DNA from: Nemertoderma westbladi
Taxonomy: Eukaryota; Animalia; Xenacoelomorpha
Length of the DNA: 64,000 nucleotides
Direction: 5' to 3'
Assembly: GCA_032718475.1 (NCBI GenBank)
Contig: JAUCBJ010003174.1
Span: 1-64,000, forward strand
The position numbers were made by a program, and so were the translations under genes. The notes under the pieces were generated by a model. That model was not told the DNA's origin and searched no databases. It saw only the letters and a program-made list of their open reading frames with translations. This document shows positions 1 to 64,000 of this stretch, piece after piece; within the stretch, counting starts at the first letter, position 1; every line of letters starts with the position of its first letter.

Positions 1-1810
1 TATATCATGTCTTAATTGATAAAAATGTAGTTTGCATTATTACGCTGTACTATAGGCTGTACTATATATAATAAGCTTTAGATTTTCTAGGTATATTTTA
101 TGTTAGAAAGCATTGTTTGTGTCAAAAACTGTAACAATGTATATTGGAATTGTTATATTTTTTTGGATAATGATTTATTTTGGTCCCTTTCTTTTTTGTT
201 CAGAAAGTCGATCAATATTTTGTTACAAATTGGATTTTGTGGTCCAAAAACAATATATTTTAAAAATTTTTTGTCAACTTACAGATAATACAGATTTCGT
301 TCAATTTTACACATTTTTGTTGTGTTTGCTGTCATATTGCGCCATCAACTCGATCATTAAAATAAATGGTATCCTTAAACATCGTCCACTTGATCTATCA
401 GCTCCTCTACTAATAGGTAATTTAAGGAATTATTATCTGCGTAGAAATAATCAAGTGCAATGAAGTTGATTGTTTAAATGGGAAGGTCCGATTGTTCCTT
501 CGTTTATATACGGGAGACCTTGTTGGCTACCTTGTCCAACAGCCCTTGGATTGTTTACTCGTGAAACTAAGTCTCTGGTGGACAGAATTCTATTCCGAGA
601 TATTGCCTAACATGAGCGGTTAGTACTTTTGTAGTAACATCTGGTCTAATTGAAACACGGCCACACTACCACACGGCCTCCCTATTATTGCTTTCGTCAT
701 ATTTCCATATCCTGCCCTCTCATTATTACATTCCATGGCATTTGCCTACACTCACCTTCGCTTATCGCATATTAATTCATTATCACCTCGTCCCCCCTCG
801 CGTGGTAACTGCAGTATCGTAATACTCTCTGTCACCAACCGAAACTGAGTATTGCTGTATTGTACATATCGTTATTACGCAAATCCCATCTTGGTGAATA
901 ATCTCGCTTATCAATGTTAAGTAAGGCAAATGAGCAGGTTACAGTGGTACGGTACGTTCTAACCAAAACAATAAACAATAAACCAAAGTCAATAGAAAAG
1001 GTTGCCATTTTATTTTTTGGATAATCAGCTCATTGATTTCCCCTGGTGAGGGATGAATTTGATTGCGTAGAACGCCCCCCCCCCCCCCCCCCCCCTTTAC
1101 CTGCATGTGTGATGTCTTGTGATATTCGATCCATCAGTCATCACATAGCTGCTTCATTCAACGTGAGTTATCTCACATGTCACCACATTATTGGAATACA
1201 GGAATCTTTAGAACATAATAATATAACTCATGAACTTAAATGTCAATATTATTTATTTAGCTGTATTTGGTCAGCCGTCGGATCAAATCAATGTCAATAT
1301 GTTCCAATCGACTTTCTACGAGAAAGCGTTGCTAGCAATACGAGACAATGTGATAACAAACCCCAAAGTCCGTTTATACGACGCCCTCAGTACGCAACCA
1401 GTCCCGCCGGAAGTGCGTCAACTCCTACTGGTCCTGCAACACGCGCCCAAGAAATACGGAACCACAGTGGCCCAGTTTGAGAGATTGGAATCTCTGATTG
1501 CCCTTGTCGTTTCTCCTTATATCGCCACTTCAGGTTTAGTATTATCGAGTTTTTATTCAGTATTAGCACTATTTATCTTTATAGTCGGCTTGTTTAACGA
1601 ACGAACGTAGCGAATTAGTGAAGGTAAATGTCCGAGGATAAGAACACTATAAAGTAGCCAACTTTACAACATGTATTGAATTTAACGGAATTCATTAGGT
1701 TTATTTTCGAACTAATTAAGTTTTATACTACTTCTATTTTTCCACGTCGCTAAGGGTTGCCATGTTTCTGCAGAACTGTCATACTTCCTAGCAAGGAATA
1801 ACTGAACTTA

Positions 1811-2085
1811 TAAGTAAAGTAAAGTAAATTTACTTCGGCCGCTAGGCCAGGGATTACGCACAAAGTCTGACGACTTATTTCCAGTGCGGTCCCCCCAGAA
1901 CTTTACTCCCCAGAGGAAATTCCAGTACTCATTTAGCTACCACTTAAGGATGTAAGGCAAAGATGCGCCCTGGCTGGTCCCTTTAAAGCATTCGTGCCGA
2001 AACGAAAACTGCCCTGGCCCATGTGAGGATCGAACCCACGACCTACGGGAGATGTGAATTCAATGCAACCACTACACCAAGGTGG
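1811..2085 (-). mobile_element. tRNA-derived SINE-like element
   Basis: Minus strand begins with a tRNA-like head (TGGTGTAGTGG A-box, GGTTCGATCC B-box, ~2080-2015) and ends in a short (AAAGT)n/(TTTAC)n tail at ~1811-1830. Confidence 0.6.
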
Positions 2086-3212
2086 AACCTAAGTCGAAGT
2101 AACTTTTTAATATTAATTAATTTTATATTTTATTTATTTATTGTTTTACTTCATATACGGTATATATTTTTTAATTGGCCCCATTTAGGGAAATATTTAT
2201 GAGTTATATTTAACGTATTAGTAATATTAACGTAAATTAACGTATATAGTAATTGTAGACTATAATCGATGCATTCCATCTTATGTGTTTTATGACCAAT
2301 TAGTCAACAGTGGTAATAGCGATACTAGACGATATAATTAACCCTTTTGTGACTACATTTTTTAGGATTCTATGTCGACGGCAAGAAGTTGTCACTGAGA
2401 GATTTAATACCATCAACCGATGACGTCACACCACGGAACACGGAACCATGACGACCATATTTGGGCAGATAGTCCCATATCATTGTTCTTCCAATCATTT
2501 ACTATATCTATATCATTTACTTTATGTATGTGCATTGTACATATTTTATGGAAGTAATGGAAAGGAAATTAAAAATAAATTGAAAAAATAAATTGAAATT
2601 TATTATCATTACCGAGTGAAGCACTTTGGAGAATCGTTACTCTTTAATAATATACCTGTATTATATTTCTTACAATTATCGCGCATGCGCAGTCTATATA
2701 AAGTATCATCTCTCCACTCTACCCGTTACTTATGGCGGATGACTAATTGGGAGTGAAGTTAACAAACGTTAATAACTTTAGGGTCATATAGTAATTATAG
2801 ATTCAAATGTAAATAGTCCTAAATATGTTTATATATTTTTCTTGGAACATGTTGAAACCGATATATGCTTTGGTGTTCGCTAAACCCTAAAACTATCATA
2901 CTATTTGAAATCCAAATGTAATTAACAAATTATTATTGTAAATTTTCTTCTATCTCAAAAATTGTGCTAATAATATTGGAATGAATTTTATACATAAAGA
3001 ACAAATTAAAGAAATAATACTGTTAATTATAATAATAATGTAAAGTTGTTGGTGTTTAGTTTTTGGTATATTATAGGCCAGTATATTTGTATGTTAAATC
3101 ACCATAATTCAGTCCAGTAAAATAAAAAAATTGACAAATAATTATTATGAAACCCATTAGTTGTATACATTTAATTGTGTTTATTATTTAATTTTAATTT
3201 GTGGCTGAATAA

Positions 3213-4775
3213 TAGGTTTCAATTGACTCATGTTGGTGGAACAAGTTTCAATTGACTCATGTTGGTGGAACAAGTTTCAATTGACTCATGTTGGTGGAAC
3301 AAGTTTCAATTGAGTCATATTGGTGCTACAAGATTTAATTAACTCTTGTTGGTGGAACAAGTTTACAATTGAGTCATATTGGTGCTACAAGATTTAATTA
3401 ACTCTTGTTGGTGGAACAAGTTTACAATTGAGTCATATTGGTGCTACAAGATTTAATTAACTCTTGTTGGTGGAACAAGTTTACAGTTGAGTCATATTGG
3501 TGCTACAAGATTTAATTAACTCTTGTTGGTGGAACAAGTTTACAATTGAGTCATATTGGTGCTACAAGATTTAATTAACTCTTGTTGGTGGAACAAGTTT
3601 ACAATTGAGTTATATTGGCGGAACAAGTTTCAATAATTGCCCTGGTAGAGCAGGTTTCATTTGACTCTTGTTGGTGGAACAAGTTTCATTTGACTCTTGT
3701 TGGTGGAACAAGTTTCATTTGACTCTTGTCGGTTTAACAAGTTTCATTTGACTCTTGTCGGTTTAACAAGTTTCATTTGAATATTGTTGGTGGAACAAGT
3801 TTCATTTGACTCTTGTTGGTGGAACAAGTTTCATTTGACTCTTGTTGGTGGAACAAGTTTCATTTGACTCTTGTTGGTGGAACAAGTTTTATTTGAATAT
3901 TTTTTGTGGAACAAGTTTCATTGACTCTTGTCGGTTTACCAAGTTTCATATGAATATTGTTGGTGGAACAAGTTTCATTTGACTCTTGTTGGTGGAACAA
4001 GTTTCATTTGACTCTTGTCGGTTTAACAAGTTTCATTTGAATACTGTTGGTGGAACAAGTTTCAATTGACTCTTGTCGGTTTAACAAGTTTCATTTGAAT
4101 ATTGTTGGTGGAACAAGTTTCAATTGACTCTTGTCGGTTTAACAAGTTTCATTTGAATATTGTTGGTGGAACAAGTTTCAATTGACTCTTGTCGGTTTAC
4201 CAAGTTTCATTTGAATATTGTTGTTGGATCAAGTTTAATTTGACTCTTGTCGGTTTAAGAAGTTTCATTTGAATATTGTTGGTGGAACAAGTTTCATTTG
4301 ACTCTTGTTGGTGGAACTAGTTTCAATTGACTCTTGTCGGTTTACCAAGTTTCATTTAACTCTTGTTGGTGGAACAAGTTTCATTTGACTCTTGTTGGTG
4401 GAACAAGTTTCATTTGAATATTGTTGGTGGAACAAGTTTCAATTGACTCTTGTCGGTTTAACAAGTTTCATTTGAATATTGTTGGTGGAACAAGTTTCAA
4501 TTGACTCTTGTCGGTTTAACAAGTTTCATTTGAATATTGTTGGTGGAACAAGTTTCAATAAATTGACTCTTGATGGTGGAACAGGTTTCAATTGACTCAT
4601 GTTGGTGGAACAAGTTTCATTTGACTCTTGATGGTGGAACAAGGTACAATTGAGTCATATTGGTGGAATAAGTTACAATTTAATGACATCGAAGGAATAG
4701 TTTTCATTTTAAAATATATTTCAATTAATTATTTTTGGTGGAACAAGTTTCAATTAATTCTTGTCGGTGGAACAG
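3213..4775. repeat. 29-bp minisatellite (gactcttgttggtggaacaagtttcattt), ~50 variable copies, upstream of the first dynein exon
   Basis: Directly visible period of ~29-30 bp with alternating variants; no exon sequence in the unit. Confidence 0.9.
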
Positions 4776-5338
4776 ATTAAATATATTCTTGCTAAGTGCA
4801 TGAAGCTTTCATTTACTTAAATTTTAAACTTAATTTAATTAAATAGGTTTCAATCAAGAAACATACTTATTATTGATTAATTTTGTAAATTTAGTAAATC
4901 GAATACTATTTCAACCCAATAAACAGGAATCCTATAAAGTTGTACTATAAAGCGGTCAGGTATGTTGTATGTTTACAACACAAAGGCCTTCTAACAAATA
5001 CAAATACAATCAAGAGTATGAACACAATAAAAATATAAAATATAAATTGAATTTACTACAATATAAAAGTGGAAATATATAATACAAAACACAAAGAAAT
5101 ATACCTATAAAGTGGTACATGTATCCTCTGAATTGGTACATTTATCCTCCTGTAATAATAATTTTGTTAAAATATTCTATAATAATTTAATTTAAAATGT
5201 GTAATAACTTCATGCAGAAAAAAAAATTAACCAGTGATATTTAATAAAAAAAAAAATAACTAATTTATTAATTTTATATTCTTATTCTTTTGTATGAATC
5301 TATAATTTTGGTCTGCTATGTTATTGACTTGCTTATAG

Positions 5339-5551
5339 GTTGAAGAGGCGTGGAAATCCATGGAGTTTATTATTTTGCCTCACCGTGAGTCTAAAGACGT
5401 GTTTATAATGGGAGGCACTGACGATATTCAGGTTCTATTGGACGACAGTAACGTCAACATATCGACGATCGCGAGCAGTCGGCATGTAGGACCGATTCGA
5501 CCTCGCGTAGAGGAGTGGGTCAAGAGTTTGGTTCTATTTGGCGACACATTG
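5339..5551 (+). CDS. DNAH6: Axonemal dynein heavy chain exon (linker/DHC_N2 region), first exon visible in window
   Basis: ttatag|GTT GAA GAG GCG TGG...GAC ACA TTG|gtgaga; encodes VEEAWKSMEFIILPHRESKDVFIMGGTDDIQVLLDDS...FGDTL; phase 0 joins the next exon in frame. Confidence 0.88.
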
Positions 5552-7386
5552 GTGAGACTCTCGTTAAATATTATTATTATCCTTCGTATGTCCTTTAAAT
5601 CATGGTACATTAACTATATCGTATAGTATTTTCAAATAATACATGACACCACTTGACTGTGATATAGTAGATTCATTATTATGAAAAAACATTATGAAAG
5701 TTTTGTATACCAATTCCCGAAGTTATCGCACTAAAGTAAGACGTAGTGTAACAGCGTTATATTATTTATTTGGTGATGGCCATCACAAATATATATAGTT
5801 TGTAAAATATATTTGGTCTGCACTGATATGCCCATTCGAAACTATATAGTGCGGATTTTGAAGCTTTTGACCCCTTCGAAAAGGTTCTTGGGATATAAAA
5901 ACAAAAGGTGAAGGCAGGTTCAATACAACACCATCGCTCGCATCAATCCAATAAAAGCATACAACCATAATACACCGAGGGTCAGTTATCAGATACAGAT
6001 TAAAATTGAGCAATTCTATCCCAAAATCGGTACTTAAGAAATTTAAATAAATAATTAAGAAAATTTAACCAAACTTTTACTTAAAAAAAAACTTTCGCAT
6101 TGGCAGCTTGGCATCGATGTCATAGAAGTCCACAGTCAAACTACTCAAAAAATTCAATGCATTCTTCAGTCCTCGGGTCTCGCTCATCGGTTACTCCAGT
6201 TTGCCCGTAGCGCTAGCGCAGTAGCGATACCAAAAGTCGAGGTCGCCAACGACACTGCGACAGACAGAGGTGGTGGCCTTGATGCCGAGTTATTTGAGTA
6301 CCGGTACAATTCCAAAATGTTGCTGGGTATTGCAGTATTGGGCCTAGTGCAGTAGCGGATACCGGGACATGGAATAAAGGTCAGCTGGTACAACCTGATA
6401 ATATGTCAGTCTGTCTTAAGTCCGCATAATTTCAAAACTTCCATGGCTGCCGTTGCCGAGCATGATTGGCGGGTGGCGCCAACGACCTGAAGACGGTACC
6501 GGTAACTTTGTACCACTGTAACACACAGTACCGTACTGTAAAACATATGTTTAATAAGATTAAGGTACCGGTGTCGTACTCTGAACTCTGCAATCTGGAA
6601 ATGCTGGAATGGCTGAAAGTGAAATAGGCCTACCACACTTCCCAAGGCCACATTATTGCGGCATTGTACCGTTATTACTGAATCTCAAACCCACCTGATA
6701 TATCCTGCAGTCTCCTAGCAACCAGCTGATGCCAAGCCTAATAATTTTTGGATAGATAAATTTATTAGAACTGCAAGACAGTTACACAGATTCTGCACGA
6801 AGACCCCACGCAAATTCAACTTGGAAAATTTCTAAACTTTTGCCAGACTACATATGTACCAAGTTTGGATATATTTTATTGAGATTTGGCTGAGTTATTA
6901 ACGTTTAAAATTGGACACAACAGATCAACAGAACAACAGACACACCGATTGAGTTAGTGGTACCCGTATGCTAAGCTCGCTTACTTTCGTCGCTCGCCCC
7001 ACATATATTATTGCTTGCAATTAATTACCTTACAGAGTCAAGAACAGATTCAGTTAGTTTCTAACTTTGTTCCTTTAAAGCTTTAAGTTTGTTTGAGTCG
7101 GAATAATTAGTTGCTCTTGATATTTTGGGAAACTATAACGCTGACTCAACAAACCGCTTATTCTTCGTTTATTTGGCTTGATTCAATACACACTACCTAC
7201 TTAAGTTAGCTTGAATCCGGCTTAGCTAAAGCCAGTTCGCAACTAGCTTGAGAAACTAATACCTCAATGATTGAGCATAGAACGGAGCTTTGGTGTACCT
7301 TAAACAACTCGAAGTAGAACGCAATATGGTTCCTAATCAATGATTTAATCAATTAATTAATTTGTAATATTGTTTCTCCTATTCAG

Positions 7387-7567
7387 GATGAGTGGATGAA
7401 CTGTCAGCGAAACTGGTTGTATCTCGAATCGATATTCAGCGCCCCTGATATCCAAAGACAATTGCCTGCCGAAGCCAAGATGTTTATGCAGGTGGATAAA
7501 AGCTGGAAGGATATAATGAGAAAAACGAACAGATTGCCCAACGCAATGCGAGCCGCAACCCTACCTG
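7387..7567 (+). CDS. DNAH6: Dynein heavy chain exon 2 in window
   Basis: ttcag|GAT GAG TGG...CCT G|gtaagt; DEWMNCQRNWLYLESIFSAPDIQRQLPAEAKMFMQVDKSWKDIMRK...PNAMRAATLP, very close to recalled human DNAH6. Confidence 0.92.
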
Positions 7568-8441
7568 GTAAGTCTAACTCAATGCGAGCCGCAACCCTAC
7601 CTGGTAAGTCTAACTCAATGCGAGCCGCAACCCTACCTGGTAAGTCTAACTCAATGCGAGCCGCAACCCTACCTGGTAAGTCTAACTCAATGCGAGCTGC
7701 AACCCTACCTGGTAAGTCTAACTCAATGCGAGCTGCAACCCTACCTGGTAAGTCTAACTCAATGCGAGCCGCAACCCTACCTGGTAAGTCTAACTCAATG
7801 CGAGCTGCAACCCTACCTGGTAAGGCAACCCTACCTGGTAAGTCTAACTCAATGCGAGCTGCAACCCTACCTGGTAAGTCTAACTCAATGCGAGCCGCAA
7901 CCCTACCTGGTAAGTCTAACTCAATGCGAGCTGCAACCCTACCTGGTAAGTCTAACTCAATGCGAGCCGCAACCCTACCTGGTAAGTCTAACTCAATGCG
8001 AGCCGCAACCCTACCTGGTAAGTCTAACTCAATGCGAGCTGCAACCCTACCTGGTAAGTCTAACTCAATGCGAGCCGCAACCCTACCTGGTAAGTCTAAC
8101 TCAATGCGAGCTGCAACCCTACCTGGTAAGTCTAACTCAATGCGAGCTGCAACCCTACCTGGTAAGTCTAACTCAATGCGAGCCGCAACCCTACCTGGTA
8201 AGTCTAACTCAATGCGAGCTGCAACCCTACCTGGTAAGTCTAACTCAATGCGAGCCGCAACCCTACCTGGTAAGTCTAACTCAATGCGAGCTGCAACCCT
8301 ACCTGGTAAGTCTAACTCAATGCGAGCTGCAACCCTACCTGGTAAGTCTAACTCAATGCGAGCTGCAACCCTACCTGGTAAGTCTAACTCAATGCGAGTT
8401 GCAACCCTACCTGGTAAGTCTAACTCAATGCGAGCTGCAAC
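7544..8441 (+). repeat. 36-bp tandem array of the exon-2 donor junction, ~25 copies
   Basis: Unit aatgcgagccgcaaccctacctg|gtaagtctaactc = 23 nt of exon + 13 nt of intron; one shortened unit near 7825. Confidence 0.97.
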
Positions 8442-8587
8442 CGCTCACATAGTTTGCCACGCTTTGCCGCCCTTCGCCACTCATAGTTTTGTAGAATTTA
8501 TAACAGAGATATCTGAACAGATTGAATGATACTTGTACTCTTTATTTTATGCCTAACAGTTATTTATTAAAATTATATTTATTATAG

Positions 8588-8730
8588 GACTTTTGGAAAC
8601 ATTTAAGACCAACAACACATTGTTAGACCAAATAATGAAATGTTTGGAGCAATATCTGGAATCCAAGCGGGCTTTGTTTCCGAGATTCTATTTCCTTTCT
8701 AACGACGAATTACTCGAGATTCTAGCTCAG
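8588..8730 (+). CDS. DNAH6: Dynein heavy chain exon 3 in window
   Basis: tatag|GA CTT TTG GAA...GCT CAG|gtctgt; GLLETFKTNNTLLDQIMKCLEQYLESKRALFPRFYFLSNDELLEILAQ contains the canonical dynein FPRFYFLSNDELLEIL motif; phases match both neighbours. Confidence 0.93.
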
Positions 8731-8830
8731 GTCTGTAACTTTTTGTTTAGGTCTTTAACCTTTCCGCTCAGGTTTGAAACTTTTTCACTTTGGTCTGTAA
8801 CTTTTCCACTCAGGTTTGTAACTTTTCTTC
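8726..8830 (+). repeat. Degenerate ~21-bp repeats of the exon-3 donor, ~5 copies, filling most of a 113-bp intron
   Basis: ctcag|gtctgtaactttt, tttag|gtctttaacctt, ctcag|gtttgaaacttt, ctttg|gtctgtaactttt, ctcag|gtttgtaactttt. Confidence 0.75.
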
Positions 8831-8843
8831 CCTTTGTTTATAG

Positions 8844-9036
8844 ACCAGGAACCCCCACGCCGTTCAGCCTCATCTACGTAAATGTTTCGACGCCATCGCG
8901 CTGCTGGAGTTCGGCGGCGGTGATGCCGGGGAAACTGGTGGCGATCAGCTGGCCAAGACGGTTTCGAACGACATCCTCGCCATGATCAGTCCTGAGAAAG
9001 AGAGAGTCAGTCTGGGGAAGGGGTTGAAAGCACGGG
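8844..9036 (+). CDS. DNAH6: Dynein heavy chain exon 4 in window
   Basis: tatag|ACC AGG AAC CCC...GCA CGG G|gtgcgt; TRNPHAVQPHLRKCFDAIALLEF...DILAMISPEKERVSLGKGLKAR. Confidence 0.92.
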
Positions 9037-12000
9037 GTGCGTATTGGTTGCTATGGGAGGGGGTTGAAAGCACGGGGTGCGTATTGGTTGCTATGGGAGG
9101 GGGTTGAAAGCACGGGGTGCGTATTGGTTGCTATGGGAGGGGGTTGAAAGCACGAGGTGCGTATTGGTTGCTATGGGAGGGGGTTGAAAGCACGAGGTGC
9201 GTATTGGTTGCTATGGGAGGGGGTTGAAAGCACGGGGTGCGTATTGGTTGCTATGGGAGGGGGTTGAAAGCACGAGGTGCGTATTGGTTGCTATGGGAAG
9301 GGGTTGAAAGCACGGGGTGCGTATTGGTTGCTATGGGAGGGGGTTGAAAGCACGGGGTGCGTATTGGTTGCTATGGGAGGGGGTTGAAAGCACGAGGTGC
9401 GTATTGGTTGCTATGGGAGGGGGTTGAAAGCACGGGGTGCGTATTGGTTGCTATGGGAGGGGGTTGAAAGCACGGGGTGCGTATTGGTTGCTATGGGAGG
9501 GGGTTGAAAGCACGAGGTGCGTATTGGTTGCTATGGGAAGGGGTTGAAAGCACGGGGTGCGTATTGGTTGCTATGGGAGGGGGTTGAAAGCACGAGGTGC
9601 GTATTGGTTGCTATGGGAAGGGGTTGAAAGCACGGGGTGCGTATTGGTTGCTATGGGAGGGGGTTGAAAGCACGGGGTGCGTATTGGTTGCTATGGGAGG
9701 GGGTTGAAAGCACGAGGTGCGTATTGGTTGCTATGGGAGGGGGTTGAAAGCACGGGGTGCGTATTGGTTGCTATGGGAGGGGGTTGAAAGCACGAGGTGC
9801 GTATTGGTTGCTATGGGAAGGGGTTGAAAGCACGGGGTGCGTATTGGTTGCTATGGGAGGGGGTTGAAAGCACGGGGTGCGTATTGGTTGCTATGGGAAG
9901 GGGTTGAAAGCACGAGGTGCGTATTGGTTGCTATGGGAGGGGGTTGAAAGCACGGGGTGCGTATTGGTTGCTATGGGAGGGGGTTGAAAGCACGAGGTGC
10001 GTATTGGTTGCTATGGGAGGGGGTTGAAAGCACGGGGTGCGTATTGGTTGCTATGGGAGGGGGTTGAAAGCACGAGGTGCGTATTGGTTGCTATGGGAGG
10101 GGGTTGAAAGCACGAGGTGCGTATTGGTTGCTATGGGAGGGGGTTGAAAGCACGGGGTGCGTATTGGTTGCTATGGGAGGGGGTTGAAAGCACGAGGTGC
10201 GTATTGGTTGCTATGGGAGGGGGTTGAAAGCACGGGGTGCGTATTGGTTGCTATGGGAGGGGGTTGAAAGCACGAGGTGAGTATTGGTTGCTATGGGAGG
10301 GGGTTGAAAGCACGGGGTGCGTATTGGTTGCTATGGGAGGGGGTTGAAAGCACGGGGTGCGTATTGGTTGCTATGGGAGGGGGTTGAAAGCACGAGGTGC
10401 GTATTGGTTGCTATGGGAGGGGGTTGAAAGCACGGGGTGCGTATTGGTTGCTATGGGAGGGGGTTGAAAGCACGAGGTGAGTATTGGTTGCTATGGTAGG
10501 GGGTTGAAAGCACGGGGTGCGTATTGGTTGCTATGGGAAGGGGTTGAAAGCACGAGGTGCGTATTGGTTGGTATGGGAGGGGGTTGAAAGCACGGGGTGC
10601 GTATTGGTTGCTATGGGAGGGGGTTGAAAGCACGGGGTGCGTATTGGTTGCTATGGGAAGGGGTTGAAAGCACGGGGTGCGTATTGGTTGCTATGGGAGG
10701 GGGTTGAAAGTACGGGGTGCGTATTGGTTGCTATGGGAGGGGGTTGAAAGCACGGGGTGCGTATTGGTTGCTATGGGAGGGGGTTGAAAGCACGAGGTGC
10801 GTATTGGTTGCTATGGGAGGGGGTTGAAAGCACGGGGTGCGTATTGGTTGCTATGGGAGGGGGTTGAAAGCACGGGGTGCGTATTGGTTGCTATGGGAGG
10901 GGGTTGAAAGCACGAGGTGCGTATTGGTTGCTATGGGAGGGGGTTGAAAGCACGGGGTGCGTATTGGTTGCTATGGGAGGGGGTTGAAAGCACGAGGTGC
11001 GTATTGGTTGCTATGGGAGGGGGTTGAAAGCACGGGGTGCGTATTGGTTGCTATGGGAAGGGGTTGAAAGCACGAGGTGCGTATTGGTTGGTATGGGAGG
11101 GGGTTGAAAGCACGGGGTGCGTATTGGTTGCTATGGGAGGGGGTTGAAAGCACGAGGTGCGTATTGGTTGCTATGGGAAGGGGTTGAAAGCACGGGGTGC
11201 GTATTGGTTGCTATGGGAGGGGGTTGAAAGCACGGGGTGCGTATTGGTTGCTATGGGAAGGGGTTGAAAGCACGAGGTGCGTATTGGTTGGTATGGGAGG
11301 GGGTTGAAAGCACGGGGTGCGTATTGGTTGCTATGGGAGGGGGTTGAAAGCACGAGGTGCGTATTGGTTGCTATGGGAGGGGGTTGAAAGCACGGGGTGG
11401 GTATTGGTTGCTATGGGAGGGGGTTGAAAGCACGAGGTGCGTATTGGTTGCTATGGGAGGGGGTTGAAAGCACGAGGTGCGTATTGGTTGCTATGGGAGG
11501 GGGTTGAAAGCACGGGGTGGGTATTGGTTGCTATGGGAGGGGGTTGAAAGCACGAGGTGCGTATTGGTTGCTATGGGAGGGGGTTGAAAGCACGGGGTGC
11601 GTATTGGTTGCTATGGGAGGGGGTTGAAAGCACGAGGTGAGTATTGGTTGCTATGGTAGGGGGTTGAAAGCACGGGGTGCGTATTGGTTGCTATGGTAGG
11701 GGGTTGAAAGCACGGGGTGCGTATTGGTTGCTATGGGAGGGGGTTGAAAGCACGAGGTGCGTATTGGTTGCTATGGGAGGGGGTTGAAAGCACGGGGTGC
11801 GTATTGGTTGCTATGGGAGGGGGTTGAAAGCACGAGGTGAGTATTGGTTGCTATGGTAGGGGGTTGAAAGCACGGGGTGCGTATTGGTTGCTATGGGAAG
11901 GGGTTGAAAGCACGAGGTGCGTATTGGTTGCTATGGGAGGGGGTTGAAAGCACGGGGTGCGTATTGGTTGCTATGGGAGGGGGTTGAAAGCACGGGGTGC

Positions 12001-15000
12001 GTATTGGTTGCTATGGGAGGGGGTTGAAAGCACGAGGTGCGTATTGGTTGCTATGGGAGGGGGTTGAAAGCACGAGGTGCGTATTGGTTGCTATGGGAGG
12101 GGGTTGAAAGCACGGGGTGCGTATTGGTTGCTATGGGAGGGGGTTGAAAGCACGGGGTGCGTATTGGTTGCTATGGGAGGGGGTTGAAAGCACGGGGTGC
12201 GTATTGGTTGCTATGGGAGGGGGTTGAAAGCACGGGGTGCGTATTGGTTGCTATGGGAGGGGGTTGAAAGCACGGGGTGCGTATTGGTTGCTATGGGAGG
12301 GGGTTGAAAGCACGAGGTGCGTATTGGTTGCTATGGGAGGGGGTTGAAAGCACGGGGTGCGTATTGGTTGCTATGGGAGGGGGTTGAAAGCACGGGGTGC
12401 GTATTGGTTGCTATGGGAGGGGGTTGAAAGCACGAGGTGCGTATTGGTTGCTATGGGAGGGGGTTGAAAGCACGGGGTGCGTATTGGTTGCTATGGGAGG
12501 GGGTTGAAAGCACGGGGTGCGTATTGGTTGCTATGGGAGGGGGTTGAAAGCACGGGGTGCGTATTGGTTGCTATGGGAGGGGGTTGAAAGCACGGGGTGC
12601 GTATTGGTTGCTATGGGAGGGGGTTGAAAGCACGGGGTGCGTATTGGTTGCTATGGGAGGGGGTTGAAAGCACGAGGTGCGTATTGGTTGCTATGGGAGG
12701 GGGTTGAAAGCACGAGGTGCGTATTGGTTGGTATGGGAGGGGGTTGAAAGCACGAGGTGCGTATTGGTTGCTATGGGAGGGGGTTGAAAGCACGAGGTGC
12801 GTATTGGTTGCTATGGGAGGGGGTTGAAAGCACGAGGTGCGTATTGGTTGCTATGGGAGGGGGTTGAAAGCACGAGGTGCGTATTGGTTGCTATGGGAGG
12901 GGGTTGAAAGCACGAGGTGCGTATTGGTTGCTATGGGAGGGGGTTGAAAGCACGAGGTGCGTATTGGTTGCTATGGGAGGGGGTTGAAAGCACGAGGTGC
13001 GTATTGGTTGCTATGGGAAGGGGTTGAAAGCACGAGGTGCGTATTGGTTGCTATGGGAGGGGGTTGAAAGCACGAGGTGCGTATTGGTTGCTATGGGAGG
13101 GGGTTGAAAGCACGAGGTGCGTATTGGTTGCTATGGGAGGGGGTTGAAAGCACGAGGTGCGTATTGGTTGCTATGGGAGGGGGTTGAAAGCACGAGGTGC
13201 GTATTGGTTGCTATGGGAGGGGGTTGAAAGCACGAGGTGCGTATTGGTTGCTATGGGAGGGGGTTGAAAGCACGAGGTGCGTATTGGTTGCTATGGGAGG
13301 GGGTTGAAAGCACGAGGTGCGTATTGGTTGCTATGGGAGGGGGTTGAAAGCACGAGGTGCGTATTGGTTGCTATGGGAGGGGGTTGAAAGCACGAGGTGC
13401 GTATTGGTTGCTATGGGAGGGGGTTGAAAGCACGAGGTGCGTATTGGTTGCTATGGGAGGGGGTTGAAAGCACGAGGTGCGTATTGGTTGCTATGGGAGG
13501 GGGTTGAAAGCACGGGGTGCGTATTGGTTGCTATGGGAGGGGGTTGAAAGCACGAGGTGCGTATTGGTTGCTATGGGAGGGGGTTGAAAGCACGAGGTGC
13601 GTATTGGTTGCTATGGGAGGGGGTTGAAAGCACGAGGTGCGTATTGGTTGCTATGGGAGGGGGTTGAAAGCACGAGGTGCGTATTGGTTGCTATGGGAGG
13701 GGGTTGAAAGCACGAGGTGCGTATTGGTTGCTATGGGAAGGGGTTGAAAGCACGAGGTGCGTATTGGTTGCTATGGGAGGGGGTTGAAAGCACGAGGTGC
13801 GTATTGGTTGCTATGGAAGGGGGTTGAAAGCACGAGGTGCGTATTGGTTGCTATGGGAGGGGGTTGAAAGCACGAGGTGCGTATTGGTTGCTATGGGAGA
13901 GGGTTGAAAGCACGAGGTGAGTATTGGTTGCTATGGGAGGGGGTTGAAAGCACGGGGTGCGTATTGGTTGGTATGGGAGGGGGTTGAAAGCACGAGGTGC
14001 GTATTGGTTGGTATGGGAAGGGGTTGAAAGCACAGGGTGCGTGTTGGTTGCTATGGGAAGGGGTTGAAAGCACGGGGTGCGTATTGGTTGCTATGGGAGG
14101 GGGTTGAAAGCACAGGGTGCGTATTGGTTGCTATGGGAAGGGGTTGAAAGCACGAGGTGCGTATTGGTTGGTATGGGAAGGGGTTGAAAGCACGAGGTGC
14201 GTATTGGTTGCTATGGAAGGGGGTTGAAAGCACGAGGTGAGTATTGGTTGCTATGGAAGGGGGTTGAAAGTACGAGGTGAGTATTGGTTGCTATGGGAGG
14301 GGGTTGAAAGCACGGTGTGCGTATTGGTTGGTATGGGAAGGGGTTGAAAGCACGAGGTGCGTATTGGTTGCGATGGTAGGGGGTTGAAAGCACGGGGTGC
14401 GTATTGGTTGCTATGGGAGGGGGTTGAAAGCACGGGGTGCGTATTGGTTGCTATGGGAAGGGGTTGAAAGCACGGGGTGCGTATTGGTTGGTATGGGAGG
14501 GGCTTGAAAGCACAAGGTGCGTATTGGTTGCTATGGGAGGGGGTTGAAAGCACGAGGTGCGTATTGGTTGCTATGGGAAGGGGTTGAAAGCACGGGGTGC
14601 GTATTGGTTGCTATGGGAGGGGCTTTAAAGCACGAGGTGAGTATTGGTTGCTATGGGAGGGGGTTGAAAGCACGGGGTGCGTATTGGTTGGTATGGGAAG
14701 GGGTTGAAAGCACGAGGTGCGTATTGGTTGCGATGGTAGGGGGTTGAAAGCACGGGGTGCGTATTGGTTGCTATGGGAGGGGGTTGAAAGCACGATGTGC
14801 GTATTGGTTCTATGGGAGGGGGTTGAAAGCACGAGGTGCGTAAGCCTATTGGTTGCTATGGGTGGGTGTTGAAGGGAAGATGTGAGTATTAGTTGCTATG
14901 GAAATGGGTTAAAGGGAAGAGGTTGTATTGGTTGTTATACGAAGGGGTTAAATGGACGTGGTGCATATTGGTTGCTATGGAAATGGGTTGAAGAGAAGAA

Positions 15001-15045
15001 GTGCGTATTGTTTGCTATGGGATGGGGTTAAATGCATATTGGTTG
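9013..15045 (+). repeat. 40-bp tandem array of the exon-4 donor junction, ~146 regular copies plus a few degenerate distal copies
   Basis: Unit tgggagggggttgaaagcacg(g/a)g|gtgcgtattggttgcta; makes up nearly all of the 6-kb intron; variants increase after ~13850 and copies are degenerate from ~14840. Confidence 0.97.
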
Positions 15046-15085
15046 ATGTCTGTATTTTCTATATTAATGAACTTTTTTTTTGTAG

Positions 15086-15216
15086 GAAATGTTGAAGATT
15101 GGCTTGGTAAAGTTGAAGAGTCGATGGTTGTCTCACTAAGGAAATTAACGAAACTCTCGTTAACAGATTACATGATGAGAAGCCGGGAAGAGTGGTTAAT
15201 ACTCCATCCATCCCAG
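15086..15216 (+). CDS. DNAH6: Dynein heavy chain exon 5 in window (last one found)
   Basis: tgtag|GA AAT GTT GAA GAT TGG...TCC CAG|gtaaag; GNVEDWLGKVEESMVVSLRKL...HPSQ continues LKAR|G in phase 1. Confidence 0.92.
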
Positions 15217-16309
15217 GTAAAGTGGTTAATAGTCCATCCATCCCAGTTAAACTGGTTAATACTCCATCCATCCCAGGTAATGTGGTTAATACTCCATCCA
15301 TCCCAGGTAAATTGGTTAATACTCCATCCATCCCAGGTAAACTGGTTAATACTCCATCCATCCCAGGTAAAGTGGTTAATACTCCATCCATCCCAGGTAA
15401 ATTGGTTAATACTCCATCCATCCCAGGTAAAGTGGTTAATAGTCCATCCATCCCAGTTAAACTGGTTAATAATCCATCCATCCCAGGTAAAGTGGTTTAA
15501 TACTCCATCCATCCCAGGTAAATTGGTTAATATTCCATCCATCCCAGGTAAAGTGGTTAATAGTCCATCCATCCCAGTTAAACTGGTTAATACTCCCTCC
15601 ATCCCAGGTAAACTGGTTAATACTCCATCCATCCCAGGTAAACGGGTTAATACTCCATCCATCCCAGGTAAAGTGGTTAATACTCCATCCATCCCAGGTA
15701 AAGTGGTTAATACTCCATCCATCCCAGGTAAACTGGTTAATAGTCCATCCATCCCAGGTAAATTGGTTAATACTCCATCCATCCCAGGTAAAGTGGTTAA
15801 TAGTCTATCCATCCCAGTTAAACTGGTTAATACTCCATCCATCCCAGGTAAACTGGTTAATAGTCCATCCATCCCAGGTAAATTGGTTAATACTCCATCC
15901 ATCCCAGTTAAACTGGTTAATGCTCCATCCATCCCAGGTAAAGTGGTTAATACTCCATCCATCCCAGGTAAAGTGGTTAATAGTCCATCCATCCCAGGTA
16001 AATTGGTTAATACTCCATCCATCCCAGGTAAAGTGGTTAATACTCCATCCATCCCAGATAAAGTGGTTAATAGTCCGTTCATCCCAGGTAAATTGGTTAA
16101 TACTCCATCCATCCCAGGTAAAGTGGTTAATACTCCATCCATCCCAGGTAAAGTGGTTAATACTCCATCCATACCAGGTAAAGTGGTTAATAGTCTATCC
16201 ATCCCAGGTAAACTGGTTAATAGTCCATCCATCCCAGGTAAAGTGGTTAATAGTCCATCCATCCCAGTTAAACTGGTTAATACTCCCTCCATCCCAGGTA
16301 AACTGGTTA
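15191..16309 (+). repeat. 30-bp tandem array of the exon-5 donor junction, ~37 copies
   Basis: Unit agtggttaatactccatccatcccag|gtaa; one 1-bp insertion near 15497; ends abruptly at the HPS6-like ORF. Confidence 0.97.
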
Positions 16310-17630
16310 TCAAACGCAATCCGTTGTGATGGAAACCGAAGTATTCCCGAGGAATTTCAACGTTTTTTTCCGGGTTTTTACCGGTTAAAGTTTCATTAAT
16401 AGTCGATTCCAGAAGAGAAATCGATTTAATTCTGTTTATAAACTTATCTCTTGTTATGTTAGACTGTCTGTTGGCGAGGAGTGCGACACCGGATAGTTTG
16501 AGTCTGTAGAGACCACCGCTGCACCAGACACCGTACTGCGGTACGGCGCCGCGGTTGCACCAGAAACCCAGCGACTCTACGGCGGACGCGTTTATCGCGT
16601 AAACGTACCGCTGAATACGGGAGCCGCTGGCGAGACAATATAAGGTTAACTCCAGTTCGGAAACACCGGCGGTGGAGCCGGTGAGAGCGATTAGTAGCGA
16701 ACCGTATACGGTGTAGCAGGTCCGTGAGTCTGTGGTGCTACCGGTAGCATCCAGTCCGCACAGTCTGATAAGTCCTCTAGCGGTGAGTCTATGCACTGAA
16801 TTATCCTTTGTAACGACTAGAAAGTCGTTGGCTGTTCTGTCTGCAATAACTTTAATTATTTGTTGGTATTTTTCTGGGGAGTAAAAATTTACAAATTTAA
16901 AATCGTGGGAAATTTTTCGATAATCTAAAGTCGTAAAATTATAAAAACCCGATAAAAATATTCCTTGTGAATCGAAAATGTTTAATGATTGGATATCTTC
17001 TTTATTGAAAATAAATAAAAGTATAAGTTTAGTATCTGTTAAGGACGATAATACAACAGCTGTGGTGTGCCCATCAAAGGAGAGCCGAGGACAGTGGGAT
17101 AAAAGCACCGAGGTATTGGAGAGACGGAAGGTGTAAGTCTGTTTGTCCACGCTGACTGTCGCTCTACATACGTCCCAATAGCGCTCTCGAGGTCTGCTTT
17201 GCGACCAAATTAGATTTTGGTTACACATCGCGCCACTCCAGATCTCTAACGGCCCGTGCGCCGCTCGCGACAGATCCTCGCTGCCAACCTGGGTCCACTC
17301 CGCTCCGATATAGACCCAGCACTGCAAGGCACCCCGGGCGCCCAGCACAACGAACCCGTTACCCTGCCACTCCGGTAGGAAGCACACTGCCGCGATGCCT
17401 TCCGGTACCTCCACTGTAGGTGTTCGTCCGCAGTGCGACGGTGAGGCGGTAGACAGCACCGAGAAGAGTTTCAGCTGGGTTTCTTTACCGGTTAGCAGTA
17501 GAAGCGATCCATTGGCTACCCAGACACGACGGATCAAGGCCAATGACGTGACGTCTTCCAATTCATCGGACGGTGTATATAAATATAGGCTGCGAACATC
17601 AACCAGTTCAAATATGGGTTTAGTATCCAT
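16310..17630 (-). CDS. HPS6: HPS6-like (BLOC-2 subunit) intronless ORF, N-terminal ~440 aa; runs into the 30-bp array (apparently truncated or fused)
   Basis: Motifs GSLLLLT, CFLPEW, LIWSQSR, VLLSHCP occur in the same order as recalled human HPS6 GRHLLLL, FFLPWP, LVWCEER, VLLHHCP; human HPS6 is also single-exon. Confidence 0.7.
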
Positions 17631-18731
17631 TGCTGGTTACATTGCGGTCATTTTCACCACCAACCACCAGCTGACCAGTGTCTAGCAAACAACAGCAATA
17701 TACGGTACTAGGCCTATTACAGTATTATTATATCATACTGTCATAACACAGTAACAGTGCCGGAACATTACTACTGGTACAGGCGCGGTGCATACCTACA
17801 TAACAATAAATTGATATGCTAAGCTAAGACTGCATACTGTACTGTACTTAGCTTAGCCTCTGTACGTATATTGCTGCATTCCTGCATTGGATTGGATTAT
17901 CCGGTAAACTAAGGGAGACCATCAGTTCAAACGGTAACTTATGCTATTGACTCTCGTTTATTGTTTTGGTTAGAATAACATCCCACTGCAACCTGATTCC
18001 TTCCCTGAATTGATCAACATTGTTCAATCGCCGCCGAGATTGAATTTGCGACAACCCCCCATCCCCCACCCCCCACTCCAATCAAATCTATAATCACAGA
18101 AAAAATGGTGTTTACTACAGTATTTCAGGCAAGTGGTCTGCAGTAATTCACCACAACAAGTCATAGATTCGATGAAGTCCGATGAAAACTACAGTAGGAG
18201 GTTAAAGTCATCCATGGGAGGGTTTGGTTTGTCAGAAACACATCCTAATACAGTAATATGATAAATGGTAAGTATAAACTTTAATTAACTTTAGGATGTC
18301 TTTAGGACCCGGTTGCTATTCCTCTTTACATACACAGTATGTAAGATAAACTTCGTACGATACTCATCGTGAATATGTACCCTAAATCAAATGAGAAGCA
18401 ATGCATCGGTACAGTATGTAACACAGTTCAACATTTGAAGTCAGTGCTTAAAAATATCCAAGTAAGTTACTGTTTATAAAAAGTTAAGATGCTTAAGTAA
18501 GTTAACGTTAATTTATTAACAAAAAGTTAAAAAGTAATAAAATTACTATAGCTTCTCGATAACGAAAATAGAACCAGATTAAGCGGCTTCGTTACGCCAT
18601 GACCTACAACTAGACCTGGTAACTTCCGGCTTCCGCATCCTACTAAATTTACTATTTAGTGGTCCGACTTCGTTTTTACTTTAAACCGGTGGTTATAGGC
18701 CGGCCTACTGATAGACTGTTAACGTGTTAAG

Positions 18732-19056
18732 CCCATGTGAAGAATACCAGGATTTCACTTTTCGGTCGACTTTTTATTAGAATTTTATATATGAAGATTT
18801 TTTATTTTCTTTATTTATCTTAATAATTCGCCACCGCTGGTGGCGAATTCATTTTTTCCGCTCCATTTGCTATAGAGTTGGATCATCCTTAGTCCTGTTT
18901 AATTACTTATATATTTTATTTATCTTTATTGTGTTTTATATAGCGCTTACTGTAATTCTGTCTTATAACCTGTACATATACTAATTCATTTATTGGTTAG
19001 ATTCACCCCTTCTGTAACCTGTGTTTTTGGTGAAAACCTGGTATTCTTCACATGGG
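18732..19056. mobile_element. MITE with ~27-bp terminal inverted repeats
   Basis: cccatgtgaagaataccaggatttcac at 18732 and its near-perfect reverse complement gtgaaaacctggtattcttcacatggg ending ~19056; TTAA-like flank on the left. Confidence 0.65.
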
Positions 19057-19320
19057 GGTAACTGTAAAGTGAAATATAACGGCAGAAAGTCTGGTATTCT
19101 TCACATGGGGGTAACTGCAAAGTGAAATATAACGGCAGAAAGTCTGGTATTCTTCACATGGGGGTAACTGTAAAGTGAAATATAACGGCAGAAAGTCTGG
19201 TATTCTTCACATGGGGGTAACTGTAAAGTGAAATATAACGGCAGAAAGTCTGGTATTCTTCACATGGGGGTAACTGTAAAGTGAAATATAACGGCAGAAA
19301 GTCTGGTAGTCTTCACATGG
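19038..19320. repeat. 53-bp tandem array (~5.3 copies) made of the MITE right end plus flank
   Basis: Unit ctggtattcttcacatgggggtaactgtaaagtgaaatataacggcagaaagt at 19038, 19091, 19144, 19197, 19250, 19303. Confidence 0.9.
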
Positions 19321-19435
19321 ACCGACTGTTAAACATTTAAGGTGAGGGAGACTATAGTCGTTATTGACTCTCTTTAATTGTTTAGGTTATAGAAGCAGTA
19401 GGTCGTGGTTAAGCTCTGCTAAAATAGCGACCCAC

Positions 19436-19756
19436 CTGAGTAAATAAATGAAACGATTTCTCCACGTCCAAACACGATTTACTAAAGAGAATCACAGTAG
19501 CCAATGAGTAGGTGCCATCGCAGTGGGTAGCCGGGCTGTTGGAACCAATCAGCATAAAGGGATTCCCGTGGGCCCGTTTACCCAACACAGGGTAAACCAG
19601 TGGGTGGGCGTGTTTACCCAGAGCGAGTCCGTCCACCAGGCAGTCTATATAGACCTCGACCTCTCGGTCCTGTCGACTTTCACTGAAGTTGATTGCTAAG
19701 TGGAACCACCGTTGTCGTGGCAACACGTTCGAGATTGCTGACTTGGAATAAATCGT
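19436..19756 (-). CDS. LYST: LYST exon (ConA-like region), last LYST exon found
   Basis: ttag|ACG ATT TAT...ACT CAG|gtgggt, 107 codons: VLPRQRWFHLAINF...YSLATVILFS...FHLFTQ. Confidence 0.75.
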
Positions 19757-19856
19757 CTAATTTGAAAAAAAAGCGATAAAAATAATGGAAAATGGCTATA
19801 GAGGCTGAACAATATATTTAATTGAACTTACATCATTCTCTATAAATAGAACTTAC

Positions 19857-20382
19857 GTCATTATTTAATCCGTTGGCTAATCGAAACAAAACCGAACCGC
19901 AAGTCGGCGAAACCCACAACTCAAAGAGAAGGGAGGCGTTGCCCACGGCAACTACACGCAGACAATCCTCGACGCTGATTGGCGGAAAGGAAGGTAATTT
20001 GGTCTCCTTAGGATGGCTGGTATCCAGCCGTAACCATAGAGACAAGGACATTCCCTTGTCGCGCAGAGGCCAAGTCAGGTTCTTAGTTAAAGGCAGTAGC
20101 AGACAGGCAGGAGGGCAGCCAATGGCGACAGCCGGTAGAATCCCCTCGGAGGGGGTTGCTGGGGGGTTTATAGGAAACCGAAAGTAATACTCGGGAATAA
20201 CTTTAATATTTGTTACTACGTGAAGAGCCAATGAAACCACTTTATCGGCGCTGCAACCGGGAGTGTTTATCCAATTAACGATGGATGCCCATTGGTCGAC
20301 GCTAATTGTCACTTCGGTTAAACGACCAATCAAATCACAAAGAGCGTTTTGGACAGATTCGTTTGTTTCTCCAATCATAAAT
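19857..20382 (-). CDS. LYST: LYST exon
   Basis: ttag|A TTT ATG...AAT GAC|gtaagt; WPLRDKGMSLSLWL and VGNASLLFELWVSP resemble the LYST ConA-like start; splice phases are consistent. Confidence 0.8.
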
Positions 20383-20852
20383 CTAAAACAATGTATTTTT
20401 TATACAACCAAAACACTAAGCCCATATAATTAGTAATTAATTCCTACATATAATAATTAATATACGAGACTAACCGTACATAGTAAATCTTGGTGATCCA
20501 TTAATAACAAAACTAGTTAGTTGCATTCTAAATGTAAGACGCGCCTCCTGTCTACCTTTCACGTGCTACACGAAAGCCCAACCCATTTTATTTTACTAGA
20601 AAAGCTAGCAATCTGGGTCAAAAGGAAACTGCCTAATAAACAATACACAAAAAGACCTGACCCGGGATCGAACCCGGTACTTTCCCTTCTTAAGTATGGC
20701 GAGTGAGCAATCAGAGATAAATCACCAGAACAACAACATTTTTTAGTGTACTTCTTTCTTACAACTACCTCTATAAAGAGGCAGTTACGTTATAATTTGA
20801 GACGTTTAATTACACTTGAGTCTAGGCCCATTTGGCGTAAAAAATAGTTCAC

Positions 20853-21078
20853 CTTTCAAACATGGCGATAAGACGATCAGCAGTTCCAGAATTATAGAGG
20901 ATTTTACAATTATCTTCTGATTGGTCAATAATATCGCGTATATTGTTAAGCAAACTGGACACATGTTTGACCTCTGGGCTCGATTGAATTAGATCCAGAC
21001 ACAGATTGACCAATTGTGGCCACAGCAGAAGGTGACCATGGTAATGGGATTCAGTAATACTGGGAGGAAGGTAACAAT
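20853..21078 (-). CDS. LYST: LYST exon
   Basis: tttcag|AT TGT...GAA AG|gtgaac; HLLLWPQLVNLCLDLI...NCKILYNSGTADRLIAMF. Confidence 0.78.
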
Positions 21079-21164
21079 CTGAAATTGAAAGGGAAAATTA
21101 AAATGTTAAAACAAATCAATGGAAATATTAATAATTATAAACAGTGTCTCGCACTATTCGAATA

Positions 21165-21796
21165 GATATCACCTACTCTCTGATTCACATGGACCTATAG
21201 GGCAGTACTGTTCGTACAGACATCACCTACTCTCTGATTCACATAGACCTATAGAGCAGTACTGTTCGTACAGACATCACCTACTCTCTGATTCACATAG
21301 ATGATAGACCTATAGGGCAGTACTGTTCGTACAGATATAACCTACTCTCTGATTCACATAGACCTATAGGGCAGTACTGTTCGTACAGACATCACCTACT
21401 CTCTGATTCACATAGACCTATAGAGCAGTACTGTTCGTACAGACATCACCTACTCTCTGATTCACATAGACCTATAGAGCAGTACTGTTCGTACAGACAT
21501 CACCTACTCTCTGATTCACATAGACCTATAGAGCAGTACTGTTCGTACAGACATCACCTACTCTCTGATTCACATAGACCTATAGAGCAGTACTGTTCGT
21601 ACAGACATCACCTACTCTCTGATTCACATAGACCTATAGAGCAGTACTGTTCGTACAGACATCACCTACTCTCTGATTCACATAGACCTATAGAGCAGTA
21701 CTGTTCGTACAGACATCACCTACTCTCTGATTCCAGATTCACATAGACCTATAGAGCAGTACTGTTCGTACAGACATCACCTACTCTCTGATTCAC
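21165..21796 (-). repeat. 54-bp tandem array of a LYST donor junction, ~11-12 copies
   Basis: Minus-strand unit GTGAATCAGAGA|gtaggtgatgtctgtacgaacagtactgctctataggtctat = 12 nt of exon + 42 nt of intron. Confidence 0.93.
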
Positions 21797-21959
21797 AATC
21801 TCCATCCCACCCGGAATCGAATCCTCCGGAATCCGCCCGCTCGCTTTCCGATGAACAACTTTCCGCCGGAGTTCCGTCGTCGACATCTCTTGATTCAGTT
21901 GATCGAGTTATCCTCTCGTTGTCATGGGAACGACATTCATCCTGGTTACTCCTGTGGCA
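21785..21959 (-). CDS. LYST: LYST exon
   Basis: cgcag|TGC CAC...GAG A|gtaggt; acidic segment ending GFDSGWDGDCESE; phase 1 matches the next exon. Confidence 0.75.
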
Positions 21960-22039
21960 CTGCGAAGCGAATAGAAACAGAATGTAATTAATTCTCACGA
22001 AAAAATAAAATATGTTTTAAAAAGTAGAAAGAGTACAGG

Positions 22040-23300
22040 TTGTGAGGCCTTCACTATTACTAGGTCGACCAAGCTCGGGCAGTGGTAATGAGATACTTCC
22101 ATGCTTCCCGTTTATCCATAATTGTCGCAATTTCGTTTTTCTCAAATACAGTATCCGTTTCAAGTTGGTCTATATACACTATGTTACAGCTGGTATTATA
22201 GCCCCAGATGGTATCCATTTTTGATGGAGCTGCTACCCATGCCTTTGCTTTCCTAGCTTCTATGTCTTTTTTGCTGCTCTCTATCCATGATCCAAGGTAC
22301 TGGAAGTCGTCGACCTTCCTTAGTTGATTATTATCAATAATTGTGGTCCAAGGTTACATCAACATTAAAAGTCATGAATTCGGTCTTGGTAGCATTTATA
22401 GGCAATCAATCCTCCTCAGCAGCCCTCTCCACTTTATTCAATAGAAGCTGTGCATCTGCTAGAGCATTAGAGAGCAGGGCGATTTCGTCCGCCAAGTCGG
22501 ATGCTGTTGTCCCACTTTTTGTTTATAAGGATGTAATCCAGCTGTGCTTTGGTTCCATTAAGGTATTGAAAGGTCCATAGCTTCCTCTTTCTCTTTTCGA
22601 ATGTGTTGTTTGTTGGTATCAATTCACACTCTTCCATTAGGTCTAAGAGTAAGCACCCATAGGTGTTATAGGTGTGACCCTTGATGTATTCTGGGACAAT
22701 TTGCGCATTCAGGTCATAAGCAATGACTTTGACATTGTGTTTTGGAATGTCCTTTTTAAGTCCAGTCAGATCTTCTTAAAACATGACTGCTTGTTCTGAT
22801 TCTGAGGCATTTGGTGGCACTGTAGCAACATATAACTGTTGTCTTGGGATTCCCATCAAATGTTGCAATCATGACCCTGGAATTTATAGCTTCGAGGATG
22901 TTTAGGGTATGAAGTGCAAATGGGATTAGCAGAATTCCTACACCACCAATTCATGCATTGGCCGAATTTCTTTCTGCTGAGTTTGTTACAAACTTCCATC
23001 CATTTTCCAATGTCATTGTGGCAGTATCTTCATGACAAATCCAAAGTTCTTGAATGCAGATGATGTCAATATTATATTCAATTTCCAGAGCTACCATATC
23101 ACCCGGTTTACTATGTGCTTTCAGTGTGAGTGCGCTCATTGTAGAAATCTTCAGTGTCTTTTTACATTTCAACAGGTTAGTTCTTCTTTCTTCTGTTCCA
23201 GTGGCCGATTTGTCGACCCCAGATGGTGTACCACTGAGGGAAGCGGTCCTTGTTGACCCGAGCGTCAACCGAGCCGGTATTTCTCCTTCACATACTAAGT
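22040..23300 (-). mobile_element. Decayed, internally deleted non-LTR retrotransposon (APE endonuclease plus RT thumb remnants, RTE-like)
   Basis: KISTMSALTL...IDIICIQE endonuclease motif near 23150-23040; VDDFQYLGSWI...RKAKAW near 22310-22235; multiple stops and frameshifts. Confidence 0.7.
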
Positions 23301-23641
23301 AAGTGAACCTTATCATACAGTGTTTTATCGGTTTAAAGAGGCCAAATAGGAATTTTCAACAGCGTGAAAACTCTGAAACGGTGATCGCGATTTGCGGGCA
23401 AATCGACCTTGAAGGAAATCCTCTGTAATTTTCAAAACCTCTACTTTTTCCTCGAGTTTCCTCTACTACACGTATTTCTACAAAATTGACCTGTTGATGA
23501 GATGAAGACATTCTAACATTGAGTTGGACAGACAGGCAAACAACAGACAGTACCGACATGGCCAGCATTAAAGCTGTGTGAGAAGGTTCAGTGACTTAGT
23601 GGTTCGATCCAGAAGCAAAACAAAGGGCGAACTTAACTTAC

Positions 23642-23803
23642 AGCAACACAAGTGAATCGACGCCGAGTCAATGCGTACGAAGATTGGTGTGTAACACTGC
23701 AGTAGAGGAGAATCCGACAAATAGAGAATCCCTGATACGTAGACAAAATATCCGAGTCGGAGTAAACCAAAGTAAACACAGAGATGAGACCGTCTATGGA
23801 TGA
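23642..23803 (-). CDS. LYST: LYST exon (weakly conserved)
   Basis: ttccag|TCA TCC...GTT GCT|gtaagt, 54 codons, phase 0/0 fits both neighbours. Confidence 0.6.
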
Positions 23804-24100
23804 CTGGAAAATATATAAACTGATACAATGAAAAATTTGTTGAAAATGAGATAATTACACTAAATAATTTCGAGGCAAGGTGTTTAAATAGAAAGAAGAT
23901 TCAATGTAGAAATACGAAGGTGTCAATATTGGACCCAATTGAGTGCAGTATGAGCCCTGCTGAAAAGGCCCGTACAACGCAGGAAATTTCTTCAACACCG
24001 AAGTTGTCGTTGTTGAGACCTTCATTTTTCAACATTAAATATCATTTTATTTAGTAATAAAATAATCGATTAATATGTAAAACATAAACTATGAATAAAC

Positions 24101-24245
24101 CTTAGATTTATAAGAACAACATCGTGTATACAATGAGACCAGTGTTGCCAAAAGAAACACGCTGTCCGAGAATGGATTCTGAGAGTCCCCTGTAGATAAA
24201 TACGATGATGACTTTAGACTCTCCCATGACGATGGCTTCTCGAAT
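24101..24245 (-). CDS. LYST: LYST exon
   Basis: gtgtag|A TTC GAG...TCT AAG|gtttat; open frame, phase 2/0 fits neighbours. Confidence 0.65.
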
Positions 24246-24666
24246 CTACACAATAAATACAATTCGCGGATAACTATGGTGACAAATGGATCGCCGCATA
24301 TTATTTTTGTTTCCCTAATCGTCACTCAATTTGTATAACCTTTTATAACTTTGAACCCTATCGTTTAAGGGTTCTCTTTTATGGAAATTAAAAATTATCT
24401 AAATTGTAGTGAATGAAAATAGCAAGTCAATTAACTCAATTTTGATGGGCGCGGTTTCTTCTTTGTTTGATATGTATAGATGGTTAATTATTAATTAAAA
24501 TAATATGTTTTAAACACTTCTATAAAGCATAAATTTGTGCCGGTAATAATTACTCATTTGTTTTATAATTTATTATAATATCATTTGTTTTGACGCAAAT
24601 CGAATCTCGTCTCATTGTTGAATTATCAATCAAGGGGAGTAGTACCCGCATTTTATTCATACAAAC

Positions 24667-25262
24667 TAGGGATGTGGCGAATGTCCGCATGATTTTTCGC
24701 ATCCGCATTCGCATCCGCACCAATGGTATGCGGATGTGACATGCGGATGTTACATGCACTGTTCAAGCATCCTGTCTGAAGGCCCAGCAACCACTCAATT
24801 AAATTTTCAATAATAATTACTTTTTCCCTTATGAAATATTTTTTATTTTATCTTAAAATTATCAAAATATAAAATATCAAAATTATTTCTTACTACTTAT
24901 TTCTTTTATCAACTTGGCCAGATGCAAAATAAACTACTGTACTGTAATATGCCAGGGCCTAATGTCCCAATACCTCATGACGACCACTCACATGACCTAC
25001 GACGCATTACTGGGCAGCCTATGTCCATGAATAGGCATAGATGGAACTGTTCTATAACCTTAGACTCTTGTTAGTTTATTAATATAAGATTAGAATATAA
25101 TATTAAAATGCTGGTATAACCTTGATGTAAAAGGGAGGCCAGGCAAAAATATATATGTTTTAATAGACATCCGCATCCGCATCCGTGCGGATGTCACCTC
25201 AGCCATATGCATCCGCATCTGCATCCGCGGATGTTAAAAATATGACATTCGCAACATCCCTA
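24667..25262. mobile_element. hAT (Ac-like) non-autonomous element
   Basis: TIRs TAGGGATGTGGCGAATGTC / GACATTCGCAACATCCCTA, 8-bp TSD ATACAAAC on both sides, subterminal CCGCAT repeats. Confidence 0.88.
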
Positions 25263-25532
25263 ATACAAACTAAACTACTATTAAGCCTCGGTACCCTTTT
25301 AGAACACATCAGATTACTTTATACCAGAATACTTTAAACTACAAACCACGTACGAGAAAAAGTCCCAGAATTCCCCATCACAGTATGCCCAACGTTACCG
25401 GTACTTTTCAATCATCAGAACTCAGCCCTTAGCTGTATTCTCTCTGCAAACAATATATTGGACTCATCTATTCCGAAAGCGATGTGTAGGCCTATTGGTA
25501 TTATTGGAGATCCGTATTATAAAATCACCCAC

Positions 25533-25670
25533 CTGCAGTAATAGGCGACGTCACGGAGGGCTGAGAGACAACTCGATTCAACGTTAAGGTTAATGAATCT
25601 TCGCTGGAAGTAGGAAGATTCAATAAACAGCTGGTAGGCACAATGCCAAACGTCGCAGATCACGCCAAAT
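25533..25670 (-). CDS. LYST: LYST exon
   Basis: ttag|A TTT GGC...TGC AG|gtgggt; CDVWHCAYQLFIESSYFQRRFINL parallels recalled human LYST [24 protein letters not shown]. Confidence 0.85.
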
Positions 25671-26253
25671 CTAAAGAAATCGACAAATTATAGTCTGAGT
25701 CTCAAATACAGGTACAATATAACAGAGAGGAATAAATTTATTTATTTATTTTATATTATATTTAATTATTTATATTATATTTAATTATTTATATTTAATT
25801 ATTTATATTTAATTATTTATATTTAATTATTTATATTATATTTAATTATTTATATTATATTTAATTATTTATATTATATTTAATTATTTATATTATATTT
25901 AATTATTTATATTATATTTAATTACTTTTTTACTTCTTAAAAATTTTATCAACCCGAGTTAAGATTCTGGAAGGTCACTCCAGCTGCTTTTTGGCAGGCA
26001 ACTGGAAGTCCCCGGGGTCCCACTCTTAACTACATTTGCGATCAGTCGCAGCGCTACAAACCCACTAGATGAACCTTTTGGAAAACTTATTATTGAGATT
26101 ATATTACTCAACGAATATTGTACCACTGTGAACTCTCAATTTGTATTTTATTACCTCGAATCATCAAAAACTACTTAAGAAACCCTCTAACGGGACTCTT
26201 ACCCTCGGCCGTACAACTGAATTTGGGTTGATAGGATAGACACCAATGGTAGA

Positions 26254-27489
26254 TAACTGAATGCACCGACACACCGACCAACAGGGGGCCGCTATGTATA
26301 TATTAACTTTAAAGTAAACACTAAAATTGAGTCTTACACCCCTTAAACTACAAAAAAAATATAGAATCAGGGCATTAAGCCCAAAATACTTCTCAGCCCC
26401 TAGGGCCTTCAAAGGACACAAACAAAACAAACAACAAACACAAACAAAATATATAATAACATGCTCCACATACAGGTATGTATCGCAAACCTAACCCTAA
26501 AACCTACCCGCCATACACTAAATGATACCGGTAATAAACTGCACAAAAGCTAAGCCTATATTCTATGAGAAAATATATGACATTTTTGTCGCTGTGAAAG
26601 AGGTAGGACTAGGACAAAAATAATTAATTTGTGAAAAATATGGTTGCGTTTCGGCGTCTAGGACCAGTACGCGCTAATCCTCGACGCCTCGTCAGCTGGA
26701 CAGGGAATTAGCCAAGCCTATCTATACTGCACCAATGACCTAAATTAATCGCACCATCAAGCATCAACGAAGCGAATTGTAGAGCAGAGCTCCGATATCA
26801 CTGCATGTTGTCAAATCTTATAATTTTTGTACTGTGTGTTTGCTCTAACAATCTACCAGTTTTTACATTGGTAACATGTTTACTTACCGTAGGTCTATAT
26901 GCAGGGTTCCAATGTTCTGAGGTCTGAAGTCTGTATGGGCGAAGTGGTAACTGAGTTGATGGTGCGATTAATTTAGGTCATTGGTGCAGTATAGATAGGC
27001 TTGGCTAATTCCCTGTCCAGCTGACGAGGCGTCGAGGATTAGCGCGTAGTGGTCCTAGACGCCGAAACGCAACCATATTTTTCACAAATTAATTATTTTT
27101 GTCCTAGTCCTACCTCTTTCACAGCGACAAAAATATCATATATTTTCTTATAGAATATAGGCTTATATTTTTGTCCTAGTCCTACCTCTTTCACAGCGAC
27201 AAAAATGTCATATATTTTCTTATAGAATATAGGCTTAGTTTTTGTGCAGTTTATTACCGGTATCATTTAGTGTATGGCGGGTAGGTTTTAGGGTTAGGTT
27301 TGCGATACATACCTGTATGTGGAGCATGTTATTATATATTTTGTTTGTGTTTGTTGTTTGTTTTGTTTGTGTCCTTTGAAGGCCCTAGGGGCTGAGAAGT
27401 ATTTTGGGCTTAATGTCCTGATTCTATATTTTTTTTGTAGTTTAAGGGGTGTAAGACTCAATTTTAGTGTTTACTTTAAAGTTAATATA
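26254..27489. mobile_element. Long inverted-repeat insertion, Penelope-like pseudo-LTR arrangement
   Basis: Arms 26299-26760 and 26956-27489 (right arm has a ~72-bp duplication), 195-bp spacer, 45-bp one-sided tail, 12-bp flanking direct repeat ACCAATGGTAGA, hammerhead-like core in each arm. Confidence 0.6.
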
Positions 27490-30212
27490 ACCAATGGTAG
27501 AAGCAGACCCAACAATCCGCTGGTTTAGGGTTGATAGGATAGAAACCAATGGTAGAAGCAGACCCAACAATCCGCTGATTTAGGGTTGATAGGATAGACA
27601 CCAATGGTAGAAGCAGACCCAACAATCCGCTGGTTTAGGGTTGATAGGATAGACACCAATGGTAGAAGCAGACCCAACAATCCGCTGAATTAAGGTTGAT
27701 AGAATAGACACCAATGGTAGAAGCAGACCCAACAATCCGCTGGTTTAGGGTTGATAGGATAGACACCAATGGTAGAAGCAGACCCAACAATCCGCTGATT
27801 TAGGGTTGATATGATAGACACAAATGGTAGAAGCAGACCCAACAATCCGCTGGTTTAGGGTTGATATGATAGACACAAATGGTAGAAGCAGAGCCAACAA
27901 ACCGCTGATTTAGGGTTGATAGGATAGACACCAATGGTAGAAGCAGACCCAACAATCCGCTGGTTTAGGGTTGATATGATAGACACCAATGGTAGAAGCA
28001 GACCCAACAACCCGCTGGTTTAGGGTTGATATGATAGACACCAATGGTAGAAGCAGATCCAACAATCCGCTGATTTAGGGTTGATATGATAGACACCAAT
28101 GGTAGAAGCAGACCCAACAATCCGCTGATTTAGGGTTGATATGATAGACACCAATGGTAGAAGCAGACCCAACAATCCGCTGGTTTAGGGTTGATAGGAT
28201 AGACACCAATGGTAGAAGCAGACCCAACAAACCGCTGATTTAGGGTTGATAGGATAGACACCAATGGTAGAAGCAGACCCAACAATCCGCTGGTTTAGGG
28301 TTGATATGATAGACACCAATGGTAGAAGCAGACCCAACAACCCGCTGGTTTAGGGTTGATAGGATAGACACCAATGGTAGAAGCAGACCCAACAACCCGC
28401 TGATTTAGGGTTGATATGATAGACACCAATGGTAGAAGCAGACCCAACAATCCGCTGATTTAGGGTTGATAGGATAGACACCAATGGTAGAAGCAGACCC
28501 AACAATCCGCTGGTTTAGGGTTGATAGGATAGACACCAATGGTAGAAGCAGACCCAACAATCCGCTGGTTTAGGGTTGATAGGATAGACACCAATGGTAG
28601 AAGCAGACCCAACAATCCGCTGATTTAGGGTTGATATGATAGACACCAATGGTAGAAGCAGACCCAACAATCCGCTGGTTTAGGGTTGATAGGATAGACA
28701 CCAATGGTAGAAGCAGACCCAACAATCCGCTGGTTTAGGGTTGATAGGATAGACACCAATGGTAGAAGCAGACCCAACAATCCGCTGATTTAGGGTTGAT
28801 ATGATAGACACCAATGGTAGAAGCAGACCCAACAATCCGCTGGTTTAGGGTTGATAGGATAGACACCAATGGTAGAAGCAGACCCAACAATCCGCTGATT
28901 TAGGGTTGATATGATAGACACCAATGGTAGAAGCAGACCCAACAATCCGCTGGTTTAGGGTTGATAGGATAGACACCAATGGTAGAAGCAGACCCAACAA
29001 TCCGCTGATTTAGGGTTGATATGATAGACACCAATGGTAGAAGCCGACCCAACAATCCGCTGATTTAGGGTTGATATGATAGACACCAATGGTAGAAGCA
29101 GACCCAACAATCCGCTGGTTTAGGGTTGATAGGATAGACACCAATGGTAGAAGCAGACCCAACAATCCGCTGGTTTAGGGTTGATATGATAGACACCAAT
29201 GGTAGAAGCAGACCCAACAATCCGCTGGTTTAGGGTTGATAGGATAGACACCAATGGTAGAAGCAGACCCAACAATCCGCTGGTTTAGGGTTGATAGGAT
29301 AGACACCAATGGTAGAAGCAGACCCAACAATCCGCTGATTTAGGGTTGATATGATAGACACCAATGGTAGAAGCAGACCCAACAATCCGCTGGTTTAGGG
29401 TTGATAGGATAGACACCAATGGTAGAAACAGACCCAACAATCCGCTGGTTTAGGGTTGATATGATAGACACCAATGGTAGAAGCAGACCCAACAATCCGC
29501 TGGTTTAGGGTTGATAGGATAGACACCAATGGTAGAAGCAGACCCAACAATCCGCTGGTTTAGGGTTGATAGGATAGACACCAATGGTAGAAGCAGACCC
29601 AACAATCCGCTGATTTAGGGTTGATATGATAGACACCAATGGTAGAAGCAGACCCAACAATCCGCTGGTTTAGGGTTGATAGGATAGACACCAATGGTAG
29701 AAACAGACCCAACAATCCGCTGGTTTAGGGTTGATATGATAGACACCAATGGTAGAAGCAGACCCAACAATCCGCTGGTTTAGGGTTGATAGGATAGACA
29801 CCAATGGTAGAAGCAGACCCAACAATCCGCTGATTTAGGGTTGATAGGATAGACACCAATGGTAGAAACAGACCCAATAATCCGCTGGTTTAAGGTTGAT
29901 AGGATAGACACCAATGGTAGAAGCAGACCCAACAATCCGCTGATTTAGGGTTGATATGATAGACACCAATGGTAGAAGCAGACCCAACAATCCGCTGGTT
30001 TAGGGTTGATAGGATAGACACCAATGGTAGAAGCAGACCCAACAATCCGCTGGTTTAGGGTTGATATGATAGACACCAATGGTAGAAGCAGACCCAACAA
30101 TCCGCTGGTTTAGGGTTGATATGATAGACACCAATGGTAGAAGCAGACCCAACAATCCGCTGGTTTAGGGTTGATACTGTAGGATAGACACAAATGGTAG
30201 AAGCAGACCCAA
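27490..30212. repeat. 55-bp minisatellite, ~49 copies, intronic
   Basis: Unit accaatggtagaagcagacccaacaatccgctg(g/a)tttagggttgata(g/t)gatagac. Confidence 0.97.
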
Positions 30213-30832
30213 TTCAATACGCTGACAATCCCCCACTTCCCACTCACCCACCTTCACAATCACCGTCCGACCGGCCGATCAACAGACCGTCCGAGCGCCA
30301 CCAACTGACAGTAAGACACAAAATATCAACTCAAAATTAAGGGACTTCGCGCACCACGTGAATACCAGAATACCCAATGTGAAGTTTGCCAGTCTGTTTG
30401 GGAAAATGGTAGAAAATACTAAAGTTGCCTTATGATAGTGAATGGGACAAATTCATTTCCGATGTGTATTTTTTTCGTTGGGAAAGGGAAATCTGGGAAA
30501 CTTCGCATCACATTATCGTTTTTCTAAGTACATAATCAGGCAGCCCAGTTTCAGGAGTTAACACCAATTTGTCACAGTAGCCCAGTGTTATACTCAGTAA
30601 CTAAATTAATTTTGAGTACATATTGGTTTATAGGCAGTCATTCTTGGCCAAACCAACAAGGCATCCTATAATCGTATAGGTCTAGGCTTATACCATTTCC
30701 CATTTGCATAATTAGTAGGCCTTAGTCACAGCCCACGGCTTCACCTAAATGAAATCGCATTCAATCTAGAAATGAAACTTTTCAGAATTCTGGGTACCAA
30801 TGCAATGCAGAAGAACATCTCTAACATTATAG

Positions 30833-30861
30833 CAAGGACTACATATAGTAAGTAGTCCTTG
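30833..30861. mobile_element. 29-bp minimal hAT-type MITE
   Basis: CAAGGACTAC-atatagtaa-GTAGTCCTTG flanked by 8-bp direct repeat CATTATAG. Confidence 0.75.
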
Positions 30862-31295
30862 CATTATAGGCATTGCTTTCTTGTTTTGCATTGGTCAATT
30901 GTTAAAGTGAAACATTTTTTGAAGACAGATTCGGTTGCAACCAAGGACTACTATACTACAGGACTGGCATACTGCCTGATCCGACTTCGCTAGCGAAGTC
31001 CATTCATTTCATACTGCAGTACTGCTGTAAGCTGTACTGCTACCGTAGAATGATTTATTATACCAGTATACTTAACCTACAAACAGACAGCTAGACTGTT
31101 CTGCAGTTTACTGAACGTTCGCGCAGTGAAACTTCCTCCTGTCGGTGCCGAATGAGATCAGTGGATCGCCGCGCTACCACGACGCAGTGCAGGCAGATGA
31201 CGGCTCTCCGTTTAAGTTATGGAAGCACTGCCGTCATTTGTATTCAACATTCTGACATTGGCCAGAGTGTCCCGCGCAGCCGCGGGAATTCCGCA

Positions 31296-32526
31296 TGTTC
31301 GCGCTTTCAGACCTTTGGCAGTTTAATCCGCCAAATTAAGATGTCTTCTAGATATTAAATCGCTTTTTAGCCTATGACAAGTATTTGATTCACTACACTA
31401 GTCGAAACCAATCTGTGCGCGATCATTCACCCGCTGGATATTCCCGGGAGATTGGGTTCGACGGTTTAATTTTATTGCTATGTAAGCCTAATGTATTATT
31501 CGACTGACAGTATTATATAATCTCTGACAATATTATTCACCTTCGGGAATATTAACAGTTCCTTTAGGACGTGGCGCTTTATTTATATAAACAGAGTTAT
31601 GACTTAAACTACTCACAACGATATGGCTTAATTATAATTCACATATATGGCGCATTCTTTAGGAAATGCTTCTTTAACAGACTCACTCGTACACAATGCT
31701 GCACAATACTGCACACTAATCTGCCAATCTTCACTGATTTTAGTCACATATAAAAGGAACACAGACTGACTCATGTAGGGTCTATCAAATAACATTAGAT
31801 TCACTTCAAACCACTTTAACATAAGTCACAATCGTTATTGGTAACCTTTCTCTCTTACCTTCGGTATATCAAGAATATTGGGTTTTCGGGGTTATTTCTC
31901 GTTATTCCAATATAATAATTCATCAACAAATATAATGAATAACCGACAACAAATAGCAGTATACAGTATTGATTGAGCAGGTAATTTTAGCAGTTTCAGC
32001 AGTTATTAAAAGCCGTGTGTCAGCAGTGATTACGAAATTGCAGTGATTCCATGAGTTTGGTCGGTATGTCAGTTAAAGGATATATGTCCTTATAATTAAA
32101 CCTACTAGTGTTGAGCTAAAAAGCAGAAAAGCACAAAACACTATAAAGCCGTTCTTTCGTGGCTTTGAAAAACTCGTGACTACTGCTCTATACGAGGATA
32201 CCAACTACCCTTATTCCACGAAGCTCCCGTTCAACACAGAGAAAGAGCAGTGAGATAGGAAAATTTCAGTTCAGTAGCTCTGTGATAGGTCAAAATCAAG
32301 GCTAACTCAAATTCTATTGGGAGATACAAAAACAAGGCTATGACGCAACCTTTCTAGGCTGGTTGGCCGATTAAACAGAGCCCAGATACCTGCGTACAGC
32401 AAATCAGCCAATAAGCCGGTAGCTTGCACTGTTTTAACTATAGATCCCCTTTAGAGTATTCCAGCGACCGGGGGGGGAACTGGCCAACAAGGCAAACGAA
32501 TCAGTTACCCCACAAAAGCTTTTACA
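31296..32526 (-). repeat. 3' LTR of BEL element
   Basis: No difference from 44456-45686 seen by eye; constant offset of 13160. Confidence 0.95.
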
Positions 32527-35500
32527 CCGCTCCCAGAAAATGGGATTTAAGTCTATAAAATATACAAAATCACAGTTTCTAATATACATAAATACTCTAA
32601 ACAGTTAGTCTTTCTTGCGCGGACGGCGTTTACGCAGTTTTTTAAAGCTAGCAAGAGTCTTTTTCTCTTTAGGGGGAGCCACTTTACTAGGAGGGCCATA
32701 ACTCCTGGGTGAAGGGTGCAATATGATTGCATCAGAAGGTGTAGGATTGTGGTCGAGGTATCTGCCGTTTCGATATGCTTCTCCTCGAGCTGATTTTCCT
32801 CCGCTCGTAGCTGGATACGTTCATCCAAAAACTCTCGCAGAGAATAGGATCGCCCAAGTTCGATAACTTCTTAGAGATTCTGGATTTCCCAATCGAATTG
32901 AGATAAGGCCAATTCGTTTATCGATGGGACTTACTGTTATAACTTACGTTATCTGAACAAACGCAGGTTTCTTTTTTGATCTTTATAGAATAGCGTTTAA
33001 CTCGTTTCGTACAACGCTCTCCTTCACCTTGATGAAGGGTTGTATCGCGTTAAACGGGACGACCATACGGTTGGATAGTGATATTAGGTGTCTGCGTCAT
33101 AATCCGGTTAGGTAAGATGGGCGGCTAGCTAGAAATCACTGTCGAAGTGTTACTGATTAATTGTTAGGGTAGCACTAGATCTTGAACAGTGAATACCGTC
33201 CGCGAGGATCCGCGACACCACCAGGATCGCAGGTCTGAGGTCCAACTAAGGAATGAGGAGGTTTGACCGAGTATTCCGGGACTCTGATCGTAGGTTTACT
33301 CTAGGATCGTTAGAGCCGAGTGAGCATAGGTGATACGTCAACAAGTTTCGGTTTCCGTGGATGTTTATGTCTTTCCGTTTATTAGTTGGGTCTAGGGCAT
33401 TTATCGTAATGATACCAAAGACGCACGTCTGGTAAGGTAAACGCGGGTGATATTTATTTGTTGTTACAATGCTTCTATCAAGAATTCCAAATATACGTTG
33501 GAGTTACCGCGTCCATTTGTTTCTTTAGTGTCTTTTCTTTCGAGTCGATTTCGAATAGAATTTTCGCATTCGAATTTCTGTTTATGGTTCCGACTCCGCT
33601 GGGCAGGATATATAGTCGACATAGTCCGTATTGTGTAAATTGATAGAATGACCAGTAGTTAAGAAGCCCATATACGTACCATTACGCTGCGTATATCGAG
33701 CAGCGAATTTTCTATAGTCCAACTCTCGCGAGAGCTGCACTTGGGACATTGTCGGTTCGATATAACGACCATCGTCCTCCGCAGCAGTTGGACTAACGTC
33801 GCCGCGTATTAAGCTATCAACAAACGCTTGTAAAAGTAGAGTATATCGCTCCCCGATACCAAGACCATCTTCTATCAACTCCGTCATATCGGCTATATAT
33901 GAGTTTATCCATATTATAAGGAGTTTATATTTAGGCTAGCGAGCGTCGCTGCCTACTCCAATTAACCCCCGGACAGTACGAAATCCTCAGCGCCGATGTG
34001 TCGTCGCCGCTGTACTTTCGCCAACGACGTAGCCGCACAACGACAACGACAACCGGCACAAGTCACTCGACTGTCCGTCCCAAAGGCTTAGATGTACTTC
34101 AGGTATTCCTTGGAGAGTTAGGTTACTTTACGATTGCGACTAGCTACTGTAAACACACTTTAGCAGTAACATTCACCTATAAACTCACAAATACCACACA
34201 ACTGGTCACAACTACGCACATTCGGGCCATTTGTCCGTTAGTCAATGCCTTCCAGAATGTCACTGTATTATTATGTATCCTTGGATACTAGTAGTGCGCT
34301 ATTTATTCCCTATGCTATTTAATGGGACAAGCTTTCTATTGTTCTTTTAACTCAATTCTAATTCTAGCGTGGTTGTTGCTATGGTGACATTATGCAAAGC
34401 TAGCGGTAGAATTAGGGTAATTCCAATGCATACAGATCTGGGATGTTATTTAATAGTATTCTTTAATAGTCAATGTTCTGTTTTATACATGACTTTATGA
34501 ATTTTATCGGCTATTGACTATGTTTGGGAGACTTTCACACACTCATACGCATGATAAGATAAATCTCCGCTCCCTTGATCTATTAATTAATGAAATTTTG
34601 GGAACTTTATAAATTGCGTAAAAATGGCAATTTATTAAATTCATTAAAAGGCATGAATTTAAATTTATTCCCTGAAATTTTATTATTTGATAATTAAATG
34701 GACATATTTTGATTCTAGAACATGTCTAGGGACACAAGATCCTTAATTCTATGACAATTGTCCTTTTTAAGAATATCGGTAAATGCTACGATATCTTAAT
34801 TGACTAGAATTGTTGAAGGATCTGAATTTTACAGATTTTGATTTATTAGATTTGCAAATATTAAATAATTAATATTTGAGATGGGCACCGATTTATTCCA
34901 GAACTTGTCTGGGGACGTTAACCACTGATTCTAGAATTTGTCTTTCAAGTATATCGGTGGGTGCCACGATATCTTAATCGACTAGAATTACAGATGGTCA
35001 AAGGGTTTAACAGATTTATTTTGCGTTATACGCTACTGTTAAAGGGACATCACGCTACTATATGTATTATTTAAGATACGGTATGAGAGCAATATCGCAC
35101 GAAGCAATGTCAGTGTGAAGAGGCAAGTCGTTTCCAAGGTCTACCCAGAGCTTGGTTTAGCCGAGACACAAGGATCTGAACTTTGCATTCCTAATACTCT
35201 GCCTACCAATAATACTAAAATATAGTAGTGGCTTTATTGTACTTTAATAAGTACGGACATTTCATCTTACTGTAGTTACGTATTTATAATATAATACGGA
35301 CAGTAAGGAAAGAGAAAAAGAATTATTTCTCGCCGTCGCACTAAATATAATATAAGTAATTACGTACGTAATAAACACGAATATATTGCACTATTCTACT
35401 AAATAATCGCTAAATAATATTCTACTAAATTAAATAAAACGATTATAATAAAATTACATAGTAATACATACATAAATATAAAAATAATAATATAATATAA

Positions 35501-35533
35501 AATAATAGAGTCACACGCCCACTCCGAACGATA

Positions 35534-38500
35534 TTAAGTTGGGGAGTCCCTAGATGTCGGTTGGATTAGGGAAGTGGTCGTGGGAAGAGTTTCTTGCCTT
35601 CCATAGTTTCCGGAGAGCTCTCTGTCTCTTTCCAGTAAACATAAACGTCCCACTGGGCGATTGAGCTGTTGAGTCTCAAAGACTATCCCTGGTTTCTTAA
35701 AGTTCCGCCGCATGACGACGAGCTCTACTGATTGCACCAAACCATCGCTCGAGATATAAGTCTCGATGATACGTCCGGTTTGCCATCGCTTACGTGGGAG
35801 ATCGGGGTCCACAATAAGCACCATGTCTCCAGCGCTGACGTTTTCTTGCTGCGCAAACCACTTAGTTCGAAGTTGTAGAGTGGGCAGGTAATGTTTCTCG
35901 AAATGGTCAGCGAAACGACGGGATAGCAACTGCATAAGTTGCCAGGTTCGACGGCAGTACTCGTCTCCGTCTGTGATCTCCGATCGTGGGAGCATGGCTA
36001 CGGGTTTCTTCAGTAGAAAGTGCGCGGGTGTTAGCGCTTCCAGGGAATCAGGATTTGAAGAGACTGGCATAAGCGGTCTTTCATTGAGATAGGCGGCGAT
36101 TTCCTCCATTAACGTCCGCAATAGTTCGTCGGTGAGATAAGCGCGACAAGGCACAATAAAGTGGAACGCAGTCTTCACGCTCCTAATCAATCTCTCCCAA
36201 CTTCCTCCCCACCAAGGGGCGTCGGCGGCGTTGAAGGTCCAGCTAGACGCTGTTATCCTTAGCTGATCGTCCACCTGTCTTTTGTTCCAGTCCTTTACGT
36301 AAGCTTGAATTTCGTTGTTGGCGCCAATGAAGTTCGTTCCCTTATCCGATCTCATCGTGTTACTGGTTCCGAAGCGAGCGATCTGTCGTCGTAAACTCAA
36401 CACGAAGCTGTTGGTGGATAGATCGTTTACCATATCGAGATGAATGGCTCTACAAGTCATACAAACGAAGATGACACACCATCTCTTGACTATAGTCCGG
36501 GCACGATATACTTCAATAGGGCCAAATAAATCCACTCCGGTATTAGTAAAGGGTGGTTCATAGAAGCTTACTCTTTCCCTAGGTAATTCTGCCTCTCGCT
36601 GTGTCAAAGGCCTACTGAATGCTTTCCTACAGGGTATGCAGTTCCTAAGAACTTGGTTCAGAGCCCTACGGGGTTTATAAAAATAGTAGCGAGTTCGAAT
36701 TTCGCTCAGAACTCGTTCTCTACCCGCATGGTACAGTTTGCTATGAACATCTACAATTATCTTGATTTGTATATCAAGATTTCTAATGAGTATGGGAAAC
36801 TTAGTGTCAAAGGATAATGGGGCGTTGGTTAGCCTGCCTCCAACACGTATTAACCCATCTATCATGGTACTAGAGAAGCGATCCCTTAAGCGCATCTGTG
36901 GATTTCTTAACAACAGGAAATACTTATCGGAATCCTCATAACATTGTAGAAGTCTCAGCATCTGTTTGTTGGTTTCATCATGCTCCTGGTAACTGATCTT
37001 CTCCTTTAGAAACCTGTCGGATACCTTGTATTGGGGAAGATCTTTAACAACATGGACTCGTGCAGATGTTGATGGAGCATCATCACTATTGGTCTTTGTT
37101 CCGGAGTAACGATGATGAAAACATCGTTTCAAATAGGTAACAGCTTTACAGAGCCGATTCCAGGAACTGTAGTGACGTATCGCTCTCTGCAAGAGAGGTG
37201 AGAGTCCTTGCGCGATATCTGGTATTCCAGATTTCCAATCCTTGTCACGGATTTCCAAGACTTCTTTAGTTGTGGCAGTGGGTTTCTGATCCAAAGCATC
37301 CTCTCCGGAAGTAAATAATACAGATAGATCAACTGCAGGTTTAAACAACTTCGATTTACTCGCTCGAGTTTTGGGTTTAACTTTCTCCGCTCCCTTGGCC
37401 TGTCTGATCTCTGCTGTTGTGAGATGGGGAGGCCATTCTTCTTCTTCTCTGTAGAGAAAGTCAGGTCCTCCTAACCATTCGGGAGTATTTACCAATTCCT
37501 TTGGAGTCGCTCCTCGGGAAGCGATGTCTGCTGGGTTAATCGTTCCGGGGCAATGTCTCCATTGGTCCATCGTCGTGCGACTAAGTATGATGGCTACCCT
37601 GTTGGTAACGAAGACGCTGAACTGACAGACTTCATTGGTTATATACTCTAACACGAGTAAAGCGTCGGTCCAATAGACAGTTTTCTCTAATGGATAGTCA
37701 ATCTGTTCGGTTACATTCCGGCCGATGGCTGTAGCGTATAGAGCTGCTTTTAACTCCGCTCGAGGAACTTTCAACTTGTTGTTGATTAATGCCTTAGAAG
37801 TAACCAAGGCGACTTTGATTCCATCCGGAGTTTCCACTCTTAGGTAGGCTACTATACCGATTCCCATATCGCTGGCGTCTCCAAACACATGGAGTTGATA
37901 GGAATACGTAGGGAAAACATGACCAAAATATGAACGGGAAATTATAAAATCCTCGATATCTGGCAGAGAATCTTCCCATTTCATCCACTGCTTCAATAAT
38001 TCCCCCTTAAGTGGATCGTCCCATGAGTGGTTTTCAAGCCACATTTGTTGTACCAAACTACGAGCAATCAATATAACTGGGCTAATAAATCCCAATGGAT
38101 CGAAATAAGTGCTCAGTATACTTAAGCAAATCCGTTTGGTTCGAACTGGATTATCTCGCTGTTTTAGCTGGAAAAACAGGATATCTCGCTCTGTGTCCCA
38201 TTTCAAGCCGAGTGTCTTGGTTTCTGGCAGATCATCTTTGATCAAATCGAGATCTTTCGCTCCCCGATCTTCCGCAGGGATCGACTCCAGAAACTCACGG
38301 GAGTTGCTGGTGAATTTGGTTAATCGAAATCCACCTCTTTTTAAGCACTCTACCGTTCCCTTAGCGACCTCAATGGCTTCCTCAACTGATGGGAGGGACT
38401 TCAGATTGTCGTCCATGTATATGTCTCTCTTGATGTTGTCGATTACTTCCTTAGAGAATGCCTCTCGGTTGTCCTCTGCAGTAGTACGCACTACCGAACA

Positions 38501-40732
38501 GGCATTGGAAGGGCTTGAGATTATCCCAAAGGCCTGGATGGTCATCCAGTACTCCACCGGTTTCTGGTTGAGGTCTCCTTCGGGCCACCACAGAAATCGT
38601 AGACTATCTCGATCCCTATCTAACACCTTAACTTGTAAGAACATGCCTTCTATATCGGAGGCGAAAGCAATCGAATATTGTCTCAATCTTAAAAGAATCC
38701 CCAACAAAGATTGAAGCAAGTTGGGTCCGGGTAACAATTCAGAGTTAAGGGATTGACCCATGTAAAGAGCGGAGCCATCAAACACTACTCTCACTTCGTG
38801 TGGTTTACCGGGTTTAGGAACGTAATGGTGAGTTAAGTAATACGTTCTTTCAGTCACAGGTGTTTCTTCCGGTACTCTCTCCGCGTATCCCTTACTAATA
38901 AATTTTTCCAGCTGAGTTTGATACATTGCTTTAGCTGAAGAATTAGCCGTAAGGCGTCGATGGAGTTGCGCGATTCTTTTTTCCGCCAAAGGTCTGTTAT
39001 TGATGAACTTCGGTTCTCTCTTGCGAAAGGGTAAACCGACTTCATACCTACCTTGATCTTTGAGGAAACGTGTAGTTGTCTCTTGGATCTGCTTGGCCCT
39101 TTCCTCTTCCACCGACAAGGCTTTATCGTAGGAATTGGGCTCTACCGCCTCTTGCGTAAAGAATCGTACAGCATGTTCATCTCGAGTCTTGGCATTGCAA
39201 CGCTCAATGACGTCATTTAACTCGTCGTTGTAAGCTTCTCGTTCAGATGGATAGAGAAGTTGACATAAGTTCACTTGGTTTTGCCAAGCCTCGTTTTCCT
39301 TAAGGAGATCGATGGTATTCTCCTCATCAAAAAGCTGGTGAACGTCGTCATTATCTGAGGAGTATGGAATTCCCTCAGTTGAGTTGTCTCCCTCACTGGT
39401 ATCATCTTCCCATTCACTCACCTGGCAGACTCTCTCTTGCGGTAGTCTTTCTCTGAGTGTTCTACGGGAAGGGCCAGTAAAGTACCAACCTACTCTAGTT
39501 CTTACCGCATAGGTCTGTAGGGGCTGCGGTTGAGCAGGCCGTTTCTCTAACGTCTCCAGCGCCTCATGCGCGTTTTGGCCGATGAGTATTTGCACTCCAG
39601 GATAATCAGTCTGGAATCGAGGTATGTTAAGATGTTGGATGCTCTCATCCTCGTCCCAATTATAAAGGTCTGCTTGAGTAGTAGCGAAGTTCTTTATAGC
39701 CACCATTTTCACTGACCTTATGCTGTGTTCTCCTAGTTCGTCCTGGGGGGTGGACAACGCTCCTACATAATAATCAGCTGTTATTGTAGATTTCCAAACT
39801 TGCATAATGCCTGACATGTTGAGCTTAGTTTGGAACTTGGGTTGTCCAGCAAATATATCTTCGGCTAGCTCTTTGTCGATGAATGTTCCTGTACTACCGG
39901 AGTCAAGGAGGGCGTTCACTACATAACTCCTCTCAGGTCCGTGAACCCTTACTTGCACCACAGGAAACTCTCGGATCCCTACATTGGAAGATGGCTCTTT
40001 CCAAGATGGTTGTCGCTCAGAAGTAGTTAGAGTAAAGTCGTTGTCTGGATCCTTTTCATAGGTGAGTGCTCGATACACTGCGGTATTTATCATGTAACAG
40101 GATTCGTTTTCGTCGGAGAACTCGTCTGTATAGAATCCTTCCATCTCAGATTGATCAGTGTCGTTCACATCACTGAATTGGACATGTAGCTCGGAATCAC
40201 TTACCTGATTCGGACTATTTCGATCGAATTCAGCGTGCAACAAGATATGATGTTTCGCACCACACTTTGCACACCTTATGTCAGAGAAACAGGTTCGCCG
40301 TTGGTGTCCTTGTCTGAGGCAATTATAACATAACCGCTTATCCCACATGACTTCGCGTCTCTCTGTTAATGATTTCTTTAGAAATTCATCACACCTATTC
40401 AAATGGTGGGTCCCGTCGCACAGCGCACATTTCTGTTTGATGTTACTTACCTTATTTTGAGTCACATTGTGTACACTTGCTTTTTCTTCGGGTTTTCTCA
40501 CCTGAATTCTCTTGGGAGACGTGGGAGGAGTTTTTCTTACCTGTTCCCTCCTGTCATTTGTTCGAGACTTGAATTTACTTACCTGATCTTTAGGCATTTT
40601 ATTCACGTAATAAGATCTATCCGTGTCCTTCCCGCTATCTTCTCCTTGAGAAGTCTGGCTTTCGCCGTCATCGGTATAACATACTGGTGTTACCTTTCTC
40701 CTAGAGACGGGTTTTTCACTTACCTTGTTCAC
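35534..40732 (-). CDS. BEL/Pao gag C-terminus + pol (zinc knuckles, protease, RT, RNase H, integrase)
   Basis: Three Cys/His knuckles (CALCDGTHHLNRC, CYNCLRQGHQRRTC, CAKCGAKHHILLH), ALLDSGSTGTFI, YMDD, LHVFGDAS, GVDLFGP / SDKGTNF / WERLIRSVK; domain order PR-RT-RH-IN. Confidence 0.96.
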   Translation of the reverse strand: MNKVSEKPVSRRKVTPVCYTDDGESQTSQGEDSGKDTDRSYYVNKMPKDQVSKFKSRTNDRREQVRKTPPTSPKRIQVRKPEEKASVHNVTQNKVSNIKQKCALCDGTHHLNRCDEFLKKSLTERREVMWDKRLCYNCLRQGHQRRTCFSDIRCAKCGAKHHILLHAEFDRNSPNQVSDSELHVQFSDVNDTDQSEMEGFYTDEFSDENESCYMINTAVYRALTYEKDPDNDFTLTTSERQPSWKEPSSNVGIREFPVVQVRVHGPERSYVVNALLDSGSTGTFIDKELAEDIFAGQPKFQTKLNMSGIMQVWKSTITADYYVGALSTPQDELGEHSIRSVKMVAIKNFATTQADLYNWDEDESIQHLNIPRFQTDYPGVQILIGQNAHEALETLEKRPAQPQPLQTYAVRTRVGWYFTGPSRRTLRERLPQERVCQVSEWEDDTSEGDNSTEGIPYSSDNDDVHQLFDEENTIDLLKENEAWQNQVNLCQLLYPSEREAYNDELNDVIERCNAKTRDEHAVRFFTQEAVEPNSYDKALSVEEERAKQIQETTTRFLKDQGRYEVGLPFRKREPKFINNRPLAEKRIAQLHRRLTANSSAKAMYQTQLEKFISKGYAERVPEETPVTERTYYLTHHYVPKPGKPHEVRVVFDGSALYMGQSLNSELLPGPNLLQSLLGILLRLRQYSIAFASDIEGMFLQVKVLDRDRDSLRFLWWPEGDLNQKPVEYWMTIQAFGIISSPSNACSVVRTTAEDNREAFSKEVIDNIKRDIYMDDNLKSLPSVEEAIEVAKGTVECLKRGGFRLTKFTSNSREFLESIPAEDRGAKDLDLIKDDLPETKTLGLKWDTERDILFFQLKQRDNPVRTKRICLSILSTYFDPLGFISPVILIARSLVQQMWLENHSWDDPLKGELLKQWMKWEDSLPDIEDFIISRSYFGHVFPTYSYQLHVFGDASDMGIGIVAYLRVETPDGIKVALVTSKALINNKLKVPRAELKAALYATAIGRNVTEQIDYPLEKTVYWTDALLVLEYITNEVCQFSVFVTNRVAIILSRTTMDQWRHCPGTINPADIASRGATPKELVNTPEWLGGPDFLYREEEEWPPHLTTAEIRQAKGAEKVKPKTRASKSKLFKPAVDLSVLFTSGEDALDQKPTATTKEVLEIRDKDWKSGIPDIAQGLSPLLQRAIRHYSSWNRLCKAVTYLKRCFHHRYSGTKTNSDDAPSTSARVHVVKDLPQYKVSDRFLKEKISYQEHDETNKQMLRLLQCYEDSDKYFLLLRNPQMRLRDRFSSTMIDGLIRVGGRLTNAPLSFDTKFPILIRNLDIQIKIIVDVHSKLYHAGRERVLSEIRTRYYFYKPRRALNQVLRNCIPCRKAFSRPLTQREAELPRERVSFYEPPFTNTGVDLFGPIEVYRARTIVKRWCVIFVCMTCRAIHLDMVNDLSTNSFVLSLRRQIARFGTSNTMRSDKGTNFIGANNEIQAYVKDWNKRQVDDQLRITASSWTFNAADAPWWGGSWERLIRSVKTAFHFIVPCRAYLTDELLRTLMEEIAAYLNERPLMPVSSNPDSLEALTPAHFLLKKPVAMLPRSEITDGDEYCRRTWQLMQLLSRRFADHFEKHYLPTLQLRTKWFAQQENVSAGDMVLIVDPDLPRKRWQTGRIIETYISSDGLVQSVELVVMRRNFKKPGIVFETQQLNRPVGRLCLLERDRELSGNYGRQETLPTTTSLIQPTSRDSPT

Positions 40733-42200
40733 TTACCTTTATGCAGTCTTGATTCTCCTGAATGTTTTCCAATTCTAATTGGGTGGTTTCTTCAGTCGCT
40801 CTCCGTTCGGCTTCTGCCACTGCCTCCGCCGCTTTTCTTTCCGCTTCGGCCGCCGCCTCTGCTGCCGCTACTGCTGCTTTTGTCTCTGCCGCTGCCGCTT
40901 TTGTTTCTGCTTCGGCCGCTGCCTTTGCTGCTGCTACTGCCGCTTTTGCCTCTGCCGCTGCCACTGCCGCTGCCGCTTTTGTTTCTGCTTCTGCAGCTGC
41001 CACTGCTGCTGCTACTGCCGCTGCCTTTCTGTCTTCTATACGTTTTTTCTTTACTTGTTCTTCCTGGACTCGTGTGATGCGGAGTTGTTCATCAAATTTA
41101 GCCTGATTCGCAGCCCTCATTTCCACATCGATGGCATCCAACACAAGCTTGGTTCCTTCACTATTAGGGCTAAGTCCCTCTAACCTTCTCCTCAACTCGT
41201 CATCACCTAAAAAACGTTGATAGTCTGACAGATAAATGTCAATGGCATCCCTCTTATGCGGTTTCTCTGCCGTCGCTTCACTTTCCACTTGGGAAAAAGT
41301 AGCGTCTGTTGATTCTCCATGGGTTGATCGCTCCTCCAGCTGAGCTTTCCACTGAGCTGTTCCTTGAACCTGGAGACTCACCCGTTGAAACCAAGTCTTT
41401 ACGGCAACTTGCAACGACGTGTCTTGTCTTCGTTTAGAAGCCTCCTCAAAGGCTGATAAGATTAGCCTGATTCGTAGAATTCTTTCTCTAACTTGATAAA
41501 GCAGCAATCCCTGCTCTTGAGGTCCTTGAGGTTGTTGAAACAGTTGTTCTTTTAATCGCTCTATAGAGCTGAAGAATCCCTGTGCGTATCCGGCTGCGGA
41601 CCTCTTCCACACAGCTGGATCGATGGTTTCCTTGGCTACTCCCATCCGGTGTATGTCTTCCCAGGCAGATTCTGATAAATCAAACGGGAGTCCGGGTCCG
41701 GGGAAGTTCCATTGCGACTCGACCATGGACTTCAGTTCTTCCCTTGTGTATCCAGCATAACTATCTCTAGTTGAACGCTGGCTTCTCGCCCAATCGATCT
41801 GGTGTTCTTCCACAGCGATCAATAACCTAGTGAGTACGGCTGCAGGAAGGATGAGAAGGGGATCCGAATAAACCACATCCGTCATCCTTGCTCCGCGCTC
41901 GGGTGTCAGCTCTACAGTATCCTCACTACTGGAGCTGTTGGGCCATTGAGAAGTAAGTTCTTGTCTCGCGGGTTGTTGCTGTTCCGCTGCTTCTTGGTCC
42001 CGTTTGACCTGAGCTCGAGTGCCTATGATAGACCTACGATGTTGGACCAGCCTAGGTTCTTTTATTACTACTGGAGGGATGACTTTCCTCACAGTGGGAG
42101 GTGAACTGAACTTGCGACCAGACGGTTGTACGTCTCTATCTGAGTCGCAGATAGTTACATCTAATAAACTGTCTGACAGGTTCTGCTTAGTATCAGACAT
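40716..42200 (-). CDS. BEL gag N-terminal part with Ala-rich coiled segment; out of frame with the rest because of a 13-bp duplication
   Basis: 494-aa ORF; deleting one AAGGTAAGTGAAC copy fuses ...CIKVSE to KPVSRR... of the next ORF. Confidence 0.85.
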   Translation of the reverse strand: MSDTKQNLSDSLLDVTICDSDRDVQPSGRKFSSPPTVRKVIPPVVIKEPRLVQHRRSIIGTRAQVKRDQEAAEQQQPARQELTSQWPNSSSSEDTVELTPERGARMTDVVYSDPLLILPAAVLTRLLIAVEEHQIDWARSQRSTRDSYAGYTREELKSMVESQWNFPGPGLPFDLSESAWEDIHRMGVAKETIDPAVWKRSAAGYAQGFFSSIERLKEQLFQQPQGPQEQGLLLYQVRERILRIRLILSAFEEASKRRQDTSLQVAVKTWFQRVSLQVQGTAQWKAQLEERSTHGESTDATFSQVESEATAEKPHKRDAIDIYLSDYQRFLGDDELRRRLEGLSPNSEGTKLVLDAIDVEMRAANQAKFDEQLRITRVQEEQVKKKRIEDRKAAAVAAAVAAAEAETKAAAAVAAAEAKAAVAAAKAAAEAETKAAAAETKAAVAAAEAAAEAERKAAEAVAEAERRATEETTQLELENIQENQDCIKVSEQGK

Positions 42201-43573
42201 GACTATGTATACCGTTGAATGTCTACTGCTGTATTACAGTCTGAGTAAGTCTAGTAACTCAGTATTAACTGCTAGCCTAGTAATTAATTACCGGTACTGC
42301 TACTCAGTGTAGCGTGATATATATAATATATTAGAATACCAGTATGCTTATAGTATATATAACTATTATTACAGACTAGGTTTATCACCGAATACCGGTA
42401 TAATTTTAGCACAAATATATATAAATATATAATAGGCCTATCGAGAATACCGGTACAGCTGACAGTTTGTAGTGTATATATAAGTATAGTTACAGACTAG
42501 AATTAATTACAGAATACCGGTATGATTTCAACCTAAAATTTATAGAAATAAATATAATAAGCCTATTGTAAATACCGGTATGTCAATTATTTTAGAATAA
42601 TTGAATTTCTGAACTTTAGGGTTACTTGGTTACTTTAACTTACTTTATTACCGTTATTTAAGCAGTAGTCCAACTGATATTGAGACCTAATTGTTATATG
42701 GTAGGCCTACTATTTATAAATCGTTAGATTTGATTTATAATATATATATACCCGTTTTAATGGGTTTAGTCAATGTTTGAAATAAATGTTATTATTTCTG
42801 GGGTAATCACTACACAAAGCGGTACGCTTTCAGTGAAGTGTTACGTACAGGACACTAAAACAAATGATTCTAATTTACCTAAGTTACTTAATACTACAAA
42901 TTACGTACAATTCGGGTGAGATTACAATCTCTAAATAAACACAAAAATTTACAAAAACGCAAATACGAATTTTCAGGGTAATTTTACAAGAAGTCTACAA
43001 ACCAGCCTAACAAAGGGTTAGAAAACTGGTTATTACAACGGACAGGGTACTACGGTATTTGAAATAATAAGTAGTAGTAAATACACTGCGTTGTCCAGAT
43101 AGAAAAATACCACCGCCTGACGACCTATAGCCGTATCGCTATAGGTTCTACGTTATGTATCACGGAGTGTTCCTACCTAGAAGTTAATAGAGCTAATCGA
43201 ACGTGCCTATCAACCACTTTACAACACAAATATAATGCCTACACTAATTACTTCGGAAAGTACTGTACACTAAACCCTAAATTAGGTACGAGTACTTGTA
43301 CAACAGATAATCAGTAGTTAAATATACTTGAACAGCTAAAAGAACCACGGCATCTGCTGGAGTGACCGATGCACAAAATCACCAGTCTTTACCTACGCCA
43401 AGCAGCCCGTGTAGTACCGGGGTTAATTTAACTATAGCGGTATGTATAACAAACACAATTACTGTAGGAACAAACTTGGGGAATGAATGTTGCGAATAAT
43501 CGCATAAACTCTGAATAATAAATATTACGCTACGCGTACAAACTACTCAAACAAAATGCAGACCGAACACTGA

Positions 43574-44085
43574 CAGACTACTATCAAGCCTAAACAAACT
43601 ACAGGACATGCAGACTCCGAAATGATTAGGGAGTATGCGTTCTAACCCAGTAGTACGACTTATTCTTTAATTGGGGGTTTACCTTACAGCATTCGCTGCC
43701 CCTACTTCCTAACCGTACTTAATCGGACAAGTGATCTACACACGCTGCAATCCGTTCAGACCTAATAACAGCCAGACAACTATCCAGCCTACAAATTATC
43801 TAAATAAAATTATACGCTACCCGTACAGACTTACACAAACAAAGTACAGACTAAACGATGGCAGACTACTCTCAAGCCTAAATAAACTACAGGACATGCA
43901 GACTCCGAAATGATTAGGGAGTATGCGTTCTAACCCAGTAGTACGTCTTATTCTTTAGTTGGGGGTTTACCTTACAGCGTTCGCTGCCCCTACTTCCTAA
44001 CCGTACTTAATCGGACAGGTGATCTACACACACTGCAATCCGTTCGGACTTAACAGCAATCAGATAACAGCTCAGCCTACAAATT
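43574..44085. repeat. ~288-bp-period direct repeat in the BEL 5' untranslated region
   Basis: acaggacatgcagactccgaaatgattagggag... at 43601 and 43889. Confidence 0.85.
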
Positions 44086-44455
44086 GTCTGTACAATCTGA
44101 TCAGGTTTACACGCCTTCTGTTCAATACTGGCCTACAAATAAATAAAACTTGACAGAAATAAGTAAACCATATAAAGGAATAAGGGGTGATCAATCCCTA
44201 ATCCCTTAAACAGCCTACCGGTATACAACAATCAAATCGAATAATACTAGTGTACTTATACGGAAGTACCGGTTAGGACAGCTAGGCCTACGGACCTACA
44301 GAAGTACCGGTTCTGGCAGTTGGGCCTACTGACCTACGGCAGTACCGGTTCTGGCGGTTGGGCCTACTGACCTACTGAAGTACCGTTCAGGTTTACCGGT
44401 TGACCGGTACTTTCAACTTTATTGCTTACTGCAATAAAGAAGCTATATCCTTTAA

Positions 44456-45686
44456 TGTTCGCGCTTTCAGACCTTTGGCAGTTTAATCCGCCAAATTAAG
44501 ATGTCTTCTAGATATTAAATCGCTTTTTAGCCTATGACAAGTATTTGATTCACTACACTAGTCGAAACCAATCTGTGCGCGATCATTCACCCGCTGGATA
44601 TTCCCGGGAGATTGGGTTCGACGGTTTAATTTTATTGCTATGTAAGCCTAATGTATTATTCGACTGACAGTATTATATAATCTCTGACAATATTATTCAC
44701 CTTCGGGAATATTAACAGTTCCTTTAGGACGTGGCGCTTTATTTATATAAACAGAGTTATGACTTAAACTACTCACAACGATATGGCTTAATTATAATTC
44801 ACATATATGGCGCATTCTTTAGGAAATGCTTCTTTAACAGACTCACTCGTACACAATGCTGCACAATACTGCACACTAATCTGCCAATCTTCACTGATTT
44901 TAGTCACATATAAAAGGAACACAGACTGACTCATGTAGGGTCTATCAAATAACATTAGATTCACTTCAAACCACTTTAACATAAGTCACAATCGTTATTG
45001 GTAACCTTTCTCTCTTACCTTCGGTATATCAAGAATATTGGGTTTTCGGGGTTATTTCTCGTTATTCCAATATAATAATTCATCAACAAATATAATGAAT
45101 AACCGACAACAAATAGCAGTATACAGTATTGATTGAGCAGGTAATTTTAGCAGTTTCAGCAGTTATTAAAAGCCGTGTGTCAGCAGTGATTACGAAATTG
45201 CAGTGATTCCATGAGTTTGGTCGGTATGTCAGTTAAAGGATATATGTCCTTATAATTAAACCTACTAGTGTTGAGCTAAAAAGCAGAAAAGCACAAAACA
45301 CTATAAAGCCGTTCTTTCGTGGCTTTGAAAAACTCGTGACTACTGCTCTATACGAGGATACCAACTACCCTTATTCCACGAAGCTCCCGTTCAACACAGA
45401 GAAAGAGCAGTGAGATAGGAAAATTTCAGTTCAGTAGCTCTGTGATAGGTCAAAATCAAGGCTAACTCAAATTCTATTGGGAGATACAAAAACAAGGCTA
45501 TGACGCAACCTTTCTAGGCTGGTTGGCCGATTAAACAGAGCCCAGATACCTGCGTACAGCAAATCAGCCAATAAGCCGGTAGCTTGCACTGTTTTAACTA
45601 TAGATCCCCTTTAGAGTATTCCAGCGACCGGGGGGGGAACTGGCCAACAAGGCAAACGAATCAGTTACCCCACAAAAGCTTTTACA
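44456..45686 (-). repeat. 5' LTR of BEL element
   Basis: TGTAAA...GAACA on the minus strand. Confidence 0.95.
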
Positions 45687-48600
45687 CCGCACAAGAAAGT
45701 CCCTGGCGGTTCCTTGTGACCAACAATACCTCCATTCTACTTCCCTTATCGTGTGTTCCACCGCGACCCCCCACTCCACGAGAACTCCCTCCCATTGCGG
45801 AACGCCAACTTCAGTTGCTCAATGAGCGAGATTTAATTGGGGGCTTTTTGCAGCTGACTGAACCCGTTGTTTCTAAGTGGCTAAAGGGAATCGCAGGATA
45901 CGGCCGCGATACTGACATTTTTGTGAAGCGATCGGAGTTCCAAGTAGCCTATTGCTTTTCTTATTCCATAACGACGAATATACAGGTTTCACTTTTGTCA
46001 AAGAAGCAACTTACGTTGCAGGATTCCTGCCCTGATAAAGGTAATCCCAGAGTTAGACATCACAGGTGATATTTTAGAGGAGGATAATATATTTATTTAC
46101 CCAAGCCCTAACTCGTGGTGGATTACAACTTGCTCCTCATGCCTCATCACCTCTTATGATGGACCATGGTGTCGGCTGCGTGGGTGGATGCTTTACCTAA
46201 TGGAACTATACGGTGCTACAAACAACTAACTCAAGTAGTGCACATGATTGCGGTCTATTACGGTATCTCCCCACTGCCACCAATAGCTGCTTGCCGTATC
46301 CTAGCAAACACCCTTCTTAATCGAGTACAAAAGCGATCTATGGAAGAAACGGATAGGCAGAAACGGCGCGACACGCATTCTGGCGATACAGCCGCACAAA
46401 CTAAATTAGTAAATTAAATTCCTCCGAATAACGGGAAGTGGACAAAATAAATAAATATTATTGTATACCAGGCCGAAATATGATATCGTTTCGTATCACG
46501 TCAAACTGTGGACTGAGATATTTCCGAACCAGGAGAGACTCATAAAAACTGAGATATTTCTCTACAGAGGGTCACACGTTGAGTCCGCGCCCGGAAAGAC
46601 TCATAAACACAGATATTTCTCTACAGGGGGTCACACGTTGAGTCCGCGCCCGGAGAGACTCATAAAAACTGAGATATATATATAAAGGAGTCTACAGGGG
46701 AGTCACTCGTTTAATTTTCCGGTTTATGTTTAATATTCGGGATTGATACTTAATCAATTTATTAATTAATAATTTCAATATCTTTTTTTTATTAATAATA
46801 ATAATCAATAATTTGATTGAAGATTTTTTAATTAATGAAGAGCCCGTATCGGGGTCATTGATGTGTTTTCAGTCTGGGGTGGGGAATATTGGGTCGGCTA
46901 TCGTAATAAATAATAAAGTAATAACATAGAGTACCTACTAGTAATATAAAGTAAGTACCTAATAGTAATATAAAGTAAGTACATACCTAATAGTAATATA
47001 AAGTAAGTACCTAATAGTAATATAAAGTACCTAATAATAATAGCCCTATAAAGTAATAATATCAGAAAGGCAGTTGGGGGGGGGGGGGGGGGGGGGGGTA
47101 CCTGGAACCTGGCTTGACTTAGGATAGTAAATGACCAGAGATAAAGAATATAGAGAGAGGGAGGTCCATGTATATTGCTGTATTGTGGGGTGAGACAAAT
47201 ATACCGTTAGTTGAATCCGATATCATCTGTGTAACAACATTCCCCTACCAATAGGGGTACTGTTCACATCGTTTTTTATGTCGCACAATGTACTAACTCA
47301 ACACGGTCGTTCTAGACTATAATGAATAGTTAGTACACAACACTCGTCGTCCCCTTTGTTACAAGCCTCGCTGCGCTCGTCCTTTATTTCTTGACACCAA
47401 AATTTATTATGTTACTAATAATTACGATTGTGTACTAAATTTCATACAAATCCTTTGATAACAATGTCTATAACAGTATAAAGCAATACCAAACCAATGG
47501 ACTTCGCTAGCGAAGTCGGATGAAGGGGTGTGCCAGTCCTGTAGTATAGTAGTCCTTGGTTGCAACACATTCAGAATCGCAAAGATTTACTATCACAGGC
47601 AATAGGCCTACCTATATAGCAGTACGAAAGTCGGTAAAGTGAAACATTTTAGTTCTGTTCTGATACCCTTTCGACATGCAGATTTGCAGAGTACCGGAAG
47701 CTCCATTGATAGTGGAATACAGTACTGCAGTAAAGTCAGTATAGCAGTAGGCCTAGTACTATCATACAGTCAGGGTATGTCAGTACAGCACCGTTACTAT
47801 TGGTCGTAGGTGGGCTTGGCAATCAAGAAACTCTGTAGTGTACCGGTACTAGGCCACAGGAAGAGTTGGCCTACTGACTTTGTTTACTGTTTTTCGACAA
47901 TCTTTTAATTACAGGCCTACCGGTAGGCCTAGGCCTAATGCTTTTATTGTTAATCTCAACCGCGCACTTTCGGTATTGTGTTTATTAGTGTTTATGTTAC
48001 CGCGCAACTTCTGTCGTTCTGTGTCATGTTAATTTTACCACGCACTCTTCGCAATTACGCGCTCTGTACCAGTACCAGTACCATGTACATGTACAGTAGT
48101 TGGTTTGGGTGATTTTAATTACCGTTAATTTGTAATTGTCTGAATGTCTGATTGGTACAGCAGTGAATGTAATACATTCAGTTACTGTGTACTGGTAGGC
48201 CTTAATTTTGGTACTCACCTGGAATAGCTGGAATAATCAGGGAATTTCACTTTTTCTTTAAATTTCAGGGAATTCTTGTAAAAAATTGACACATTAGGGA
48301 ACATTTTCTATATAGAGGATACAGGAACAGGACATTGTGTCATGATGAGCGAAAATATGTAAAATTTTATCTGCTAGCTTCGCTCGCCATTCAATTTTCT
48401 CACATCTCTAGATATGGACACTTTGGACTCATTGGACTCATAAATATGGACACTATCATTGCTTCTTTGTCATCAGTAATTGGTCTGTTGTGGTAGTTTG
48501 CCGATATGCGATATGTAACTTTTTTTTGTAACCAATCGGAAATCTGCTTAATTTAGTTTATTATTTTTTAAACCAATCAGAAACCTTGTCTAGGGTAGGA

Positions 48601-49897
48601 TGATAGGCCTACCCTCTGCGGATGCTCAGTTGTGATACTCAATTCTCATCGGAAGGTTTCTCAGCAGGCCAAATTCAGGGTTACTGACTGCTCTTAGTTG
48701 GTACATTTCGTTTTCAAACGCATAGTCGGTCAATAACCTAATGCTCTTCCAGCCTTCACCGCAACCTCATTACTGTGTATACCTTACAAGATACTGTACA
48801 TGAAGTGGGACCTTCGCGCAGCACGTGACATAAACTTATGTTAAGTGTCAATTCGAAATAATTATTAGCAAAATCTAAGCAGATGTCCTCTAATCATTTT
48901 ACCACCTAGAGGCAGACTGCGGACAACAGAACACTCCACACAAAATTAAGTCTGAGGTCTAGAATACATGTGCCAGATATCAATCAGGAAGAAAGGATTA
49001 TAAACAATAATACGAAAGGGCTGAAGGTTTTCGTTTTAAGACAATTCTTTTTTTCACTTTCAGACATTTCGCCCTCTAGCAGAAGACTAGAGAACAGCAG
49101 ATGGATTAGCCCGAGAAAGAGAAGGGAAAAAAAGAGAAAGAAAGGGGAGCACATTTAATGTGTAGACATGCAGCCCTCTACATGTCTAGCGGGTATAGTT
49201 TAGTCTAGCGGGAGACAGTTGAACTGATGGTGTCTAAAAGTCTCTAAAAAAGTTTCTAAATGCTGTCTGAAAGTTGATGATATTTTTTATGATTTGGTTT
49301 TTGATTAAGTTTATTTTTATAATTTATTATACCATACAACACGGTTTTTTTTCTAAATATGTTAGTGAATTTATAAAATTTTATTATATAATATTATATA
49401 TATAATAATTAAAAAATTTAATTATTATTAATCACCCTTGGGGTCATTCACCAAAATCGAATCCTTGAATGTCTAAATATGATTCATCTCCATGAGCTTC
49501 ATTTGTACCAACTCGTATAATATCAAATACACTCGTTTGTGGTAGCGGTATTGGCTTTTCACGTTTCAAAATTTACCTTATAAATTCGCCATGTTGCGCA
49601 AATTAATTTGGTTTTCTAAACAAAATTGAGATTTTCTAAATTTTTTCTAACCATTTAGAAACTTTTCGCGGTGAACATTTTGAAAAAATAACCCTGCTGA
49701 ACAAACTACCGCCGATCTACCTACTGACCGACAGACACCCTCCAGACCAGACCCGTATGATACATATACAACAATTATGATCGTTTAGCAGTATGTTCTA
49801 CTTCTAGAATAATTAAAAGTCTAACTGTATTGTTGTAATATAATATTGTATTTATTATTTTTAAATACATTTACATTATTAACTGTTTAAAATATCA

Positions 49898-50493
49898 ATG
49901 GATTCCCCAGCGGAAGACAAACAGTTTGACTTCATCCGTCATTATTTCAACAACAATGAATGGGAATTAATGAGTATTTTTGTTAGGCGCCGATCGTTGG
50001 CCTTGAAAGAGCAGTTCGAGATGCTGACATCTTTGGGAATGAACGAGCACAGAGTAAAGCCTATCCCACCTCCAGACTTTATGAAGAGACGGAGTATGAT
50101 AATTCCTGGAAATCATTTATTTGTGAACAATAATGATGAACCAATCGAGGAAGAGAAAAGTGAAGAAGTTCTGTCTCAATGGATCACACTATATCTGATG
50201 TCATCGAGGATATTGTTGTCGATGTTTGTGAGGATGATACTGACAATGAATCCGTGGCCTGTACCAACTCGGATCTGGTACTTCCTTATTACAGAAGGAA
50301 CGCGACGGTTTTGCCGCCAGGTCCGTATGAATGGTGCAGCGACAGCGTCGAGCGTAGCGAGGGGAGTATTAGTGGTTCGAGTGTAGGAGGAAGTATCGAT
50401 CCTGAGATGGAAGAGGTTAATGAAACGGAATGGAATGAATTCGAGTCCATCGATAACGGCGTCGATATTCTGTTTGAGACTGGATGGAGGTAA
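49898..50493 (+). pseudogene. Ancestral KRAB (PRDM9/SSX-type) domain plus acidic tail, intronless, one apparent frameshift near 50175
   Basis: FDFIRHYFNNNEWELMS...LKEQFEMLTSLGM...PPDFMKR parallels recalled PRDM9 FKDISIYFTKEEWAEM...YNALITIGL...PAFM. Confidence 0.72.
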
Positions 50494-52035
50494 TCACGGT
50501 GGTTGAAAACGGCCATATTAATTAAATAATTTATAGAGTTTTATTGTATTTTTACCTGAGGTAATTTTTTTTATCTCAACATAAAATTTACCCGTTACAG
50601 AATCGCGCTCAGGGCTCCCGCCATGGCGTTATTTTATCGCGTCGTTCTATTTCCAAAATGTGCTAGCGACGCCAAATTTTCATTGTGTGTCCACATCCTA
50701 CAATTCCCGGCAGCTTTAGCTACAAATTATATAATTATTTTTATAGCTAACAACTGTACAGCTTGAAATAAATATATATCTTCGGGGAAAAATTAACTTG
50801 TTATAAATCAATTTCCATCATAAGGATATCAAATAGTGCATTCTTAACTAAATACAAAAACACACCAAAATAAATATTAGCTACATTGTATATTTTAGTT
50901 ACTAAGATAATATTCCATAGTAACCAATGAACTTTTCGCACTGCATTAGTGACGTCATTAATGCTGCTGATTTTTCGATGTTGTTAATTTTTCGTTTTAA
51001 AATCGCTGAACTCGGCCAATGATATTTTTTTGAAATATATTTGCTCTCCAGATGTGGTTTTTCAAAAGAAACCAACACTAAAAAACATTTCGGAGTCGTC
51101 AACCCCATTAGAGTATGAAGCTATCTTCATAAACTTTTTTTCGTATTGTGGACAAAAAAGTAATAGAAAATAGTTCAAACGGTTATCTATCTATTATTTT
51201 TCCAGATGTGTAATTAATTACCTCAGCTTGTATTAATTAATTTGGCATAATTAATTGGTTGACTCCCCATTCCATAATCTCTGCCATATCGTTTGCTGCT
51301 ATTATTTGCCGTTGTGTTTGATTAATGTCCTTTAATATCATTTGAAATAATATAAACGCCCTAAAATTAATTATAATAATAATATCATAAATTAATTATA
51401 ATAATAATATTATTATTATTAATAATATTAAATTATATTATTATTTAGCACTAAATACCGGAATATTTTTTCTGCAGCACCAATTTCATCCACCAATAAC
51501 TATCTCGTATCCCAAAAAAAAAAAAATTTTTCATCCAAACTCAAAACAATTATTTGCAACCCAGTTTTAATAAATTTTTAACCCAAAACGATACTTCCGA
51601 CATCAAATATGAATTTGAGTTTAACAGACAGATAAATAAAATGTCAAAGGTTAATTTATGGTTTTACATTTTTTTTAGCTGGGGGGGGGGGATATTGTAC
51701 TGTATGGCATTTTATTGGGGTGGTATGTATTTTTATAATATAATATGGATAAATACTTTTTTAATTTGGGGGAATATATATTTATTTAAGAGAAAATTTG
51801 TATTTATTTTTGTGTTTTTCTCAATACATTTTGTTATAACTTTTTGTTGGGCAAAGTTTTTACAAAGTCGGCAATGACGTCCATGCACTGTACGTTAAGG
51901 TACAGTACTATAGGATAGAGTTGAGCACAGTGGCAGCAGATGATGGTAATTGACAGATGGGAGGCCATGAGGAGGTAAATTGCGGACATACAAGGTATCG
52001 ATACTGTAGTATTTCCAGGTTTACCTTTTACCTGA

Positions 52036-52107
52036 GCCGCTAGCTGAATGGTTAGAGCGTCAGACTTCGAACCCGGGGGTCACCTGTTCGATCCCACCTG
52101 GACGTCA
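52036..52107 (+). pseudogene. tRNA-like sequence (TCG at the anticodon position), probably a pseudo-tRNA or SINE head
   Basis: TAGCTGAATGGTTAGAGCG D-arm and GTTCGATCCC T-loop, but acceptor and anticodon stems pair poorly. Confidence 0.55.
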
Positions 52108-52647
52108 TTGCCGACTTTGCAAAAGTTGTGCCCAACAAAAAGTTCTAATAAAATGAAACTCCTCATTCACCAATAATAAATCATACATTTTGGATCAGGA
52201 TAATTGGTTTTAGGGCCCAGTTGTTTATTTTGGCGTTGAACAATTAATTTTGGTGTTTGGATAATTTGGTTAATAATATTTTTGTGTTGATATTGTTTAA
52301 ATTGATGTGATATAATAATTTTTCGTGAAATTTTCATCAATTTTTTATGTGACTTTAATAGCCTAAAAGAAACTACCTTGCGACTTCAGTGTGGGCGATT
52401 ACACTAACTTTTATTATCACCGCATGATAATACCACCAAGTTTAAAACTTGTGGAGCTTTACATTTTGGTATATTTTGCATCTAAATAAGATTCCTAAAA
52501 TAACGCGCAATCTCGAGATATGCGAATATTCATTCAATCAATCATTCAATGTATAAATTAGATTTCGATATCTGGCAATATTAAATTAATTAATTTTAAA
52601 ATTAAAATTAATCTTAAAATTTATATAAAATTGATAATTAATTAAAC

Positions 52648-54230
52648 ATGGCCGCTTTCAGCCTCAGAAGGGAATTGAATCACTTTATCTCCCACCGATG
52701 TTATGAAAGAAACCCGAGATTATAATTCGCCATTCTTTATCGTTCCAACTGATTCCATTGCGGAAATAAAAGAAACACAGGAATGTATTCCCGATGTGGA
52801 TATATCTGATACTGCGATAGACCTGTTGGAGGATGTTAATGACGTCAGTTCCGGTAGACACTCGAATACTGATGGTGGTCCTTCTGTACTGAGTGTCGAG
52901 GAATGGGACGCGAGGTTTGGGACGCGTTGGAACCGAAGCCGAAAGGACTTCTAGTGGGGAAAGTCCGACCTCAGTAGCTGAGGAAGAAGAATTAGCTGAA
53001 GTGGTTTCTGGTTCTTCTACAGTTGAGTCGCAATTAAATGTCGTCTTGACTTCCAGATCGGTTGCCCCTTTCGAACCACGACGTGGTTTACGAACCAGAA
53101 AGGAGGTCCCCGATTACGCCAACTGCAACTGCCCAATAAAATCGTTTAGCAACTTTATATACATCGACCTTTACCGACGTACACCGAGTTGCAGTGTCCG
53201 GTACACGGGGAGTTAACTTCATACCGAATACCGAAACCACCTGTGGTGGAAGGAACCGGGCAGCAGAACAATTCCGTCGTGTTTGGAGATAAATAAATCC
53301 CCTTTTCATAAGAAAGGGGTGTTTACCAAGGTCGACTTGAATCCTGGAACATTATTTGGTCCTCATGATGGAGAGAGGAAACCAGGTAAACCGAAACCCG
53401 GGAAGACCGACGGTTACAGCTGGTTGATGCTGGACGATGAGGGTAAATTCTTTACTATCAGCGGGAGATGGGAGTTCAATTCAATTTGGATGCGCTACGT
53501 AAACTGAGCCAAATTGGAACAGGAACAAACCCTTTGTGGGTCCCAGTTGGGAGAGGATATATATTAGCGGGTCTGTAAACCAGTTGCAGCCGGTACGGAA
53601 CTCCTTACTTGGTAAGGAACGGGATACGCCAAAGAATTGGGAATAGTTACCAAACAATCGTAGGCTAAGAAATTGGGGATGAAAGCTCTGGAGGACGGGA
53701 TGGTTTTATGTACTGGATGTAGCAGTTCCCAGTCTGATAATCAGGAGGCAATTCTTAGACACCAGAGTAATCGAGGTGGATGTGCTGAGAGAAAGAGATT
53801 AGATTTAGTTCACAATAAGAGTTTACATAAATTCCCGTGCGAACATTGCGACGTCGTCTACACGGTGGAATATTTTCTTGTTTCCCATTTAAAACGGAAA
53901 CACAATGAACCCGGCTCTACTCCAACAGGTTCGGGTTCCAACGTTCCTACTGATCCCAAGAAACGTTCCAGTTCAGATGAACCAACCAATAGTCTGGGAT
54001 GTAGTTCTTGTGGGAAAGTGTTTGCAAGGAAATATAATCTAATGAAACACGAACGCGCTCACTCTGGCGAGAAACCGTTCAGCTGCCGAATCTGCTCTAA
54101 ATCTTTCTCTGATAGCTCAGCATTAATACGCCACCATGCACCAACGCACGCACACTGGAGAAAAACCGTACGGTTGTACAGAGTGTGGTATCGAGAGAAG
54201 GGAAGACTTTAGTCGCTCGAATTGATTAAT
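52648..54230 (+). pseudogene. PRDM9/PRDM7-like intronless pseudogene (SSXRD-like, PR/SET, C2H2 fingers)
   Basis: GLRTRKEV (SSXRD-like), GTLFGPHDG...GYSWLM...WMRYVN*A...EQ...IY*RVCKPV..GTELLTW*GTGYAKELG, then [34 protein letters not shown]; several stops and frameshifts. Confidence 0.85.
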
Positions 54231-54785
54231 CTCCCGAACTTAGACTTTCCCTCAAGGAAGAATAGACTAAATAAATTATATTAGGATTAATTTTAATAGG
54301 TTTAATTAAAATATTGTTACACTTATGAAACAATATCGTAGGTGCAAACAAACGGTACTGATTATTTTAAAAGGAAGGTCGACCTACAGTACCTCATGGA
54401 CTTTATTAATTTATTATACCTTACCTACATATACCTGGCTTAATTTATTTTAGTAGTAAGTAATTAATTTAATTAATAATAAATAAAATTAATAAACTTT
54501 TTTAGTTATAATAATTTTTTAGCTATAATAATATACTGAGAACCATTGGGGGGGGGGGGGGGGGGGGGGGATTGGACGCAATAAAATGCATCCCTCTCTA
54601 GGGGAAATTCGACGCAAATAACAGCTGATTACTCTCAAAGATAAAACTGTAACCCGTACTATTGTGTTTAGTTTATTGTTTTGGTTAAAATAACGTGCCA
54701 CTGTAACCTGCTCCTTTCCCTAAATTGAGAATTTAGCATTGAGGTGGGATATTAATTCGTCAAGATTTGCGTCCAGTCCCCCCCT

Positions 54786-55300
54786 TTGTCTCCAATGGTA
54801 AGGGATGTATTAAATGGCCTGTGCCAAAGTTGTGCATGGGAGTCTCAAAATGTTGGGGATGCCAAAGTATTTTTAAATAACGTTAGGGTAGTTTTAATGG
54901 ATCAATTCTTACAAGGGTGGTGGGCTGATATATCAAACTCTTCCAAGGGGCGAACAGGGGAGCACTTTAAAGAGAAATTCGGAACAGAAGAATATCTACA
55001 TTTATTAAAGGACAATAATGGCTTACGTCAAACCCTCGCAAGGTATCGGTGCTCGTCCCACAACTTAGAGATTGAAGTTGGTCGTTGGGATCACAGAGCT
55101 GTACAGGATCGGGTGTGTAAAATTTGTAACTATGGGGAAGTAGAACATGAGTAGAGTAGAGAGAGTACCACTTTCTGCTTGTGTGTCCTGCTTACTCAAA
55201 TATAAGGCAAACTTATTTAGGGCGGTATTATACTATAAACCCATCGGTATATAAGTTTAAGCACTTTAAGGCTTTATTAACCAGATTAAATGGAGTTTGT
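54786..55300 (+). mobile_element. 3' fragment of a non-LTR retrotransposon (C-terminal zinc-binding region)
   Basis: LARYRCSSHNLEIEVGRW...RVCKIC...EHE followed by YHFLLVCPAY after a disruption. Confidence 0.75.
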
Positions 55301-55763
55301 ATTTGAGTAAAGTATTTGCAATCGGGGAGCGATTGCTAGCTAGATTAAAGTTAATGTGCTTTTCAACAATAACATATACGTATGCTTGTTGTCAATTAAT
55401 TATAATAACAAAACAATTATTATTAATTATAGATGAAGCAAAGGATGGCTTACATGGTCTTGGGTTTATGGTACGTTATATTACAACAGATACTTGTATT
55501 CAGTAGTGGCAACAATGGGTCAAAAACACGATGGGCACGCGCGCCGCCCAATCGCACAGTTTGGTACACCATATCACCCACGAAAACCAAATTAGGGTAA
55601 TTAAAAGTTAATACGCGGAATTAGAGGTCATTTACGGGAAAGTTTAATGGAAAGGCTATAACTACAGGCACGAGCAAGACGTGCTTGCATATAAAATATA
55701 ATAATAATAGCAGTAATATAAAGTATAATATAATCTATAAAAAATAACGTTTGATTCACTAAC

Positions 55764-58288
55764 CGTTTTGCGTTGGAACTCCCTTCTATGTCGCTTCCAA
55801 ATTCACTTCCGGACCAGATGGTTTCGGATTCCGTGAAGTACGAATCGGTGGCGCTGAGCTGCGACACTGTTCCGTCGCTGTCATCGCCGCTGGAAACCTC
55901 GTGGGAATCCACAGCAACGCGATCCATAGCAACGCGACGAGTCTGGTCGGAGGCAGGAACCCGCGACTGTTTGGCGGGTCGCCGCGGTTTCCGGCGACCT
56001 CGACGAGCCAACATGAATACGGGCTGGCTGAAGTCCTCGTTGAATCGAACCTTGGGAGTAGTGAGGATGTCTATAAAGCAGTCGGTGACCTGGAGACGGA
56101 GCATCTTCGCCATGGCAACCGAACGCAGTCCCCCGTCCGCCGAGAGAATGAGGATTTTAAAGAGTCGGAGGATCACAGCGCGGAGTTTTCCGATGAAAAC
56201 GAGTTTAATGAAGTGGAGTGGCATTACCATGGCAGCGAGGTCGTGTTGGATGGTGGGGGAAACGAGAACGCAAGGGAGGGAACGAAATAACGAGTGGATC
56301 ACAGGATGACGGGGTGGGTGGGGGGACGTTCCGTCGTGCTGATGAAGGGGGTTGGAACGGTGTTTGGATGACGAGAGCGGATCGGTTAGACGTAGCAACG
56401 CCGGTCGGTAGACCATGTAGAAGAGGGAGGCGTTGAAAGTATCGCTCGCTCGGGATACTAAGTATATGAGGTGGTAGGAGACCTCGGTGACGATGAGATC
56501 CTCACCGGGACTGTCTTCGTCGCCCTCTAACGGGAGGTTGGGGAACAGTAAGGCGGCGTAACCGTCGGCGACCGCGTCCCACCGCCGGTGTCGGTGATCC
56601 GATACCGTGGATTCGTAGGCGGAGTCGGAGTCGGACATGGTTCCGGTGCAGACGCCACACAGCCGGGCCCCGGGTCCGCCCGCCCCGCCGCCCAGACCCT
56701 CCAGGACCAGCTGGGTGACCACCGCCAGGACTCTGCAGACCCGGGCGTCGTTGCCTAGCAATGGGAGTAGGGAGAGGAGGGGGAGGAGTACCGAGTCTGG
56801 GGCCGCGCAGCAGCAGACGCCGCAACGGGAGAGCGCCTCAACGGCGAGTAGCGCGGTGGCGCAGGGGTCAGCCGGCGGAGTAGCGAACCTGTCGGCCGGT
56901 GCAGTGGTGAACTTGTCAGCCGGCGCAGTAGCGAACCTGTCAGCCGACACCGTGGCGCACCGGTCGGCCGGCGCAGTGGCGCAACGGTCGGCCGGCGCAG
57001 CAGTGGCTATCAGTGTGAGGAAACAGTCACAGATCGATGCGACCGAACATTTCGCACCGCCGCCGGGTGGCACAATCGACGATGTTGTCCCCCCGCTTGG
57101 GGGAGCATCCCGCAAGCTGCTGCATACATTGTGGTGGTGGTGGTGGTGTGATGAGAAATCGCACCGGCGGTGGAACCGTTTCATACACGTCATCGCGTGG
57201 ATGTAGTCTACCTTGAAGGCTTTTAGTGACGTGACGAGGGAACTCAGGGATGACATGAGAGTGCGCTTGAGATGCTGTAGGTTCTGTACGAAACCATGCG
57301 CCTTGTCGTTTGGATTTCTGCGATCCGAATTAATCGGAACTGTATCCGGTGGATATCGTAGGTTACAGATCGAATCGCTCTCTCGAATATCTTTCGACGT
57401 AAAAGCGAATATCCTGGTGAATGCATCCGGTGACCTAATCGGTGGATCTGGCGAGGTAAGTTTCGGGGTTGTAGATCCACTCCTTGAACGTTTGCGGCTT
57501 GCGTTTGTCAACTCTTGCGTTGTGTGAGTTTCCGATTCAAAAGATGGGAGATTTACAATTTCTACCTCCTGCTCAATTGATGTTGGACTTTTTGGCTCTT
57601 TTGATGTTGGACTTTTTGGCTCTTTTGATGTTGGACTTTTTGGCTCATTCGATGTTGGACTTTGTGGCTCATTTGATGTTGGACTTTGTGGTTCATTTGA
57701 TGTTGGACTTTTAGGCTCTGTTGATGTTGGACTTTTAGGCTCTTTTGATGTTGGACTTTTTGGCTCTTTTGATGTTGGACTTTTTGGCTCATTTGATGTT
57801 GGACTTTGTGGCTCATTTGATGTTGGACTTTGTGGCTCATTTGATGTTGGACTTTTAGGCTCTGTTGATGTTGGACTTTTAGGCTCTTCTGATGTTGGAC
57901 TTTTTGGCTCTTTTGATGTTGGACTTTTAGGCTCTGTTGATCTTGAACTCTGTCGTTCTTTCTTGAGTGTGGAACTTTGAGACTCTAATGCTGATAGCGT
58001 TGAGACTTCTGAATCCACTTGAGTAGTGGGAATTGGAACTTCGTGGGGTCTGGGACTTTCCCCTGTTGCTGATGTAAGATTCGTGTCTGGGTGCCTATCT
58101 GTCTCCCTTAATGGTCCAACAAGGCGTTCATTAACAAGGCTGTCTGACATATTCAAATCATTTGCGACATCGGAAGTAGAGGTGAGACTGCCAACATCAA
58201 CGTGACTCTCATCCGATACTCTTGTAGATTTATGTAAGGCAATCTGGTTGATGGATTGTATACAAGTCATAACGAGAGTGAGACCGCC
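55764..58288 (-). CDS. LYST: LYST large exon (2525 nt) with internal 24-bp coding repeats
   Basis: cacag|GGC GGT CTC...AAA CG|gttagt; CGVCCC..P..VL.PLL and RWDA motifs as in LYST; phase 2 matches the exon at 25670, defining a 30-kb intron. Confidence 0.85.
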
Positions 58289-59106
58289 CTGTGAAACAAA
58301 ATGGGATAACTTCAACAAAGGGTGGTCAAATATTACATAATAAATATTAATTTGCTTAATTACTTAATGTAATTATTGGCTTACGTGTTGTAATTTACGG
58401 TTAATTTCTTTCAAAAACAAAACAGTGAATATCATTTAGAACAATTTTTAAACACAAAAGGCCTTTTAAAAAAGGCTATTATTATGTTTTTATACAAAAT
58501 AACTATATTTGTTGCAAAGAAAACATTTAGGCCAATAACAAATTCCCTCAGACACAGAGATGGATTTTTTGAAGTAAAATTAATTGCTCTCAGAGACGTG
58601 GTTTTTTCACATGCTCTTTCACATGAAACAAGCGAATACGGAAAAAAAATTCTGAGTCGCCAACCCCGGCCCATTAACCCAGTGAGCGATGTCAATTACA
58701 AGTAGTTTTCGATGAAATACTTGATTTTAGCCACCATTTTTTGAATAAAAGCAGTGCAATCTTCATTCCTGAAACGTAAAAGGGCAATTTAATGGAATAA
58801 AAAACGCGAAATCGCGCAAAGGTCCGCGTCTACTAACGCATGAACTGTCTCCTTGAATGACTTACTACCAATCGTAATACCAAAAAATATTCATTCACCA
58901 AGAGATTGAACACGGGGTACCGTCGCTCTACTAAAGTCAAACGCTCTACCAACTTCGCCACTGCGCCGTATGAAGCCTTACAAAACTAAAACACAACAGG
59001 AAATTAAGAACAACACCAACAGCGGGTGCCTCTTGATGTCTCGCTATCCCGGACCTAATAATAATATAAACTATGGATTTAACTGAAAATATTGATTGTA
59101 TTTTAC

Positions 59107-59273
59107 CTGTAAGTTGAATTCGTGGAAAAGGTCCATTCCGGAAAGCAGTTGGGCGGGACCGGTTTGTTTAGGAGGTGCCTGTAACACAGCACACATTAGC
59201 TCCAACATACCCTGCATAGTCTCGGCCCATATCAACAGCCAATCACTGGCTTCCTTGTAATCGAAACCCGTTT
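59107..59273 (-). CDS. LYST: LYST exon
   Basis: catag|AA ACG...TTA CAG|gtaaaa; QGMLELMCAVLQA...GMDLFHEF parallels recalled EGVLQILICCLQSA...AMDLVQEF. Confidence 0.85.
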
Positions 59274-59409
59274 CTATGGAGACAAAAATATCTTTTTCAG
59301 ATTATTTAACAAAATTATAACATAATAATCAAAATTAATAAGTATACAAATAACTTTCAACAAAACAATTTTCTATATCTAGTGTTTGTATATCAATGTA
59401 CGTCCTTAC

Positions 59410-59754
59410 CTAAGGTCTTGCCATATGGTATCCACCTACCTGAATATAACATATTGACAGAACTTAATTTGGTTACAAATTCCATCAAAACTGCCATCAC
59501 AGTCTTTATCGTGTCCAATTCGATAAGTTCGAGATTCACTATTGTCAAAGACAGTAAAATTCTCAAAACCATTCGTTGGGTGGGGTAAACATCTCTAGCG
59601 GCAAGCGTGTCACTGTCGGAAGTGACGTCATCAATTTTACTAAGAATCTTGGCGATTTTCGGTAATATCCTTTGGGCCACGTCATTATCACGACGGGTTG
59701 AGTAGTCATAGCAACATATCTTCTCCAGAACCGATAGCATTACTTGGCACAATT
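59410..59754 (-). CDS. LYST: LYST exon (most 5' in window)
   Basis: tctag|AA TTG TGC...TTA G|gtaagg; LCQVMLSVLEKICCYD and QRMVLRILL parallel recalled LCHVLLSLLEKVCKFD and QRMLFRTVL. Confidence 0.88.
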
Positions 59755-59844
59755 CTAGAATAATACAAACATATCGTAGTATAAAACGTAGAAGGCTTTA
59801 ACGTTCAACCGTGAAGTTCAACGTTAAATAAATAATGTGTTAAA

Positions 59845-62800
59845 CTAACAATGGGGGACCGACACACTAACCAATGGGAGATCGATAAACTAACCAATTA
59901 GGGACCGGACCGATAACCTAACCAATGGGAGATCGATAAAATAACTAATGGGAGGTTGATAAACTAACCAATGGGAGATCGATAAATTAACCAATGGGAG
60001 ATCGATAAATTAACCAATGGGAGATCGATAAATTAACCAATGGGAGATCGATAAAATAACCAATGGGAGATCGATAAACTAACCAATAGGAGATCGATAA
60101 ATTAACCAATGGGAGATCGATAAACTAACCAATGGGAGATCGATAAACTAACCAATGGGAGATCGATAAACTAACCAATGGTAGATCGATAAACTAACCA
60201 ATGGGAGTTCGATAAAGTAACCAATAGGAGATCGATAAACTAACCAATGGGAGATCGATAAACTAACCAATGGGAGATCGATAAAATAACCAATGAGTGT
60301 TCGATAAAGTAACCAATAGGAGATCGATAAACTAACCAATGGTAGATCGATGAACTAACCAATGGGAGATCGATAAACTAACCAATGGGAGATCGATAAA
60401 CTAACCAATGGGAGTTCGATAAACTAACCAATGGGAGATCGATAAACTAACCAATGAGAGATCGATAAACTAACCAATGGGAGTTCGATAAACTAACCAA
60501 TGGGAGATCGATAAACTAACCAATGGGAGATCGATAAACTAACCAATGGGAGATCGATAAACTAACCAATGAGAGTTCGATAAAGTAACCAATAGGAGAT
60601 CGATAAACTAACCAATGGTAGATCGATGAACTAACCAATGGGAGATCGATAAACTAACCAATGGGAGTTCGATAAACTAACCAATGGGAGATCGATAAAC
60701 TAACCAATGAGAGATCGATGAACTAACCAATGGGAGATCGATAAACTAACCAATGGGAGATCGATAAACTAACCAATGGGAGATCGATAAACTAACCAAT
60801 GAGAGTTCGATAAAGTAACCAATGGTAGATCGATAAACTAACCAATGGGAGATCGATAAACTAACCAATGGGAGATCGATAAACTAACCAATGGGAGATC
60901 GATAAACTAACCAATGGGAGATCGATAAACTAACCAATGGGAGATCGATAAAGTAACCAATGGGAGATCGATAAACTAACCAATGGGAGATCGATAAACT
61001 AACCAATGGGAGATCGATAAACTAACCAATGGGAGATCGATAAACTAACCAATGGGAGATCGATAAACTAACCAATGGGAGTTCGATAAACTAACCAATG
61101 GGAGATCGATAAACTAACCAATGGAAGATCGATAAACTAACCAATGGGAGTTCGATAAACTAACCAATGGGAGATCGATAAACTAACCAATGGGAGATCG
61201 ATAAACTAACCAATGGGAGATCGATAAACTAACCAATGGGAGATCGATAAACTAACCAATGGGAGTTCGATAAACTAACCAATGGGAGATCGATAAACTA
61301 ACCAATGGGAGATCGATAAACTAACCAATGGGAGTTCGATAAACTAACCAATGGGAGATCGATAAACTAACCAATGAGAGTTCGATAAAGTAACCAATAG
61401 GAGATCGATAAACTAACCAATGGTAGATCGATGAACTAACCAATGGGAGATCGATAAAATAACCAATGGGAGTTCGATAAACTAACCAATGGGAGATCGA
61501 TAAACTAACCAATGGGAGATCGATGAACTAACCAATGGGAGATCGATAAACTAACCAATGGGAGATCGATAAACTAACCAATGGTAGATCGATAAACTAA
61601 CCAATGGGAGATCGATAAACTAACCAATGGGAGATCGATAAACTAACCAATGAGAGATCGATAAACTAACCAATGGGAGATCGATAAACTAACCAATGAG
61701 AGTTCGATAAAGTAACCAATGGTAGATCGATAAACTAACCAATGGGAGATCGATAAACTAACCAATGGGAGATCGATAAACTAACCAATGGGAGATCGAT
61801 AAACTAACCAATGGGAGATCGATAAACTAACCAATAGGAGATCGATAAACTAACCAATGGGAGATCGATAAACTAACCAATGGGAGATCGATAAACTAAC
61901 CAATGGGAGATCGATAAACTAACCAATGGGAGATCGATAAACTAACCAATGGGAGATCGATAAACTAACCAATGGGAGATCGATAAACTAACCAATGAGA
62001 GTTCGATAAAGTAACCAATAGGAGATCGATAAACTAACCAATGGGAGATCGATGAACTAACCAATGGGAGATCGATAAACTAACCAATGGGAGTTCGATA
62101 AACTAACCAATGGGAGATCGATAAACTAACCAATGGGAGATCGATAAAGTAACCAATGGGAGATCGATAAACTAACCAATGGGAGATCGATAAACTAACC
62201 AATAGGAGATCGATAAACTAACCAATGGGAGATCGATAAACTAACCAATGGGAGATCGATAAACTAACCAATGGGAGATCGATAAACTAACCAATGGGAG
62301 ATCGATAAACTAACCAATAGGAGATCGATAAACTAACCAATAGGAGATCGATAAACTAACCAATGGGAGATCGATAAACTAACCAATGGGAGTTCGATAA
62401 ACTAACCAATGGGAGATCGATAAACTAACCAATGGGAGATCGATAAACTAACCAATAGGAGATCGATAAACTAACCAATGGGAGATCGATAAACTAACCA
62501 ATAGGAGATCGATAAACTAACCAATGGGAGATCGATAAACTAACCAATGGGAGATCGATAAACTAACCAATAGGAGATCGATAAACTACCCAATGGGAGA
62601 TCGATAAACTAACCAATGGGAGATCGATAAACTAACCAATAGGAGATCGATAAACTAACCAATGGGAGATCGATAAACTAACCAATGGGAGTTCGATAAA
62701 CTAACCAATGGGAGATCGATAAACTAACCAATGGGAGATCGATAAACTAACCAATGGGAGATCGATAAACTAACCAATGGGAGATCGATAAACTAACCAA

Positions 62801-64000
62801 TGGGAGATCGATAAACTAACCAATGAGAGTTCGATAAAGTAACCAATAGGAGATCGATAAACTAACCAATGGGAGATCGATGAACTAACCAATGGGAGAT
62901 CGATAAACTAACCAATGGGAGATCGATGAACTAACCAATGGGAGATCGATAAACTAACCAATGGGAGTTCGATAAACTAACCAATGGGAGATCGATAAAC
63001 TAACCAATGGGAGATCGATAAACTAACCAATGAGAGTTCGATAAAGTAACCAATGGTAGATCGATAAACTAACCAATGGGAGATCGATAAAGTAAACAAT
63101 GGGAGATCGATAAACTAACCAATGGGAGATCGATAAACTAACCAATGGGAGATCGATAAACTAACCAATGGGAGATCGATAAACTAAACAATGGGAGATC
63201 GATAAACTAACCAATGGGAGATCGATAAACTAACCAATGGGAGATCGATGAACTAACCAATGGGAGATCGATAAACTAACCAATGGGAGATCGATGAACT
63301 AACCAATGGGAGATCGATAAACTAACCAATGGGAGATCGATAAACTAACCAATGAGAGTTCGATAAAGTAACCAATAGGAGATCGATAAACTAACCAATG
63401 GGAGATCGATGAACTAACCAATGGGAGATCGATAAACTAACCAATGGGAGATCGATGAACTAACCAATGGGAGATCGATAAACTAACCAATGGGAGTTCG
63501 ATAAACTAACCAATGGGAGATCGATAAACTAACCAATGGGAGATCGATAAACTAACCAATAGGAGATCGATAAACTAACCAATGGGAGATCGATAAACTA
63601 ACCAATGGGAGTTCGATAAACTAACCAATGGGAGATCGATAAACTAACCAATGGGAGATCGATAAACTAACCAATGGGAGATCGATAAACTAACCAATGA
63701 GAGTTCGATAAAGTAACCAATAGGAGATCGATAAACTAACCAATGGGAGTTCGATAAACTAACCAATGGGAGATCGATAAACTAACCAATAGGAGATCGA
63801 TAAACTAACCAATAGGAGATCGATAAACTAACCAATGGGAGATCGATAAACTAACCAATGGGAGATCGATGAACTAACCAATGGGAGATCGATAAACTAA
63901 CCAATGGGAGTTCGATAAACTAACCAATGGGAGATCGATAAACTAACCAATGGGAGATCGATAAACTAACCAATGGGAGATCGATGAACTAACCAATGGG
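59845..64000 (-). repeat. 23-bp tandem array (~180 copies, runs off the window), probable donor-junction array of the upstream LYST exon
   Basis: Minus-strand unit TATCGATCTCCCATTG|gttagtt; degenerate copies lie at the acceptor-side end. Confidence 0.93.

Follow-up and report, generated by a model that had tools for sequence, protein, structure and literature searches.

Minisatellites whose tandem units span exon-intron boundaries have been known since 2002 as the 'mirage' class, and they have been described in amphioxus in Adh3, in the globins BflGb6 and BflGb9, in troponin C and in PGBD5 (PMC3087553, PMC3902484); their origin is given as unclear in the accessible part of PMC3087553. In humans, intron 7 of F7 carries a 37-bp VNTR of which the most upstream donor alone is used, and the available portion of PMC1557585 describes such first-donor scanning in 50 constructs. 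Internal tandem repeats have also been reported, in the accessible part of PMC2812944, to create new introns at exon-intron boundaries of primate paralogues, and no junction-spanning units were found in the portion available of PMC10078293. A search of the literature outside subscription journals found no genome-wide survey of donors versus acceptors.

Here we describe arrays of this class in a stretch of 64,000 nucleotides of Nemertoderma westbladi, which we call the window. Tandem Repeats Finder (TRF) detected five minisatellites with units of 21-54 bp and 5-150 copies, each starting on a splice donor. The periodicity begins within the exon and runs across the GT at donors 7567, 8730, 9036 and 15216 on the plus strand and 21785 on the minus strand, exactly as the original prediction had it. 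Exons of DNAH6 were placed by tblastn using homologues, and splicing was read from the contigs of run X4, which is labelled 'DNA?' (no run is on record as RNA) and was judged spliced from its joints. The features are as follows.

5339..5551, plus strand: DNAH6 exon (tblastn) whose donor carries no array, an internal negative
7387..7567, plus strand: DNAH6 exon (tblastn; X4 loose end at the first donor), its final ~24-28 nt serving as the exonic portion of the 36-bp unit
7540..8442, plus strand: 36-bp donor-straddling array, about 25 copies (TRF, periodicity; depth raised in contig sets X1-X3)
8588..8730, plus strand: DNAH6 exon (tblastn, X4 contigs)
8725..8827, plus strand: degenerate array of ~21 bp, 5 units, 73% (TRF; GT..AG joint in X4)
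8844..9036, plus strand: DNAH6 exon (tblastn, X4 contigs)
9015..15036, plus strand: 40-bp donor-straddling array, about 150 copies, unit of 22 exon and 18 intron nt (TRF; first donor used in X4)
15086..15216, plus strand: DNAH6 exon, the last located in the window (tblastn, X4 contigs)
15191..16309, plus strand: 30-bp donor-straddling array, about 37 copies, unit of 26 exon and 4 intron nt (TRF, periodicity)
19826..19867, minus strand: 25-bp duplication of donor 19857, two copies (donor scan)
21153..21797, minus strand: 54-bp donor-straddling array, about 12 copies, unit of 12 exon and 42 intron nt (TRF, periodicity)
25670-25533, 24245-24140, 21959-21785, 21078-20853, 20382-19857 and 19741-19436, minus strand: six exons predicted for the minus-strand gene (reading frame)
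59107..59754, minus strand: exons 59754-59440 and 59273-59107 of the minus-strand gene, donors without array (X4 joints)
59841..64000, minus strand: array of 23-bp units, at least 181 copies, each unit having a donor-like site (TRF)

The units lie head to tail, are of minisatellite size, and the authentic exon-intron boundary lies within the terminal unit; three of the boundaries come from transcript contigs and two from homology or reading frame. These donor arrays are thus members of the known 'mirage' / F7-VNTR class of junction-spanning minisatellites. Donor 15216 is based on homology and on an intron position common to 9/9 other loci, and donor 21785 is inferred from a six-exon reading frame, not from RNA; this chain encodes 492 aa without stops and all its introns are GT-AG. 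The 21-bp case is weak: in it the exon contributes only about 5-6 nt and the whole intron is made of GT..AG-like units. This lineage-specific intron, 8731-8843, measures 113 nt, nearly all of it repeat units, and is a candidate for intron gain from a repeat.

The minus-strand gene is tentatively LYST-like. The name LYST given to it earlier found no backing, as homology searches returned no LYST/BEACH homologues, and a match to DUF4704 was weak (E 0.029) and below the cut-off. Homologue searches with the minus-strand gene and with a 442-aa ORF gave no match. The 23-bp array had been put forward as a sixth donor case; each unit contains a donor-like site (6/9 consensus matches) and the array stops 86 nt short of an RNA-shown acceptor, but it starts past 64000, outside the window, and its donor origin is putative. 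The 23-bp unit was absent from the metagenome contigs in which it was sought. We also observed that an X4 contig ends at 59755, which is weakly compatible with an exon that has TG as its last two letters, the end predicted from the 23-bp unit. The five donor arrays add up to 8,792 bp, and only with the 23-bp array does the total reach 12,952 bp, the roughly 13 kb originally quoted.

Only 13 donors and 14 acceptors are definable in the window, instead of the 16 of each counted before. Arrays are present at 6/13 donors (46%, including the two-copy case at 19857, which the earlier account did not contain) and at 0/14 acceptors (acceptor 20382 was entered as 20381), so that within the window the absence of arrays over acceptors holds. 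With a background of 1.9%, the donor frequency represents an about 24-fold excess (p 8e-8, window), and among the long non-coding arrays 5/9 start on a donor where 0.08-0.14 would be expected. The window is repeat-prone overall, with four long arrays off junctions and in-frame 24-bp coding arrays inside a large minus-strand exon (TRF). Three further arrays were considered as junction arrays and rejected: one of 53 bp sits within an inverted-repeat element (partner 18732-18750), one of 55 bp begins about 40 nt beyond a putative donor and has a unit fragment at 26225, and for one of 29 bp no exon was found.

Such an excess would be expected if transcription-coupled lesions near donors (polymerase pausing, R-loops, nicks at the edge of exon nucleosomes) seeded tandem duplications, and the young two-copy case at 19857 is consistent with this mutation hotspot. 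The window P is 1e-5 to 3e-5 if only 10 kb is taken as old DNA, and this fails a correction for 250,000 windows. In other organisms, 30 of 80 DNAH6 loci were counted, leaving out intronless, single-exon and near-duplicate loci; in locus L007 the scripted donor probably lies some 9 nt from its true place, yet within the unit. In these loci, a weaker excess at donors is found (3.6% vs 1.2%, about 3-fold, p 0.015), one locus (L008) bears arrays at 3/3 donors, and two orthologous donors are each affected in three lineages, where the unit lengths are unrelated, all of which would suit a hotspot. On the other hand, arrays at 6/168 donors and 2/168 acceptors do not make a significant difference between the two kinds of site (Fisher p 0.28), and the breakpoints have no fixed register. 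We regard a donor-proximal hotspot as a tentative and rather unlikely reading. Most orthologous donors in the other loci are without array, and the array-bearing organisms lie on separate branches of a tree in which the N. westbladi sequence groups with neither vertebrates nor spiralians. In addition, a clean acceptor array is present in DNAH6 of other animals, and locus L009 has an acceptor array. The same arrays thus occur in other animals' DNAH6, acceptors included, and are restricted neither to donors nor to this genome. The proposal of a donor-targeted process therefore survives in part: the excess in the window, beyond chance, and in the other DNAH6 loci means that something favours donors, but acceptors elsewhere are hit as well.

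That the assembler made or enlarged the arrays is highly improbable. In short-read contigs of two samples the depth rises sharply over the units of 36, 40 and 23 bp, one loose end continues the 36-bp repeat, the units bear patterned variants, and like structures are found in independent assemblies of other organisms. Depth across array ends differs among X1, X2 and X3, as length polymorphism between haplotypes or cells might produce, but contig depth is not equal to copy number. What speaks for an artefact is that DNAH6 ends at the 30-bp array though the transcript goes on, and that a minus-strand ORF enters this array without a stop, a hint of a misjoin near 16309. The right flank of this array may thus be a misjoin or a rearrangement.

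The X4 contigs contain a GT..AG joint 8730/8844, and their loose ends connect 7567 to 8588 and 9036 to 15086. The first donor is hence used in 3/3 testable introns (one contig set, in which minor forms are invisible), in agreement with the claim that it stays functional, and the protein is therefore unchanged. The observation that the arrays always extend into the intron is true, but it is not an independent fact, since a tandem copy of the junction sits in the intron because the first donor is used. The GT is intact in 24/24 copies of the 36-bp array, 4/4 of the 21-bp, 146/146 of the 40-bp, 29/36 of the 30-bp and 11/11 of the 54-bp array (locus L007 stood outside this copy-by-copy check), which indicates that downstream copies are tolerated and not purged. 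Splicing at a later copy of the 36- or 30-bp unit would preserve the frame. In the 40-bp array the GT columns show 0 changes over 146 copies and one adjacent column varies in 79, as might be expected if repeated U1-binding sites aided splicing or curbed premature polyadenylation, so that donor arrays were selected as decoys. We consider such an adaptive role very unlikely: the GT count is biased because the donor served as the anchor for locating copies, the GT is missing from 7/36 copies of the 30-bp array, and orthologous donors elsewhere mostly do without an array.

The ends of the units also bear on mechanism. They keep no constant distance from the GT, and 0/13 units begin or end at the junction (first units inspected). 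The spliceosome cuts exactly at the GT, and every unit consists of unspliced exon and intron sequence. This argues against reverse splicing at the 5' splice site and against reiterative copying from an RNA template, for which array position only can be cited and which we judge extremely unlikely; the spliceosome-coupled break suggested at first likewise finds no direct support. A test for microhomology gave 73/130 matches vs 38.6 in shuffles, a figure raised by diverged repeat copies, so that microhomology at the duplication seeds is only suggestive. Duplications could also favour GC-richer exons, with those inside exons purged unless in frame and the correctly spliced junction ones, mostly at donors, remaining. 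GC content is 38-59% in the exons and 38-55% in the donor arrays, against 31-32% in the most AT-rich intron bins, and the in-frame coding arrays of the large minus-strand exon fit this scheme. The non-donor arrays are similar in GC (34-46%), and we hold an exon-biased birth to be improbable.

We favour, with a probability of roughly 0.55, that these are 'mirage'-type minisatellites born from ordinary DNA slippage, kept because the first donor copy is used, and accumulating as flanking splice signals would slow their deletion. A stretch of 20-60 bp over the exon end would be duplicated, possibly at imperfect microhomology, and unequal exchange would enlarge and homogenise the array, as minisatellite biology suggests and the degenerate array ends fit. 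Splicing at the first donor would leave the protein as it was (three introns here, in one assembly; experimental in human F7), and acceptor arrays would be purged more often, the first copy there being the wrong one. Slippage filtered by selection, the alternative voiced in the original prediction, in this way explains the asymmetry between donors and acceptors. The filter alone does not fully explain the donor excess over the neutral intron background; a further ingredient is needed, in that arrays at exon ends would either be lost more slowly or be born more often. Trapping between splice signals would be the likely source. The arrays occupy short introns, with 145, 16, 49 and 74 nt between array and next acceptor. 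With the first unit presumably under purifying selection and the acceptor just 16-145 nt away, a harmless deletion would have to begin and finish within that span and would tend to spare seed units able to re-expand; arrays in free intron DNA could vanish whole.

A genome of such array density would offer cases enough to tell birth bias from slower loss, and a natural gene with up to 150 identical competitors would be a test bed for first-donor scanning. The possible gain of an intron from a repeat could be examined in such a genome too. In practical terms, the arrays enlarge introns, confuse gene callers with in-frame repeats that look like exons, and are places where misassembly is likely. 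A wider and doubtful view is that the 5' splice sites of animals are a general hotspot of tandem duplication arising from a transcription-coupled lesion at exon ends, which in some lineages would reach up to half of the donors, enlarge short introns by a factor of fifty and now and then make a new intron from the repeat, as in the 113-nt DNAH6 intron.

Compared with the primate paralogues, as far as the accessible part of PMC2812944 describes them, the window shares boundary repeats that may yield novel introns, which bears on the 113-nt intron. The primate repeats belong to segmental duplications of recent origin, and their transcripts often retain the repeat, whereas here the genes appear ordinary and the one assembly showed no retained form. 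The F7 VNTR resembles our arrays in having the junction inside the first unit and intact pseudo-donors in the downstream copies (available portion of PMC1557585); it is a single locus of 5-9 copies, whereas here 6/13 donors in 64 kb are involved and scanning would apply by analogy. A close likeness is to the amphioxus mirage minisatellites, which, in the accessible part of PMC3087553, also have tandem units spanning exon-intron boundaries, several per gene region, with splicing unaffected and a reported range of 10-72 bp that includes our unit sizes. They occur on both donor and acceptor sides, whereas every resolved case here is at a donor, and in contrast to the 3-6 copies of the amphioxus globins, one array here has about 150 copies and a length of 6 kb.

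All arrays named in the original prediction were reported by TRF, and five of them straddle splice donors (units of 36, 21, 40 and 30 bp at 7567, 8730, 9036 and 15216 on the plus strand, and of 54 bp at 21785 on the minus strand), the periodicity in each starting within the exon and running across the GT.

DNAH6 exons in the window, placed by homology
5339-5551, plus strand, DNAH6 exon
7387-7567, plus strand, DNAH6 exon
8588-8730, plus strand, DNAH6 exon
8844-9036, plus strand, DNAH6 exon
15086-15216, plus strand, DNAH6 exon

In a tree of 38 DNAH6 fragments, neither the supported vertebrate group nor the supported spiralian group includes the window, which the tree places no further. The minus-strand multi-exon gene is a real gene: two introns are evidenced by spliced contigs, and 492 residues run without a stop across a chain of six predicted exons. 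The name LYST, given for a presumed likeness, received no backing from homologue and domain searches. The large exon of this gene carries two in-frame 24-bp coding repeats (56867-57000 and 57577-57949, minus strand).

One identical test was applied to every junction, asking whether a 16-base probe across it is repeated on one side only. In the window, 6/13 donors and 0/14 acceptors were positive (Fisher p 0.006), and against the background of 1.9% at non-exonic positions the binomial p for donors was 8e-8. The earlier observation was largely right: donors are affected above background and no acceptor is straddled, while the count of five among 16 donors becomes 6/13 with an overlooked two-copy duplication at the donor at 19857. 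When arrays were counted (non-coding, unit of at least 20 bp, at least four copies; n=9, the 23-bp array excluded), 5/9 had their start at a donor, where 0.08-0.14 would be expected (P 5e-9 to 9e-8; multiplied by 250,000 windows, 0.001-0.02). Taking 10 kb alone as old DNA raises P to between 1e-5 and 3e-5, which fails the 250,000-window correction. Since the window was chosen for its extreme look, its rate overstates that of the genome.

Other repeats and elements lie in the same DNA. No exon was found at either end of the 29-bp array (50 copies, 3216-4780, plus strand), and an exon-like 127-aa frame (1261-1532, plus strand) matched neither DNAH6 nor Pfam. A MITE-like inverted-repeat element (18730-19340, partner arm 18732-18750) encloses a 53-bp array, and a foldback-like inverted repeat of ~540 bp (26167-27490) adjoins the 55-bp array (49 copies, 27490-30212), which begins ~40 nt beyond a putative minus-strand donor near 30250 and has a unit fragment at 26225. 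A Pao/BEL-type LTR retrotransposon (31300-45690, minus strand) has near-identical LTRs, long open frames and Peptidase_A17, integrase zinc finger and DUF5641 domains. Broken frames at 49895-54200 (plus strand) may resemble a PRDM9/7-type gene, with KRAB-like, SET-like and C2H2 finger pieces. SINE-like interspersed repeats of very high copy occupy 58560-59010, with depth in sequencing run X1 up to ~2,500x that of the flanks.

Splicing was read from contigs of run X4, which is labelled 'DNA?' yet yields spliced contigs. These connect 7567, in the unique first unit, with 8588 and 9036 with 15086, and they lack 8731-8843, a GT..AG intron, so that the first donor is used in 3/3 testable introns, minor forms being invisible in contigs. 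The DNA runs X1-X3 represent two samples, X1 possibly being the source of the window. Over the 36- and 40-bp units, depth (which is not copy number) climbs in X1 from ~30 to ~1,900 and ~3,800, and in X2 from 28 to 127 and 437, evidence from short reads that both units exist in many copies. The 23-bp array (59841..64000, minus strand), predicted to be a sixth donor case, is strongly multi-copy by short-read depth and starts beyond the window.

A homology search found no DNAH6 exon past 15216 in the remaining 48 kb of the window, yet one X4 contig extends 1,592 bases further. Below 19436 the minus-strand gene, too, yielded no later exon. A 442-residue minus-strand frame (16311-17636, continuing to 15168), tentatively HPS6-like, enters the 30-bp array without a stop; homologue searches found no relative. 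Together, the missing exons, the X4 continuation and the open frame suggest a misjoin, rearrangement or gene nesting near 16309, which leaves the left ends of the arrays unaffected.

Among 80 fetched loci of DNAH6 relatives, 30 were kept as intron-bearing and non-duplicate, giving 168 introns. Such repeats occur at 6 donors and 2 acceptors and at 1.2% of positions inside introns (against this background, p 0.015 for donors and 0.59 for acceptors; donors versus acceptors, p 0.28). The feature is thus widespread and donor-leaning, with acceptors also affected. Two contig-end cases stand outside this count: the third donor array of locus L008, whose 2.7-kb contig has arrays at 3/3 DNAH6 donors, and, in L009, an almost perfect acceptor array of unit 66 bp. 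L008 is a second organism of comparable array density.

Arrays in two DNAH6 loci of other organisms
540-927, L008, donor array, unit 67 bp
1560-1931, L008, donor array, unit 43 bp
2525-2722, L008, donor array, unit 103 bp
1-196 and 1138-1327, L009, one short contig, one 66-bp acceptor-straddling and one 48-bp donor-straddling array

Counterparts of the 7567 donor carry arrays in two other loci (units 43 and 48), as do those of the 15216 donor (units 124 and 151); the differing unit lengths mark these as independent origins.

A mechanism coupled to spliceosomal cleavage or RNA templating would be expected to place unit ends at the GT. The units take ~5 to 88 nt from the exon and 4 to ~100 nt from the intron, and 0/13 units end at the junction, which disfavours the RNA-templated form; the donor-targeted mechanism originally proposed found no support in these data and is at most possible. 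That arrays extend into the intron holds, as a consequence of first-donor use rather than as separate evidence, and the mostly intact downstream GT is expected if later copies are merely ignored. Selection would favour donors over acceptors, the first copy met being right at a donor and wrong at an acceptor; alone, it cannot raise donors above background. The arrays fill formerly short introns, with 16-145 nt remaining before the acceptor. They are probably trapped there: any harmless deletion would have to lie between the two essential signals and would spare seed units. Arrays in free DNA, much of which derives from transposons in the window, would be younger or disappear entirely. The main rival is a DNA-level hotspot at exon ends. 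Some first units show an imperfect likeness between exon and intron ends, with 73/130 matches versus 38.6 in shuffles, a count inflated by diverged copies.

The 113-nt intron at 8731-8843 (plus strand) consists of five end-to-end GT..AG-like units and nothing else. It is absent from 11/11 readable other DNAH6 loci covering the site (12 rows, L009 being out of register). In several of these loci an intron sits 15 codons upstream, where the window has none. The 113-nt intron is a candidate for an intron gained from a tandem repeat, a route proposed in PMC3087553 and PMC2812944.

The array class is already known and recurrent across animals. In amphioxus, minisatellites that span splice junctions are called 'mirages' and are described in PMC3087553 and PMC3902484 as lying at both boundary kinds, leaving splicing unharmed, unstable in length and of unclear mechanism. 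The VNTR of human F7 intron 7 has the same donor anatomy as the window arrays, and mutagenesis (PMC1557585) established that splicing there picks the donor lying furthest upstream. What is unusual in the window is the density of such arrays.

What the first reader, a model, noticed from the sequence alone, without database searches (positions are those of the whole stretch)
44417..45244. BEL/Pao element with a self-complementary PBS: candidate tRNA-independent self-priming
Seen: directly after the 5' LTR end (...GAACA) the sense strand reads TTAAAGGATATA (44455-44444), not the TGG of a tRNA PBS. Its exact 12-nt complement TATATCCTTTAA lies inside the LTR (45244-45233), oriented so that its 3' end would sit at the LTR boundary. 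A 9-bp hairpin (44417-44439) follows. Established: Tf1/sushi-type Ty3/gypsy elements self-prime using the first ~11 nt of their RNA; I do not know of this in BEL/Pao. My rough base-composition estimate puts a chance match in the LTR below 1 in 1000. Caveats: no clear TATA at -30 and a long (~790 nt) implied R-U5.
Basis: partly seen in the sequence, partly recalled or inferred. Interest (0 to 1): 0.75.

Follow-up and report, generated by a model that had tools for sequence, protein, structure and literature searches.

The report
Self-primer site in BEL/Pao retrotransposon
A young, intact BEL/Pao jumping gene has no tRNA landing site; the 12 bases right after its left terminal repeat pair exactly with a stretch inside that repeat, so it likely starts copying itself with a piece of its own RNA, a habit so far described only for a different group of elements.

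Summary
The element is an intact 14,391-bp BEL/Pao LTR retrotransposon on the minus strand, with identical 1,231-bp LTRs and TSD TGCGG. The 12 nt directly after its 5' LTR (44455-44444) have an exact complement inside the LTR (45244-45233). Chance gives this in about 1 in 1000. There is no TGG for 285 nt after the LTR.

The pairing recurs in relatives. In all 4 other BEL/Pao families from metagenome contigs whose LTR ends I could fix from LTR pairs, the 10-12 nt at offset 0-4 after the LTR are again complementary to the element's own LTR. There, however, the complement only forms across a canonical GTAAG...YAG intron inside the LTR (combined p about 5e-8). The window's element carries the uninterrupted form.

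Self-priming is therefore the best reading, at about 0.65. The Tf1-style detail, a transcript start at 45244, is untested, and a TATAAG only 5 nt upstream argues against that exact start. No RNA evidence could be obtained.

Six literature searches found no paper describing this in BEL/Pao, and the ICTV profile states tRNA priming. Earlier unchecked notes of this scan report the same signature on other DNA, and they gave me the splice-junction lead.

The parts
44456..45686 (-). 5' LTR (1231 bp, TG...CA)
   Evidence: 100% identical to 31296-32526; boundaries fixed by the TSD
31296..32526 (-). 3' LTR
45687..45691 (-). target-site duplication TGCGG, upstream copy
   Evidence: read; same 5 nt at 31295-31291
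31291..31295 (-). target-site duplication TGCGG, downstream copy
44444..44455 (-). primer-binding site TTAAAGGATATA, directly after the LTR (offset 0)
   Evidence: no TGG for 285 nt downstream
45233..45244 (-). candidate self-primer TATATCCTTTAA inside the 5' LTR (LTR position 443-454)
   Evidence: exact 12-nt complement of the PBS; p about 1e-3; no variant listed inside it in runs X4 and X5 (15 rows unseen)
32073..32084 (-). same 12-mer in the 3' LTR
45249..45254 (-). TATAAG, best TATA-like box near the motif, 5 nt upstream of it
   Evidence: read; position. Its role is inferred
45104..45232 (-). array of about 7 ACTGC(T) repeats, hypervariable between family copies, starting 1-3 nt after the motif
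   Evidence: sequence; depth trough and joints; loose ends at 45230/45231
44738..44743 (-). AATAAA poly(A) signal candidate (a second at 44636-44631)
44417..44439 (-). 9-bp hairpin 4 nt after the PBS
   Evidence: not found in the 4 relatives folded there
32527..32534 (-). polypurine tract GGGAGCGG abutting the 3' LTR
   Evidence: relatives have (A)GGGGCCGG at the same place
40716..42233 (-). gag-like ORF (505 codons, first Met at 42200), no Pfam hit
35534..40732 (-). pol ORF (1732 codons; protease, RT with YMDD, RNase H, integrase), in another frame than gag

Best explanation
This is a recently inserted, coding-intact BEL/Pao LTR retrotransposon that likely primes minus-strand DNA synthesis with a piece of its own LTR-derived RNA instead of a host tRNA.

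Shown: the 12 nt that abut the 5' LTR are the exact complement of LTR positions 443-454, in the polarity a primer needs. No tRNA-type site is present.

Inferred: the LTR-derived 12-mer in the element's RNA anneals to this site. The RNA is cut after ...TTTAA, presumably by the element's RNase H as in Tf1. The new 3' OH is extended into U5.

In the four comparable relatives the same primer sequence exists only after an intron inside the LTR is spliced out. The window's element would then be the uninterrupted, 'ready-made' form. Whether the primer is the very 5' end of the transcript or lies inside a leader is open.
For: (1) The exact 12-nt complement at offset 0 has p about 1e-3 by three controls.

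(2) No TGG occurs in the 285 nt after the LTR, and there is no Rfam match in 42200-45700.

(3) Relatives. Of 73 metagenome loci, LTR ends could be fixed from LTR pairs in 6 loci, which make 4 families: L064 (sibling L063), L070 (sibling L061), L071/L067/L060, and L052. All 4 have a complement of the post-LTR bases in their own LTR, split by GTAAG...YAG:
- L064: 12 nt, offset 2, intron 77 nt.
- L070: 12 nt, offset 3, intron 149 nt.
- L071 family: 10 nt, offset 0, intron 71 nt.
- L052: 12 nt, offset 4, intron 123 nt.

Fake-site controls reach these lengths in 0 of 750, 1 of 750, 7 of 750 and 1 of 1000 sites respectively. Fisher's combined p is 5e-8 for the relatives alone.

(4) With no splice-site rule imposed, the unique best split in L064 and in L070 still has GTAAG...YAG borders. 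Both LTRs of every relative keep donor and acceptor.

(5) The post-LTR sequences differ between families while the pairing is kept.

(6) If the RNA starts at 45244, folding pairs the 5' end with the PBS with probability 0.87-0.99 for 11 of the 12 pairs, in RNAs of 815-845 nt.

(7) No variant is listed inside the PBS or the motif in runs X4 and X5, while the flanks vary (15 rows not shown).
Against: - There is no RNA evidence of any kind: the transcript start, the cleavage and the primer are all inferred.
- TATAAG lies 5 nt upstream of the motif, so a start about 30 nt after it would fall beyond the motif.
- If the RNA starts at 45270, the predicted pairing probability is 0.
- The distance from primer end to LTR end is 777 nt here, against 87-216 nt in the relatives.
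- The window's primer ends in AA, whereas the relatives' primers all end in AC opposite a PBS that starts GT.
- On a pol tree the window's element sits on a long branch. It is weakly placed (support 0.34-0.75) near insect and nematode BELs, and is not nested within the signature-bearing group.
- In runs X1 and X3 the LTR part that holds the motif has 5-10 times less summed depth than the PBS side. Most family copies may therefore have a different upstream LTR part whose motif I could not read.
- The contiguous test failed in the relatives: the best matches were 8, 7, 6, 6, 0 and 0 nt.
- The split test was chosen after reading earlier notes of this scan, and the offset limit was widened to 5 after seeing L052.
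Confidence: 0.65

Rival explanations
1. The pairing is real and selected but is not the primer. It would be a long-range RNA-RNA contact between the LTR-derived part and the leader, for example for genome cyclisation, packaging, dimerisation or a translation/replication switch. The true primer would be something else.
For: The complementarity is non-random here and in 4 of 4 relatives. No cleavage or extension has been shown. If TATAAG (45254-45249) sets the start, the motif would be transcribed only in the 3' LTR copy, which suits a 5'-3' contact. Such contacts are known in Ty1 and Ty3 (recalled, not checked here).
Against: In all 5 families the complement ends 0-4 nt from the LTR boundary, with the polarity a primer needs. 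A mere contact has no reason to sit there. No other candidate primer site exists: there is no TGG for 285 nt.
Confidence: 0.17
2. The 12-mer match is a coincidence, and the element uses an unknown or unconventional host primer, or this copy is not replication-competent.
For: A chance of about 1e-3 is not negligible when very many LTR elements are screened. The motif is A+T-rich. The window's element is only distantly related to the relatives that show the signature (30-43% pol identity).
Against: The same kind of complement is found in 4 of 4 independent relatives (combined p 5e-8). The LTRs are identical and the ORFs are open, so the copy moved recently with this PBS. No variant is listed in either 12-mer in two runs.
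Confidence: 0.08
3. The site binds an internal part or a fragment of a host tRNA, as copia-type elements do with half of the initiator tRNA (recalled), or it binds a mitochondrial tRNA.
For: The host tRNAs could not be compared. No genome is held, and there is no tRNA gene in the window or in the 73 loci.
Against: Five families have five different post-LTR sequences, whereas tRNA-primed lineages reuse a few tRNAs. Each of these sequences matches its own LTR instead.
Confidence: 0.07

Closest known systems
Tf1/Tf2 of Schizosaccharomyces pombe and the Tf1/sushi group (Ty3/gypsy): self-primed reverse transcription
   Same: The PBS next to the 5' LTR is complementary to the element's own LTR-derived RNA rather than to a tRNA, and the duplex is about 11-12 nt long. 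[quoted passage not shown] In Tf2 the self-primer lies in R (passages of PMC5341516).
   Different: The superfamily differs: this element is BEL/Pao, with Peptidase_A17 and DUF5641. It is not shown that the 12-mer is the transcript's 5' end. The distance between primer and PBS is 777 nt. In the related BEL/Pao families the primer sequence is interrupted by a GT-AG intron in the LTR, which is not part of the Tf1 model as given in the passages I read.
Canonical BEL/Pao (Belpaoviridae) replication as given in the ICTV profile
   Same: Gene order, LTRs of up to 1.2 kb, a PPT of about 10 nt, and gag and pol in two frames (passages of PMC8742986).
   Different: The profile states an 18-nt PBS complementary to the 3' end of host tRNA-Arg or tRNA-Gly, and replication primed by a host tRNA. 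Here, and in 4 of 4 relatives, no such site is present. At 14.4 kb the element is also longer than the 4.2-10 kb given there.
copia-type priming by an internal tRNA fragment; Ty1 and Ty3 5'-3' RNA contacts
   Same: They are non-standard primer sites without TGG, or LTR-leader pairings that support reverse transcription.
   Different: Those systems still depend on a host tRNA. Here each family's site matches its own LTR.

Membership tests
BEL/Pao (Belpaoviridae, Semotivirus-like) LTR retrotransposons | Pol with Pao-type protease/RT region and the BEL/Pao-specific C-terminal integrase extension | tested here: met
   Peptidase_A17 6.9e-36, DUF5641 3.1e-18, Integrase_H2C2 2e-07. The best protein relatives are BEL/Pao polyproteins at 31-43% identity.
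BEL/Pao (Belpaoviridae, Semotivirus-like) LTR retrotransposons | LTRs with TG...CA ends, a 4-6 bp target duplication, and a PPT before the 3' LTR | tested here: met
BEL/Pao (Belpaoviridae, Semotivirus-like) LTR retrotransposons | PBS complementary to the 3' end of a host tRNA (stated in the ICTV profile; descriptive rather than defining) | tested here: not met
   No TGG within 285 nt after the LTR. The host tRNA set itself was not available.
Tf1/sushi-type self-priming elements | The sequence abutting the 5' LTR is complementary to the element's own LTR RNA, with the primer's 3' end at the LTR boundary | tested here: met
   12 of 12 nt at offset 0; p about 1e-3
Tf1/sushi-type self-priming elements | The complementary stretch is the first ~11 nt of the mRNA | not testable with these tools
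   No RNA run was usable and contigs cannot show starts. TATAAG at -10 to -5 speaks against a start exactly at 45244. In one relative (L016) a TATATAAG lies 31 nt before the start of the complement.
Tf1/sushi-type self-priming elements | RNase H of the element cuts the RNA duplex to free the primer | not testable with these tools
   An RNase H region is present in pol by reading. Activity is unknown.
Tf1/sushi-type self-priming elements | Membership of the Tf1/sushi clade of Ty3/gypsy | tested here: not met
   The Pfam profile and the relatives are BEL/Pao.
Tf1/sushi-type self-priming elements | The pairing is kept in related families with different letters | tested here: met
   4 of 4 relatives with pair-defined LTR ends keep it, but across an LTR intron. 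As a contiguous stretch it failed in them.

The most novel reading that the evidence does not exclude
A large part of the BEL/Pao superfamily does not use tRNA primers at all but encodes its own primer in the LTR. In most lineages that primer exists only after the host spliceosome removes an intron from the LTR transcript, so splicing licenses reverse transcription. The window's element is the intron-less derivative, made when a fully spliced RNA was copied, and it now carries the primer ready-made.
Probability: 0.4. Interest if true: 0.9.

Novelty: new variant of a known kind. Interest (0 to 1): 0.75.

Why it matters
Self-priming of reverse transcription has been described for the Tf1/sushi branch of Ty3/gypsy. 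The reference description of Belpaoviridae says these elements are primed by a host tRNA (PMC8742986, passages).

If BEL/Pao elements prime themselves, three things follow:
- A second superfamily has escaped dependence on host tRNAs.
- PBS-based annotation tools that search for tRNA complements will miss or mis-bound these elements.
- The split form in the relatives would tie the start of reverse transcription to host splicing, which would be a new kind of control point.

The window's copy is young and intact and belongs to a very abundant family. Its host would therefore be a good place to map transcript starts and strong-stop DNA.

Tried and rejected
- **Host genome:** none is held, so there was no genome-wide survey of family copies or of host tRNAs.
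- **tRNA genes:** none in the window or in the 73 loci.
- **Other copies:** the window holds no other copy of the family.
- **Viral-contig scan:** no match.
- **Sequencing runs:** no RNA holder is listed. X4 is only guessed to be RNA. Both read-laying runs returned contigs only, which cannot show starts or ends. Parts without cover in X4 (45100-45189) say nothing.
- **Contiguous complement in relatives:** lengths were 8 nt in L064 (p 0.026, and a G:U wobble instead in its 3' LTR and in L063), 7, 6, 6, 0 and 0 nt. This was rejected as support.
- **ACTAGTAG motif:** it is shared upstream of the complement in the window and in L064. I dropped it as probably chance, because in L009 it lies before the PPT.
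- **Blind scan of 67 of 73 loci at every CA site:** split hits of >=11 nt occurred in 11 loci, against 4 in antisense decoys. Contiguous hits occurred in 13 against 16 and are therefore background. L016, L039, L049, L053 and L006 are leads only, and L059 is a false hit in coding sequence.
- **LTR pairs left out:** L054, L029, L010, L028, L036 and L073 have a 3' copy cut by the contig end. L043 has a 105-nt pair at 91% identity. L006, L009, L030, L048, L051 and L056 have terminal overlaps or are tandem.
- **Hairpin after the PBS:** not conserved.
- **Split complement in the window's own LTR:** none found.
- **Intron-less siblings of the relatives:** none among the loci.
- **Rfam:** nothing.
- **Tree:** the first attempt timed out. 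The second used 34 sequences, and L070, L067, L039, L006 and P0075 fell out for short ORFs or short matches.
- **Literature:** six searches found no description of BEL/Pao self-priming. I read passages only, and saw no supplements.

Full report
**1. The observation**

The window holds one full-length LTR retrotransposon on the minus strand.
- Its two LTRs (45686..44456 and 32526..31296) are 1231 bp and identical. They begin TG and end CA, and are flanked by the 5-bp duplication TGCGG.
- Between them lie a 505-codon gag-like frame (42233..40716) and a 1732-codon pol frame (40732..35534) in another reading frame.
- Pol matches Peptidase_A17 (Pao), DUF5641 and Integrase_H2C2, and its best database relatives are BEL/Pao polyproteins at 31-43% identity. 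The element is therefore BEL/Pao, intact, and very recently inserted.
- Directly after the 5' LTR the sense strand reads TTAAAGGATATA (44455-44444).
- The exact complement TATATCCTTTAA lies at 45244-45233, with a twin at 32084-32073. Its orientation puts its 3' end opposite the first base after the LTR.
- The 9-bp hairpin at 44439-44417 is predicted.

**2. Is it more than chance?**

Three controls agree on about 1 in 1000.
- 16 of 20000 first-order Markov shuffles of the LTR give a complement of >=12 nt anchored at offset 0-3.
- With the real LTR and fake primer sites taken every few bases downstream in the same element, 2 of 750 sites reach 12 nt.
- In the stricter version, 1 of 1000 sites does.

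This is a per-element figure. A screen over very many elements would meet such matches by chance, so independent evidence was needed.

**3. Not a tRNA site**

- The 285 nt after the LTR contain no TGG, so the CCA end of a mature tRNA cannot pair there.
- Rfam finds nothing in 42200-45700.
- The host's tRNA genes could not be compared. No genome is held, and neither the window nor the fetched loci contain a tRNA gene. Priming by an internal tRNA fragment is therefore not formally excluded.

**4. Relatives**

A scan of metagenome contigs with a pol alignment (A1) returned 73 loci of BEL/Pao relatives at 28-45% amino-acid identity.
- 19 of the loci carry a direct repeat.
- Only in 6 loci could both ends of the LTR be fixed from an LTR pair: L064, L070, L071, L067, L060 and L052. 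With siblings L063 and L061, these make 4 families.
- The other 13 were left out because the 3' copy is cut by the contig end, the pair is short and poor, or the repeat is a terminal overlap or a tandem. They are listed under Tried and rejected.
- None of the 4 families has TGG after the LTR. Their post-LTR sequences all differ, and all have (A)GGGGCCGG as PPT, where the window has GGGAGCGG.
- A contiguous complement in the LTR, as in the window, was not found. The best matches were 8, 7, 6, 6, 0 and 0 nt, and none was convincing.

**5. The split complement**

Earlier, unchecked notes of this scan on other genomes say that in some BEL/Pao elements the PBS is complementary to a splice junction formed inside the LTR. 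I tested that on the loci fetched here.
- In all 4 families the bases at offset 0-4 after the LTR are complementary to two LTR pieces. The first piece is followed by GTAAG. The second is preceded by a pyrimidine-rich tract and AG in L064, L070 and L052, and by TGTAG in the L071 family, whose acceptor fails the pyrimidine filter.
  - L064: 12 nt (6+6), intron 77 nt.
  - L070: 12 nt (5+7), intron 149 nt.
  - L071/L067/L060: 10 nt (5+5), intron 71 nt.
  - L052: 12 nt (6+6), intron 123 nt.
- Fake-site controls on the real LTRs reach these lengths in 0 of 750, 1 of 750, 7 of 750 and 1 of 1000 sites. Fisher's combination gives 5e-8 for the four relatives and 2e-9 with the window included.
- When no splice-site rule is imposed, the unique best split in L064 and in L070 still has GTAAG...YAG borders. 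In the L071 family the GT-AG solution ties with others. In L052 a non-canonical 14-nt split that uses a nearby repeat of the same hexamer scores higher.
- Both LTR copies of every relative keep donor and acceptor.

Two caveats apply. The split test was prompted by the earlier notes, and I widened the allowed offset to 5 after seeing L052. The controls used the same settings.

A blind scan of 67 loci without knowledge of the LTR end is much less specific: 11 loci had a split hit of >=11 nt, against 4 in antisense decoys, and contiguous hits were at background. I therefore treat L016, L039, L049, L053 and the possibly ready-made L006 only as leads.

**6. What this means for the window**

Five independent families have five different sequences at the primer position, and each matches its own LTR in the polarity and at the place a primer requires. 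That makes chance an unlikely explanation for the window's 12-mer.

The window's element differs from the relatives in several ways.
- Its complement is uninterrupted.
- It ends in AA rather than AC.
- It lies 777 nt from the LTR end rather than 87-216 nt.
- On a pol tree of 34 sequences it sits on a long, poorly placed branch rather than inside the group that shows the split signature.

**7. Where does the RNA start?**

This could not be settled.
- No RNA run is on record. One run (X4) is only guessed to be RNA, and all data are contigs.
- The best TATA-like box (TATAAG, 45254-45249) is 5 nt upstream of the motif. A start about 30 nt after it would lie beyond the motif.
- Weaker TATA-like strings further upstream would place the motif inside a leader of 30 nt or more.
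- Folding an RNA that begins at 45244 pairs its 5' end with the PBS at probability 0.87-0.99. An RNA that begins at 45270 does not show the pair.
- In relative L016 a canonical TATATAAG lies 31 nt before the first base of the complement, which would make the spliced RNA begin with the primer as in Tf1. The other relatives give no clear box.

The Tf1-style detail, that the primer is the first 12 nt, therefore remains possible but unsupported for the window.

**8. Family variation**

- The family is hugely repeated in the DNA runs.
- Contigs of other subfamilies share the LTR from the motif upward and diverge 1-3 nt below it. They run into an array of ACTGC-type repeats that differs between copies (sequence).
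- No variant is listed within either 12-mer in X4 or X5, while the flanks vary. However, 15 rows were not shown, and the big runs' tables were cut.
- The upstream LTR part has 5-10 times less summed depth than the PBS side in X1 and X3. Many copies may therefore carry another upstream part that I could not read.

**9. Mechanism**

Shown: the pairing, its place, its polarity, the absence of a tRNA-type site, and recurrence in relatives.

Inferred steps:
- The LTR-derived 12-mer of the element's RNA anneals to the PBS.
- The RNA is cut after the duplex.
- The 3' OH is extended through U5 and R.
- The cut-off part is restored from the 3' LTR copy after the first strand transfer, as in Tf1 (mechanism as summarised in passages of PMC7175516 and PMC5341516).

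For the intron-bearing relatives the same scheme would keep the intron in the progeny only if the 3' LTR copy stays unspliced. Copying an RNA spliced at both ends would give an intron-less LTR with a ready-made primer, which is what the window shows. This last step is my inference and is untested.

**10. Known or new**

- The ICTV profile of Belpaoviridae states priming by host tRNA-Arg or tRNA-Gly (passages).
- Six full-text searches found no paper describing self-priming or a spliced primer in BEL/Pao. I read passages only, in nine papers, and no supplements.
- Self-priming itself is established for Tf1/sushi elements. I therefore class the finding as a new variant of a known kind.
- Earlier notes of this scan report the same signature on other DNA. 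They are unchecked AI notes and were used as a lead, not as evidence.

**11. Verdict**

- Observation: confirmed.
- Interpretation: partly supported.
- Self-priming: about 0.65.
- A selected pairing with another role: about 0.17.
- Chance: about 0.08.
- A tRNA fragment: about 0.07.

Noticed in passing
window 32527-32534, 34567-34574, 37387-37394 (minus strand): The PPT octamer GGGAGCGG occurs three times in the element: once at the 3' LTR and twice further upstream, one of them inside pol. Many relatives likewise have a second GGGGCCGG 3-4 kb upstream of their 3' PPT. This may be a central PPT or a conserved coding motif.
   Followed up: partly
window about 8000-16000: A long G-rich satellite with a unit of about 44 nt, 51-53% G+C and a GC skew of about +0.48. 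It overlaps long ORFs with no Pfam hit on both strands at 14992-17636.
   Followed up: no
window 32527-35533: About 3 kb between the end of pol and the 3' LTR has no ORF over 118 codons. The element is 14.4 kb, well above the 4.2-10 kb given for BEL/Pao. The 5' UTR is 2.2 kb and holds three tandem-repeat arrays (42353-42580, 43510-44089, 44259-44385).
   Followed up: no
window 45018 (donor-like GAAG|GTAAGAG) and 45275 (acceptor-like CTTTTCTGCTTTTTAG|): The window's LTR has strong splice-site look-alikes, but none of them builds a PBS complement.
   Followed up: partly
L016:2148-2270: In this relative a canonical TATATAAG lies 31 nt before the first base of the PBS complement, which is only 5 nt before the intron donor. 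If that box is used, the first exon would be about 5-6 nt and the spliced RNA would begin with the primer.
   Followed up: partly
L016, L039, L049, L053, L064, L070, L071, L052: In every split case the predicted primer ends in AC, 5-7 nt into the second exon, opposite a PBS that begins with GT. The part contributed by the first exon is 4-7 nt.
   Followed up: partly
window 7357-8529 (+) and 53664-54212 (+): Host-gene fragments: a dynein heavy-chain N-terminal region 2 exon, and a C2H2 zinc-finger ORF.
   Followed up: no
window 55628-58363 (-): A 911-codon open frame with no Pfam match.
   Followed up: no
window 42200-45800 in runs X1 and X3: The family is extremely abundant: 40454 and 8678 contigs were laid at >=85% likeness. 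The upstream LTR part (45104-45708) has 5-10 times less summed depth than the downstream part and the internal region.
   Followed up: partly

What the first reader, a model, noticed from the sequence alone, without database searches (positions are those of the whole stretch)
59845..64000. Testable prediction: the 23-bp array encodes the end of an exon outside the window
Seen: the minus-strand unit reads CGA TCT CCC ATT G|gttagt, and the next exon starts in phase 1 with AA TTG TGC. Joining gives R-S-P-I-E-L-C-Q-V-M-L-S-V-L-E-K, matching recalled human LYST N-S-P-F-D-L-C-H-V-L-L-S-L-L-E-K. The array should therefore end, beyond 64000, in a real LYST exon finishing ...TCTCCCATTG. This is an independent test of the donor-array model.
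Basis: inference. Interest (0 to 1): 0.7.

Follow-up and report, generated by a model that had tools for sequence, protein, structure and literature searches.

The report
Splice-donor minisatellite; exon prediction confirmed
A 23-base unit repeated at least 180 times in an intron of an animal gene copies the end of the preceding exon, as spliced RNA from this species shows, and likely its splice signal too; the RNA seen uses none of the visible copies, as in a known and probably harmless kind of repeat described in human and lancelet genes.

Summary
The prediction holds. A spliced RNA contig (run X4) joins exon 59754-59440 to an upstream exon ending TCTCCCATTG, exactly as predicted (about 1.5e-5 by chance). 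One detail fails: the preceding codon is Ala, not Arg. The exon's 11-mer is in none of the 181 visible units, so the donor used lies outside the window. The 23-bp unit aligns to the exon end at 16 of 19 columns and starts with a GTTAGT donor: a donor-spanning minisatellite of the F7-IVS7 / amphioxus 'mirage' kind, likely seeded by a 6-bp microhomology. Read-through gives an immediate stop. Donor contexts are recopied at 7 of 15 donors and 0 of 15 acceptors in this window (p=0.006, one window). Not shown: that the array physically abuts that exon (no genome held), and the name LYST (six searches gave only helical-solenoid hints and a sub-threshold BEACH-family match). The scan has reported such arrays before in other genomes (23 findings). 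Known kind; unusual only in size and density.

The parts
59841..64000 (-). 23-bp tandem array (at least 181 units, open at 64000); unit = donor GTTAG + diverged copy of the last ~19 nt of the upstream exon
   Evidence: exon end
59755..59849 (-). 95-nt unique intron remainder: last donor-like start GTTAGTTTAAC, AT-rich body, TTCTAG acceptor; likely the intron before amplification
   Evidence: acceptor supported by the RNA contig leaving the genome at 59755; ancestral role inferred
59440..59754 (-). 315-nt exon, phase 1 to phase 1 (P0001); spliced to an upstream exon outside the window
59107..59273 (-). next exon of the same gene
   Evidence: RNA joints 59273-59440 and 58287-59106
55764..58288 (-). 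large exon of the same gene, ending at an ordinary single GTTAGT donor
   Evidence: RNA cover checked only for 57960-58287; rest from ORF 55631-58363 and inspection
21153..21797 (-). 54-bp donor-spanning array in the same gene (13 exon nt + 41 intron nt, 12 units)
   Evidence: exon boundary inferred from frame, no RNA
19810..19863 (-). two-copy donor duplication (25-nt spacing)
   Evidence: boundary inferred
7540..8442 (+). 36-bp donor-spanning array after a dynein heavy chain 6-like exon (donor at 7567)
8725..8843 (+). 113-nt dynein intron made of about five degenerate 21-bp units, each starting GT (6 exon nt shared)
9015..15036 (+). 40-bp donor-spanning array, 150 units (donor at 9036)
15191..16309 (+). 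30-bp donor-spanning array, 37 units (donor at 15216)

Best explanation
The array is a minisatellite whose unit copies the end of the upstream exon of this gene and, likely, its 5' splice site, and the spliced RNA seen uses none of the visible copies. Shown: the exon ends TCTCCCATTG and is joined to exon 59754; the unit matches that end at 16 of 19 aligned columns and begins GTTAG. Inferred: a slip between TTTAAC at exon -19..-14 and TTTAAC at intron +6..+11 duplicated 24 nt across the boundary; a 23-nt variant (one deletion, two substitutions) was then amplified by slippage or unequal exchange; the 95 nt before the acceptor is the old intron. Inferred: the spliceosome takes the first, exon-adjacent donor (as shown for human F7), and any use of a later copy would read Gly-stop and likely be removed by nonsense-mediated decay, so the array can grow with little cost and needs no function.
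For: Spliced contig with predicted junction; 10-nt exact suffix, 6.4e-7 per register, 1.5e-5 over 23 registers, or about 1 in 72 if the residues S-P-I are granted (my arithmetic). Exon 11-mer in 0 of 181 units, 10-mer in 118. 107 exact copies of exon-end+GTTAGT 16-mer. The same gene uses a plain GTTAGT donor at 55764 (boundary inferred). Four dynein donors fixed by homology show the same build with the exon in view. Degenerate units sit at the acceptor-side edge in the 23- and 40-bp arrays. Read-through translation G-stop. No sign that GT is kept better than other columns: 12 of 23 columns are invariant, +5 G is changed in 22 of 178 units. Precedent: PMC1557585, PMC3087553.
Against: The exon-array junction in DNA was not seen (no such loose end among the 6 listed). 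One RNA run only, as contigs, which drop rare forms, so low-level use of later donors is not excluded; at 85% likeness X4 had faint cover of the array edge (depth 24). The microhomology case rests on one base (post-array TTTAAC equals the exon, the unit has TTTATC); partial end copies mimic microhomology. The exon's -25..-20 bases also resemble the unit start, which fits rival 1. Assembly near arrays may be unreliable: no dynein exon follows 15216 in the remaining 49 kb.
Confidence: 0.8

Rival explanations
1. The whole unit is exon-derived: the last 25 nt of the exon, which begin with GT, were duplicated and the copy's start became the donor, creating this intron or replacing its old donor (Rogers-type intron gain).
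For: The full 23-nt unit aligns end to end with exon -25..-1, 17 identities with 2 gaps. Intron gain from such repeats is proposed for amphioxus globins (PMC3087553).
Against: Needs more changes (2 gaps, 4 substitutions) than the exon+intron model (1 gap, 2 substitutions). The 36-, 40- and 54-bp arrays are clear exon+intron composites. The 95-nt AT-rich remainder with its acceptor is not exon-like.
Confidence: 0.12
2. The array is a maintained regulatory device: many decoy donors bind U1 snRNP or divert part of the transcripts into stop-containing forms, tuning gene output with array length.
For: 178 of 181 units keep GT, 156 the full GTTAGT; every later donor would give a stop-containing mRNA; repeats do affect splicing in humans (PMC10078293, search listing only).
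Against: GT is no better kept than other columns; no joint to a later donor was listed; F7 and amphioxus cases show normal splicing; units differ in length and frame from intron to intron.
Confidence: 0.05
3. The unit came from this exon end, but the array no longer abuts the exon (insertion, rearrangement or mis-assembly in between), or it is a dispersed satellite.
For: Far end unseen. In DNA run X2 a 31-mer of the array has depth 18,000 against 23.8 for the unique flank while the window holds 90 copies: roughly 750 copies of the word, so either a far longer array or other loci (rough; contig depth is not a copy number). One 36-bp array in the window ends in exon-derived sequence, showing later rearrangement.
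Against: Five other arrays in the window start exactly at their exon; DNA contigs of X1 and X2 join the unique intron remainder to the array edge.
Confidence: 0.07

Closest known systems
Human F7 intron 7 37-bp VNTR (Borensztajn et al. 2006, PMC1557585; abstract, Introduction and Discussion read), with the IFI6/6-16, CBS IVS13, LMNB2 and PDGF cases cited in its Introduction
   Same: First unit spans the exon-intron boundary; identical pseudo-donors follow; only the most upstream donor (F7, LMNB2, PDGF) or the first few (6-16, CBS) are used.
   Different: At least 181 units here against 5-25 there; unit is mostly exon-derived (about 18 of 23 nt against 4 of 37 in F7); several such arrays within one 64-kb window; usage here rests on one contig, not on mutational tests.
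Amphioxus 'mirage' minisatellites, Adh3 and globins BflGb6/BflGb9 (Ebner et al. 2010, PMC3087553; passages read)
   Same: Tandem duplications of exon-intron boundaries, 10-72 bp units in Adh3, several per gene, regular splicing unaffected, concerted evolution with degenerate edge units.
   Different: In amphioxus both 5' and 3' boundaries are duplicated; here 7 of 15 donors and 0 of 15 acceptors. Globin clusters have 3-6 units; here 12-181. Length polymorphism not tested here.

Membership tests
Donor-spanning minisatellite (F7 IVS7 type / mirage) | Head-to-tail array of a 10-100+ bp unit at the 5' side of an intron | tested here: met
   23 bp x 180.7 up to 95 nt before the acceptor
Donor-spanning minisatellite (F7 IVS7 type / mirage) | Unit contains the exon's 3' end followed by a donor motif | tested here: met
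   10-nt exact, 16 of 19 aligned, then GTTAGT
Donor-spanning minisatellite (F7 IVS7 type / mirage) | First unit physically spans the authentic exon-intron boundary | not testable with these tools
   Beyond 64000; no genome held; metagenome pattern scan 0 hits. Met for four dynein donors in the window
Donor-spanning minisatellite (F7 IVS7 type / mirage) | Mature RNA mainly uses the authentic upstream donor | tested here: met
   One contig of one run (X4) carries the exon-specific 11-mer found in 0 of 181 units; rare forms not visible
Donor-spanning minisatellite (F7 IVS7 type / mirage) | Copy-number polymorphism | not testable with these tools
   Short-read contigs collapse the array
LYST (BEACH family) | Sequence similarity to LYST orthologues | tested here: inconclusive
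No hit (could not reach proteins over 2000 or 1595 aa); Atlas gave only ARM/HEAT-type look-alikes; PDB none relevant.
LYST (BEACH family) | Alpha-solenoid N-terminus followed by ConA-like region | tested here: inconclusive
   DUF4704 (Neurobeachin/BDCP solenoid) E=0.025, below cut-off, on exon 20855-21076; single-sequence fold of the next exon pLDDT 38.5, unusable
LYST (BEACH family) | C-terminal PH-BEACH-WD40 | tested here: inconclusive
   No such Pfam hit among 119 of 137 listed ORFs scanned; that part of the gene does not appear to be in the window

The most novel reading that the evidence does not exclude
This animal has a genome-wide, donor-specific duplication habit: microhomology-seeded copies of exon ends expand into arrays of hundreds to perhaps over a thousand intact 5' splice sites, supply a fifth of the DNA in gene-dense regions, and spare acceptors because first-come splicing forgives extra donors but not extra acceptors. 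It would be a natural test bed for how the spliceosome picks the first of 150+ identical donors and a route of intron growth.
Probability: 0.3. Interest if true: 0.55.

Novelty: new member of a known kind. Interest (0 to 1): 0.33.

Why it matters
It validates the donor-array reading by a blind prediction: an unseen exon end was read correctly from an intronic repeat. In practice such arrays can be used to locate exon ends across assembly breaks and they mislead gene predictors. Biologically the class is known; what could matter is scale (at least 181 copies, six arrays filling 12.9 kb or 20% of the window) and the donor-versus-acceptor bias, which bears on 5' splice-site choice and intron growth if it holds genome-wide.

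Tried and rejected
Own genome: none held, so the adjacent window could not be read. No DNA loose end leading into the upstream exon among the 6 loose ends listed; this is no evidence either way, since only the array's edge was laid. Metagenome pattern scan for the exon end: 0. LYST confirmation failed; the fold model was too poor to search. The 55-bp (27490-30212), 53-bp (19038-19320) and 29-bp (3216-4774) arrays do not copy a splice site and were rejected as donor arrays. My unit splitter lost register after 8 units in the 36-bp array; the count of 24 copies comes. One donor (exon starting 24245) was left out of the tally because its position was ambiguous; the acceptor tally has 15 sites including that exon's. 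Nine of the 14 in-window donors belong to the minus-strand gene and only two of them have RNA support. Selection for intact GT: not supported. Literature searches found no paper on a donor-over-acceptor bias or on arrays of over 100 donors; the library lacks most subscription journals, and I read no supplements. Earlier notes by place and by sequence: none.

Full report
Observation. The window ends in a 23-bp tandem array, 59841-64000, 180.7 copies, 94% matches. On the minus strand the commonest unit is GTTAGTTTATCGATCTCCCATTG; of 181 units, 178 start with GT and 156 with GTTAGT. After the last, degenerate units come 95 unique AT-rich bases ending TTCTAG, then an exon at 59754-59440 that begins in phase 1.

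Test of the prediction. No genome is held for the window, so I used sequencing runs. Six were listed, none on record as RNA. Laid on 57960-59900, run X4 covered only exons, and its 1886-nt contig joined 58287 to 59106 and 59273 to 59440 across CT..AC ends with no mismatches: it is spliced RNA of the same organism label. That contig leaves the genome at 59755 and runs on for about 1,000 nt. Its loose end, read on the gene strand, ends TCTCCCATTG and gives A-E-V-T-F-N-A-S-P-I-E-L-C-Q across the junction; the joined frame through the RNA-supported exons is open for 280 codons. The predicted 10 bases and phase are therefore right. Chance is 6.4e-7 for one register and 1.5e-5 over all 23; if one grants the residues S-P-I, about 1 in 72. 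The predicted Arg is wrong: the exon has GCG where the unit has CGA.

Which donor is used. The exon's last 10 bases occur in 118 units, its last 11 in none, and no 12-mer of the exon end lies anywhere in the window. So the exon is outside the window and the RNA was not spliced at any visible copy. No joint to a unit was listed. This is one run, and contigs drop rare forms. Using a later donor would read Gly-stop at once.

Origin (inferred). The unit aligns to the exon end at 16 of 19 columns. The exon has TTTAAC at -19..-14; the sequence after the last unit reads GTTAG-TTTAAC. These hexamers would lie 24 nt apart in an array-free allele, so a slip between them gives a 24-nt exon+intron duplicate, one deletion and two substitutions from today's unit. 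Two edge units keep the exon's G at -11 that the bulk unit has lost. Against this, the argument hangs on a base or two, and the exon's -25..-20 bases also resemble the unit's start, so a purely exonic duplication that made its own donor stays open (rival 1).

Context. The window holds five exons of a dynein heavy chain 6-like gene on the plus strand and about ten exons of the minus-strand gene. I asked, for each splice site, whether its own context is recopied in the adjoining intron. Donors: 7 of 15 (24, 2, 37, 36, 11 and 1 extra copies within up to 1.5 kb, plus this array); acceptors: 0 of 15; shuffled controls 0-0.05. Fisher two-sided p=0.006; 6 of 14 against 0 of 14 without this array, p=0.016; arrays of ten or more copies 5 of 15 against 0 of 15, p=0.04. 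One ambiguous donor was left out, most minus-strand boundaries are inferred from frame, and the sites come from two genes in one window. Three other arrays (29, 53, 55 bp) copy no splice site. The six donor arrays fill 12.9 kb, 20% of the window. GT is not better conserved than other columns of the unit, so I see no sign of selection on the copies.

What is not shown. The DNA junction between exon and array was not seen. In run X2 an array 31-mer has depth 18,000 against 23.8 for the flank, and the window has 90 copies of it: a rough hint of some 1,500 units, at this locus or also elsewhere. The name LYST could not be confirmed: no hits (two of them could not reach full-length proteins), helical-repeat look-alikes only, and a sub-threshold DUF4704 match (E=0.025). 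It rests on recall; the test of the prediction does not depend on it.

Comparison. Minisatellites whose first unit spans an exon-intron boundary are known. In human F7 only the most upstream of 5-9 identical donors is used, by position rather than strength; 6-16, CBS, LMNB2 and PDGF are similar (PMC1557585: abstract, Introduction, Discussion). Amphioxus 'mirages' duplicate both donor and acceptor boundaries without disturbing splicing (PMC3087553, passages), which argues against the donor bias being a general law. The scan's own notes hold 23 such findings in at least 14 genomes, one reporting the same donor bias in a probable annelid (unchecked AI notes, not support).

Verdict. Observation confirmed, prediction confirmed, class known. 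It works like, and by the testable features is, an F7-type donor-spanning minisatellite; its size and the local density are the only unusual points. Interest 0.33.

Noticed in passing
window 15171-17636, minus strand: An 822-codon open frame: about 440 unique residues run straight into and through the 30-bp dynein donor array on the opposite strand (LPGMDGVLTT-type repeats, one frame slip) up to the dynein exon. No Pfam family for the unique part. If real, one array is intron on one strand and coding repeat on the other; it could also mark a mis-join.
   Followed up: partly
window 15217-19436: The dynein gene (plus) and the LYST-like gene (minus) face each other and both seem to stop mid-protein here: no dynein exon after 15216 in the remaining 49 kb although queries covered the motor domain, and no BEACH hit. 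Interleaved giant introns or an assembly join.
   Followed up: partly
window 35537-42233, minus strand: BEL/Pao-type LTR retrotransposon with two long open frames (505 and 1732 codons; Peptidase_A17, DUF5641, integrase zinc domain) inside the 25-kb intron.
   Followed up: partly
window 31295-32530 and 44455-45690: A 1236-bp direct repeat, 100% identical, flanking the retrotransposon region at some distance: young LTR pair or recent duplication.
   Followed up: no
window 26299-27489: About 1.2-kb near-perfect palindrome (foldback, 99%) directly after the 55-bp array.
   Followed up: no
window 53217-54209, plus strand: Nested PR-domain C2H2 zinc-finger gene fragments in the large intron (PRDM2_PR E=1.5e-9, zf-C2H2).
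   Followed up: no
window 8731-8843, plus strand: A whole 113-nt intron made of about five 21-bp units that begin GT and in part end CAG: a candidate for an intron built from a tandem array.
   Followed up: partly
window 57577-57949, minus strand: Coding 24-bp repeat (EPKSPTS-type, 15.5 copies) inside the large exon.
   Followed up: no
window 7540-8442 and 15191-16309: The 36- and 30-bp donor units are multiples of three and open in the dynein frame, so use of later donors would add in-frame peptide repeats; no RNA was laid there.
   Followed up: no
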